A stretch of 64,000 nucleotides of DNA from Amoebophrya sp. A120 (taxonomy: Eukaryota; Protista; Dinoflagellata), in contig CAJINV010000003.1 in the NCBI GenBank assembly GCA_905178155.1, forward strand, positions 9,431,979-9,495,978, read 5' to 3'. Below, in pieces: positions 1 to 64,000 of this stretch. Numbering within the stretch: position 1 is the first letter of the stretch; every line of letters begins with the position of its first letter. The notes under the pieces were generated by a model, which was not told the DNA's origin, did not search any database, and was given only the letters and a program-made list of their open reading frames with translations. Both the position numbers and the translations under genes were made by a program.

Positions 1-3000
1 CGAAGATCGAAGCTCGCTCGCGCCATACGCTGGACTGATTTTGGCCCGCTTTAACAGACGTTTCGACTTTGGCGGGTGCGGAGCCACAGTATTCAACTTC
101 CAAGCGTTACACCAGAGAGCAAGTCAGGCCACTGTCCCTGGAGCAGAGTATCGAGAGCATGATTTTGGGATCTCCGTTCTTGCGTCCTGCGCGTCTGTCT
201 CCGTTTTCTAGTATGGGAACAAGGAATAGAGGCACTGTGGGAACCGCTCTGTGATGCGAACGAGTTTGCAGCCTGTGTGCTATCGTGGACGACTACTGCA
301 GGGTAAACCACAACCAAAACGGACAGGCATTTCGTGTGCCTAGATTGCATACTTAGGTTTTACCTTCTAGATAATACTTTCGTGTCACAGAGCAACCCGA
401 AGCAGTGCCAGCGCCACTACATCTTGATATTGGTTTCGTACAAGCCGAAGCCGAAGAAGCGGCCAGCTACGCTTCCGGACAAGGCGCCGAGCTTCTTACA
501 GGCCAGAGCTGCGCCGCCTTATCCCATTTGCGAATGTGCTCTCACATACACATAGGCTGCGTGGCGTTTTGGATTTTGTGGTCTAGATGCATGAAAGAGT
601 ATACAATAGAGGCGCGCTCACGCAAAGCTGCTGCTTGCATTACAAGTTTAACTGCGGGCATTTTTAGTTTTTCTGTCAAAGAGATGCCCAAATTTGCCCG
701 AATGCCGTGTTTGGTTCTAGTAAGGGTAGCGTTCACATCACGCGCATTTTCTGTCTTTCGCATGCGCATACCGACGTAATAAAACTTTTGTCACTTTCTA
801 GCTCGACATTTCAGGTCGGAACGTTCTCCCGCCCAGCACGGCTGCAAGCCTTGGACCAAGAATTTAGTGAGCGCCCGCGCACTCGGAGGTGGAGGATAAC
901 GAGAGCGTAAGGCATTTATATTTATCAGCTGCGCTTTTCGTTTTTGTTTTTGCTCCTTTTCCTTTTCTCTGTTTCCCTTTCCGCTTCCCGGGCCTCAGTG
1001 GCACCAAGCAGCTTTTCTTGTCTCTCTGAAATCGTTTTTTCTTCGCTTGCTTAGAGGTGGGAACAGCCTTCATGTCTGCCGGGCGGGGCGCTCGTACTCT
1101 CTGACGTCGTTCCCTTTACTTATCCATCATCCCGCGCCCTGCTACTCGTCATATCATCTTCTTCCACCCCGCTCTTGTCGCCGCGGAGGGTTTCGATGGG
1201 TAGTTATGGGTTTAGATGTTTAGGGGTCCTATTGGAATGCCCCGCAGCCACAACGCCCCGCGCGGTCGTCTGTCGTGCCGGCTCCGAAGAGCCGGCGCCT
1301 GGCTCGCGCCCCGACTCTGCCGCCTCTTTGCACGGCTATTGTTCCATTGGTCTCGTGCCGCTGTCGCTTCCAAGGATGATGTGAAGCGTGCGCGAGATAT
1401 AAGTCCAAAGCGCCGGCGTAGCAGTGCGTGGTGGTTTTCTTTACTCGAGGATGAGCTCATGGAGTCGCATTCTGCAACGGATTCATCCCAGTCATTCAAT
1501 GAGTGCGAAGCGTGTCGCTTTTTTTATTGTTTGAGTAGATCACTTACTTTGATTTGTACTAAACATGTGACCGGCGGCCTGTGAAGATTCTATCCAGAGC
1601 CGATTCATCCTGCCGTCCCGACGGCAAAGGTCTGGCACGGCTAGCGAAGATATCGACTCGCGCGAGAAGAAGCGAGCGCGCCAAAACATGTTGAAGCATG
1701 TGCCGCCGCCATGAGCTGCCTGCTCTTTCGAGCGTGCTTCCGGAGGGCGGGGCGTGCTGCCGCTCTTCGCTATCGCGATGTTGCCACGCCCTTGGATTCC
1801 ATTTGCTCCGCCGGGGCTGCGTTCTAAGCCCATCGCAAAGCGTCCCGACGCCGCGCCTGGCAGCAGTGCTGCGGCGTGGTTCGTGGGATGCCGTAAATCA
1901 CCGCGCGCAGGCTGCGCGCTCGGGCTTGTGGTCGGGTTCAGCGAGTGGCGCCGTTGCCACTTTTTTCAACTTGCCCGCGCCGCGGCCTGTGTGGTCGGGG
2001 TTTGCATATTAAGAAAGCATCTGGTTTGAGCGCCCAGCGGAAAGAGCGCCCGAATAAAAGGCGCGCAGGGCAAACAAGGTATCAAAACCGCCCCGCATTT
2101 GGCGGGACGGGGTCCGCAACCGGCTTTCTTGTCCCCGCCGCCTACCGAGCTCCGGGTATGACCAGGCCGGGCCCATGCCATTGGGCATCCTTTGCGGAGA
2201 TGCCTTTGCACAATGCGGCCCCCGACCGCTGGCCGCTCGCGGAGAGGACCCGTGCTTCCTACGGCCGGCACGGCAGCGGTAGGGGGCTGCGGGCCCCCAG
2301 CCTCAGGTCGTAAGGCAACGCATGCGGCCCCCGCACTGCTGCGGCGCCGCAGTGTCGGAGGTTGCTGCCGCATGTTGTGTGGCCGCCCGCTTTTTCGGTG
2401 TTGCCTGGCCGGACTTTGGCATCGAGTCTCTTTCTTTGACGGCTCGTTCTTTGACGCATGGATCGATGCAAGAAAGCGTTTGCGGCTCCTGCACTTCAGC
2501 TACAGCGGCTGTTGTTCTCGACATGTTCTGTTTCTTTTTCCGATGCCTAGAATAGAAATTTTTAATGCACCCCCAGGGGCTCGTCGACCCTTTTGGACGA
2601 GGAGGCGCCGACGCAACAAGCGGAGCATCGGCAGCATAGAATGCCAAAGGGGTAACATGGCGTGTTGTTTTGCTTATTAGTTGATATTTCTATGCGGTTA
2701 CGCGCTGCCCCTGCCCCATTATATTGCGGGAACTGTTCTGCGGCCACGCCGGTGACAGATCGCAAGCGCAATAGTCGCTTGGCAGCCATAGCGCAAGTAC
2801 ATTTTTAGCGCTCGACTTTGAACCTGCTCTGGCGAATGCATAGTCTTTCAGATTTACGCAGCAATGACTTCAACAACTTTCTTCTCAGGATGCACTTTGC
2901 AAATGGCGTTCCGGACGGTGCCACGCTGTTGGAGAGGGCCCGCCGAGCCTATGCTAAGAGGCACGAAGTATGCTGCGCAAATTTCTCTTTGGAATGCAAG

Positions 3001-5217
3001 AAGAAGAACGCGACGCAATCCATTGATTTTTGAGATACAAGTGGGGATAGACATAGACCAAAGCACGCAACTTCTGCATCAGAAATTGAAATCTTCGGCT
3101 CTGCATCACAAATTTTCGGATTCATCTTTCATCTTTCCTGTTTTTCATTTTCTTTGATGCTCGTGCTTTTTCCTTGGAAGTAGACGTGGCAGCGTCTTTT
3201 TATCATGTCTGGACAAACGAAAGCTAATTCGTCCTTTTTGCATTGCTCAATTCATCGGCCAGTGCCAGGATTTCGTTCATAAAAGTGTACTCTGCCTGTA
3301 AAGTTTCACCACAGCGCGGCGGGCTTAGTTTTATTTTCGCGGAAAACTTGACATGGCCGACAGATGGGACCTAGGATAGAACTGGTAGGTGTACGCGTGC
3401 ACGGAGCTGCATGAGCATCAATGGCATAGGTTCTCAATGTCTCGACGCCTCGAGACGGCCAAACGAGAACGCATTCGGGCGGGGTATGCGCATGTAGCTA
3501 TACTTGGGCGGCTGACAAATGACGGCTAGCGAAGCCAGCACGCCTATGCAATAGGACCGGCATACGCATATGCTCTGCGTTTGCTAGTCTAAGACCCAAT
3601 TGGCAGGTAGATCAGGATCGCAAAAAAAAAGTAAAAAGAAAGCCAGCGGCTTGAAGAATCGACTCAAGAAAGACTACGCACTCTGTGCGGCATTTCTGCT
3701 TTGCTGGTTCCCTTGCCCTGAAGCGCGGCGCTTTTCTGACAAAGGCGATCCCGATAGTGCGTGCGTATCTACTTCGCGAAGCGCAAGTGTGGGCTTCTGG
3801 ATTAAAGTTTCTTAAATTTGCAAAGTTAAGTATAAACTCGCCGGCAAATTTTACTGTTGAATAGCCATGCAACAAATTGGCGCGCAAAGTTTGTCCAATT
3901 CGTGAGACGCAGAGCTAGCTGCGCGCTTCTTTTTTCTTCGTTTCTTGTTCAAGAGAACAGCCACGGGCAGTATGTTTCGAGTTTCAAAGAGAAAGCATTG
4001 ACGCGAGAGGCCCTGGGGGTGCAGGACATGAATAAAGACGCAAGCGGGCAACACAAGAAAAGATATGGCATACGGCGCGCGTCAGCCGGCGCTGGAAAGG
4101 CAAAAAACGGAGAAGCGGTCTGGCTGCGGAGGTCCTTGGCCGCGAGCGCATATTGTGCAGGACTCCTGCTAGGCAGCCCGGCTCATTGGGGATCTTGCAT
4201 ACCTTTTATGCCGGTTTTTTTGACACCGCGGGACCACCGTGACAGACCGTAGGCGAAGGGGGGGCTGCAGCCGTGCTGTTTGTCGGAGCTTAGGACTAGG
4301 TTGTATGAGGAGGGCCGCGGCGCTGCAAGAGGTGGAGCGCGGCAGTGGCAGCCCCCATCGGGCGGCTGGTTCCTTGCTGTTAAAATGGGTGGGGCAACGT
4401 CAGCGGGCGCGCGGCAGTGGACGTCTACTGCTGCAGAGAATTTGCTGCACAGGAGTTGCGTGGCAGTGCATGCGAGACTGTCCACCGTCCACCTTGCGCC
4501 CGTGTTAGTCTCGTTCTGCGAGATGTGTCCTCAGTGTTAAGAAAAAACAAAGCGCGAAATTCGTCGCGAAGACACCAGAGAGCCGTAAGGCGTCAACCTT
4601 ACGCAAAGTGGGCGCGCCAAAATACTTGGGCGCGACCTGCGGCGCCAAACTTTTTCACATTTAGCACCCGCGCCGCTGGACCAATGGGACAAGGCAGCAA
4701 TCAGTGCGAGCAATCTAGCCACTGAAGAGAAATTTGCACGGCATACGGAGCGAAGACGGTCCGCAAAATACAATCGATGTACAAACAGGAGAGCGCAGCG
4801 TATGCTCAAACTATCTTGCGCCGGATTTACGTGCGTGCGTGTGTATCGTGTGGCAGAACGTCAGTTCCACGTTGCAGGTTCGCGTTTTTAGTGACCCGAA
4901 AGAAAAGGGCGCAGGGCTTCAGAATAGATACTATAAGCGCCGTAGGCCCTCGCACATGTTTGGCGCACTACCTCGGAGGTCGCCTGCAAATTGATCCCTC
5001 AGATTTTTGAGCAGTTTGCATGGGTTCCCATGCCTAGATGCTCATCACGAAATGTGCGTAACGTGTATGGTTGTTTCACTAACTTAATCGAGCAACCAAA
5101 CCAAATTCCGTGCCTCGTGCCACTTTTACCCGCCGGAGGAGATAGAAGGCTCTTCCGAGGGTAGATTTGGTTGAAGGTGCAAAGCGAGAACGCCACCGGC
5201 TCTCTCGGCTGGCATTC

Positions 5218-8200
5218 CTAGCGCGACAACAGCCCTCGCAGGATCAGGGTACTGGCCCTTCTCGCGCCAGCGCGGTTTCTTTGACTGGGATCTGCCGTGC
5301 TTATCGGAGTGGAGCCGCGTGGTCGCCTTTTATGGCTGCAGAGAGATCGGGAACAGTCGCGGCGCAGGTAGAGGAGGACTCCGATCTGTGACTCGCGGGA
5401 GTTCTGCCAACCTCGGCCCCCGCCCACCGGGATACTAGGAGCGCCCGGGGTATTGCGGGGGGCGCTCGCGTTGCTTGGGGCCGGGAGTCATAAATGGGTG
5501 GCGTACAGATATCATATTGGCACCCCGAGGCCCCAGCGCAGAGCCGCCGGCCCCCATTTTCTGAGACCACATCGACCGCACACGCTGGCGCACCAATGCC
5601 GGTCGCGCTGCGTGCTTATTCAGGGCCCCGGACAGGAGGTCCGAATCAGGCCCGCTGGTGGGCGGCGACCGAGAACGGGGGCGCTAGCCAGGCAGCCTGG
5701 CCCCAGCGCCCCTCTTCGCTCTTGCGCCCTGCCGTTGCTGCGTGCCGCGCGGCTGGCTTGGCGCCCCGCCGTTTTCTTCGCGCGTCGGGGCCTCGTATCT
5801 CTTTCTCGATCGTCGGATGGCCACCGACGCGGGGTGCGCCGCCGGGGAATTCGTTTTGCTTTTGTTTCGTTAAAGCGGCCAGACTCTTGGGCGCGTAGTT
5901 CACGGAGGCCAGCAGCCAAGGCTCCCCCACGATCTCCGAGGCGGCCGAAGCATTCTGTTCTAGGCATGGATGGGGGTGGCGGCGATTCCTTTGCAGCAAC
6001 CCGCCCCCGGCTGCGCCTACTGGCCGGGGTTGAGCGGCGGCCGGCGGCGCGGCTTTCCTTTGCGGCGTCCGTTTCCCGCTGAGCAGCGTGCGAATTATTG
6101 AAAGCACTGCAAAGAAATGGGCCCAAGCCCAATCGCGTGAGCGAATCGCAGCAGTCGGATTTCTTTCTGTCGTTCTTTGCGGGGTTTGGGCACGCAGTCC
6201 CGCAATATCACAAAATACACAGCCCTCTGGCGCAATGGGCTTGCGCTATTTGCGTGCTCGCTTGTGCGCCCAACCATGTTTCGCACGCGGCGGCGCCGGG
6301 CGAAGAATCAAACTGGTCGGCGCCTTCCCATGGGCGCGCCAGGGTCCCACTGCAGCCGCCCGCCCTGATCGCGGTGTGTCCGTGTCATATAGTTCCTCTC
6401 CGTGTAGTCAGAACTTGCACGGCAGCCGACCAGCACGGGGGCTCTGGCCAGCCATTGCGCCGCAGCCAACTTTGTCACCCATGCGTGGGAATTCGGTTCG
6501 TGGCCCTAGCAGTGCGCCCGGCTACAGGCGAAAGCAGGCAGCGCAGCCAGGATAAACGGGGCCCGCGCGAATGGAGCCGGGAGTCTTGCCCGAGAAAAGG
6601 CCCCGCGCGGATTCTCGTGGGATTCAAGAATAGAAATGGCGCGCGCTGTATATTTGTCCGCCAAGCAGCCCACCGAACGGCGCACGCGGAGGGACTTGCT
6701 ATAAGGCGTAGGCCCCGAGGCCCTTTGTTTGGCTTCTCTTTTATGGGCGTCGGTTGTCGGGGCGCTTGGTCCGTGTGATGCAGACACCAGGCACAGCGCC
6801 GCAGCTCAGGCCGGCGCGGGCGTGCTGGTGTTGTGGCGGTGCTTCGGTGAGCGGCATGCGCCGGCCAACTGGCTGGCTTTCTGCCTGGCGTGCCCGCCGC
6901 CTGAAATTGCCGCAGCCGTGTTGCCGCAGTCAATCACGCAAAGAACGAAAGTCCTGGCGCCTTCTAGTATCGCGGCAGGTGGAATTGTGACGCCCGTAGG
7001 CGTGGTGCTGGCGCGAATGTGAAGCGTGTGCGGCTCACTCTTCTCCAATAGCTCAATAGGATCCGCGTTGTCGACAAGAGCCTCGACCATCCGATCTGTT
7101 TTAGATGCGCTACCTCTCATCGTCAGACTCGTCCTGCTGGCATAACGCTTCGCCAGTGCTGAGATCTTTTCAGGTCTACTCCTACTGCTGCGGGAGAAAA
7201 TTGCGCATACTAAAGACTACGTAAGACAGAAGAAGAACGAAAGCAGTTCACAGCGCGTCTTTTTCGTTATCGCAAAAGGAAAAGACCCAGAGGGAAAGAA
7301 ATGTGGAGCATGAGCCGGCGTTTGGCAGTAATTGTAATGAAATGAATGTCAAGACTGTGCCTGCGCCCCAGCCCTGCACGCGTAGCTCGGCGAAACCGTG
7401 GAGGCGTCCCTAAAAACACGCCTGCGGAAGGTGGACGTTTTCCGATGCAATACCGCGAGCACGTGACTCGAGCGCAAAACCCTGCGTCGTGCAGCAGCCA
7501 CGCATTCGGCGACTTTCCCAGGTCCGTTCTGTCGGCTACGTCACGGCATCCGATTGGCGGGCACAGTCTCCTCCAGGCGGGTAGATCGGCGCCCCTGTTC
7601 TCGCGTGAGCGGTTGGGCAAGGCGGACGACTATTTGGTGGACACGAACCTACTTCGCTACGATTTTATCATATACATAATTCAAAACGTGCACGCCACGC
7701 CATGGATAGGCACTGTGCCTCTTGCTTACTCTTACTGCCAGGGCCGGCTAGGCATGGAAGCGTGTCTCTTTTCGTGCAGCGATGGGTTCGCAATCGCATC
7801 GTAAGGGCTTAGCTATGGGACAGACGCGTAGTGGGCATGTTTTGTTATGATAGACTGTTTACCAGCTGAGGATCTTAGTGTTCCGTGGTTTAGCCACAGA
7901 CCCGGTTTGGGGGGGAGCGGCTATTGCTTGTCGCGCAAATAGCGTGAGTGTGCCCGGCAGTGGATTTTTGAAGTGTTTGTCAGGTCTTCCAAGAAGTTCG
8001 CTAATCCCGATGAGTTTCTGCTTTTCTAAATCGTGCGACACAATTGAGGACCAAGTAAATAGAGCCCGAAGCGAATCTCAAGAAACCTGATCGGCTTACT
8101 TATGTTTGCCTTCAATCTATGTCTATCACTTGTTTTTTTAAAACAGGATTTTTTTTCATCGCATAAAGGAAATCTTGTGTCAGTCAGCTTTCTTCCAATT

Positions 8201-10032
8201 TCGATTTCTCTGTTCTACATTGATTTCGCCAGAAAGTTATACGAATGTAAAAACTTCTTGAATTATAGCGCGACGCATAGCAGTCAATGTCATGTTGAAT
8301 TAAGGAACGGGCGCGCGCTTGGCCTTTGGGATCAGTCAGTGGCGTCATTTGTACTTAGATTAGTAATTTCGCATTAAATTTGAAAATTGTGATAATTCTC
8401 ACACTACTTTGTGTGCGCACAAACAGTGCTGGCACATCTCCACAATCAATCTGATACTTCAAAACTCTCTCACCTTTGACGGGCAGATCATGTTAATCGA
8501 TCACTCCCTATTCATTATCATTTCGTTCTCTGCTGCCAGATTTTTTGCTGGCAACGAGCACTCGAAGCGCAAAACGAGGAATAAAATATGAAGTGCTGTA
8601 GTTGTCTGTGCTAAAAAGGCCCGCGCGGATTCGTGTTCGTTAATCTTGGTTCTTCGTGCTGCTCAGGAAAGCACGTGGCGACTAGACTTGTCGAAGTCAA
8701 AACGCTCCCAAGGAGAGTGTGCGCCGGGCTTCAGTCAAATACATGCCGACTTCGTGAAGGTCGGCGGAAGTGCACAAGTCGAGACGTGCAAAGAGTTTGC
8801 GCCCCCCGGTTTCTATTTCTCGTGCTTGTAAGATCGCGAGAATTGCTACGAGAATTGTAGCTATCGATCATCTAGAAACTGAAGTTCCGTAGTGAGACGT
8901 GACCCATGGTATGAGACTCAGGGCGAAGGACGGCATTCTTGTGCCGTCCGGCGCGTGAACTTTCAATATTGGTCTGCACAAGAATTGCCGCCAAAGACAA
9001 ATGCGCTGTCAAAGTACTAAAGTTGAGTATGATATCCGCTGAGGTTGTCAGACCTAAATCGCGAAATACCGCGGAAGCCGGGAGGTTGAATAGTTTTGAG
9101 GACCGAGAACGATAGCGCCCCCTTGCAATTCCTTCGAGTTCCCCTGAGTCAGGGGATCCCCCGCCCGGGCGATTTCCACCATCCCGGGAACCCTCCCCCC
9201 ACAAGGACTTGCTCTTTCCCTCGGGGGTCCTCGCGCTCCCGGGGCTTCCGCCCATCCCCCCGGGGGTCCGCTCCTCCGTCCGGGGATCCGCGCAGGAACC
9301 TGCCTCCTCCCGGGAGTCCGCCCCTGGAGCTATTCGAAAAAGATGCGCAGGTTTGCCGGAGGGAGCGGCCGTCTTAGGCGGCCCGATCTGGAACAGAGCG
9401 TTCCGGATAGGGTTCGGGGATCCTGCCCTCCAGAACCCCCTGCAAAAGCCTCGCCCAACCAAAGCCGGGCACTTCGTGTAGCACGCACGCAAGGTCGAAA
9501 GCTGGAGCCACTGACTACGTGCCGGCGGTCGTCCGGTGTCTCTTTGTGAGTATGATTGTGGGCCGTCGTGGCGCTCCTGTGCGTTGCGCAGATGGACATA
9601 ACGAAAGGAGAAGAAGAAGAACGCGACTCGACTGAAGATCACAGACCCTGTGTCAAAGCAACGCGCCAGCTAAAGCTAGCAGATATTTATTTCTAGAGTA
9701 TAATCGCGGCCCGCCTGGCCTTCAATTGGCGGAAGCAAATGCCCGCAGTTTGGCGAGGCTTTGTGTCTGTTCCAGAGGACAGTGGCGCTTCTGATTTATT
9801 TGAGATAGCAAGCAGCTCCAAATAGACCAATCTCTCTGCGGCAACGCCTGCACCAAGTACGCACTGTCAGCGAAGACTATCCATGGTGCTTCAACCTATC
9901 CCTTCACGTCAGAAGCACAAATAACAAGCGCTGAGGCCATTGATTTGGTGCGCCTCTGTCTTTTTCGACTTAAAAGCCACGAGATCCGGTGGCGCTACGG
10001 TCGTCGGAAGCCGATCCACTGTGTCTACCATG
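5218..10032 (-). CDS. Probable multi-exon gene of unknown function, divergent from the Sec7 gene; exon structure unresolved
   Basis: Minus-strand polypyrimidine/AG acceptors near 7210 and 9578. Open frames at ~6990-7209, 7862-8070, 8872-9093 and 9502-9577. Interrupted by GC-rich segments bounded by inverted repeats. No recognisable domain. Confidence 0.35.
5421..6995. mobile_element. Candidate inverted-repeat-bounded intronic element
   Basis: ccgggatactaggagcgcccggg (from 5427) vs the reverse complement near 6975, ccgcgatactagaaggcgccagg. Possible CGCCC direct repeat at 5421-5425 / 6991-6995. GC-rich interior. Confidence 0.55.
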
Positions 10033-10482
10033 TACACACGTCGCCACCTCCACGGCAACGAGCCATCGTCGACGCTTCTTCATTCACACTGTACACGACC
10101 CGTTTCCGTTATGGCTACAAACGTCAGCGGTAGGTGATTGAGGCCAGGAGGAACTGGCGCTGCCAATCGCCATCGAGTAAGAAGCTCCCGCAGTCGATAG
10201 TTTCGCGATATTGATCATGTCGGCGATCGAGGGCTTTCGAGGATTGACACCTCCACGCGCATCAAGACGTTGACCGCAACAGTTGTGCTTTAACAGTGCG
10301 GGAAGTTTTTGCTGATTCTCATATTCTGAGGTTTATGCTCATGTATTTCGAGTTTGCGGATTTCGAGTTTGCGGAACCGGAAGCGTATATGGCTATGCGC
10401 GGAGGCGAGCGAAAGTGTGAAGCTAGTGGAGCAGACGCAGAGCAGGAGCCGGCTCAGAATACCCAGATGATCCATCTCTAGT

Positions 10483-13400
10483 ATGTCAACGATTCCTGCA
10501 AAAAATACTGAAGAGATCATGACGGCAGATGGCGCGGAGTGCTCTACGGAACGCGAGCACCCTTCTGTAGAAGATATGCCCGTATCAGGGTCGACGAACA
10601 GCTCTCACCGACGGTTTTTATCCGACATCGTGACGAAGACCCTGGCGCACATCCCGAAGAAATATGTAGAGTGTCGAACCGAGTGCCAGCGCTGCCTTGA
10701 GCTACTTGCGGCAAAGACGCGGGACATAAGGGCTGAGAATGCAGTGGTCCAAGCTGACGAATTTTTTTCCATTTGGAAGCGTGGCATCGCAGACGCAGTT
10801 GGCGACGGCAATCAGGTGAAAATGATACAAACCCTGCTTTCAGGCCTTCACAAGATGGCGGAAGCAGGACTGGTTCGCGGCGCAGGACAGGATTACTCGC
10901 AAGAGGCGGAGGCGCCGCGATTGCTCATTGAAACTATCCTGGACACTGTCACTCACGCCACAAAATTTCCAGAGGAAACCGTACAGATGCAAGCAGTATT
11001 GGTCCTGGCTGCCCTTGTCGCTCACCCGCAGAGCGTCGTGCATCTGAGCGCCACACTGGTTATGGCAGTTGTTCGGACAGGCTTTCAAGTACACCAAGAT
11101 GCTCGGCAAGTAGTTGTGCTGAAATCAGTTCATTCGGCGCTGTTGCAAGTTGTAACAGTGATTGGTGACCGAATGGAGGCAGAATGCGAGGCTCTGATTC
11201 GGGGGGATCCTGAGCTCCAAGCGCGACGGGTAATGAACAACGACAAGCGGCCTCACTTGCAAAGTGGCAATAGTACTGAGCACGAACTACAACAAGCTGA
11301 GACGCGCAACAAGGGTGTGCAAAAAGAAGTACGAGTCGACTCCGGGCCGAAAGAAACACGAGAGGAGGCGCTACGTGTGTGGCTGAGCAGCTTTGTGACG
11401 ACCAGCTTGATTGACAAAACAGCTATGGCAGAAAGCCGCATGTTTGAGATTCTAGACGAAACCACGGGCGGGGTTGCTGGCAAATATGGGTGGTGCATCA
11501 TCTGCCGAGAACCAGCGCCGCACTATTGCTTGCAGACTGGGGACCCGGTCTGTTCCAAGGAGTGCAAGCAGAAAAACCTAGCGCGCGCAGATGAGATTCA
11601 CAAGCTATTCCCGCCTCCGTCACCCGGAGGAGGACCTCGACTTGCAAGCCTTCCGACCGACCAGAGACCTGTGTATGAGGAGTGTCAGCGGAGGACGCTA
11701 GAAGAAGGAGAAGAGGAAGAATACACGGGGCTGATAGTGCAGCACAGCAGGCGGATAGAAGAGCTCTCGTATTACCGATGCACCTCAGCGGTGTTTGAAG
11801 AGTTGTGCAAGATGTCCGGGCGAGGACCCACGAGCGCAGGTGTCGTACCGACCACCGAGTCGCCGACTGCATTGGCGGGTACGATAGCTCCACCTTCGGG
11901 TAATGCCACAACTACTCCTTTGAATAGTGCGCTGCACGCAAAAATGTCTAGCAACCGCGCGCCAACAGCGACCGGAGTCGTGGAGAAAGCGGGAGCTGCA
12001 TCAGTTAAGACAGAGGAGTCACCCGAAGCAAAAAGTGAAAGCAGATCTGGAATCAACGCCACGGCGCACGGCGTAGCGGATCAGAAATTTGTGAAGCAAA
12101 GGCGATTGACGCTCGAGCTAGTATCTCAGATGCTGAACAATGGCGGCCACTGCTTTCGCAACACCGAGAAATTTATACACTCGCTGAAAACATGTCTCTG
12201 TCTGGCGCTGATCAAAAACTGTGTCTCCGCGGTTCCGAGAATTTTCTCGCTCTCGTTTTCGATTTGCGTGGCTCTGATCGCTAACTTCCAGAAGTACCTG
12301 AAAGCGGAGGTGGGGATCTTCATGGAAAGCATTTTCTTGCGCATCTTGGAGTCACCCAACAGCACCTTTCAACACAAACAGCGAGTGCTGACTGTGTTCT
12401 ATAAACTCTGCACCGACGCCAAGACTTCAACGGAGCTCTTCCTGAATTACGACTGCGACGTGCTGGCGCAGAACCTGTTTGAGCGCGTCGTTGATGGTCT
12501 CGGGAAAATAGCTCAAGGGAAGTTCGCCGCAGTCGACTACAGCGTTTTGATCACAGTACCCCAGGAACAAGAGCTTCGCGTGTTGGCGCTGGAATCCCTC
12601 GTCGGTTTGATGGCATCGATGGTGGCACGTGCAAAGATTGAAGACGAGGAGGGAACAACGAGTTCTAGCCCTGACGAGGACGAGAGTGGAGCATCCTCAG
12701 GGAGAAGAAATGGGGAGCAGACAGTATGTGGTATGGAGCCGCACAGTGACCATGGTGCAACGCAGAGCATTGTGATGCAGGATATTGAAGTGCACGGAGC
12801 TGCAAGCAGCGACCAGAAGGTGGCAACGAAGATTCATGTGCGTACCGGTGCCGGGCAGCTCGAAAAGGCGGGGCGTTCACGCTCGTTTGACGTCGTCGGG
12901 CAAAAAGCGCGGAAAGGTCAGCTTCGTGACGCGATTCAGAAGTTTAACGCAAAACCCAGAAAAGGAGTCGAGCTGTTTTACAACTTGGGGTTCGTATCAC
13001 AATCACCGGAGTATGAGGCACACGCATTAGTGGAGTTTCTCCGGAGGACAAATGGCATAGACAAAACGGCGATCGGGGATTTCCTCGGTGAGCCAGCTGC
13101 CTTCAACCAGGAGTGCCTGAGTGCCATGGTGAACAAAAACTCATTTTCCAACATTCAGCTAGACAGCGCGCTTCGACTTTTTTTAGCTGACTTTCGGCTT
13201 CCCGGCGAGGCTCAGAAGATCGATCGCATGATGGAAAAATTCGCCGACAAGTACTGCGCCGACAACCCCGCGAACACGGAGTTCGGGGCGAACGCGGACT
13301 GCGCCTATGTCCTTGCCTTCTCCCTTGTAATGCTACAGACGGATCTGCACAACGGCAACATCAAAAATAAAATGACGGCGCAAGACTTTATAAATAATAA

Positions 13401-16400
13401 CCGGGGAATAAATGCAGGAGAAAGCCTATCTAAGGAGTACTTGTCAAGCCTGTATCGGAGCATTGCCGAGAATCCTATCACCCTCGATGACGACGACGAC
13501 AAGCGCGCCCGCATCGATTCGCAAAACGCAACTAGTCAAATGGCGAAAGTTGAGTTATTTTCCAAGGAGGTCGGCCTCGTAGTCGAGCGCTCGCAACGCG
13601 CTATCGAACAGCTTGAAAGCGATCGAGTAGAGGAGGACAACAGAACAGCCGACATGAGCGTTCTTAAGCGCACTGGGTCCGCCGTAGTTGAACACACAAC
13701 CGCTAACGGCCCAGAGACAGAGTCGGCGCGTTCGGCCGAGACGGTATTCCTAGTAGGTGGTACTGATGCTAGCGAAGTAGAAGAGGTAAGCACGACTCCA
13801 ATCGGAACTTCTTCGAGGGGCCCGCGGGAGCCTTCCCGCCTGTCGTCATCTCCTGGGAAGCGTTTATTTGTTTCGGAGAAGGAAGTTCCTTTCGGAGTAG
13901 CCGGCAAAGCGCTGTTCGAAGTTATCTGCTGGCCGCTTCTGGCGACGTTGTCTGTTCTTCTAGAAGCCACGAGCTGGGTGGAGCCGTCACAGGAATCCAG
14001 TAAAGGACCGAAGCAGCCTCTGGAGAACCGCGTGCTGCAGCTATGTGTCGAGGGGTTCCGCCATTGCGTTCGATTTAGTGCACGCCTTAGGCTGGAGACC
14101 GAGCGCGATGCATTTGTGTGTTCTCTCGCAAAATTCACCTACCTTGCAACGATCAAGGGCATTCAGCAAAAAAATATCGAGTGCATCAAAGCAATGCTCG
14201 AAATAGGCTTGTCGGAGGGAGACTTTCTTTCGTTTTCTTGGAGGCATGTTCTGCACTGCGTTTCCCACTTGGACCGACTGCAGATTATTCGGACGCAAAG
14301 GCCAGACGCCCATTCCTTCGAACAAGAGGGGGATCCGGGCCAAACCGTTTCGGCTACCACAGACGGACCATGTATAGTTGTCTTCTGGTTTATTTGTATT
14401 TTGTGAACTTGATGGCTTCTTCTACTGGCGTTTTCATTGTTGGTTCTGGTCTCATACTGCAAGCTCAGCTTTGCATCAGCTTCAACATTTATAAAAACGA
14501 AAATTGTTGTAGTTGTTGTTCTTGTGCGAACTAAGCATTCTAAGTATGCGTGCGTAATGTTTTCTCAGCGAATCATGACGTACAAGAAATCTACCAAAAA
14601 GTGCGCCGGAGTGCAGATTTGTCGGCGGCGACGAGTGACACTTCGCGCACTTCCTCCAGCCGTACAGCTACCGCTTTATCAAATGTAAAAATGTCTGGGT
14701 CTGGAAGAATCCAACTTGTCATGCTGATTTTGGATTCTAAAAAAATCTGTATTGCATGAGCAGCAAAGAGAGTCCGAATTTTGCAGCACGGAAAGCGCAT
14801 TTGTCATGCGGAATAGGCATCAGGAAGCCCTCTAAAAATCTGTGATGCTAGGGCATGCATCACAGACTTGAGGAGTCATGCAAAATGTGCATGACAAACC
14901 CGGCAATCTTCCAGACCCAGACATTTTTACATTTGATACGCTTCTCATCAGAACAAAACTGCGCGGCGCAAAATCGGAACTGGGGTGACAGGACTTGTGC
15001 GGCTTAGTGAAGAGGATCGCTCGGTGGAGGCGTTGAACTCCGAGGCTATACTTTCCCAGTTGAACACGAGCAACGCCATCGAGAACCTCTTCGAGAGAAG
15101 CGTCGCGCTGAACGCGAGGGGAATAGTTGACTTCGTGTCCGCGCTGTGTGAGGTGTCCGCTGACGAGATGAATCTTCACCAGAATGATGAGGATACGATC
15201 GACATCCGGACTTTCTCACTGCAGAAGTTGGTGGAAGTTGCTGACGCAAATATGTACTCGCGGATCCGGCTTGTTTGGCGCCGAATTTGGCTGGTGCTAT
15301 CCCAGCACTTCGGGGAAGTTTGCTCCCGTATCACGAATCCGAGCGTTTGTCTTTTCGCGCTCGACTCACTACGGCAGCTGATCTCAAAGTTTTTGGATCG
15401 TGATGAGTTGAGTAATTTCGAATTTCAAAGCGAGATGCTCAGACCGCTGGAGCTGGTACTCATGAACCCCTCGACGTCTATGAACGCAAAGCATTTCGCG
15501 ATTACTACTGTACGGGCTCTTATGGAAACACGGTCAGGAAACATCAAGTCCGGGTGGAGGTCGATTTTACAGATTTTGCAGGCTGCCACGCGAACAGGAG
15601 CGATGCGAATCTCCTCTAATGCAGGGGAGTACCAGCAGCAGCAGCAGCAACACACGCAGCAGCGGTCACTGTCACCAGCGGGGAGTGCAACATCTACAAA
15701 TCCTAGCGTAGTTGGTGGCGTAGCCTCACTGTCAGAGCGCCGAGCTTTCGTCCAGAAAGCATTCGCAGTGATGCAGCATATTGCTGAAAAACACCAGGAG
15801 CATTTCTTCGCGAACTTTTCAGAGGGAATGCAAGCTGTTGTCGCTTTCGCGCAGTGTCTTGTTCTACCAACGATAGAGGCCACCGAAGCCGTGCAGCTTA
15901 TCTTCCTGTTTGCCCGAGTGCTCGCCGCCCAGGAGAAGGCTCGAATAAATATTCTAGATACAAATGTAAAAACGAGACGGAGCACGAGCAGCGAACGCAG
16001 AGAAATTGACGAGACCGAAAGCAACAAGGTCCGCAGTAACCAGCCCGGATCGCGACACCACTCAGGGGATGACGCCGCTGACAGGGAAAATGGGGAGCGA
16101 AGTGCAATCGGTGCGGCGACCAGCGCGACGACGTCGATGAGCCCTGCTTCCTCGCGGAATCTCAGCCCCAGTGCACGGACGTATTGGCTTCCGCTCCTAC
16201 ATGGTTTATCTACATTGTCAGCTGATAGTCGAAGGGAAGTACGGTCCCGAGCTTTATCTGGATTATTCGAAGTACTGAAGGAGCACGGAGGGGAATGCTT
16301 CGACGCCGACACTTGGCAAGCGACATTTCGGGCCGTGCTCTTTCCTCTTTTCGACGATATTCAGCTCGAGCAGACGACTGGTACTGAGTTCGCCATGAAA

Positions 16401-17618
16401 AAGCAGGACGCTTGGTGTTTGGCTGCTCTCAGCAACTGCGTTGTCCTGATTGAAGCGCATTTCGAGGCGCTGGCTTTCGTGTTCGAGGATTTTCTTTCGG
16501 TTCTGGTAGGCATGGCGACTCACAGTTCGGAGTATATCGCGCGGCTTGGGGTTGAGGCTCTCAAACAGCTCATTGGAAAGACTGGCCACAAGTTGTCCGG
16601 TAATCACTGGGCGGTCGTCGCAAAGGGTGTGCAGGCTCTATTCCACAAAACGATGCCTGTTGCGATCCAGGATGATTTGTACTCCGCCCTAATGGCGGAG
16701 AAGGTCAAGGACAAGGGAAACAGTATCGACCGCACCGCTGCCGCTGGTAATAACAGCAATGTCGGCCACGAGGGAGCAAGAACAGCATTACCTACTACTG
16801 GGATAGGGATTGGAACGGCAGCAAGCGCTGCGCTCACTGCTCACCCGCAGCAACTACATCAGCCGGGGGACGTCGGCGGCGTTGACGAAGTGACCAAAGC
16901 TGTTGTAACTGGATGCGTGGTGCAGTTGCTCCTGATCGACTGTGTTCACAGTATCTTCCAAGGGCACGGGACAAGACTGCCTCGGGAAGTAGTGATCACG
17001 CTGCTAGCAGCACTTGAAGCTAGCTTCTCTTTCGCTCACGAATTCAACCAGAAGATCTCACTTCGCATGGAACTGAAGCGATTGGGTTTCATGCGGGACA
17101 TGCGCGACTTGCCGGGTCTGCTCAAGCAAGAGCGCGAGGGTCTCACGTGCTACTTGGGTATTCTTTTTGCGTTGAGCCAAATGGATCGCCTTGATGCCGA
17201 GTTGTGTGACAAGCTGATCTCGTGCGCCCGCTCAGTAATCCACAACTACGTCCGGAAAGAGAGGCAGATGCATAATATGATACGCGACGGGGATGACGAG
17301 GTGTACGCAGTCGAAATCGAGCGAGAGACAACGGGCCTGCAACCGATCATCACGCAAGTCATCTTGCAGAACCTTCTACACGCAGGGGAAAAACTTTATT
17401 CGAAGAGCAAGGAGGAAACGTCAGGTGAGTTGGATCGAAAGGGACCCGCTAGCGACAACGGAGAATCCAGTGTCCTCTCGGTCAAAGACATAGCGGACGC
17501 TGACGGCATTGGGATAAGAGAGCCGGGCCCGGGCGCAAACAGTAAAGACGAGTTGCGCAGTGAGATGGGAAGTAACCTTTTCAAGGCAGTGTGCTATCAA
17601 GATCAGAACCGCGTTTAG
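10483..17618 (+). CDS. SEC7: BIG/Sec7-family large ARF guanine-nucleotide exchange factor. Exons 10483-14371, 14569-~14676, ~14944-(>=17590); 3' end unresolved.
   Basis: Sec7 catalytic motif FRLPGEAQKIDRMMEKF and AYVLAFSLVMLQTDLHN. HUS box FLNYDCD. HDS-region motifs (FVCSLAKFT, KNIECIK, FSLQKLVEVADANM, RIRLVWRRIW, FALDSLRQL, NIKSGW, FRAVLFPLFD). The two long ORFs join in frame through a middle exon. Confidence 0.95.
14372..14568 (+). other. Canonical GT-AG intron of the Sec7 gene
   Basis: t|GTATAG ... tttctCAG|cg. Phases match (tcg aat cat gac) and the interior is AT-rich. Confidence 0.8.
14677..14938. mobile_element. MITE-like intronic element (introner) in the Sec7 coding sequence
   Basis: Perfect 32-bp TIR tatcaaatgtaaaaatgtctgggtctggaaga (14677-14708 / 14907-14938), flanked by direct repeat CGCTT (14672-14676 / 14939-14943). 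Removing 267 bp restores the frame. Confidence 0.92.
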
Positions 17619-18769
17619 CGATCTATTCTTGTCGCATAAAGCAAGACGTTGTATTTGTATGATGTTGAAGCGAGAACAAAGACGCGAGAGACGGCCTTGA
17701 GCCAGATCGTGTTCTACTTATACTAGCCGGGGGGAAGGAACTTCTATCCCGGCGACAAGACGGACGCACGGGGGGGAAAAAGCAGAATTAGACGGGGAGG
17801 TCAGAAGGCAGTAATGGCTCACGCGGAAAATTGTCCTGGGTCATTGTTTCTGTAGAGAAATCGCCGATACTAGAGGCTGGCGACTGCGGGCGCATTTTGT
17901 GTGAATTTCTCTCGTCGGGAGATTTTTTGCTGAACGGGTGGGGGCTGTACGACGGTGGATCTTGTCCCGTGTTTCAGTTCGCGCGCATTAGTTTGCGAGA
18001 TCTAGAAGGACGTGCGGGCATGTAGATCCAGCGCCCACCTTGCTGCTGAACCTGAAGCGTATAGCCTTGTGTCAGCCGGCTGAGCCGCCGGATGGGATTG
18101 CTGGCTACGGCAGAGGGCTTGCCTCCTTCTCTCTGATTGGTTAAAATGTGGTCCCGTATAGCGGCCATGGAGCGCGCCATCGCCGCCCCTTCGGGTGCCT
18201 GCCTGCTGTCGACTGCCTGCGGTCGGCGCTGCGGTGAGGCCAGGCGAGTGCGGCGGCTCCTTCTTTACGTGTGAAACTGCTTGCAGTCGAGTCCCGGGCG
18301 TGTATTTGTTTGTGTATACAGATGCGGGCGCGCAACAAGCTGGCATGTCCGGGCCGAATTTCAGCGAATCTTGTTCAGCCCATGCGTGGACCCCGCTAGA
18401 AGTATGCTGCTTTGTGAACGGGCTGCCTTTTGGGGACTATGCGCGGCGGCCCGCCTTCTACCGCGCTTTCGTTTTTGAGATCCGAAGGCATTTGCGACCA
18501 CTTAGGTCCGCCGCGCGCCCTGATGCCTGGGCGCCGTTCTGCGAGCAGCAACCGAGATAGGCAGCAGCGCGCGCCGAATCTTGTGGTGCCCAAACATAGC
18601 GCCACTTCCCACTGCCCCGCCCCCAGAGTGTCAGCAGCCGGCTAGCTTTGCGCGCATTCGGAAGGGCGCGGCGTGAAATTTACTGGCGGCTTCAGCATTG
18701 GGACCCTCGCAAGACGTCTGCTCTTGCCTCGCTCTTTTGATATAGTATTTAACGAAGACGTAACGAAAA

Positions 18770-19250
18770 GCAAAAAGCAAGCGCGCCAGCCTCGTGAAGC
18801 CCGCCCGCGTGCTATAGTCCCGACGTTTTTCGGCTTTTCGGGGCGTTCGGAACCGGGGTCATGCCGCTCAGTCTAGCTTCGGGCCAGGAGATTTCTAAAT
18901 TTGCAATAAGTTGCTTGGTTTTATTTTCAGTGGCCGCCACGCCACGCGGTAAAGTATTACCAACCTCCGGGGCGCGGGGGGCCCGGAAAGGCTGGGACGC
19001 TGCGAAGGCCACGGCAATCGTGATCGTGGCACCCGCGCGCCCTCTGCCCGCCTCCTGGCGTTGTTTTCAGTTAGTGGCAGTAGTTGTGAGGGCAAGAGGG
19101 GCGCAGGAGCTGCCTACTGGGCGGCCGGCGTTTGCCCACTTTGTTGCGGCCACGGCCACCCATGACGATTTGCATGCGTCGGCCCCCCATCCCGGGGGGG
19201 ACAAAAAATCGGAACGACCTCACAACTTCCGCCCCGGCGGCTATGTTTGG
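18770..19250 (+). mobile_element. 3' partial copy of the same family
   Basis: Ends gacctcacaacttccgccccggcggctatgtttgg. Confidence 0.7.
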
Positions 19251-20522
19251 CACTAGACCCCCAGCGTGTTGGTGTGCAATGTTGCTCGAATCGGGCGTAT
19301 TCTTCCTCGCAACGCAATTCGGAAATACGGCGCGCGCCTGCGTGTACTAAGGTGGTAGCTTTGGATTTGGTCTTGATATGTGCCCCACTTTGTTTCCCCT
19401 TTTGGCGGACCTTTGTTTGAGTAGTAGCCATGAACTCCGCGCTGTCGTTCGGGAGGTGCTTCTGCAAAACGTCGCGCCGCTGCTGCAGCTCTGAAGAAAG
19501 TCTGTGAAGGTGCGGCCCATCGAGCCAGTTCCAGTTCTTGCGACATCGCTCGACTTTGAACCGACGGGACGACCGCAATCCTTCGCGCTCCGCGCGATTT
19601 TGCATTTGTGCTGTTCAGTTCTTTTATACTCGCGACGCCAGTCAGGTTGGAGCAAACGCGGTAGACTACGAACCAACGAAACCAGTAGAGCGAAATAGGG
19701 AACAGCTACGGCATGCCTAGTCTGTGTGGTGTACTTATGCGCATGTTCATCTAGTGCCCTGACGTGAGATGTTGTTTTCTTTTCTGCTGCACCACGGAGC
19801 TCTTCTGTACTGCCCGAAGCACGGCTGCGCGTGTTCGCTGTCAGCCTAGAGAGTTAGAGGGCTCTTCGAATGAAAAGGACGGCAAGAAGCCATATCTCCA
19901 GTGGCGCGCAAGCCGTCGGCGTAGCGGACAAAAGAATCCAGCCGATGCACGCGCCGACGGTCCGAGTCCACACTTCGTAGGTGTTCACAGCTGGGATAGC
20001 GGAAGAATGGCCGTGTCTGCAGTACGATGTCCCGCGTACGGGTTCTGCCATGCTAGATCGAGCACATGATCATGGATGACATTGCCAAGAACGCGACCTG
20101 CTTTCGCTTTTATCTCTGTATCGCGAACGCCTCCTGCCGCATCGTGACAGAACGAGTTCGATCTTAGATCCATTGCAAGGCCGCAACCAATGCAAAACAA
20201 TAGACAAAGCACCTTCGTATTTCTAGTTGTTCCTGCCGAAGATGGCAGACAGCCTCTTTATATCAGGATTCGGTGTATGTTGTGCGTCCCCGGGGGAGAT
20301 GCCGGGTTACCAAGGTCCACTGGATTTCTCTTCTTGCATTCGTTTGCCACACAACCAAAAGAGAAAAATGCAATCCAGATATTTTTATTGCACATGTACA
20401 CGCCAAAAGCAAAAGATTAATGCGAGCTGGCACGCGTTGGCGTTCTCTGAATTCGCGGCCGAGGCCAAGAGTGTTCCAAGTATGTGCTTATTACATGTGC
20501 TACTGCTTATATGTGCCTATAT

Positions 20523-21156
20523 AGTGTGAGATCACGAGCGTTCTAGTCGTGCGGCTTTTTTGCCACGTCCCACACAAAATGCTTGGGAGTTTCCAATCGG
20601 CCGGAAGTGCTTTTACATTTACCAAGCGGCCGGGGCTTTGATAGCAAGCAAGCCTAGTGGTATTCTATGGTATGTCGCTTCGTAAAACGATGCAAGGGGG
20701 CCGGCAAAAGGGGCGCCCTTCTGAGGCGCCTACCGCCTGGGCTTCTGGCGGTTTGAGGCGCCCAGAAAAGGACACCAAAAAAGCACCAGCCCGAGAAAAG
20801 CACCGGATCCGCATGGTGTTCGCCTCATTTCGGCCCACGCCCGGGCCTCGCAAAGGACGCCACCAAAGTCGGCTGCTTCAGGGCGGTACTGAAGGCCAGA
20901 GGCCGCGTTTTCTTATTAACAAGGAAACGGAAAACAAAAAAAGCGCGCCCCGCCAAAAAGTGAAAGCGAGTCCGTATGCTATTGGCCCGATTCCGGTCTT
21001 CCAAGGGGCCGGCTCTTGTGGGGGCCTAGTGGGGGCCTTAGCATGTAGGGAAGGCTTTCCTTTTCGAACCCGCAGGGGTGGCAACTTTGGGCCGTTATTT
21101 TTGCCCGCCGGTGCTGTGCCTTCGTGCAATCATAGCATTACGCCCGGCGGCATACT
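20523..21156 (+). mobile_element. Diverged copy of the same family
   Basis: gtgagatcacgagcgttctag start, aatcggccggaag, aaaaggggcgcccttctgaggcgcc, and cgcccggcgg near the end. Confidence 0.65.
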
Positions 21157-21262
21157 GGCCATAGCGGTTGCGTCGCTTGTTGGCTTCAAGTCAGAAAGAC
21201 CGCTGCGACGTTATTACCCCCGCGAAAAGGCGGCTAGTGTTGGCATTGCCAGGCTCCTGGAG

Positions 21263-21414
21263 TGCGGTTGTTGGCTCCTTTTTGTTTTTCTCTCCGGCGC
21301 CGGACGTCGTTACGGTGTCAGTCGGGTTTTCTGTGTTTATGTTTGGCATTGTGGAGGTCTGTGAGCAGCCGCTGCGGGAGTGAAAGTCGCTGAGTGGTGG
21401 TCTGCGAGAGTGAT
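21263..21414. repeat. Dispersed repeat, copy 1 (copy 2 at 41345-41492)
   Basis: 47-bp identical block tgcggttgttggctcc...ccggacgtcg plus about 100 bp of similar sequence. Confidence 0.85.
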
Positions 21415-21857
21415 AAGTTGAAACGCTTGACGTCGCCAGCTATTTCCAAAAGGAAGATATTACGTATAATGGAGCGATAGCACCACTCACCTTAAGCTTA
21501 AAAAGTCAAAAATTTTTTGATAATGTATTTGCACTGCAAAAGCCATCATCTCAAAGACTATACCGAGACGGCTGTTGTTGGGTGCGATCGGGGGCGAACC
21601 TGATCAGGTGAGGCGGCTTTTGAAGGTATGAGATTGAAAATAGCTATCGAAGCGTCAGGATCGAAATCCACAGAGTTGAAATGATTTAGCATGCAAAAGC
21701 CAGTGTTGCAGGGATGGCAGGCGAGGCAGATTGTGAACCTGTTTAGCGTTTGGGATAGAACTGCTAAAGTAGTATGACAAAAGCGGTCTTCTGCGTCCAA
21801 ACAGGATGACAAATTGGACTCCGGTGCTCGGAAAATTTTTCATGTGCCGTTTGATAT

Positions 21858-22584
21858 GTAGTGAGGTCACCGAACGGTTCTAACCGGGGAGTTTTTTTGC
21901 CATCTCCCGTGAAAAACGACCGGCAGTTTTCAATCGGCCGGAAGCGTTTTTTGACATAAAAGATTTCCATTTATCAATCGGTCGGGGCTTTGCCGTCAAA
22001 CAAGCCCGGGCGGATTCTATCGGTTCCCGATTGATAAAACGACGCAAGGGAGCCGCCAAAAGGGGCGCCCTTCTGAGGCGCCCAGCGCACCTATTTCCAT
22101 CGATTTGGGGCGCCCAAAAAGGGGCGCGCAAAAAGCTTGCCCAAAATCAGAACAGCGAAACAGCATGGCACGGCCGCGATTTCGGAGCATTTTGGGCGGC
22201 CGCGAAAGCGGCCGCCTTTTCGCCGGTTTCAGAGCCTGGGAAGCTTTGCAAAAAGCGCCGGAGGGAAAAATAAAAACGCGAAAAAGAGAAAGCGCCCCGG
22301 ACGCGCAAAGCCAATCCGCATGCTATGGGCCCGATTTTTCTTCGCTTTTTGGGCGCCCCCCGTGGCACCCGGATCGGCTCCATAGCATGGGGGCTAGCTC
22401 GCGGAAAGGAATTTCGGAGATTTGCCAAAAGTTGCGATGTTTATCGAGCGGCCGCCATACCGTGCGGCCTAACGTTACTCACGGCGGTATGGCGAACCCA
22501 GAAAAAGCAAGGCCGCGGCCAAGTCGATGGCCGGCAAGAAAACGCCCACGACCTCACTACCTCCGCCCCGGCGGCTATATTTGG
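21858..22584 (+). mobile_element. Non-autonomous Helentron/Helitron2-like element, full-length copy
   Basis: 5' GTAGTGAGGTC (21858), subterminal GACCTCACTAC (22550-22560), hairpin CCGCC-cc-GGCGG, then ctatattt. Collinear with 38440-39172. Confidence 0.8.
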
Positions 22585-22729
22585 TAATTGGGCATCCAAC
22601 TGGTATCGGTTTTATGCATGGGTAGGCACTAGAAGAAATGCAAATGTCAGTCAGCAAAATGATCTAGGTAACAAATCAAAAAGAAAAAAGCGCCGGCCCC
22701 AATCCCAACACAAAGCGCCGGCACGCCCA

Positions 22730-23095
22730 ATGTGGTCGTCGCGGCTCCGGCGCACCCAGATCTGTCGTTCCATTTCCGGTGCGCCCGATCTGGTCGTCCC
22801 GGCTCCGGCGCGCTCAGACTGGTCGCCCCGGTTCCGGCGTTCCCGATCTGGTCGCCCCGGCTTCGGCGCGCCCAATCTGGTCAACCCGGCCCCGAACGGC
22901 CGGGGCGACTTTTGGCCGGTCCGACGGCCGTCGGACGACTTTTGGGTGTCCGGCGGCCGTCGGACAACTTCTGAGCCGTCGGGCGACTTGTTTTGGCCGT
23001 CCGACGGCCATCGACAGACCTTCCGGTGTCCGACGCCCATCGGACAAATTCTGAGCCGTCGGACGACTTTTGGTTGTCCGACGGCCGTCGGGTGA
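22730..23095. repeat. Two adjacent ~28-30-bp minisatellites (gatctggtcgccccggctccggcg; ccgacggccgtcggacgactt)
   Basis: Degenerate tandem units; the second has a palindromic core CCGACGGCCGTCGG. Confidence 0.85.
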
Positions 23096-23139
23096 TGGAT
23101 TGGACCAGACGAGTAGCGGCAGCGCGGACCGTTGCGGCC

Positions 23140-23470
23140 ACTTCGAGCCTGTATCTTCTCGAACAAACTCAAGCTCGAGCTTGTATCTCAAACTCAAACG
23201 CGAGCTTGTCTCCCAAACTCGAACACTAAGTCAATTCTGGAAATCAAAGCCATGCTCGAGTTTGTATCTCAAACTGAAAGTCAAGCGGGAGGTTGTATCT
23301 TAGACTCAAGCCCGAGCTTGTCTCTCAAGTTCACACTCGAGCTTGTATCTCAAACCCAAACTGGAGTTTGTGTCTCAGACTCCAGCTTGTATCTCAGATT
23401 CAAGCCCGAGCTTGTATCTGAAACTCGCGGGAGCTTGTGTCCCAAACTCAAACTGGACCTGGAGCTTGTA
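23140..23470. repeat. ~24-bp tandem repeat (gagcttgtatctcaaactcaaactc)
   Basis: More than 10 degenerate units; further units at 24528-24580. Confidence 0.9.
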
Positions 23471-23504
23471 GTATGCAACGAGACAAAGTCCATGGATTAT
23501 GGTG

Positions 23505-24515
23505 GAGACCCATGGCACTAGAGTATCTGTGTATGACCCGGCGCGTGCAGGAGTTGAAGAAGTGCAGGGGTAGTAGTGTAGCTTTTTGCTGTTCAGTAGT
23601 CGAAGGAGCGGAAAAACAGTACGTGTTAAAAAAAACCACTGACGCCATGTTGAAAAAAGTCAAAACAAAGAAAAAAAAAGTCGGTCCCGTAGATCCAAAA
23701 AATCTTTCCAGATGCTCCAACCCTGCCGCACGGGAATCAGGCATGCTCTAGAATTAATAATCGTACTCAGGTCGGGTATAGGGCTTTACGACCTACACAG
23801 TGGCGTCGGTAGAAAATACTTCACAGATCATTTTTGTAAGCAACTCGTAGATAGCTCGGGGCTTACGTTTAGGGCAAAGGCGTGTTCTCACGTCAGAGAG
23901 GCGACCGCGCTGCTTTTTCCTAGTCGTGTGCCAGGTTGCGAAAAAATGTAAGCCCGCTCCTGTCTATCGAGTGTCGAGAGTTGGGGTAAGAGGCAACGCC
24001 AGTCACCACCTATCTAAAGCTAAGCTTGTATAATTATGTGACCCGTGGCACTAGAATAATTATGTATGACCCGACCGCTGCTGATGTTGAGACGCAGGGG
24101 TAGTAGTCTATAGGTTTATTTGCGTAGCGGGTTTGTAAGAGGACCAAGTAAACACAAGTTAAAAAACCACTGACGCCGTGGCAAGGAAAAAGCCGCTCCT
24201 AGTACTCTCCACCACAACGATTTTTAGAAAGTGACAGCATCGCAGTGCGGGATCCAGGCATGCTCTATATAATTTTCAGTAGTCAGCATGGGTTTAGGGT
24301 CTTTACTTACATAGTGGCGTCGGTAGAAAGTGTTTTTTATAAAACATCCTTGTAGCGACCGGTATATAGCACAGGGTCAAGGGTAAAGACGTGTTTCCAC
24401 GTCAGTGAGGCGACCACACTGCTCTTTTCTAGTCGTGTGCCAGGCTGCGAACAGATGTAAACCCGCTCCTGTCCATCGAGGAACTGAGTAAGAGGCAACG
24501 CCAATCGCCACCTAA
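23505..24515. repeat. Tandem duplication of a ~520-bp unit (23505-24012; 24038-24513), with a partial third copy at ~59900-60000
   Basis: Shared blocks: tggcactaga, tgtatgacccg, gcaggggtagtagt, aaaaaaccactgacgcc, caggcatgctcta, agtggcgtcggtagaaa, ctagtcgtgtgccagg, cccgctcctgtc, gtaagaggcaacgcca. Confidence 0.88.
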
Positions 24516-26449
24516 TTCCGTCCGTCCGCTTGTATCTCAAACTCAAACTCGAGCTTCGTTTTGAAACTCGAACTCTAACTGACATTTGCATTCCTTTAAG
24601 CCAAGGTAGTTAGTGTCTATGTAGTGATAAGATTTCGTTTCCAACTTTGTTGATTTCGATCCTGAATCCGGTTTGACGTCAGGTTGAGCACGTGAGGCGG
24701 GTTGTTTAAGTATCACTGGCGGCTCTTTGGAGGTTGATTTGCTCACACGGATGAGGTGGCAGTGTGATGTTCGTCTGAAGCGCAGCAGCAGTGAGTTCTC
24801 GGATTCACTTATGCTGTGCGACTCCCTACGCTTGGTCGTTCACCGCTAAAACGGGTGGCGTTTGGTCTTCTTATAGTTCTTAAGCTCTCTCAAGCTGTTG
24901 CAAAGGACTTGCTCTCAGGATGCAGTAGCTGCATATGTCAGACGGTTACTCGCACACCATAAGATGCGAGCAAAGGCTTGACTTCGATCCCGAGAGTTCC
25001 ATACTAGCTCCAAGCTAAGCTAGTTAGTTAAGGCGTGGACTATAGAGAGGATTTAGAGATCATGACTGTCCATGAAAGAGAGCGGCGCTATCGCCATGCC
25101 CATGGTATATGGGACATTTGTCGAAGCCTGTGCGGCTCGGACGGGGCTCCGAGGCGGCTGGACGGCCTACCGCCTTGGAAATGGCGCTTCAGAGTGCAAG
25201 CCTATTACGTTCTATCTACCTTCAATTCTCTACCGATTCAACGCGCTTAATTAACTAGGTCACCTTGGAGCTTCCTTGTAGCTAGTTCTCATCTTGATGC
25301 CAGCCATGCCGTCACATCACGTCCGTGCCGTCGTGTTTTGCACCTGAAAACTGCAATCAAAGCATATATATATAGCGACAAGCTTTTTGATTTTTAATTT
25401 TATTTTTAAGGTGAGTGGCCTAGTTCCGCGCGCACCGCTCTTCTTGCCTAATCCCGCGGCCTGCGCAGCACGTCCCAGCTCCGCGGCCTACGCAGCACGT
25501 CCCAGTTCCGCGGCCTATGCAGCAAGCGTTTCAGGGTTAAAGGGTTCGTTTGGGGCTCCTAACTTGATTGTAGCGTGAGTGGTTCTATCGACCCCATAGA
25601 TAGACGGCACGTTCAACAGTTACTCGCTCGCCTGTAGAAGCGAGCACACTATTGGTTTTTACCTCGGATAAGATCGCCTCCATTGATTCCAGCGATGAAC
25701 AATGTCCTGCCAAACAACCCCCGCACTCTTCGAAGTCCGGTGCTCTGGGGCATATTGGCCGCGTCGTGGTGATAGATGCGACGCCGGGCCCGCAGATGGG
25801 CTCGCGCCGTTGTAAATCAAAAGGCCGCCCGTGGAATCCAGATCGATTGACTGCCTGGCTAATGGTGTCGCATTTCGCCACTCTTTGGCTCCTGCTAAAT
25901 CTGCAACAGCTCCAGAAGGAATGCCAGCGCAAAAGAATGATGCGGCTGACGCGGAGTATGAGTTTCGCTTTTATCTGTTTGATGTTGTTGTTCCAAACCA
26001 CGGGGATTCCACCGGCATTTGGATTTCGGGTCGAACTCGACGAAAGCATCGAAGGTGAAGCAAGATTGTTGCGACAGACCAATCACATTGATAGAACGTT
26101 TTGCGAGACCGATGACACATGAAACAGATAACCAACTTTGCAGAGTTTGTTGCGTGGTTGTTTTTGCGTGAACAGCAAAAACCGGAGCCCCAAAGTGAAA
26201 AACACCAAAAAAACTTCTCGCCTGCTCTGCCGAGCAGAAGTGCTCGCGCTTACACAATGGGGCGCATATGGCGCAGCAGTATTTTATATTGAATGAATTC
26301 TGGCACTGACGAGTGGCTACATGAAACACAAACATTTACAGAGACGCGCCTCGTCAGCCGTAATGGGACGCCAAGTGTATCAGCAAAAGCGGGCGAGGAG
26401 GAACTTCACGCAAACGTCGGTCGGCGCGACCACTTTTCCGTCATGGGAA

Positions 26450-28090
26450 AAAGCTCTGAAGCGAAGTCGCTTGATTTTAGTACCGATTTGGATTGACTTC
26501 AAGAATGTTAAGAAAATCAGAAAAAAAGCAGAGAAAAAAACCTGAGGCGTTTCTTTTGCGACGCACAGCAACGATTTTGTGCCGCTTTTGCTAACGTCCA
26601 CAAGCGAGCGGCCCTGCTGCCCTGTTTGTCGCGCGATTATCCCGCAGGGTAGTGCGACTCAAAGTCGATTCTTCGTGTTCTCGAAGTTCGAGAACGCGCA
26701 GAATAGACTTTGCGGTACTTTATTTTGCCGGTGCCCTGAAGAAGCGCTAGGTCCCACCCTGGGGCAGCCGGGCTGCGAGATTCCGGCAGTCGGGTTCCGG
26801 CGGACACCGGGCTATCAGATTCGAGCGGGCAGTGCTGACACGATCGATTTTGTGAGTACCCGGAGGCGCTGACAGATTCCATGTTTCCGCGCAGTGCGGG
26901 TCTCGACGAAGATGCCCGACCCTCGGGTGAGGTCACAAAGTCCGGGCGTGGTTACAAAATCAATTTTGCAACGACACAAAAGCCGGCAAAAGCTGCAAAA
27001 TTCATTGCGCGGGGCGAAGTCGCAAAGAATGGGCCCCTGCCTGGCTTTGTGCCGTTGCGCCGGATGCGTCGCACGCTACAGGCTCAGGGATGATCGCTAA
27101 AGCCAGAACTTGAGCCCCGACCTAGTTCCGTGCCCTCGCCGTGTGCGCCCAGCACAGCAACCAAAGAAAAGCAGCCAAGGTTGTGGATTCATATCGGGGC
27201 CAACGCTCTGAAAAGTCGCGAACGCCCCACAGGCAACGCGTTCCGAGCTCCGCAGAGATATGAAAGCTCGGTGTCCGGCGGGCGCCGAGATTTTAGAGCA
27301 CAAAATCGGCTGCGTGAACATCCGGCCGCCTTCAGCAATCCGGCGCGACCAGGACAATCATGCTGCTCGCATGCGCCGCACGGTGCCAACAGGATTGATT
27401 TTGTGCTCGCCTCCGGAGCGGTGCCTGCGAAAGCGATTTTGTGGCGTCCCGCGGGAACAAAATCAAGCGAAGCCGGAGTTCGATTTTGCACTCGGCTTCC
27501 GGCAGCCGCCGGGCAGTTAGAGCGCAAGATCGAATTTGTGAGCATTCCCCTCGCGGGCCGGGGGACTTTCATCTGGTCGCGGACGCCGCACGTTGCCTAC
27601 AAAAGCGATTTAGCGACGCCGATTTGCCTCTCGCGAGGCGCGCAAAACTGGGTTTGTCGTTCGCGAGGCGCGCAAAGTCGATCGTGCAGGCGGCGCTCTG
27701 TGCACGGTGCCGGTAAAAGCAAGTGTGCGGCCTCGGAAACGCGCCAAGGTGCCCGTTGGCACAAAAGTGGGAAATCCAGCAAGCCGATTCTAGAGAATCG
27801 ATTTTGCAGATGATCCGGGATTCCGGATTTTCGGAAGACTCCGGATTTTTCACAAAATCGGCTTTCTGGATTTCCAGAAATCCCGGATTTTATGGATTTC
27901 CCAGATTTTCCGAAAAGGTATGTTTTCCGGAAAAGTCCTGACTTCAGGGGTTTTCCACAAAATCGATTTTTCTATCACCGGAAAAATCGAAGAAGAATCC
28001 CGGGAACTCCGGGAAGTCCGAGACTCCAAGAATTCCGGAGATCCAAATCTGGCGAAATCTGTGTTCCGCGAAATCGCTTTTGTGTGCGTC
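26450..28090. repeat. Region of dispersed degenerate palindromic motifs (CAAAATCGATTTTG; CCGGATTTT/AAATCCGG)
   Basis: Repeated cgattttg / caaaatc / aagtcg motifs, dense from 27770. Confidence 0.65.
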
Positions 28091-28319
28091 TATTGCTCCA
28101 TAATTCCAAACCGGAGGAATAGCAATTGCCGATAGCAATTACGGACACTTACGGACACACAAACTGGGTAAAGATTCCCCATTTTTCAGACATCCAGCAA
28201 AAAACATCCCTCGACACCCAGCCAAAAAATGCGCGGGCAAATCGGGAACAAAGGAAACCGGGAAGCGGGGGAAATGGCGAAAAGGGGAAAGCGGGAGGCA
28301 CGGGGAAGGCTTGGAGCAT

Positions 28320-28612
28320 GGGGAATGCGGGAAGCGCGGGGAAGGCGGGGAGCGCGGGGAAAGCGGGAAGCGCGGGGAAGGCGGGAAGCATTGGGAAGGC
28401 GGGAAGCACTGGGAAGGCGGGAAGCATCAGGAAGGCGGGAAGCACAGGGAAGGCGGGAAGCACGGAGAAGGCGGGAAGCACGGGGAGGGCGGGGGGGCAC
28501 GGGGAAGGCGGGAAGCACGGGGAAGGTGGGAAGCACGGGGAAGGCGGGCAGCGCGGGGAAGGCGGGCCGCGCGGGGAAGGCGGGCGGGGAGCGGGAGGGG
28601 GGCACGGGGAAA
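28320..28612. repeat. G-rich 18-bp tandem repeat (gcgggaagcacggggaag)
   Basis: About 15 units. Confidence 0.93.
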
Positions 28613-30492
28613 ACGGCTTGTGAAAAGCTGGCGCAGTGGGGCGGCCGGGGGGAGCGGGAAGGGAGGCCCGGGAAAGCGGGGGGCGGCGAAAGCGGAAACG
28701 GGAAAGCCGCCAGGCACCCGGGCCCCAGAATATATATAGATTGCCAAGCACCACGCGAGCAGTTGCCCACCACCCTTCCCCGGCGCCCCCGTCTATTCGC
28801 GGGGAAGAGCGCGCCGCCGGCCGCCGCCTTGCTGTAGGAAGCAAGCCGCGCGGGCGAGGGGGGGGCGACAGACGTTGCAAGCGAACACGCGGGGCGCCGC
28901 TGTTGCCCGCAGGTGGATGGGGGGAAGGATGGTGGGCCCCCGGCACCCGAGGAACGATCGGGCTCCCCCCGCCGTCCGTCTGTCCACGCGGAAGGGCCCT
29001 CCGCGCGTTGTGTTGTGAAACAAAGGCCGCGCGCGCGAGACGGCAGGCCGGGGGCAGGCGAACAGGCAGGCGGCTGCCCATGCGGGAGTGCGCGGGGGGG
29101 AGCCGATGGGCGCACAGCAATGGAGGCGCGCGAGAGTGGGCCCACAGGCAATCTGCACGAGCCGGCCGTGCGACAGGCGCGGAGGGCTTCGCGCGCCAAC
29201 GCCTCGCATGGCGCGGGCTGTTTTCTTGCTTTCTTACGCTCTTCGCCCTGCCGGCGCTCCACTATTGTCAAGCTTCTCCGCGTTGGGCTATAGGCCTGCC
29301 ACCTCGCAGGCGGGCGCGAACTGCGAGCGAGGTCGGCACGAAACGACGGGAACAACAGGCGCCATGGCGCCCCGCCAAGGTTCTCTCAGGAAGAAGTGGC
29401 GCCGGTGCTTGGCCCCGCCCTGCCTCAAAATTTCCCTCCTTACCCACCCTCTAGCCTTTTTCTTCCCCCCCTGATTGTCCACGCGTTTGCCCTCCCATTG
29501 CGCGACATAAGCTGCGGCCTTGTAGAGAGCAAACTAGGGGCGTGATTTGAAGGGGCGAATTGGAGACGGGCGGCAGAGTGAGGAATTAGCGACGGATCTT
29601 AGAGGCCAACTGTAGAGCCCAGCTCATCTACCTAGGGGGCAACACTAGAGACGGACATTAGAGACGGGGGCGAAAGGCCGGGCTTTAGAAGGTTGCGGCG
29701 GGCGCCGAGTTGCTTGGAGTTTCGTTGTCTGAGATGGCCCTCGCGGGTTTCCTTGCCTCTACACCAGGAGCCCTCTAACCAGTCAGAGAAGTGAGCAGAT
29801 GGACGAGGGGGCCGGAGGCTGTCTCACTCTACCATCCAGCTAGATACAGTCTCCTTTGGGAGTCCAACCGGCAGCAACAACAAGCAGAAAGCGCGGGGTG
29901 AGCTCCGTAGCCCTAGCTAGAGGACCTGCAGCGCACAGGCCCGCGCTAGGAAGTAGGGTAGCACTGTTGGCCTTGGCCCCATAGTAGCACTTAGCGTGGG
30001 CGATTTGCGGGCGATTTTCCAGAATATTGGGTTCGTCGCCCGAGTGGTAGTGTTTAGCATGGCCCATTCTGGCTACCCACAGCACTGGCTGCACCACGTG
30101 GGTAGGGGCTTCCTTCGGACGTGCAGCAGCGCACTGGGAGGTTGGTGCAGTGGTCTGTGGCGAGCTCCCGCCCTGGCAAGGCTCGGCAGCATTCCCGGTG
30201 TGGATGGCAAGCACAGGAAGAGTTGGCCAGTGCCGGGCGAATCTCTGTGCCAAGGGATTTTTCCTCATCTGTGGAGAATCTCTGTGCCAGAGACTTTCTC
30301 ACACCCACCGAGACGAGCAAGCACGGCCGCAGGAGATTAACAAATCAAAAAAGGCCAAAACACCGCGTCCCTGCTCAACAGCCGTGCCTTCACAAGTTTA
30401 ACAAATAGATATAGAAGTCAAAAGCGCCGGGATTCATTTGCTCAGCATCGTGCTTTTTCGGGAGAATTTCTTTAGATGTCAAGAGAATCTCT

Positions 30493-33400
30493 TTGCGCAA
30501 AAGAGATTCTCCGAGATTTTCTTTGCGGCAAGCATTGCTAACTACTATCGGGTCTGTCCATTCGGAACTTCTTCCGCATCGGAAGCAGCATATCCTTGTT
30601 CGGCACCAGCCAGCGCGCAAGCATTCTCTCCGTGATCGACACCACGCATTCCGGTTCGTGTCTGGCCACCCGCGAATACGTCCGACTCGGCAGCGCCGTG
30701 GCCTTCTTGGGCGCCGGGCTTATGGGCGCGCGGCTATAAAAAGTCCGTCCCAGAAATCTCTACCATTTGATGTCAGCGCTACAGCAGTGGAAGACAAATT
30801 TGACCGCATGTTCGTGCTCGTTCTGTCCGCACGGGAAAACTTTGCGCAAAGGAAAGTGATGCGCGCGACATGGTTGAAGCCGAAGCCGAACTGGATTAAG
30901 AGCGAAGGAAGCAATGCTGGAAGTCGCAGAATGTGGGCGCAGTTTCTTGTTGGCGCACAGGGTTGCGAAATTCCAATTGCCGAGAGGACCGCTGGGGACT
31001 TGGCCGTTGGAGGCTACTGCACGCTTCGCAAAGAAGAACACAGTGGCGCTTCTCGCGTTTCTGATCGCACTTCTGGCCTTGAGGGCAACAGCAGAACTGC
31101 AGAACAAGAGTGGCTGGCGCAGCGCGAAAAGGAGAAACAGCTTACCGCATCGCTCCAGCAAGAGAAGAACGACTATGGCGACATAGCCCTCCTTCCGCTG
31201 GTGGACGTGTACCATAACAGCTCGTTGAAAATGAAGCTTGGCTTAAAATGGGTCACCTCGCAAGACTTTTCCGAAGGGTTGCAGTGGATTGTGAAGGTTG
31301 ATGACGACACGTACTTAAGGCCTTTTGCGTTACTGCGGTTTCTTTTTCCGCAAATGAGTGACGAGTTCCCAACGAAGGGGCTCGATCCCAAATCTGAAAA
31401 AATTTTGCTTGGAGATCTTTTTCCGCACAGCCTGGTCCAGCGTGATCGGAAGACGACAAAGAACTCAGAGAATAACTATCCCCACACCTACTAGTCGCAA
31501 GCTGCCCTTGACTCACTCCGCACTAGAAACCAAAAGCAACACACAACAACGACCAGGCAGGCACCCCGCCAATCGCTCAGGAAGGCGACGGCCCCATCGA
31601 CACAGGCACAGCCGGGCCTCTAATGTTCTGGCCCTAGCTTCAAGCTCAAGCGCCCCGCCTTTCTTAACCTTCAGCGGAAATTCCCTAGCCTCTAGCGGCC
31701 TTCCTAGCCCTAGTCTCTAGCGGCCCACCTCTTTCCCCCCTTGGCTCCGCCCCGGCCCCCCGCGGCCTAGTCCTAGCCACTAGGGGGCCCGCCCTAGCCA
31801 CGAGCGGCCTAGCCCACCCTGGCCTCCAGCGGCCTAGCCCGAGCCCCAATAGGCTTAGCCCCAGTCCCTAGTGGTCTAGCCGTGAACTCTAGTAGCGGCC
31901 CTGCCGTGGTCTCTACGCGGCGGCCCCGAAGCCCTTGGCCTCCGCAGCCTAGGCCCTAGCGGCCCAGCCCTAGCGGCCCAGCCCTAGCGGCCCAGCCCTA
32001 GCGGCCGGCCCAGCCCTAGCGGCCGGCCCAGCCCTAGCGGCCGGCCCAGCCCTAGCGGCCTGCCCAGCCCTAGCGGCCTGCCCAGCCCTAGCGGCCTGCC
32101 TAGCCCTCGCGGCCTGCCTAGCCCTAGCGGCCCGCCTCGCCCTAGCGGCCCGCCTCGCCCTAGCGGCCTACCTAGCCCTAGCGGCCTACCTAGCCCTAGC
32201 GGCCTAGCCCTAGCTGCCTAGCCCCAGCGTCCAGCGGCCTAGCCCTAGCGGCCCAGCGTCCAGCGGCCGGGCCCTAGCTCCTAGGCCAGCGGCCGGGCCC
32301 TAGCTCCTAGGCCAGCGGCCGTGCCCTAGCTCCTAGGCCAGTGGCCGGGCCCTAGGTAGCTCCGGGGGTAGCGGCCCGCCTAGGCCCTAGCGGCCTAGCC
32401 TCCAGCGGCCCCGCCCTAGCCTCCAGCGGCCCCGCCCTAGCTCCCCGGCTAGCGCCCTAGCGATGGCCCCTAGCGGCCTTGCCAGCCCTAGCCTCTAGCA
32501 GCCGCACAAGCCTCAGCCTCCCTCTAGCGGCCTCACAGGCCCTAGGCTCGAGCCGGCCCAGCCTGCCCTAAACCCTAGCGGCCCCGCCAGCCCTAGCCCC
32601 ACCCTAGCGGCCCCGCCAGCCCTAGCCCCTAGCGGCCTCGTCAGCTTTAGCCCCTAGCGGCCTCGCCAGCCGTAGCCTCTAGCGGCCCCGCCGGCCCTAA
32701 CCTCTAGTGGCCTAGCCGGCCCTAGCCCTAGCGACTTAGCCTGCCCTAGCCCCGGGAGGCCTGGCCAGCCCTAGCCCCGGGCCTGGCCTGCCCTCGCCCG
32801 CCCCCGTCTGCCCTCCCCTGCCCTCCCCTGCCCTCCCCTGCCCTGCCCTCCCCTGCCCTCCCCTGCCCCCCCCCTGCCCTCCCCTGCCCCCNCCTGCCCT
32901 CCCCTGCCCTCCCCTGCCCTCCCCTGCCCTCCCCTGCCCTCCCCTGCCCTCCCCTGCCCTCCCCTGCCCTCCCCTGCCCTCCCCTGCCCTCCCCTGCCCT
33001 CCCCTGCCCTCCCCTGCCCTCCCCTGCCCTCCCCTGCCCTCCCCTGCCCTCCCCTGCCCTCCCCTGCCCTCCCCTGCCCCCCCCTGCCCTCCCCTGCTCT
33101 CCCCTGCCCTACCCTGCCCTGCCCTGCCCTAGCGGCATGGACGGCCAGCAGCCCTAGCCCCTAGAGGCCAAGCCAGCCCCAGCCCCTAGCGGCCTAGCCG
33201 GCCCGAGCCTGCCCTTAGCGGCCTAGCCGGCCCGAGCCCCAGCGGCCTAGCCGGCCCGAGTCCCTGGCGCGCGGCCTCGCCAGCCCTAGTCCCTAGCGGC
33301 CTAGCCAGCCCGGGCCCCTAGCGGCCTGGCCAGCCCTGGTCCGTCCGCCCCTACCGGCCAAGCCAGCCCTAGCGTCTCGCGGCCTGGCCAGCCCTGGTCC

Positions 33401-36400
33401 GCCCCTAGCGGCCAAGCCAGCCCTAGCCTCTAGCGGCCTAGCCAGGCGGCCCTAGCCTGTAGCGGCCTAGCCAGGCAGCCCTAGCCTCTAGCGGCCTAGC
33501 CAGGCAGCCCTAGCCCCGAGCTACCCTGCCTGGGGGACCCGGAGGCCGGAGGTTTCGGGGACCAGCCTCGGGACCCGGAGGGCGGAGGTCGCGCGGACCT
33601 CGGGGCCCGGAGGTAGAAGGCTTCGGCGGCCTCGCGACCCGGGGTTCCTTCGGGGACCTCGGGACCCGGGGGTCCATCGGAGGTTTCGGGGACGGACCGC
33701 GGAGCCCGGAGCCCGCAGGTCGCGCGGACCTCGGGGCCCGCAGGTCAGGGCTTCCGGGGACCTGCTTCGGGACCCGGGGGGCGGAGGTTTCGGAGACCTC
33801 GGGGCCTTGGGGTCGGAAGTTTCCTTAGGGGACCTTGGGGGCCGAACGGCGGAGGTTTCGGGGGCCGTGGAACCCGAAGCGCGGGGTTTTCGGGGACCTC
33901 GGGAACCGGAGATCGAAGGTTTCCGGGGCCTCGGGGCCCGGGGGGCGGAGGTTTCGGGGGTCGCGGGGCCCGGAGGTCCTCCGGAGGTTTCGGGGGCCGC
34001 GCGACCCGGGGTCGAAGGTTTCCTCTCGGGGGCCGCGGGGCCCGAAGGTCGGAGGTTTCGAAGGTCGCGGCGGTTTTGGTCGGGGGGTTTCCGGGGTCGA
34101 GGCTCGAGGTCGCGGGAGTTTTTGCTGGAGGTTTCGGGCGGTGAGCGTTATAGTTTTTTGCTCTATAGTTGCCATTATCCTCCTTTCCCCAGTGGGGGTT
34201 CCGGCGAAGTTTTCTCTTGGAAGTTTGCCAAGGATGTTGCTGACCATGAAGCAAAGCTGTTCAACTACGCATGTGAGGACGCTGCCTTAGGAATTTGGGC
34301 GGCAGAACAATTATCAGGCGTTCGCATGGTTACAACTCGACCAAAAGGCGACGACACGCAGGCGTGGCGCTGGTTGATAAACGCTCGACGTGTTGAATCG
34401 GGTATGGTGGGGGCGAGAGGCATGTATGAGTTTTGCGATGTATGAGCCTCATACATCGCAAAACTCATACATCATACATCGAAGATTTGAGGAGAACGCG
34501 ACGGCTTCCGTGTACGATGTATAATGTGCCGTACATGGTCCAGTGTATGATGTGCGATGTATGATGCATTGATGTATCACACATTGCAAATTGGATACAT
34601 CAATGCACGATGTATGATACATCGTGCATTGATGTATCATACTTACATTGTACATCAATGCACGATGTATGATACATCGTACATTGATGTATCATACATT
34701 GCAAATTGGATACATCAATGTACGATGTATGACACATCATACGTTGATGTGTCACACATTGCAAATTGGATACATCAATGCGCGATGTATGATACATTGA
34801 TGTATCATACATCATACATTGATGTTTCATACATTGTACATGGATGTGTCACATTGTACATTGATGTATCATACATGGCACATCATACATCGTACGTCAT
34901 ACAGATACATCGTTACGTCATACATGGCGCATCATACATGGTACGTCATACATGGCACGTCATACATGATGCATTGGTTGGATGTGTGGCGCTGCTTGCT
35001 TGGTGTTTGGTGCTGCTGCTTGATGCTGCTGCTGGCTTGCTGGTGGTTTGCTTGCTTGCTGGTTGGTTGTCAAAGCTGGCTGCTTTTTTGCTGGTTGGGT
35101 AGCATTCGTGGCTGCTTTTTTGCTGGTTGGTTGTTTTGCTTGTTTGGTTGTCAAAACGCCGGAACGACAACCGCTCGCGACAAGACCCGCCGACCCCACC
35201 CGCGCCTAAGGCTGCGTCACGATGAGGGTGAGGTACGTCGCGGGTGGTAGTGTGGGGGCCAAAAATGTCCTGCATGCGTGTCCTCCACGCGGGCGGCCCC
35301 TGGGTGTGTCACACTAGCGGCCTTTCCTGGCGCAGAGTGCACAGCGAACGACTAGGATGGGGCCGGTGCCAGAAGCGTGTGCGGCTGTGCAGGGCTTCAG
35401 CACATGACATGCGGCGCCCGCCCCTCTCCACCAGGTCGATGCATGCAGGTGAATCGTTCCGACGATTGAAACGACGTGCCACGATCATGTCTACCCTAGG
35501 ACAGTGGATTCGATCTGCAGAAAGATACCGAAACTCAGCACACCAGCAGGGGCGCGAGACAACCAAACCACCAACCAGCAAAAAAAGCACTTTGAGGATT
35601 CTTGTGGTGTATCCGCGAAATTTCAAAATTTTATTTTTATTGATTTGCAAAATCCGCGAAATTTCAAAATTTTATTTTTATTGATTTGCAAAATCCGCGA
35701 AATTTCCTTTTTTTATTTTTATTGCCTAGGGAAATTTACAGCAAACCAGCAAGCAAGCAGTGCACCAAGCAGCACCACACAACCAACCAAACCACCAGAC
35801 CACACTACACCATACCCCATGTATGATGTGCCATGTATGATGTGCCATGTATGATGTGCCATGTATGATGTACCATGTATGATGTACCATGTATGATGTA
35901 TGATGTATGATGTACCTCAAGCACAGAAGTTGCGATGTGTGATGTATGATGTATGATGTATGATGTACCTCAAGCGCAGAATTTGCGATGTATGATGTAT
36001 GATGTACGAGGTACCTACCGCGCAGAATTTGCGATGTGTGATGTATGATGTAGGAGGTACATACATCGCAGAATTTGCGATGTATGATGTATGATGTATG
36101 ATGTACAATGTTCGAAAGGTCGTTCTCCTCAAATCTTCGATGTATGATGTATGAGTTTTGCGATGTATGAGGCTCATACATCGCAAAACTCATACATGCC
36201 TCTCGCCCCCACCATATTGGGTGAATCCGGCGACATCGACAAAGCTTGCATGGACCCGGAGGCAATAATTATTGGCGACCTGACGCCCGAGCAAATCCGG
36301 GCCTGCGCTGAAAACGACGCAAGAAAAGGACGCGTTGGGCCCGACGGTTGGTGCACCGACATACAGCCTGCGAGGCTGGCTACAAATCCTGCAGTCCCGA

Positions 36401-36468
36401 TGCAGCAGCTGCGTTCCTTCGACAGAATGCAACTCATGCATGATGGACCGGCGGGTCGAATGCGCTGA
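30493..36468 (+). CDS. Glycosyltransferase family 31 (beta-1,3-galactosyltransferase-like). Exons (5' end unresolved)-31493, ~34178-34401, ~36221-36468.
   Basis: Motifs FVLVLSARENFAQRKVMRATW, LQQEKNDYGDIALL, DVYHNSSLK and WIVKVDDDTY (DxD). After intron 1: YPPFPSGGSGEVFS and EDAALGIW. After intron 2: AIIIGDLTPEQI. Confidence 0.88.
31680..33530. repeat. CCCTAGCGG(C)-based GC-rich satellite
   Basis: Many degenerate copies of gccctagcggcc. Confidence 0.95.
32811..33125. repeat. (CCCTCCCCTG)n 10-bp tandem repeat nested in the CCCTAG satellite
   Basis: About 30 near-identical units; contains one N. Confidence 0.97.
33535..34140. repeat. GGAGGTTTCGGGG(ACCTC)-type degenerate minisatellite
   Basis: Recurrent ggaggtttcgggg / cggggcccgg units. 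Confidence 0.9.
34403..36216. mobile_element. Fold-back element forming intron 2 of the GT31 gene
   Basis: Perfect 96-bp TIR (34403-34498 / 36121-36216). Direct repeat GGGT at 34400-34403 / 36219-36222. Internal inverted (TGTATGA)n and GCTTGCTGG/CCAGCAAGC arrays. Excision gives in-frame VESG-ESGDIDK. Confidence 0.92.
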
Positions 36469-38439
36469 CCGTGACGCTGCAAGAAATTGCGAATCTGACA
36501 GACGGCGCCAACGCACAAGAAGAGGGTCTCTCATGCGCCATCAGGCGTTTGCCATCGACCCGGGAAATCCTGCTGCATGATATCAGGAGACACGGCGTTG
36601 CATCTTCGAGCGCAGGGCTGTCCACCCTGGTGCGAGTTTTTTTAACGACGATATGCTGAAAGGGTGCTCAGCGAAGATCACCTAACCTCCGACCACTTCT
36701 GAAACCAGGAACAGCAGCTTTGGATGGTGGTCAAAAATATATAATGTCTTGAGAAGATTCGGTCCGGTATTTGGGCGTCTCACATCAACTAGGGATAGCG
36801 CCGAATCCCTGTGCGCTGAATCTCTCTTATTGCGCTCGTGAATATCGTCCTGCTCCTCCTGCTTATAAATTTTTTATAAATGTGTTGACTTTATTGTGTT
36901 TCTTCTTCTTGTCTTTGTGTTTAATAGACCTTTTTTTACTCTTTCCTTCAAAAGCGAAAGGAGCAAGTTCTGACAAATGTCGAACGATTGAGAATAAAGC
37001 GAGCTCTTCGTAGGTTGCTTTCGTTTAGCTATAGCCTGTAGCGAGCTCTTCGTAGTTTTTTTGGAACAGCTCTGACGCTTTCTGGCACCTCCGGAATCCC
37101 GGACGTGATCACTTCTGTCACCCTGCGAAACGCAGGCCCCCCAAGAAGCAGACCATGACAGAGAGGTCGCCGCCTACAACTACAAGCGGCGCGCGCTACA
37201 GCCATTCGCGCGAGACCCTTGCCCCCCCGTCCTCCGACCGTTCTGGCTTTGCGCATACGGGTCCACTCTCTCTTCCTCTTTTTTCATCGTGGGAACAACA
37301 GTTCTCCTCTTCACAAAAACATAACAGAAGGCGAGTTTCTCAATTACAAGAGTGTGGAGACACACCGCCGAGCGTGGAGCCTCTGGCGCCTTTTCTTCAT
37401 GGCGCCTTTTCTTAATGCAGGGTTTCCGGATGCTCAAGCCCCTAGGTCTTCGCCCTGCTGCTTCATTCTCGTGCGGCATGATGCGCAGGGCGATGACGTT
37501 ATTACTTTGATGACTCAGTCGCCTGACCCTGACCCTGAGTGATACTTAGCGGTAGGCGGTGGAACAAGATGTCAACTTACCCATGTGGAAGATGGGCTCG
37601 GCCAGTGCAATTCTTGTTTTTGGTGCGATCCTTGTGTCTCTATCTGCAGTCGAGCGAGCTTGCTGTGCGCAGAAGTTTTCGCTGACTTTTGGATCGCGCT
37701 CGGTTACGACATTCGGCTTGGTCCGGCGAGATTTTTTCAGGCGTCGGCCTCGCTATCAGCTGCAGACGCACACACGAAATCGGGTGCTGTTCTGGTCTGT
37801 TGTCAATCTCAACGCACCTACGACTCTAATTTCGCAAAATGGTTTCTCCGAAAGTCTACGACTCTGGCACAGCAAGTGCGTGGAGAACCGAAGGCGCGTC
37901 GTTATTGCCGAGGCCCCGGGACTCGTGAAGAACAGACCCATGCCGCCAGTCCTGTTCCCTGGAATCAAAAGCGCGGCAAAGTGGGTAGGCAGCCTCCCCA
38001 GCTGGCGCTACTTTTGCGCATGCGTCACGTCAGGAGGGTGCCCCGGGAGGGCCGGCGTCCGTTTCTTTGCCGGGCCCGCCGGCTTGGCTCGAGTGCTGCG
38101 CGCAATCCGCCTGGACCAGCCCGGGGACACCGGGGGGGGTCCGCGGTCGCGGAGGATGTGGCTTGCGGGCCTTGAATTGTTTCTGCCTGAGGGCGGGTCG
38201 CGGCCCTGCCGGAATCGGTTGACGCCAACCGGCAGGACCGACCGACCTCGGGAGGCCCGAGAAAATCGAGCTAGTTCATTGCAGCGTCCAGCATCACTGC
38301 GCGACCGCAGCGCGAGGGGGGGCGCGGAGAAGCGCACCAAGCATAGGGGAGGAGCGCCAAACAGGAGGCGTGCGAGTTTTGTTGCTTTGGCTTTGCATTT
38401 GGCGTTTTTAGCTCGCCCCCCGCGGGCCGGGCCTGGTTT

Positions 38440-39172
38440 GTAGTGAGGTCACCGAACGGTTCTAGCCTGGCAGTTTTCTTTACATGAATTGCCAAAAACG
38501 ACCGGTAGTTTTCAAGCCGACAGAGAGTTTTTTTGCATGAAAAAGGTCCCAGCGTGCAAGCCTGTTTGGCTTTGTCATCAACGAATCGCCGGCGGGTTCT
38601 GTCGATCGCCGCTACATAAAACGACGCAAGGGGGCCGTAAAAAGGGGCGCCCTTCTGAGGCGCCCGCCACGTGGGATGCTGGCGATTCATTCGAGGCGCC
38701 CAAAAGGGCGCCCGAAAAAAGCGCGCCCAAAATCAGAATAGCGAAACTGCATGGCCTTAGCGCGATTTCGCACCATTTTGGGCGGCCGCGAAAGCGGCCG
38801 CCTTTTCGCCGGTTTGTAATCGGGGGAAGCTTTGCAGAAAACGCAGACGCGAAAAATAAAAACGCAAAAAAGGAAAAGCGCGCCAGACGCGCGAAGCCAA
38901 TCCGCACGCTATGGGCCCGATTTTTCTTCTGTTTGTGGGTGCCCCCCCGTGGCGCCCGGATCGGCCCCATAGCGTCAGGGCTGGCTTCCGGACAGGAATT
39001 TTGCAAATTTGCCAAAAATCTTCCCCGTTTTTCAAACGGCCGCCATGCTGTGCGGCATAACCTTACCCAAGGCGGCACGGCGGGCCCAGAAAAGGCAAAG
39101 CCTTGGCTGCGGCAACGGTCGGCAAGAAAACGCCACCGACCTCACTACCTCCGCCCCGGCGGCTATTTTTGG
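38440..39172 (+). mobile_element. Same Helentron/Helitron2-like family, full-length copy
   Basis: ttt|GTAGTGAGGTC, shared aaaaggggcgcccttctgaggcgccc, GACCTCACTAC (39138-39148), hairpin 39151-39162, ctattttt. Confidence 0.8.
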
Positions 39173-39463
39173 TAGTTAGGTGAGTAGAAATCGTCCTCGG
39201 ACCAGACGGGCCGGCCGGCAGGCGTCGGTTTGCATGCTGGCCCGAGAGAATGTGGCCGCCATCCCTAAAGCGGAAGAAGGCGCGGCGAATATCGGCGAGC
39301 AGCAAGCGCGTCGCCTTCCCCTTCTTCGGCCTACTTTATATGTTTTTGCCCCTGGCTTTTATCTTTTGTTTGTGGGTGCGCTTAGTTTTGACTTTAAGGT
39401 GAATGCCCGGGGGACTTAGGCCGGATCATCCCCTTCAAGTGAAGAGCATTCCCCTCGAGGGCG

Positions 39464-39510
39464 TAGGGTTTAGGGTTGGTTTAGGGCTTAGGGTGTATGG
39501 TTTAGGTTTA
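39464..39510 (+). repeat. Degenerate interstitial telomere-like repeat (TTTAGGG)
   Basis: tagggtttagggttggtttagggcttagggtgtatggtttaggttta. Confidence 0.6.
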
Positions 39511-41344
39511 CGGCGGTGTCGTCTGGGCCAGCCTTCGCGACGGTCGGCCCAGGCGATTCCCTTTGGCCCCTTCCTGTTCCGGGCCGGGGGCAGGCTCTGC
39601 CGGCCGCGGCGCCCTCGCCCCGCCCCCCTGTGTGTGTTCCCCCCTGGGCCGTTCGTTTGCCGGTGGGGCCACACTCGGTGGGGCCGGGACCCCGCTCGTC
39701 GGGGCCACACTGTGCCGCCTTTGTATGTTGCCTCGCTCGGGGGGCGGGGCCTTAGGCTGTCCCGGGCTTCTCTGGGTGGCTTCCCGCCCGTAGCACATCT
39801 GGAGCCAGGAAACGTATTGGAAGGCCTTCGAGCAAATACCAAGACGCCGCCCCGCCCTGCCCCCGGTCTGCCTGCCGCCGGCCTCGCTCGCTGCTCCCTG
39901 CCTGCCCCCGGCCCAACTCCTGGCCCCCCCACCTGCGTCTTGAGCTGGGTGATCCTTGGGGGGGTGATGTTGCCTATGTCTGTGCTTTGGTTGATTCCAA
40001 TTGCGAGGCCGGTCACCGCTAAAGCACTGGAGCACCTGCGCCAGCCGTCGCGTCATCGTCTTATGTAATCGGCCGTGCGTCACCCACTTAGGACGTAGCG
40101 ACTCTCTAGCTATGGCCGTCGTGTCTCGGATTTGCATCGACCGCCTTGCCTTTCCGACTGATTCTCACTCGCTCGTGTGCCCAATATACACAAGAGGCAG
40201 GCGCGCCGCCTCGTGAGATGCTAGAGCTTGGGCCCCGCCCTTCAGCAGACCGCGGCCCGCGGAAAACTCGACAGCGCCCGAGCAGTATCTCGCTTGCATT
40301 GAAGACGAAGCGAGCGCGCGCGCGGACTTTGGCGTTTTGGCTTTCAGCCTTTCGGTCCGTATTCTACTTTTGCGGTCGTCCTACAACTTGTGTCGGCCGT
40401 CGCCTTTAGTTTTTGCGTTTGAGGATTGCCCTCTTGGTTTTTGCGTTTAGTTTCTACTCCTATTTAGGCTCTGCCCTCGCTTCAGACCCCCTAGCGTTTG
40501 CTCTTTCTTGCTTTTTGGCTCATGAATTGCAAGAAACTAGTAGTGCCAGCCTCGCCGGCACGGAACCGCTTCGGAGCATTTCACGGGCGCCCTGCCAGTT
40601 CTAGCAGCGAAGCAAGTAGAACAAGAAGGGCAAAAAGAAAAAAAAGAGCGCCGCAGCGGCCGCGATCATTCGATCGCCGGGAGCGGGGCCGCCGACCGGA
40701 TCCGGAACCGGCCGCCGGCAGAAGTGTCGTCGGCACCGGAATCGCCGGCACCGGGATCGCCGGCACAACGGGGACCCGGGGCCGGCGCGCGTGCTTCAGG
40801 CACAATTAGGCGCCGGCAGGCGGGCAGACGAGACTTGGCCACGATCCCCCTGGCGCGCACCAGCTCGGACCGCGGCCGGGCGCCGGCAGCCTGCTAGGGC
40901 CGGCCACGGCCTGGCACCGCCTCGGCGACGGTTTGCCTGGCGTTGGCGGGCTTGGGCCGCGATCTGGCGTCGGCCTGGCTACGATCTTGCACCGGCTTGG
41001 CCACGAGCCTGGGGGTCTGCCGTGCCCGTTTTTCGCTTGGTCTCGGGGCCCGCTTGGTGGATGTCTTGGAGGTGGCCATAAATATACATCTCGTCAATCG
41101 TAGAAAGGAAGCGAAGAAGACAACCTGCTACAACAACTCCCATGCTGCAACCATACATACCACGGAAAATTGGAACGGAAAACAAAAGGAGCTGCATGAA
41201 CATCACTGAGACGGGTTCAAAATGATTAGAAGTTGCTTCAGTAATGAGGAAGGTTGAGGTTTTCACGAAAAAAAATGCGCTGGCGCAAGACCAGGTCGAC
41301 GATTTTTTGCAGTCCGGGAAAAATTGTATTTCCGGGTTCCAGCA

Positions 41345-41492
41345 TGCGGTTGTTGGCTCCTTTTTGTTTTTCTCTCCGGCGCCGGACGTCGGCACAAGTT
41401 CGAGTTTTCTGAATTTACGTTTGGCATTGCGGAGGTCTGTGAGCAGCCTCTGTGAGAGCGAAAGTCGCTGAGCGAGGGTCGGCGAGAGTGAT
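41345..41492. repeat. Dispersed repeat, copy 2
   Basis: Matches 21263-21414. Confidence 0.85.
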
Positions 41493-42462
41493 CTATGTAT
41501 ACAACGAAAACCACCAGGAGCAGGATGGACCCGCAGCTGCCTTTGCCTCTGGCAGTGCTAGGTGGTCAACATGAGTGCAGTCTATCGGTACCCTTCTCAT
41601 GCTTCAATCTTCTAGTTCTAGACCAGGACGGCGACGGGCAAGCAAAAGCAGCCTTGCATATCCTCTGAAGATTTCACCCTCTGACGATCTGCAGGGTGAG
41701 TGTCGAAGTCGCTCAGCGTTGCAAAAATCGGAACAGTCTTTGCGTTTTTTTGACTTTAGAGGCCAAGAGGGTTCTTCTGTATTCCTTTTCGAAGATATTT
41801 ACTTTGGACATTTTCTCCAGATGCCAGGGCCAGGCGAACACCTGGCAAACGAAGTGACTTTCGGGCCATTCCGAAAAAGCAGTATTGGGGGCTCGTCCAC
41901 TCATGATGAGAAGGCGAGACGGCAATGGACTATCAAGGATACGCAGAGCTACGGTGATGGTGATGGTGAAGATATGTGTAATTCCAAAATATGAACACAC
42001 TTCTTCCATAATCCCAGACGTGTGTCTTTTGCTTTTTCGTTTGCTTGTCTGGCATGGAAATGTCTCAGCACTTTCGAGGTTCGGACTTCGGGTGCCCGCC
42101 AGCCGTAAGAAGAAATTGCCGTGGCTTCGGTGCGAGACGTCCAATTTTTGATAACCACAGTCGTTCTGTTCGAGTTCATCTGAACGAGGCGGCGGAAGTT
42201 TTGCAGAAAACTGCCAGTGTTCATGTGTTAGTTTACTTTTGATCATGATTGATTGATTTACGTGTGCCGGGCCATCGTAGCGCTCCATTTGCGACATCCC
42301 CGCGATATTCCGTTTTGTTGTCGTTCACTTTACGTTTTGTGCGTTTCGTTGAAGTTTCAAGGAAGCGTAAACTTGTGTCAGTTCGTTAAGCGAAAGAACA
42401 CAAACTGGCTGTAGTTTCTTGCGAACGTCTTTGCAAGATTGGTTTTGGTACGACTTAGACAA

Positions 42463-44155
42463 ATGATGAAGGCAGCAAAGAGGCAAAGGCATGAGTGGCA
42501 GCTCTTGAAGGTTCGGCTTCGATTTTCACATACCGGAGGGAGCTCTCGCGGAGTACGCTTCTACGTGCGCCATTTGTTGGAAAACTGGCGCAAGGGCAAT
42601 CCCCAGGTTGAGCTAGTCACCCAGCATTCTCAATTTGATCATCCGCAACTAACAGCGGAATGGCGATCGGGAGAGTGTCAGACGATATGTTTACGAAATA
42701 TGACAGCGAATCAACTTGATCAATTGCTGGAGCTGTGTCGCAATTCTGAGTCTCCAAATTTGTTTCTGAAGCATGGAGGTCCGCGAGTTTGGACTGAGCG
42801 TCGGAGTACTCCGGAAACCGAGATTAACGCCCACGCACGCATCAAGCAGGCATGTGTACTATTGGTGCTTCCCGAGGGGTCACACGTTCGTGACTAGATA
42901 GACAAGCGCCATCCCTTCCTCGTGGTGGCAGTGCCGCAGAGATTCGCTGACCAATGCCTGCGCAGCGCATGGCCCCTTTTTCCGTCTTTGAGCGCTTGAC
43001 TGTGAAATGGCCTACGCATTCGCCGTCCTTAGTCCATATCAAAGAAATCGCTGCGCTCAGTGCTTATTGTGGCGCCAGTTGGCTTGATTTTTCGGGTATA
43101 ACGTTTGCGGCCGTGGTTGCTAAATGCACCTTGCAGGCCTCAAAGCTAAACGGAGGCGCAGCCAGACGATCTCCGCCACCCGATTTGTTTCATCCGTTAC
43201 GCCGAGGAGTAGTAGAACAAAGCGCGTATGTTTGGGATTATTATGCTGGCTCGGCGCCAAAAGGTTGCGCGACAAAGCAATAGATGCCCTCTCGGCATAA
43301 ATTTAGTGCTGGAACGCACCGCCTAAGTTAGTCGCACGGGCGCAAACGATTTCGCCGACCTGGTCGCAGAGAAAAGTTGACGCAAAGTTGCGAGCAGGCC
43401 TCGTCTTGATTTTTTCTTAGAGTAGATATGCCCCAGCGGCCTCGTTTTTCAAAAGCTCAGCTCCATGCCTGGAATTTTTTCCCCAGTTCAGGCGTGGGGC
43501 CGGGCGGGTATCTCTGCAATGCCCCCGGTCGATTTCAAAAGAACGCACGGAGAAGTAATGACATTGTCGCAGCAGCGAACACAGACAGGCCGACTGTCCG
43601 CCACTGCTCCGCATTGAGAAGGCTCGGGGCAGTCTACGCCGCCTCTCATCGTGGGGCACAGCTCTGCGCGCCTACTGGTACTGATGCTCTTTCTTTGTCA
43701 TGCACGTACTAGATAATGTTAGGGGGCTTGCAACTTTCTTCTGAAAAAATCCGTTCGAGGTCGTTTATCTCGGTATATCGAGTATCCAGGGCATGTGGCA
43801 GCCAAGTTATGAAGGCATGGCGCAAGCATTGAAATGGGCCCACCAGAAAGACCGGCGCGCTGCGCGGCTTACCTACGCGGCTTTTTCTTTAAATCTGTCC
43901 CAGCAGGCGTGGAGAGGAGAAGGGCGCTGGGGGGAAGAAATGCAGAATCGCAGAGGCTTCGATCGGGATTTGCTGAAAGCCATCTTTGTCGATCCTTTTT
44001 TGCCGGGTGCGAGACCGCTGGAGCAGCCTGGCCGCTCGAGGCCAGGTGTATCAGGAAAGCACTTCTGGTGGGGAGGGGGCACGAACAGACCCTCCACAGG
44101 CAGAAGTAAAGTTAGTACTGAAAGTAAAGTTAGCAGTTTGCTTACTATGCGCTAA
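42463..44155 (+). CDS. MRPL43: Mitochondrial ribosomal protein mL43 (L51/S25/CI-B8 domain). Exons 42463-42805 and 43782-44155; 3' end may differ.
   Basis: WQLLKVRLRFSHTGGSSRGVRFY, NPQVEL and HPQLTAEW..G. The spliced junction recreates VWTERRSIQGMW, the family-typical SIQGxW. Confidence 0.85.
42806..43781 (+). other. Non-canonical intron (GT-GA; slides to TA-AG) with subterminal inverted repeat
   Basis: Direct repeat GAGTA at 42804-42808 / 43780-43784. Inverted repeat accgagattaacg (42817-42829) vs cgtttatctcggt (43762-43774), 12/13 match. Confidence 0.82.
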
Positions 44156-45650
44156 TGAAAGACGGAGACGGAAGTGAACAAGAGCGAGTGATCTTCAACA
44201 TTGAGGGCATGGGGGCGCGCCGTGGGAAAAAGCGGCGTGGTCGCATGGTAACCCACGCTCGATTCTCATGTCTGTGCGATTGGTAGAGAGGACTCTGAAA
44301 AGGCAGACGGAGATCGAAATACGCTACCGCACAATCTCTATGGGTCTGGTACCGATCCACCATGAATATCGATGTCCAAATTGATGTTGCTTACCAGCAC
44401 ATCGGATTTACTTTACTTACATCCGATCAAACGGTAACTCTGTCGTGTTCAATTACAGTTGGAGCGCAGGATGCTGAGTGGTGTACTGAACGTCACAGAT
44501 CTACCGCCTGCTGCTGGGGGTCGCTGCGTCTATAGATATGGCACTTCCAACATCGCGCGGGCGTTCACGACACCCGTTGGTTCTAGTAGCTTTCGTTTGA
44601 AGACATACCGGGTGCACATCACGGGATTTTTCAATTCCTTTAACGCCTTAGACGCGTGAACGTGATCCCTCTAGCGCACGCCTCATTCGAAATTAATTTC
44701 AGCGGCGCTCCTGTGTCGTGTTCGTTGCAAAGCCAAGCTGTGGCTTCTGAGTGGATCAGATATGCGCTCACGTTTCTGAACGACGTGGATGATCATGCTC
44801 AATATTTATAAACGGCAACAGCCTGGATGTTCACCACTGTACTACACTGCTCCTCCTCGGTTAAGTCGTTGCCTTTTGCTCTTTTATTCGCGTTGCGTTT
44901 TGCTCTTTGTTTTCGTTTTCTCACGTCGTAGCAACAAGATCATATGCAGGCCCTTTTCATCGGAGTCGAAAATTTTATTGGCCGTAGCATGCCGATCTCG
45001 GCATCGACAGCTACGCTTGTACGCGACTTCATACTATTTGTAGGCCCGCAGGCAGGAAGCCCAAAGAGAAGCAGAAAGAAGAAAGCCAAGAGGCTTGATC
45101 TCGTAGTTACATTGACGACCGCGGCGGTAGAAAAGTGAATGGTTCAGCAGACAAGACAGCCTGTAGTTGTGGCTTGCTGTCGAGGTAAGTAATAGTATCA
45201 GGGCCCGAACAGGAACATCGCACATGTGCGGCACGACTTGGTCTTCTGCGAAATGAAGAGCGCGCCGATTTGCACGGTCAAACTTGATTCTCCGGCCGAA
45301 GTGATCGCTCCATGCAGCGCCGGAGTGAATACGAATTTCGTTGTAGGCGGTCTATCAAGGCAAAATGAATGAGCTGCGTCTTTGCCAGCACAGAAGATGA
45401 ATGTGTCTCAGAAGTTTGAGTTCGTCACGCAGAAAAATGCATGACGCTGAGCCTCAGCGTGAAATAGAACCTGATCAACGCTAGCAATTCGTCGCGTGGT
45501 TCTTTGGCCTACGAAAATCTAACGCGCGCTTCTCACACAAAACTAAAGGGCAAAAATTGCAAAATTCTCACACAAAACCAAAAGTGATCGACGACGTGAT
45601 CGTTCGCTGTTTTCTCCTCATACAGACGCCGCGCACTGCAATTCGTCCGA

Positions 45651-48600
45651 TTGACACAGAAGGGACCAGATGCGTTTGGGCAGGAGGAGCGCATTCGCTT
45701 TCTCGCAGACACAAATCAGAGCAGTTCAAATGAAAGCGACTTTTCGCTCGCAAATACTTCGAGTGGCTCTCTTGGCCCGCAGTCCTGGAACGATGAGGTC
45801 GCGCAATTATCCCTGGGTGGCTCCAGTACGACTGACGCGCGCTTTCCCGTGGCACACTTCGGCGGGCCTTCCGGTGGTTTTCGGTCCGTGACAGCCGAGC
45901 ACCATCGAGGACTAGGGCCTCTGGGAGAATTTCGGAATCGCCTGCATGCCGAGGTGCGAACAGGGTGCTTGCGGGCTCGAGTGCAATCAGCTGCTGCGCT
46001 GCGCGATAGCAGTTTGGAGAATCTTACAACTGGGGACACAGTTTTACCTTCTAATTTTCCTGCGTCTAGTACTACGTCGAACTATCCGTATGCGCAGATA
46101 TCTGGCACGAATAGTGCCATTTGGCGGCTTAAGAAAAGCACTACAGGAGAGAAACGGGTGACAGGAGCTTCCGCACATGCGCGCCGTGGTGTGCTTGGGC
46201 ACTCCACCCCCGTAGCATATTCACGCCCAAACATCGAAGCGCGTGAATGCGCCAGCCGGGATGTTGCGCGGCTTTCTCATTCCACCTCCAGCAATGAAGA
46301 CCTGCAGACCAAGGCAGAACAAGAAATCAAAGCAGCTGTCATCCCAAGCAACTGCTCATCAGAAGAAGTAAGGCAAATTTTCCAAAAACCGAGAAACAGA
46401 AGTTTGACCGAGCAAGATCAACCGCACGCACGTGCATTTCCTTTTTCAGTTTCACAAACCGATGGAGGTGTTGCTCCAGGAACCCCCGGGAGCCAACCTT
46501 TGCTGCGAAAGTTGGGGCACGACTTCGACGAATGCGACAACTGGTCGGTTTTCGGGCTGAACCGCCGAAAGACACGTTCTGGCGGAGCCACTTCCAGCTT
46601 GCCGTTCAGCTGGGGCGGTTTGCAGCGGAGTGGACAGCAGGATCAACCGCCGGACGTGCAGTACTTGTTTGTGCATTGATTTCGTTCCTCGGACGTTACG
46701 TGACTGCGGAACTGAGCAGCGCCATTTCTTGTATGTTTAAGTACATGAATTGACCGAAAAGTGGCCGTCCCAGCACTTTTCACACGCTTGGGCGGGGGCG
46801 TGTGCAAAGTCGGACGGAGAAAAGTAAGTTCCGTTCCACGGTTTATCCACAGAGCGGGTGAAAAGCAAAAGAGGTACGGGTGAAAAGCAAAAGAGGTACG
46901 GCAGGATTTGTTACGCCGCTCTAGTAAAGCCGTTTGCAATCCTCGGGTAAATTTCTTTCAGAATGAAAAGTGGCATGCGAGCAGGACTGGCTAGTAACTC
47001 TGCGCCCACAGAAAGCCGACTATCGCTTCTAGGGCGCGCTAGTACTTGTTGTAGAGGGACGAGCTTTAATGTCGTGAATCCGCTTCAACAATCCAAATTC
47101 AAGGGGATGCCCTTCCATGCCCCGTGGTGTGTGGGACGGCAGCGGTTCGGTGCGATTTTTTGGACCACGTCGCCCGGCCCTCGGGTCACATTCCCGGCCC
47201 AGATAGTCGCTGATGTAGTACGGATCCAGCTGGCGTCGACGCTTCTGTCGTGCCCCTACGGCCGCGCACACGGTTTCGTTCGCGACACAGAGAGTCTGCG
47301 GTATTGGGTGCCCAGAGGCAAGGACACTGATGGCAGCGGCCCGGTATGGACGTAGTCTTTGTCAGAACGAGCTGACCAGCGCGACCAAGGAGGCCCGCTG
47401 CGATTAGGAAAAGTGAAGCGGCCAGGATGGGCTGCCTGCCTGTCTCAGAATACACGGGCAGCGGCGGAGGCAGGTTCGCGCGACTTGGGGAGCCCACTTA
47501 GTGCCTGGCGTTCTGTCTTGGATGGGTGTGCTCCGCCTGCTGCCGCAGGTGGCGCAGATTTTTTTGCGTCGACGGCCAGTCGCAAAGTGTTGGGGCCGAC
47601 TACCGTCGTGGGGCCCGAACGGGTGCTGAATTCGTAGGCCCGTGCTGGCCGGCTGTTCGTCGAGTCTTGGGAAGTTTCTGTCCGAATTTTCAACAAGGCC
47701 AAGGCGCTTTCCCATCCTTTGAAGGCCGGCGCCACCGCCAGTGCGTCGCCTCCCCTTGCCCTTGCGGCGTTGTCGCGTGTTTCTCTGGTTTTCTTTGAAA
47801 CTCAGGAAAAGCTGGGCCGAGTCTGGGTCTTCGGAGGTCCGTTGCTATGCTTCCGAGCATTTGAGGGGCGTTTGCGCCGCTGCCGCTCTTTGCGAATTGA
47901 AGAACGAAGGTGTAAGGTTCAAGGCCCGAACTACACGGAGCGCCCCCGCCTCTTTTTCTACCCCCGTCCTTTCGATCTGCCCGCGCCCTACTATTGCTGC
48001 TCCGCGAGGTTTCAGGGGTTGGGCCGCCCCGTTCCGCGCGCATGTCTTTGCCCGCGTAAGTTAGTCCGTGGCGGCCGGCATTGTGTTTGTGGCGTCGGCA
48101 CTTTCCTCAGCAGAGTTGCGTCCTGTGTCTTCGGGGCGAAGGTCGTTGCCCTGTCTTAGTCTCCTTCCAAATTTCGGGCACTGTGCGAGACATTTCGTTT
48201 TTGCTGAAAGCTTACAGAGAGCGGACGGAATTTGCCACCGCGCGCGGGGCCCGTTCTTCCAAAGCCTATCCGGGCTAGCGGCGGGCGTTGTAATATGTTC
48301 CGCGCCCGGCAGCCGAGTGCGTGGCTCCGGGTCCTCTTTGTAGCCAGCAAACAAAGTTCTTTAGGTGCGATTGCCAAAAAGGGAGCCGGCCTCTTCCTCT
48401 GCGCGTTTCAGGGTGTTCAAGTTTTGATAACGTCATCCAACATTCCGCCGCTGCGGGTATTTCATTCTAGGAGGGCGGGGCAATATGGTTTCATCCAGTA
48501 AGCGCGCAGGATATAGGCTCACCAGCTGCACCAGGCACGTTAACCTTGCCCGTGCTTCTGGTGTGGACCTCAGCACGCGCAACCGCAATGTCTTCGCGCT

Positions 48601-51600
48601 ACGTGTTGGTTCCCGTAAATTTCGGGGCCTTCACCCACATTATGTATGATTATGATTATGTATAAGTATGTCATGAGGTAGTACAACTATAAATAATTGG
48701 CAGGCAGTGTGCGTTCTAGTGCTAGAGGAATCAATGATAAACGGCATCAGGTACTGTATCTCAATCGAGCGGAATCTTCAAGCTCGCCTTCGGCTTGCCA
48801 CAACCAGCGTATGCTTACGAGCCGCTGAGGTGTTAAATCTTCACAATTTGGCTAGGCTCTTTTGCGCCAAGACTTGAACACGTGCATACATCAGGCACAG
48901 ACGCCCGGCTAGCGAAAGCGTGAAGGAGAAAAATGCGAGGACGGAACGAAACACCAAGGTTGCGCGCGGGCCCCGCTCTCATCCTTCCTCTAGCCAGGAG
49001 GCGCAGGGATGCGTGGGGTCGAGGCTTTCGTGCGGGCGGTGATGGTTCGCGCGGTCTTGTTTACAAGGATCGACCTCCGGGCCCGACCATTATAGCAAGG
49101 AACCTGGGCTGCACCGCAGGGCTTTGGCCAGATCCTGAAGCACGATCGACGTGCGCGGTGCGTGGCGTGTTTTTTTGGAGAGGCCCAGGACCCCGCGGGA
49201 AAGTTTGGGACTTTTTTGGCCGAGGCCGCCCCTTCCACTATCTGGGAAGGCCTCTTTCGAGTGCCCCAGCAAAGTGCGGCCTCGCCTTATTTCCCGGGAT
49301 CCATCCGGAGCTCGTGGCGGGGCCCGTTGTTCACGGGGGCTCCGGATATGTCGAAGCCGCACCCCGGGCGCCTTCTGGTATCATTCACGGACTACATGCG
49401 CTGCAGCTGAAACAAACAGGCGACGGCGGTGCTCGCTGGTTCCAGCCTGCGGGCGCCTGCCACTTCCTTGTTCTGTTTTCCGCGGAAGGGTCAATCGCAA
49501 AGGCCGGCGCGCGGGCCGGATAGATAGAAGTAGGGTACCAAGTTTGCATTATTTTGTTGCCCGTGCGCCCTGCCTAGCGTCGCTGGTTTTGTGTGCATGT
49601 TGCCACTCGCGAGAACTGCAACTGCCTGCGCGCCGGGCTATGAAGCAGTGGCGCATGACTGCAACGCGTACGCGTAGTTTGTGTGGTCTGGGATGGGTCA
49701 ATGACAAAGCGAGAATGTGCCACGCCCACGTCTTGCATGAGCTGCATTATGCGATCGCGCGTTGCGACTACAGGCATTTGTCAGTGCCGTGGGCCATCAA
49801 GGGCTCCCTGAGAAATTTTAAGTTTCGATAATGCTGGAAGAGGAAGATTCAATAGTACCTGAGCGCGCCATATTGTTTCCACCCTGCTAGCGAGGGCTTT
49901 GTAGCCTCCTCCTCCGCAAACGGAATGCTCTGCCTGTGGGACGTAGCGCAAAGCGGGTCCTACTCTCCTCTGCTCACCAAATGGAACGCAGGCACGAGGC
50001 AGATAAATAGCATCTGCTTCCTGCCACCATCGGGATCCACCATGAGCCTGGTTAGCGCGGACGCTGCAGGTGCCGTGAAGCTCTGGACTCTGCCAGATCC
50101 CACACAAGAGATAGGGTGAGTTTTCAAATATAGTTAGTAACTTTAGTTTATATGTCGTGTACCAAGTATGTATAACTCCATTCCTACGTTTTGACCTCCT
50201 GCTGCACATCGCATCATATGCGTGTTCCGCAGCTCCCCTGCGTTGTTTCGTCCTTCTTGATCTACTAGAGCACAGTAGCAACTCCCTCCGTTTATTGATG
50301 GCTTCGTCGTCTCCATAAACAGTTCCTGGCTCGCCTGATAGTTTCCCAGCTCTGCCTCCCAACTATCAAAGAAGCTTGTGCTCGCCTTCTATTTCCGAAC
50401 AGAACGCGAGTTTGCCCATCTTGCAATGCGGCCGCAGCCCAGGCGTGAATCAGCGGAAGGCCCTACATCGTCTGCAGTGAAACGATGCGAATCTTGATCG
50501 CTCTCGCTGTTTGCCGGTTGTGTGCAGAGTCCCAGCGCTATCTTGCACGAAGATGGATCATGGATGGAATGCGTAGAGTGGCGCTTTTGCCTATGACTCA
50601 ATCCCTTGCTCGGTAGGCAGGCGCAGAGCTGCGCGTCTTTCGCGACGTGGCACGCGAGCACGAATGGCGGAAAGCATTTGGCGGGGCCGCCCCAAAGGTA
50701 TCCGAGTAGATCAGGCACCCTGGCCAGACCAGGTGGGCCAGGTACTGTAGACCAGGTACCCGGTGCGCCGGGTTGTCAGCAACCACGTCTGCCGCGCACT
50801 CCGGCCGTCTGACGCCCGTTCTGGCCGTCTGACGCCGCCCGGCGGCCGTTTGGCGCCAGGTTTGGCGGCCTGAACAGGAAGCGCATCCTCATAAGTACAT
50901 AGAAATAGCTAATCAGCTAATACGTTTGCAGGTACTACGAGATCGAGACCGACCCGGAAGGCTCTGAGCGATGGGGCCGGGAGTACTTTAAAAAACTCGG
51001 CGAGCGGCCGTGGCAGCGGGTGCAAGAGATTACCGACGGGGAGGCGCGCTTGATGAAGAGGTGCCCCGTCAAAAGCGTGCACTCGCAAAAGCTATCGCAG
51101 TCAACGACGCAGCTGCTGTTAAGAGTGGCCTCTTCTGTTAACGCACTCAGCGGGGAACGTTTCAAATAGAAGTCTACCAATATTTGCAGTGGCCCAAGCT
51201 TTCAGAGCGTCCGTAGCTTGTCAGCGGTGGAGCCATCTGGGCCGCGCGTTCCTGCGATGGCCCAGGGAGCAGCGATTTCGGGGTGGAAAATGATCTGAAG
51301 CGCGGCGCGCCATAGGGCTCTGTTTTTATTTCGATCCGCCCGGCTGCGGCCTGCTATGTTCCGTAAAGAGCGGCGCGCCGCTCTTTGTTTTCACCATGCG
51401 CGGGGGGCAGCGCGTTCTATCAGCTTGCTAAGATTGGGCGGCGTCCCCAAGGTTTGCCAGAACTCGGGGCCGGGCGAAGCCCCGCGGCGCCTTTGAGAAA
51501 AGGCGGGGAAGGGTTTCCCGGAATGGTCTATGAAACAAATTCAGGTGGGCGGCCGCCGCCAGATTTGCCCTCCTGCTAGACCCCGGCTGACAAAATGCCA

Positions 51601-54600
51601 CAAGAACGAAAGCCGAAGCGCCCGCCGCCCGCCGGACCACTCTCCTTAGCTTTTTTCGAAACGTCGCGCCGCCCGGCTAAAGAGAGGCTGGCGCGGCCGG
51701 AAGGCTCCCCCGGCTGTGGCACAACCTCGGCCACCGCTCGCCGACATTCATCTGCCTCCGCGCCGCGCCAGGAATGCCCGCGGGCCGGCCTCGTGATTGC
51801 CCTGCCATGCCGCGTTTGCTCAGTTTGCCAGCTGCGTAGCCCTTGCCTGCGCAGGGGCCCGGGCCCTGGAGAAAGGAAAAGTAATTTGTTGAGCCTCGGA
51901 AAAACCCTAGAAGTTCGCGCGTGAACATCTTGGACAAACCCGAAAAAGTGTCGGAAGGTAGGGGCGAGGCTAAAGCCTGGGAAAGCCTGCCGCAGGGAAA
52001 AGCTTTGATTGGCAGGAAAGTGGATCTTTGGCACTACCACGCCGCTAAGTTTGCTACTTATTCGCAGCAGGAAAACCGGAGTTCGAATCCCGGGAGCTGA
52101 AGGGCTTCTAGCGGGGCTCCGAAGTGTCCTACGCCTGGATCTTTTTACAATAATTGCCGCGGGTCGGAAGCCCCGCCCCGCGCGGGGAGGTCGCGGGCTG
52201 GAGTCTTTTTCGGAGGTGCGAGGACCCCCGCGGGGCAAGCTTTTTCGCGTTCCGGCAGTGCGGCGCGCAGCAGGTTCGCCCGATCCCCCGCGGGGGCTTC
52301 TGCGGGGTGGGCGTGCCACGAACGCGGGGGCCGCATATCGCATAGCCCCCTGGCACGGCCTGCGAGCCCCCCGGGCCCCACGGGGCGTGGCTTTTTGAGG
52401 TATTACGCCAGCGTCGGGCGGCATGAAAACAAAAGCCCGGCAACGGCAAGCCGGGCGGCCCCCGCCCTCCTGGCGTGGCTGTTCGCGGGAGCGCCGCTGC
52501 TCCTCCGTAAAAGCAGCAGGCAAGCAAGCGGCGAGCGTGAAGTCGGGCAGGGGCGAGATTCATTCCGGAAAGCACCGGGGAGAATATTGCTGGGCATCCG
52601 CTTGGCCACAGGCTGGCCCGCTTCGGGGCGATGTTGACCGCCCGAGGCCCGCGGCCGTGTCGGGTGGAGGGCCGAAGGAACATCGCGTCGGCGGAACTGT
52701 TTGGCAAGGTTTTGGCGGGGGCCTGGATAGGTCGCGGGGGGATTTTCCGGAAGGCCCGGGAAGAAGTTCCGGCATGAGGGCGCTCCGGACAATTTTTCCG
52801 GAAAGCGACTGCGCCCCATATCTTCTGGCATTGCTTGCGCATTTCCCTCGCGGGCTGCCCCCGCCAATACAGAAAGATCGCAAAGGGCGCTCGGCTGCGC
52901 TCTCCAGTGCCAGAGGACTGGGGACCCCGCCGAGGCGCTTGGAGAATTTGGCAAGGTTTCGGAAACAATTCCCCGGCGAACGCGTTGGCAGATGTCCCAT
53001 TTGTAAGGCTGACAGCACACGAGGACGGGTCCGTTCTGCTGTATGAGGGAAGCGCCTCCCGCTTTGCCAGAAAGAGCGCCTATCTTGTCAGTTCAGGCCA
53101 AGCAGTGTACTCAGTTCGCTTCAGTCCCGGCATCCCGCATATGTTTGCGGCTGGCACCCGTGACAAGAAGATTACGGTTTTTGATGCTCGGGAACAAGGC
53201 AAAAAACCGTGCACGCAGATCAAAGTGGGCTGCCCCGTCAGCTGCATTCGCTGGCGACCCCTGGCGAATGATCCTCACGTCCTTGCTACGTGCAGCAATA
53301 TTATGGACCATCAAATTCTTGTCTGGGATATGAGTCGCAAGGTCGTTGTACTCGGCAAAACCCGCACGGCGAAAGCATGCTTATTGATGTCAAATGCCAG
53401 AAGCGCGCCTATGCGTTTCCACTTAGGTTGACAAACGAGGAGAAATCCGAGGCCGTGCTCCGGAAGGGGGAACGAAAACCGCGAGGAAAGGGGTGGGGAA
53501 GTTGGGTAAAAAAGGCAAAGGCAGCACTAGGGTTTGTTTTTACGTGTCTGAACCGAGCTGAAGGCTTAGGGCACTGCATTCCTGCGCCAGGCGCTAGGCA
53601 CTGCCGCCGCGGCTAGTTTCCGGGCGAGCGGTTTGCTAAATCCACCGGAATTGGTGCCACCCGCCCCTCCGCGTGGCCCTCCTAATGTTGCCCGCGGGCG
53701 CGGAGCGGCCGGGAGGATTGAACCCCCGCAAGTGCCGCGACACTGGCAGTGCATGCTGGCTGGGGTTTGTGCGCGCCCCCCGGCCGCTTTTTGCCGGTGC
53801 CCGCTCCCGTGCCTATGGTATAGTCACGAGGGGCAAAGCAAAGGGCCTCCAGGACGCGCGCTACGCGACCGGCAGCTAGCCACGCTTTTGCGGCCGCCCG
53901 GCCCAGGCGCTTTGCCTGTGCCGCCCCCCCATTCCGAAGAAACGGTGCCGGCCGCACCAGCTCCCCGCCCCCGGCGGGCTTTTTGTCCGGTAGCGTTGGC
54001 GCGCCTCCTTCGCGCAGGGCAGTGCAAGCGCCACCACCCCTGCGGCCGGCCTTGCTTTTTTCGTTCGCCATGTCGCCCAGTGCCAAAGAAGCCTGCGGCG
54101 GGCCTGTTTTCTTTCGCAGCTCATACTGGGCCACTGCAGCGCGACCGAAGTCGCTTGCTTCGCCACTTCGCCGATTATGAAAATCTCGGCCGGCGCACGT
54201 TCCGGAAAGCCTCTCCAAAGATGGCGCCCCCGCTTTTCGGGTCAGGCGGCGGGCGCGCTCCGTTTGTCTGCGCCTTCGGATGCCGGCGAGGGGGCATGCT
54301 TGCGGGGCGGGGAAAGCAAGCGGGGGACGCTCGGCAGCGGGGTGCCCGACTGACAAGGCTAGCGCCTGAGGTGCGACAGGGCGTGTGTCGGGTCAGTTTG
54401 CGGGCTAGCCTGCGGGAGTGGATTTGGGCGGGGCGGTGGCCCGGGGCCGGCGGGTAGGGTTTTGGGGCCATGCTGCCGTGTCGTCATCAGGGCAGGGAAG
54501 CGCGGTCGGCTTGCTGCCGGGGCCCCCGTACGTCCTTCGTTTGGGGCGGCTCGCTCCGCAGCTGGTGGGCGGTCGAGCTTGGCTTAAGGCGATCCCTATG

Positions 54601-57600
54601 GTATCAGGACCAGGATGCTGAAAAAATACGTACCGCGCAAACCAGATAGGCCCCCGCAACCGAGACAAAAGGGGGCAATCGGGCGATCCGCCCGGCCCGG
54701 GAGGTTCGCTTCCGTCGTGATTTCGCGGACTCGCGTTAGGCAGTCGCTTTTCCAGAAAAATCTGTCGCAGAAACAGTGCGGCGCCCTGCTCCTATGTATT
54801 GACGCCGCCGCTGTTGGCAGGCCCAACCCGGGTAGGAGCCAGCGGCGTGCCTGGCGCCGTCGTCGTTGATTGGTGCAACTGCTGAACGAATGGCAATCCG
54901 CAAGCACAAAAACCCTGCGTGCGTGTCTCGGTGTGTTGTGTGTTGTGGGGCACCTGCGTGCTTTCGTGACCGTGCCGCGTCGCTTTGGCCGGTTTTCCAC
55001 CTTATAACGAACATGCGAGCAACTTCCCTTCCCGTCTTTGTTTTCAATTCACATCGAAAGAGCGAGTTCGTGGGCGACTTCTTTTGGGCATCTCCGGACC
55101 ATATTGTAAGCATGAGCGCGACTCCGACTCATTTATTTTTTTCTCTGTTTATCTTTATTGCTCTCAGGTAGATTGGGTCGCGGCCGCAGCTCCTCGCCTG
55201 CCGGCGCGCGAGAGAAACATCGAGCAAGCGGAAGCAGCACGATGGGCCATGCGATTTCAGTTGCAGAGAAGCACAGAGGAGAGAAGCAGGGGGGCGCCGT
55301 GGGAGTGCGCAGAGTTGCAGCGCCTGCTGCCTGCCACCTGGGAGTGCGTCTGGCTGCTGCCACAGTAGCCAGGATCCTGGTGGGCACGCAGCAGACTCTT
55401 TCTAGGCTGACTCGCTGCTGCTTTCTTGGGCTCTTAATTAAATGGCCAGCTTATCGCCCTGTGGCAGATTGCCCCTGCAAAGAGCCAGCGACTATGGGAA
55501 GCGCCTGGCTGGGACGTCAACCAAAGCAGCGAACCTACATGGCTCGTCGCGCGCCTTGGTTCTAGCGCCTGAGGTGCCGGCCCCCCGCCGCCGATCGGCC
55601 GGCGGCTGCCCCGGGTTTTGCGTTTTTTCAGGCGGACGACCCGGGGCGGGCTTCTGAGGTAGGCATCCCCTAGTTTTTCGCTAAATTGATGAGGGGCCCG
55701 GGCCGATTCCCGGGCCCCGCGTGCTTGCCGGCCCAGGCCGAGATTTTAATTTGGGCCGGCCCCATTGCCCCCGGGGCCCCCTAGCCGCGGATCGAAAGGG
55801 GCCTCCGAAGTGGCCGGCGGGGCCGCCCATGCGTGCTCTGTTGCAGGCTGGGACCGATTGCGCCAGCCCTTCGTGAGGTCGGTGGCAGCAGGAAAAGTTT
55901 TGGTGAGGCTTTGGGAGTGTTCGCGGCTCCTTGGCCGCCAAAAAAAAAGGCGGGACAATTACACTCCAGCTACATTCGAGCGAAGCCCCGGCCGAAATCC
56001 GGCAAATCGGCCAAAGGCCCGGCCAAGTCGTTGCCAGCTAGTACATTCCCGCGAGGCAGTATTGAAACAGGCGCACAGCGATGCACCGGATACGTGGAAA
56101 AGGGGAAGAATTTCGTCCCGGGACCCGTCGGGCACCCTCGGGCGCCCCGAGGGACCCAATTCAGATCAGCGCCCGGCAGTGTACCTGAAGGCGGGCGGCA
56201 CTTTTTTCGCCGCCCCAGGCGGCGAAGGAGACAAAGGGCCGGAAGGTAGCAGAATCGGAAGCCGGGGGCCCGGCCGGCATTTCTTGAAAGGGCCGGCGTG
56301 GTTTGCAATAGATACCGGGCCCAGTGGCGCGGCGGCGCTTGCAATACCGGGGTCGGGAAGCGGGACACGCCGCGCGCGGGCCAGGGGCGCTCCGAAGCCA
56401 CGCAGCTGCCGCAACATGGGGGCGCGTGGCGCCCGGCCTGCTCGGTTCCGTCGCGCGCCCGGAGTGGTTGGCTTGGCTGGTTCCGGGGAGGTCGTAGAAT
56501 TCCACAGAGCTTCGCAATTTTCAGCAAGAATAGCCGGGCCCGAGGGCGGCGCGTGAAGGAGTGCCGCAAAAAGTGGAGCTGGGACACTTGGGGGGGCGCG
56601 GCCACAGAGCGCCCTCCTCCTTCGCCTGTTGAAGACCGGGGGCGACCGGTTGGCGCCGAAATTGCTCCGCAGAAGAGAATGCCGGGCGGCGAGCTCCTTC
56701 GCGAGCAGTAGCGATTCGCGCTCGTGCTTGGCGCGCGCCCGCACGAGGCGCGTTCTCATCCTCCCGCGAACAGGCCATACAAGGATGCGCGTGACAACTC
56801 GCGCCGGCGTGCGGCGCAACCTATCGAACCGTGCCCGCGCTTCGGTATCGGCATCGCCTACCGGGCGCGATTTAGTAGGGGGCGCCTCGATCCAGCGCAG
56901 TTTTGCGCCCCTGGCCTCACACACACGCAGCCGCGCCCCTTTGGAAATAATTCGGCGGGCTACCCCCCGACACCCACAGCGAAGAAAAGGCACTTGAACG
57001 AGGGGGGGGCGTCGAGGTGTTGGACCCGCGGGGTGAAGGCGCCCGGCGCCCCAGGAAAGGGCCGCGCCCGTTACGGGTGATACTTTCTTGCCCAGTGGGG
57101 CGTCATGACGCGTATGGCGAAGTAAGGGCAGGAGGTAGTGGCGCAACACGAAGGGGCCAGCGCAGCAGCTGCGTTGCAGTCTTGCGCGCGTTTTTTATCC
57201 CCTGCCGCATCCTATCGGATAGTATCCCTAGGGATAGTATCCCTACTAGGGGGCGGACCGCAGGTAGACGACAATCTGTAGCTTCCCGGTCGCACGTCTT
57301 CTGTTGTTTGTGATTTACGCGTGCATGTTGTTCTTGAGACGTGCCTTGCTTGGTGCACGGAACATGCTGGCGCCGCTTTTCAATCATACTCGATCTCCCG
57401 CGCCGAAGGCAAGAAGGCGGCCGCGCTAGTGCCGCCATCGCCGCGATTTTATCGAGTCGATTGCATACATCATTACTTCACTTTGCTTCAGGTGTCGACG
57501 GGAAAGGATTCGACGATACAACTTCACTCGCTTCGTGTAGGTTCTCACGAACCCTGGCGACACTTTTCCAACTGCAAAGCGGGCTGCGCTGGAAGCCAAG

Positions 57601-59147
57601 AAATTGTTTGTGTAAGTGCGCACGTAAAGCGAAAGGGCCGCGTCGAGCTTCACAGACAGGACGAATATCCTAGAATGTTGCGTGCGTTTCCCGTGGATCT
57701 CGTCTATGCTTCGGATCGTCATCGATGGCGCCACAGGTGGCAAGGCGAGCGAGGTCTGGCGGGTAGTGCTACCAAGGCGGTGGCGTCATCGGTTGCATCT
57801 TCGTATAGAAATGCTTTCCCTGCCATTGGTCATCGAGAACCTTGCGGTTTCAAGCGGTTTAGCGCATCTTTCACTTTGGAGCATGATCCCACGCGGTTTC
57901 TCCGTTTGGCCGTCGACGCGAAAGGTGGCGACTTCTGGAACATAAAGCATATACCGGGGTTAGCTGCTTCCACAGCCTTGGCGGTGTCGCCTGCAGCTTC
58001 TTCGCTGACTTGTTCTGGCGGAGATGCTGGCGCTGCGGTTTCAAATAGTTCAATGCGTGACGCACCCGAGCAGCCACAGGAGTCGAATTGCGATGGAACG
58101 GGGACAAGCGTGACACCAGAAAGTCACCAGATCGTCACGCAGGAGAAGCAGAAGGAAGCCCTTCTTGCAGCTGTTGAACATTGGCGCGCGTGGTCCGATG
58201 ACAACGGGTGCCCAGGTCAGGCCTCGACATTTGCGGCCTTACGTGCGTGTGTTCGCGGTGAAAATGCTCGAGGTTCGGGCAGCGTTAGTGAAGGGAGCCC
58301 TGCTAGGGTACGATCTTCCGAACCACCGGGAAGCGGCAGTCGTCGAGTTCGTTCGAAAAGCGAAGGCCTAGAGGAGGTCGCTGATCGCGTTTACGAGCCG
58401 TTTTCTGACAGAGGTGACCTATCCGACAGTCTGGATCTATCGCGGCTCTCTGCCCTTTCGGTCTCCCAGCGGCGCCTGTTTCTACGGGTATTCGTAGCGC
58501 AGCAGTGCGAGAACGAGGTCGCAATGTGCATGATTATCGCAGCATTGACAGGGGGACGTCCTGAGGAGCAGGCACAGACGTGGGCAGGCTGGATCGCAAC
58601 CGCGAGTGAGATGCTATCGCGCTTGCGGCTCCATTCGCTGCAGGCCTCAGTGCTAAAGCATGTTCCCGTTTTGGACGTTGCCGGGACATCTTCCCCGGAT
58701 GCCCGCAGCAGCTGCTTCCCAGTCGCATGCACTTCATGCCACACACCCTACGCGCCGCCGCTTTACGAATACGAATGGAGTGACGCTCCCACTCGAGATC
58801 CTGCTTTGCCGAGGCACCTCTGCGGTCGCGCCAGCGCGAGGCCGACCACCTCTATCAGCTTCGTGCACGAAGAACATTCGCGGCGTGGAGATCAAGAACC
58901 CCAGTGTCATGCCCACAGCACGCACTGTCAAGCGCCCAGGTTGCAGCTGCAGCCGTGTGGCCGCTGCCACGCCGCACCCAAGGCAAAGTGCGCAGTGTGC
59001 GGTAAAAAAGTACGCGGGCAGTGGTTTGCATGCCCTCGGTGCGCTAGCGGTGGGCACCTGGAGCACATGGCCGAATATTTTGACCAGCACAACTCTTGTC
59101 CCTTGTGCAAGCAAACGCCAGGCACAGCCATCCGACAAGCTTCGTGA
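45651..59147 (+). CDS. WDR24: WDR24/SEA2-like GATOR2 subunit (WD40 repeats + C-terminal RING/zinc finger). Inferred exons: ~45626-46660, 46962-~47091, ~48355-48381, 48704-~48813, ~49874-50115, 50932-51114, 53008-53333, 55020-55105, 57492-59147. Start unresolved.
   Basis: WD pieces CFHPASEGFVASSSANGMLCLWDV, LVSADAAGAVKLW, LLTAHEDGSVLLY, MFAAGTRDKKITVFD, VSCIRWRP..VLATCSNIMDHQILVWDM, LPVFVFNSH..VGDFFW..DHI-VSTGKDSTIQLH. C-terminal CAVC..V.G....CPRCASGGHLEHM..YF.....CP. The first three exons are less certain. Confidence 0.82.
46661..46961 (+). other. Probable GT-AG intron (WDR24)
   Basis: ca|GTACTT ... tttctttCAG|a atg; phases match. Confidence 0.55.
50116..50931 (+). other. Canonical GT-AG intron (WDR24)
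   Basis: gg|GTGAGT ... gctaat..tttgCAG|g tac; phase 2 matches. Confidence 0.75.
51115..53007 (+). other. Long fold-back intron (WDR24), GC-AG possible
   Basis: Direct repeat GCTG (51115-51118 / 53008-53011) and degenerate terminal inverted repeats. The join gives TQLL-TAHEDGSV. Confidence 0.78.
53334..55019 (+). other. Long fold-back intron (WDR24); exact boundary ambiguous by a few nt
   Basis: tcgcaaggtcgttgta at the 5' end vs the reverse complement of the 3' end, tcgcatgttcgttata. The join connects VWDM to (RA)TSLPVFVFNSH. Confidence 0.78.
55106..57491 (+). other. GT-AG intron (WDR24) with an internal AG|GT site at 55167/55168
   Basis: att|GTAAGC ... ctttgcttCAG|gtg; phase 0 join DHI-VSTGKDS. 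Confidence 0.8.
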
Positions 59148-60139
59148 GACGCGGCGGGCCGTATTTCGATGTCTCGTCTGATGTGTGATTTGTCTGGCTC
59201 CATTGCCATTGGAGTAAACAGGGAGAAGTAGCACCAATACGACCGAACGCGCACGCGCTCGCTCAGATGTGATCTCAGGTTCCTTCTTTGCTTGCTCACT
59301 CATCATAATTGTATAAACTACGCAGGCGGAGGCGCTAGGAGAAAAGCATTCGTGACTGAGAGTGTAATTGGGACCAGGTGGTACGTACTCGGGTGTGCAC
59401 CCTTCTTCTGTGAGACTCCGGCAGGCAGATAGCCAGATGGCCAAAATAAACGACAGGAACGCACTGTGCCACAGGTGAGATGAGTTGATATGGCTGCCAT
59501 ACGTGATTTTGCTAGTGAAGGCGATGGGCACGAGTCCATCTGTAGGATTGTGAAGAAACACGAGGCTAAAGTGTGACTGCGGGTGTAGTTCTAGTGGACA
59601 GCGCCAACAGATGAAAGACAACGAAATACCAAGACCACGACAGACACCGCTTAGGCTCTGGCGACTGAAACAGCAGGAGGTTCGTGCTTTTCCATTGTGT
59701 ACGTACCTACTCGAGAGCAACCGGCTTTTTTCCTTATTGTTATTACATACAGATACTAATACTTATACATCCCCCAAAGCACGCCCCCCGAATGAAGTAC
59801 ATTGGTTGACCCTCGTTGTCTCCTTCTTGGTTAATCAGTAAACAGAGATCCTAATATGTCATGAGCCGCCAATCACCGCCTAGTTCCCGTCCCGTCCCTC
59901 TACACTGCTCTATCCTAGTCGTGTGCCAGGCTGCGCACAGATGTAAACCCGCTCCTGTCTATCGAGGGTTAGAGTAAGAGGCTCCGCCAATCACCACTAT
60001 ACTCCAGCTCCAGCTCTACCACTTAATGTCAATCTCAAACTAAGTCCCCGGCTCAGTCGCGAATGAGCGTGATCACTAAATTGATAATGCTGCACCTGTG
60101 GAGATGGAGAAGTGTGACGCAAAATTCAACTAATCCGCT

Positions 60140-60480
60140 AAAAAATTGAAAAACAAGAAATAGAACCAGGGCCGGACTTCAAACACCGCGACCGCCCGGC
60201 GATGGGCGTAGGGCGCGCCCGCCGAAGCATGTAGCGTTTGCCGCGTTCCCCGCGACGCCCAGATTGGCACCGTAGTGGCGGGGCCGGCTCCCGGAAAGAA
60301 ATTTCAAATTTGCAAAGAACTTGCGATGTGTGTCAATTGGCCGCCTGCCCGTGCGGCGTAACGCCATCCACGACGGCACGGCGGGCCCACAAAAAGCAGG
60401 CGCACGGCCGGCCCGCGGCCAGGGCGGAGGAAAGAGAGCACCAATGAGCCCACTACCTCCGCCACGGCAGCCATATTTGG
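60140..60480 (+). mobile_element. 3' partial, diverged copy of the same family
   Basis: ccggaaagaaatttcaaatttgc.., cggcacggcgggccca, ends cactacctccgccacggcagccatatttgg. Confidence 0.68.
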
Positions 60481-61050
60481 CATCAGACGCGCGCGCGCTG
60501 CCCCCCGTGCTAGGGCATTAGCCTCGCGACATCGTGCTCGGGACGATGCTCGATGCGAGCGTGGCTATGATAGTGTGGTTGCGCTCTCCGGTTGCTTTTT
60601 GGGCTGCGCACGGGCAGCGGTGTAAAGAAGTCGATGATGGCCCGCGGTTCAGAAGAGCACTTGGGGAAGGTTTTCGGTGGGTCCGGTCGGTTTGGCCAAG
60701 CTATTTTACGCCCGGGACTTGGCTATGACTGTGTGGCTTTAGCGCGTGGCTCGCGCGGCTTGCTCTTTGTAGCTTGCTGGGCCGGCCGCGGCCGGGCTCT
60801 CTCCTTACTCTCCACTGTGACCGTCGCAGGGCATCTCGCCGCGATGTCTACAGTGCGCAGTGGCACTGCCTTGGTTGAGTGTCATCGTTTCCGCGCGCTT
60901 TCGCTTGGTGGGTGAACTGCGCAGGGAGTGCGATTGCAGAGATCTATAAATAGCCATGGCATGCTATCAAAATCACAACCACGGCGGGCCGCACAACTAA
61001 TGCCAGCGACATCAAAAACGCTAGAGCGTCGCGGGGTCTTTTGTTTGTTT

Positions 61051-61295
61051 GTAGTGAGGCCACCGAACGGCTCGAGCCAGGGAGTTTTTTTGACACCTCC
61101 CGCGCAAAGCGGCCGGCACTTTTCAAGCGGCCGGAAGTGTTTTCATACATGAAAGCTGTCCGCCTATCAAGAAGAAGGGGCCAGGGCTTCGCCGTCAATC
61201 AAACATGCCCGAGGGAATTCTATCGATTCCCGCTCGACAAAATGACTCAGGGGAGCCGGCGAAAGGGGCGCCCTTCTGAGGCGCCCACCGCCTTA
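61051..61295 (+). mobile_element. 5' partial copy of the same family
   Basis: ttt|gtagtgaggccaccgaacgg ... aaaggggcgcccttctgaggcgccc. Confidence 0.75.
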
Positions 61296-61774
61296 GTTTC
61301 TGGCATTTAGGTGCAGCCGCAAGCTACTTCCGAGCAGGATTATAGATAGCATGTTACACAGGTGGTCGCTCGCCTGAAGAAGCGAGCACGCGAGTGATTT
61401 TGCTTATCTTTCTTATTCATATTCTCAGGAACTCACTTAGCACATACAGCAGTCACTCGCCGTTCTAAAGAAGCAAGGAAGCACGCAATGGGTTCCATCC
61501 GATAGCATGCGGAGTAGTAGTTTAGTTCGGAACTGCTCCTACCGTCGGCGAGGGATAGACCGGCCCCTGTGCAGGTGAGCCGCACTTATTTCCTGCGGGG
61601 AATTGCTTTGCTTACCTCCAACGGCGGGGTTGGGGAGTCTGTCAGAGGCCCAGATAAACTACCTGCCACGACTGAGATTGCGGCCGGAACGAAACACAGC
61701 ACGCGCGCACGTATCATCCTTGACTATACACCGATGAAGCGCAACCGCAATTATTCCCATGCCTATGTATAGAT

Positions 61775-62863
61775 ATGATGCCTCCACCAGGAAGGGAGCT
61801 GGCATCGGGAAGCGAGCGCACACTCAGCAGCTCCGCTGTGGCATCGTTGGCGCCCGGAGGCCGAGGTAGCAGCCGCGTGCTCGGATACGCAACCGTATGT
61901 GCGGGATACTGGTATAGTGAGAAGGATTTCCTCACTTATGTTGCCCGTGAGAAGGTTGTTCTTGATGCGTGCGGATTTCTGGTCGCGGGCATTGCAGACG
62001 AGCTGGCCAAAGTGTCCGAAGGCGGTCAAAGTCAGACGCTATATAAGCACAGCATCCGGCCGCGCCCGCCACAGTCCAGCGCCATACTTTCGGTGCTCAA
62101 CTCGCACCAGCGTGGGAGCTACTACCGCGCCCAGTGGTATCTGGTCAACGAACAACATGGACACGGAGTAAGCCTACTGGCATTTAGCTGCGTTGTAAAT
62201 AATCTCGGTGACGGGAGCGCTCTTAAACTTAATGCCACAGAAACCGCAGAGCCAGAGGCTGAGGCAGACGACGCACGGCAGCACCTGCAGAAGGGTGTAC
62301 TACCAAGCAGCAACGAATTTTACGTTCGAAAAAAGACCAGGTGGGGCCTTAGATTTTCACCCTTCTGCACATCAAAAGCAAACACAATGCACACGCGGTC
62401 TTTGGAAGCACGATGGACGGTCCCGGTATCGAGTCGCCCCCTTCGGCAACACCTTCCAACTACAACCACGATAACAAAGCGTGGGACCCAGGGGAATACT
62501 TCAACAAGCGACCTGTTTTTTTTTTGCGTGCGTATGGGCCTTCGGAGAGCTTCCTACCCCACCAAGCAGAAAAAGGCCATCGACCGCGCGAAGATTGTTC
62601 CGCTGAATGAGAGCTTCGCTCAAGTTTTCGTTCCAGAGTTGTTAGAACAGGACTCACTGCCGACCTTATCCCCCCAAGATAGTGGCGAGTTTTTAGATGA
62701 GCTGCTCGAGGACGTGAAGAACGTACCCGAGTGGTCGCTGTACGACGCCAGCCTCGGGAGGCTTCTGCAGGAATCAAAGTTGCGGACCCGAAGCTTTTAC
62801 ACTCCGCAGCAATTTATGGCCTCCCAGAATGCTGATCGGTCGCAATGCGACGTGCAACTCTAG
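61775..62863 (+). CDS. Hypothetical protein ORF (possibly a gene fragment)
   Basis: 362-aa ORF with an ATG start in non-repetitive sequence; no recognised motif. Confidence 0.35.
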   Translation: MMPPPGRELASGSERTLSSSAVASLAPGGRGSSRVLGYATVCAGYWYSEKDFLTYVAREKVVLDACGFLVAGIADELAKVSEGGQSQTLYKHSIRPRPPQSSAILSVLNSHQRGSYYRAQWYLVNEQHGHGVSLLAFSCVVNNLGDGSALKLNATETAEPEAEADDARQHLQKGVLPSSNEFYVRKKTRWGLRFSPFCTSKANTMHTRSLEARWTVPVSSRPLRQHLPTTTTITKRGTQGNTSTSDLFFFCVRMGLRRASYPTKQKKAIDRAKIVPLNESFAQVFVPELLEQDSLPTLSPQDSGEFLDELLEDVKNVPEWSLYDASLGRLLQESKLRTRSFYTPQQFMASQNADRSQCDVQL

Positions 62864-64000
62864 GTCAAGCCCTACTCACTTTGAGTCTTCTTCTTCATCA
62901 AGCATAACGTACTGGCAGCATTTGCTGCGCAGTTCGCAGGTCGTCTCATTACGACAAACGAAAAAAGCATGTTGGATTTGTCGTGGAAGTCCAACCTTTG
63001 CAGACCCTACAAGCGCCGCACGCTTCGGCTTTGGAAATATGAGCAAGGAAGTGCGCGGCCATCGCATCCCGCAGCGGTTTGGAGATGGTTGCAGCACCGA
63101 AAAAAAAAGCTGCACAAGTAGGGTGAAAGGACGAGCCAGCCCAGCAAAGGAAACCGCAAAAAGGTACCAGGCTCCGGCGTGCTTGAGTCCGGGCCCGCCG
63201 GGCCGGCCCTTCGCTACCCGGCTGCCCACCGGATTCCGGTCGACCTACTACAAGCAAGCGTGGCCCCGCCCGTCGCGCCTGGCGGCCGCGTCTCCTTTGC
63301 GGACTCCTTGGGCCCTTTCCAAGATCGCCGACCGTTTATTTGCCCATCCAACGAAGCAGTGCCGTAGCCTGGCCGGCCACGCCGGGGCCCGCCGCTCGCA
63401 CGCCCGGGCCCCTCTTCCGTGCTTGTATTGCGTTGCTTCGGGCCGGGTGAGTTCCATCGCCGGGCCGCCCGTCTGATCTGCCCCAGGCCGGCGAGGGCTT
63501 CTGCGACGCGTCCTCGCCCACTCCTGCGAGGGCGTATTGCCGCATAACCCCCGTGGGCCAGTCCTTCCGTCGGCTCTGCCGGACCTGCCGACTTCGGACG
63601 GCAGAAGGCCCAGTAGGATGGGGTAACTGCAGGCCGCCCGCGCAGCCGAAGGGCAGAACGTGGCGCGACCAAGAAGACGGATGAGCTTTGGCGCTGTTCT
63701 AGCTTTTCGCTTTGGGCGCTTCGATTGAAGTGGCCGACGCTTAGCTAGGGCGAAGGGGTGCGCCGAGTTAGCATAGCATAGCATCGGCGGGCTGGATTTT
63801 CTTCATTCCATCCTTTTCGTTCATTTCGCGGACGCGGTCTTCATTCTCGGCGACATGCCCTTCGCGTCCACAGGGTAAGTTGTTGTCTGTTATGCTGCAA
63901 CTATGGATAGAATAAGAGACCGTTGAGTGCTGGGAGGTAAAAAGTGAATCACGATGGCACGCTGCGATTTGGGGCTTGCGTGGCAATAGCGGAAGTGTCG

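Follow-up and report, generated by a model that had tools for sequence, protein, structure and literature searches.

Every non-canonical intron mapped in a window of 64,000 nt, the whole stretch of Amoebophrya sp. A120 DNA analyzed here, is made up of an element, whose ends are of the TA(T/C)...ATA type, and exactly 5 nt more; these 5 nt likely represent a single copy of a 5-bp target duplication that has since decayed. This fixed +5 rule holds in the window (probability about 0.95; n = 13 introns in one 64-kb window) and is probably followed by the majority of such introns genome-wide in A120. The constant offset may be new, as no fixed rule was found in the literature, published figures aside; according to passages of Farhat et al. 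(2021; PMC7789003), splice sites vary in position with respect to the hairpin, and the intron border is unknown.

Assignment to a Published Intron Class

Three proteins encoded in the window (P0001, P0121, and P0122) match annotated A120 proteins at 100% identity. This identity makes it virtually certain that the window is A120 DNA and that its inserts belong to the published class of A120 non-canonical introns, the introners of Farhat et al. (2021). The preliminary description had linked the inserts to Amoebophrya correctly; its remark that the families may be undescribed is weak, since that paper clustered 1,954 A120 families and the public gene models already splice out the window introns. 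Nineteen introns were mapped within the window, six with GT-AG ends and 13 non-canonical (seven by RNA, six by annotated protein), so that 13/19 (68%) are non-GT-AG, compared with the 65–67% given for A120 in passages of Farhat et al. (2021; PMC7789003). Seven of the 13 (W1, W3, S3, G1, G2, G5, and G6) were missing from the earlier list of inserts A–F. A junction at 59/60, whose 5′ end lies outside the window, is omitted from all counts. Rfam covariance models (group I/II introns or other RNAs) gave no match to the window at the gathering score.

Transcript and Annotation Evidence

The WDR24 coding region (45253–59147, + strand, as for all features below; 1229 aa) contains seven introns, and one contig in each of the RNA-type runs X3 and X4 (4365 and 4373 nt) unites all eight exons, with pieces that sum exactly. 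The RNA-derived protein is identical to annotated P0122, and annotation and RNA agree at the protein level at 7/7 junctions. These contigs define the GT-AG introns W2 (46661–48750, 2090 nt, with a 5-nt direct repeat and a weak end stem, z −2.0), W4 (50116–50931), and W7 (55106–57491, 2386 nt), which bears out the earlier statement that ordinary introns occur in the same genes as the inserts. They also define W1 (45353–45627, 275 nt, with TAT-N7-AAA at both ends), W3 (48816–49877, 1062 nt), E (51119–53011, 1893 nt, TTA..TAA + 5), and F (53329–55011 or 53328–55010, 1683 nt). The same two contigs skip insert D (42807–43782, 976 nt; six equivalent registers, none of them GT-AG) in the mL43 coding region (42463–44155). 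In the GT31 galactosyltransferase coding region (PF01762; 30808–36468, start codon uncertain), RNA-type contigs of X3 and X4 lack B (31489–34172 or 31488–34171, 2684 nt, from contigs with loose ends), which has an interior of GC-rich tandem repeats and a 1-nt direct repeat, and C (34403–36221, 1819 nt), a 34403–36216 element with perfect 96-nt inverted ends plus 5 nt, whose removal is also seen in X5. Seven non-canonical introns are thus exactly absent from RNA-type contigs, while in the DNA-type run X1 a contig over 41988–59600 retains all inserts, with zero differences to the window. The RNA type of X3–X5 is an automated guess, backed by the absence of GT-AG introns, and the three runs represent one sample as contigs only, from which rare variants are dropped.

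The remaining six non-canonical introns rest on annotation, which was possibly built from the same RNA data. The Sec7/BIG ARF-GEF coding region (10483–19494, 2241 aa, P0001) holds A (14677–14943, sliding to 14672–14938; 267 nt), in which one copy of the perfect 5-bp repeat CGCTT adds to a 262-nt element whose inverted ends are perfect over 32 nt, and S3 (17595–19383, 1789 nt, perfect 5-bp repeat TGTGC), whose junction motif is conserved in the A25 orthologue. Its GT-AG intron S1 (14372–14601) was initially read with its acceptor at another AG, 14568; the annotation has 14601. The X3 word share of 0.93 over 10500–17600 is consistent with loss of S1 and A and was kept out of the counts. The 3′ part of the P0121 gene (60–7804; a 1463-aa annotated A120 protein with no Pfam on record) hosts the GT-AG introns G3 (1503–2576) and G4 (2652–2888) and the non-canonical introns G1 (212–434, 223 nt, element 212–429 + 5), G2 (520–1458, 939 nt, with a TAT start and an element end of ATG, giving a G·U pair, + 5), G5 (2969–4750, 1782 nt, inverted ends matching at 18/20), and G6 (4844–7457, 2614 nt, TAT..ATA + 5).

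The six inserts first described in Sec7/BIG, GT31, mL43, and WDR24 exist and interrupt these genes, and their absence from transcripts or annotated protein shows that they are spliced rather than dead alleles. The junctions proposed for D and E were correct and their removal restores the frame, as had been claimed for all, whereas those of B, C, and F were 5–9 nt off and that of A enclosed the element alone. Removal of 14677–14938 shifts the frame, the annotated protein needing 267 nt (element plus one 5-nt repeat), and so does removal of 34403–36216 at C, where RNA removes 1819 nt. For B the length of 2684 nt was right, but the RNA position (31488/9–34171/2) lies 5–6 nt to the left; for F the proposed in-frame GT-AG pair (53334–55019) is replaced by 53328/9–55010/1. 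Direct repeats of 2–5 nt, said to be carried by most inserts, occur in 4/6: at the true junctions they measure 5 nt at A, 1 at B, 4 at C, 5 at D, 4 at E, and 1 at F. Measured against the 3–5 nt expected of A120 introners, and with the added introns included, the repeat is 4–5 nt at A, S3, C, D, and E and 1–2 nt at B, F, W1, and W3, and there is none at the annotated G1 junction.

The Element + 5 Rule

The rule was derived on eight non-canonical introns and then tried on five further ones. When tail lengths of 0–12 were tried, 5 fitted 8/8 of the former (D also fits 7) and none of the canonical introns tested; the chance of a fit is 0.0006–0.0018 per junction and jointly about 1e-21 for the seven RNA junctions, with a fixed tail and a motif chosen post hoc. 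All five later introns fit in length: the fit is strict for S3, G5, and G6, G1 takes the −1 register, and G2 has its ATG end. G5 was predicted before the test and then confirmed by the annotated protein. It was the one pair (18/20) taken forward from a blind TA..ATA scan in which a threshold of at least 13/20 matches gave many chance pairs; G6 (13/20) was present among them and was not singled out. Across the 26 element ends, positions 1–3 are T (25/26), A (24/26), and T (21/26), and A occurs 14, 17, and 15 times at positions 11–13, within an A-rich stretch at 11–14, so the window elements carry the known A120 introner motif of TAT, 7 nt, and an A-run.

The data somewhat favor cutting 1 nt ahead of the element and 4 nt beyond it. 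This −1/+4 register comes from one annotated junction, that of G1, where the protein is compatible only with 211–433 (GT..GG); it is the sole junction that separates the two registers, and a GT-preferring aligner could err there by one base. G stands at +1 in only 6/13 non-canonical introns. A further proposal, an obligatory match of tail positions 3 and 5 to the five upstream bases, did not hold up: in the seven RNA cases it described 13/14 versus 7/21 positions (post hoc, Fisher 0.0006), yet G1, G2, G5, and G6 matched at only 2/4 and 2/4.

Probable Transposon Origin

The probable ancestors of the inserts are non-autonomous DNA transposons that had TA...TA ends and duplicated 5 bp of target. 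The target repeat is perfect (5/5) at A and S3 and 4/5 at C, E, and G5, and these five combine terminal inverted repeats (TIRs) and a target duplication without a transposase, in the manner of MITEs; overall, 39/65 tail bases are identical to the upstream five. Against the 8–20 nt of inverted repeat expected between the two ends of A120 introners, the repeats here are perfect over at least 8 nt in register in A, C, and S3, imperfect in G5, G6, D, E, W1, W3, and G1, and near chance in B, F, and G2. The intronic ORFs scanned had no Pfam match at E 0.01. The end of C recurs elsewhere in the DNA run X1 (contig depths up to 750, summed 3174, versus 44.8), and among the elements repetition in the genome was shown for C alone; a 22-nt piece of this end had no match in the metagenomes scanned, and pairwise comparison of nine elements gave no long mutual match among the first 80 rows listed. 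No empty site was found when Sec7 was aligned with metagenomes: among 79 loci the best segment reached 53% identity, with no close relative.

Insertion would duplicate 5 bp, and removal of the element with one copy would restore the original message; this should work at any site, in any frame, and in either orientation, since the ends are symmetric. New copies would therefore do almost no harm and could spread. As a copy ages, its interior, its long inverted repeat, and the duplicated bases on the intron side would decay, while the terminal TA(T/C)/ATA and its spacing would be kept.

Recognition and Excision

Three other accounts of the junctions were weighed. Ordinary GT/GC-AG sites near the stems could in principle remove the inserts, as in-frame pairs lie within 12/30 nt of all nine junctions examined; yet neither a GT-AG nor a GC-AG register exists at 6/7 RNA junctions and 6/6 annotated ones, and at B, C, E, and F splicing ignores in-frame GT-AG pairs that lie close by (at F, 5/8 nt away), in agreement with the non-GT-AG excision first proposed. 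The true junction of E is readable as GC-AG (51115–53007), and E could be an ordinary GC-AG intron; for the other 12/13, which have no register with U2-type ends, this account is refuted, and as a general explanation it is scarcely credible. A hairpin with a direct repeat is a recipe for template switching. The joins might be reverse-transcriptase jumps across such hairpins or reflect insert-free DNA alleles, the genes being dead or unspliced, and one unspliced contig of low depth (about 6.5 versus 40–78) does run across the 3′ end of D. This is very improbable, given that B, W1, and F carry merely a 1-nt repeat, that every join gives back one open frame with conserved motifs, that coverage inside E and F is zero in X3/X4, and that the DNA-type run contains none of the joins. 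It is also unlikely that the strength of RNA pairing between the ends sets the borders by itself, without a sequence signal. End duplexes reach z ≤ −2.2 against dinucleotide shuffles in 10/13 introns, and the end pairing reported earlier stands for A, C, E, and D (z −12.2, −13.3, −5.1, and −3.5). However, B (−1.6), F (+0.2), and G2 (0.0) pair no better than shuffled sequence, the ends of W1 are unpaired in the whole-intron fold, and two GT-AG introns also reach −2.0 and −2.5. Because the motif and the 5-nt offset are kept in all of these non-canonical introns, the ends are not set by pairing strength on its own, contrary to the earlier proposal.

As to the machinery, the candidate we rate highest, at close to even odds, is a modified host spliceosome that reads both element ends at a fixed distance. 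Judging from G1, the −1/+4 cut would give a donor N-U-A-Y, resembling canonical G-U-A-Y with a relaxed +1, and an acceptor without AG, located by how far it lies from the stem end. The roles of U1 and of the AG signal would pass to the stem or to a protein that binds both ends. The alternation of GT-AG and non-canonical introns within the WDR24 mRNA counts for the spliceosome. In A120, 83/89 spliceosomal proteins were found and U1 was not detected, according to passages of Farhat et al. (2021; PMC7789003). U1 is present in a GT-AG strain. T occupies +2 in each of the nine most frequent non-canonical classes of A120, in tallies that share the risk of GT-preferring aligner bias. The donors of A and C lie inside a perfect 32- or 96-bp duplex, which speaks against a spliceosome, and these two introns also lack an evident branch point or pyrimidine tract. 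The symmetric motifs at both ends, suited to a dimeric protein, also count against it. Rather less probable is a route with the same elements and the same ruler in which a nuclease bound to the stem end would make its cuts at fixed offsets, after which the exons would be joined by an RNA ligase, for example RTCB. It would accommodate the lack of AG and of a fixed +1 base, the disregard of in-frame GT-AG pairs, the donors buried in long duplexes, and the symmetric ends. Such a route has been proposed for euglenid introns, which are released as circles and keep 5 nt without pairing on the 3′ side of the paired motif, and it has been shown for SOS splicing in animals, where excision is ITR-triggered and RTCB-dependent. 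Against it, SOS splicing is described as imprecise with several isoforms, while one joined form is seen per junction here (a weak point, since contigs drop rare variants), N-U-A-Y resembles canonical donors, and 15% of canonical A120 introns have the same repeat layout.

Comparison With Known Systems

As in the A120 introns described in passages of Farhat et al. (2021; PMC7789003), the inverted ends start with TAT and have an A-run at 11–13, direct repeats reach 5 nt, and the introns are mixed with GT-AG introns and lack a transposase. Those authors analyzed introns of 40–1000 bp, whereas 8/13 non-canonical introns here exceed 1 kb, and they place the repeats 1–5 nt from the splice sites, whereas the window always shows element + 5, even in decayed copies with a 1-nt repeat. 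Passages of Gozashti et al. (2025; PMC12130899) list an A120 family, fam38, as Ginger-like with a "5-bp TSD, TA/TA termini"; compared by description, without consensus sequences, the window elements share its TA termini, 5-bp duplication, and TIR DNA transposon class. That feature is noted for one 5-copy family, however, while automated duplications of other A120 families are 2–6, and those passages contain no fixed splice offset.

Euglenid nonconventional introns (PMC11282704) likewise show end-pairing, non-GT-AG borders, duplication-like repeats, and a paired motif ending at −6 (in the element-start register). Their CAG at +4..6 pairs with CTG at −8..−6, with 8 nt in total beyond the motif pair, whereas the window has TA(T/C)/ATA with 5 nt; their circles have been shown, in an unrelated lineage, whereas the window introns are known from joined exons only. 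In SOS splicing (PMC12779559), inverted-repeat DNA transposons also leave mRNA without GT-AG, but imprecisely, in many isoforms, and dependent on AKAP17A/CAAP1/RTCB in animals, whereas the window shows one in-frame join per site that survives repeat decay; that paper makes no mention of Amoebophrya. Aureococcus/Micromonas introners and Fritillaria non-canonical introns are similarly MITE-derived, with TIRs and a target duplication. Aureococcus elements keep canonical splice motifs, and Fritillaria introns, spliced by an adapted spliceosome, have fixed AG-AC/AT ends; in the window neither terminal dinucleotide is fixed.

Implications

A fixed offset bears on how A120 can splice out two thirds of its introns with neither GT-AG ends nor a detectable U1. 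Tentatively, with the odds a little against it, one code may serve the "borderless" non-canonical introns that A120 has in the tens of thousands: symmetric transposon ends would be read and cut at −1/+4, without G+1, AG, or U1, so that 5-bp-duplication insertions in either orientation would be erased without a scar. By this reading, a precise route of splicing, guided by the ends, would have turned a DNA transposon into the main intron class of this genome. If true, the element + 5 rule would pin down the substrate, account for the tolerance of insertions, and provide a rule for gene finding. It would also name exact intron ends for lariat or circle sequencing, which would tell a rewired spliceosome apart from a nuclease-ligase route.

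Introns and Their Removal From Transcripts

Nineteen introns were mapped in the window, six GT-AG and 13 of other types. The GT-AG introns are W2, W4, and W7 of the WDR24 gene, mapped from RNA, and S1 of the Sec7 gene and G3 and G4 of the gene for the annotated protein P0121, mapped from annotation. Besides the inserts of a preliminary description (A in Sec7, B and C in GT31, D in mL43, E and F in WDR24), the others include introns overlooked there, i.e., W1 and W3 (from RNA), S3 (from the annotated protein P0001), and G1, G2, G5, and G6 (from P0121). A GT-AG or GC-AG register is absent in 12 of the 13, E being readable as GC-AG, and in-frame GT-AG pairs near B, C, E, and F are unused.

Over the 751 residues scored, the exon that opens Sec7 matches the 2241-amino-acid Amoebophrya sp. 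A120 protein P0001 at 100% identity; two further genes match A120 proteins P0121 and P0122 at 100%, and the gene labels were upheld (Sec7/BIG domains, PF01762, mL43, WDR24). The five genes identified are all encoded on the + strand; a same-strand layout has been reported for Amoebophrya gene clusters. A 379-codon open frame without a Pfam match at 61724-62863 (+) is likely another gene.

The proposal that the inserts are spliced out was borne out by RNA-type contigs that lack them, with frames open, and by retention of the inserts in sequencing run X1. One contig each from runs X3 and X4, which are a single sample and RNA by guess, joins the eight WDR24 exons (41600-59600 examined); its pieces sum to the record with 0 letters between them, and the skipped lengths are 275, 2090, 1062, 816, 1893, 1683, and 2386 nt. 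In mL43, 976 nt are skipped in these runs (intron D). A 17,944-nt X1 contig over 41988-59600 retains every insert with 0 differences. A joint from 50529 to 58063 with a 22-nt side, present in X1 too, was discarded as a repeat artefact. In GT31 (34075-34530 examined), 31487 is joined to 34172 across B (X3, X4) and 34403 to 36223 across C (X3, X4, and run X5), with loose ends. Reading frames across the joins are open and conserved, and the RNA at F encodes WDMR, which fits VWDVRR of human WDR24. Against the RNA-type contigs, the preliminary description had placed D and E correctly; its junction for B was off by 5-6 nt, its length for C was 1814 nt where 1819 nt is required, and its GT-AG pair for F is not the real junction. 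For A, its 14677-14938 coincides with the element and falls short as an intron, for which the protein needs 267 nt.

WDR24 as read from the RNA and annotated P0122 agree at 1229/1229 residues; public gene models therefore already splice the inserts, which makes the annotation reasonably trustworthy for genes mapped without RNA contigs. Low-depth X3 and X4 contigs at 43277-43809 keep the 3' part of D across its junction, reflecting partial retention or slow splicing. About 820 nt before the mL43 start codon (41643-42462) belong to the same RNA-type contig and make up a long 5' leader. Two similar stretches of ~130 nt occur at 21270-21420 and at 41350-41480; the latter ends shortly before the mL43 transcript.

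A Constant Offset Between Element and Intron

Junctions slide within direct repeats, so that intron ends seem arbitrary. A single register, with the intron starting at TA(T/C) and ending 5 nt past ATA (TTA and TAA as the variant at E), accommodates A, B, C, D, W1, W3, E, and F; the intron is thus the element plus a 5-nt tail. Among tail lengths of 0-12, 5 fits 8/8 (D fits 7 as well). The canonical introns W2, W4, W7, and S1 were tested too, and 5 fits none of them. Random position pairs meet the rule at 0.0006-0.0018, jointly ~1e-21 for seven RNA junctions, with the motif picked after the junctions were seen and TAT being the published A120 motif.

Later tests came from five non-GT-AG introns. 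S3 obeys the rule, with a perfect 5-bp repeat and a junction motif kept in the A25 orthologue; G5 was predicted by a blind scan, recorded in advance, and borne out by P0121; G6 fits strictly and G2 with ATG in place of ATA; and G1 has the predicted length of 223 nt, its annotated residue requiring a cut one base leftward. Because the first eight and the five later introns all fit in length, intron length minus element length is 5 in 13/13, and a constant offset is well supported in the window. At 50-60, junction 59/60 of annotated P0121, whose 5' end lies beyond the window, is preceded by TAA and 5 nt.

The cut may fall at the element start and 5 nt past its end (0/+5) or one base leftward (-1/+4). 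The last tail base equals the base before the element in 11 of 13 introns, so the two registers yield the same mRNA there; at G2 both give the same protein. G1 (211-434) is the only junction where they differ in residue (annotated Ile, otherwise Ser), and the annotation by itself favours -1/+4 at this site. Donors under -1/+4 read N-U-A-Y, with G in 6/13, and the acceptor is not fixed. N-U-A-Y resembles canonical donors. In the available part of Table S4 (PMC7789003), T occupies +2 in 9/9 of the commonest A120 non-canonical classes, a tally compatible with -1/+4, though aligner bias is possible.

End Pairing and a Probable Transposon Origin

The end-duplex z-scores against shuffles are strongest for C (-13.3), A (-12.2), G5 (-6.5), and E (-5.1), intermediate for D (-3.5), W3 (-3.4), G1, S3, and W1 (-2.4 each), and G6 (-2.2), and weakest for B (-1.6), G2 (0.0), and F (+0.2). 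Folded in full, the W1 intron does not outdo its shuffles, and its two ends are not brought together. Since motif and spacing outlast lost pairing, how strongly the ends pair is not by itself the signal, and the earlier suggestion that RNA pairing may define intron ends is not supported as it stood; a short terminal stem combined with sequence is the likelier signal.

Flanking 5-bp repeats are perfect at A and S3 and match at 4/5 in C, E, and G5, and tail bases equal the five bases before the element at 39/65 positions over the 13 introns. Judged from sequence, these matches have the pattern expected of a decaying target duplication. Excision of the element with one duplication copy would give back the message as it was before insertion, whatever the frame or orientation. 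A hairpin with a direct repeat is a recipe for template switching. The C end recurs in several high-depth X1 contigs (depth up to 750, summed 3174, flank 44.8), a depth that is not a copy number. Scanned intronic ORFs gave no Pfam match, element interiors are unrelated among the matches listed and often consist of tandem repeats, and no empty insertion site was found in a Sec7 alignment against metagenomes (79 loci).

The interior of B (31640-34060) consists almost entirely of GC-rich tandem repeats (10-, 18-, 25-, and 32-mers) and holds the window's single N. The 96-nt end of C contains an internal palindrome (34422-34472), and the interior of C (34540-36110) carries inverted subterminal repeats of the ATGTATG type, resembling foldback elements. 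An intergenic dispersed repeat family (20634-20753, 21857-22587, 38439-39175, 61050-61308; copies 73-85% alike) also has short pieces inside S3. The GT-AG intron W2 (46661-48750) has a 5-nt direct repeat and a weak bulged end stem (z -2.0) in a layout close to that of the non-canonical introns; it could be such an element, with flanks that by chance read GT-AG.

Excision Machinery and Relation to the Published Class

A modified spliceosome would remove the non-canonical introns, a reading that we rank first at a probability of 0.45 because A120 has an almost complete spliceosome in which U1 was not detected (PMC7789003), U1 is present in a GT-AG strain, and Fritillaria offers a precedent, as far as the available portions of these sources show. 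A nuclease-ligase route that would excise the inserts instead is a close second and a tentative possibility: long perfect duplexes cover the donor, AG is absent at the acceptor, the ends are symmetric, and there are euglenid and SOS precedents in the accessible parts of PMC11282704 and PMC12779559.

The portions available of Farhat et al. (2021; PMC7789003) report that >60% of introns are non-canonical, with inverted repeats of 8-20 nt, direct repeats of 3-5 nt, a TAT-N7-AAA motif, and 1,954 families among analysed introns of 40-1000 bp; splice sites are called "variable" relative to the hairpin, with repeats 1-5 nt from the sites, and a single example has 5-bp repeats. In Gozashti et al. (2025; PMC12130899), one family with a 5-bp duplication and TA termini appears among 41 of 58 A120 rows and in a term search. 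Literature searches, with 10.1101/2024.09.05.611473 and PMC11453091 also covered, turned up no paper that gives one constant offset for young and decayed copies alike, though logos (Fig. 3, Figs S19-S23) or other papers may imply one. The inserts are real, and their class is already known and already annotated. The constant element + 5 offset, not found in the literature as far as it was accessible, renders the excision mechanism testable.
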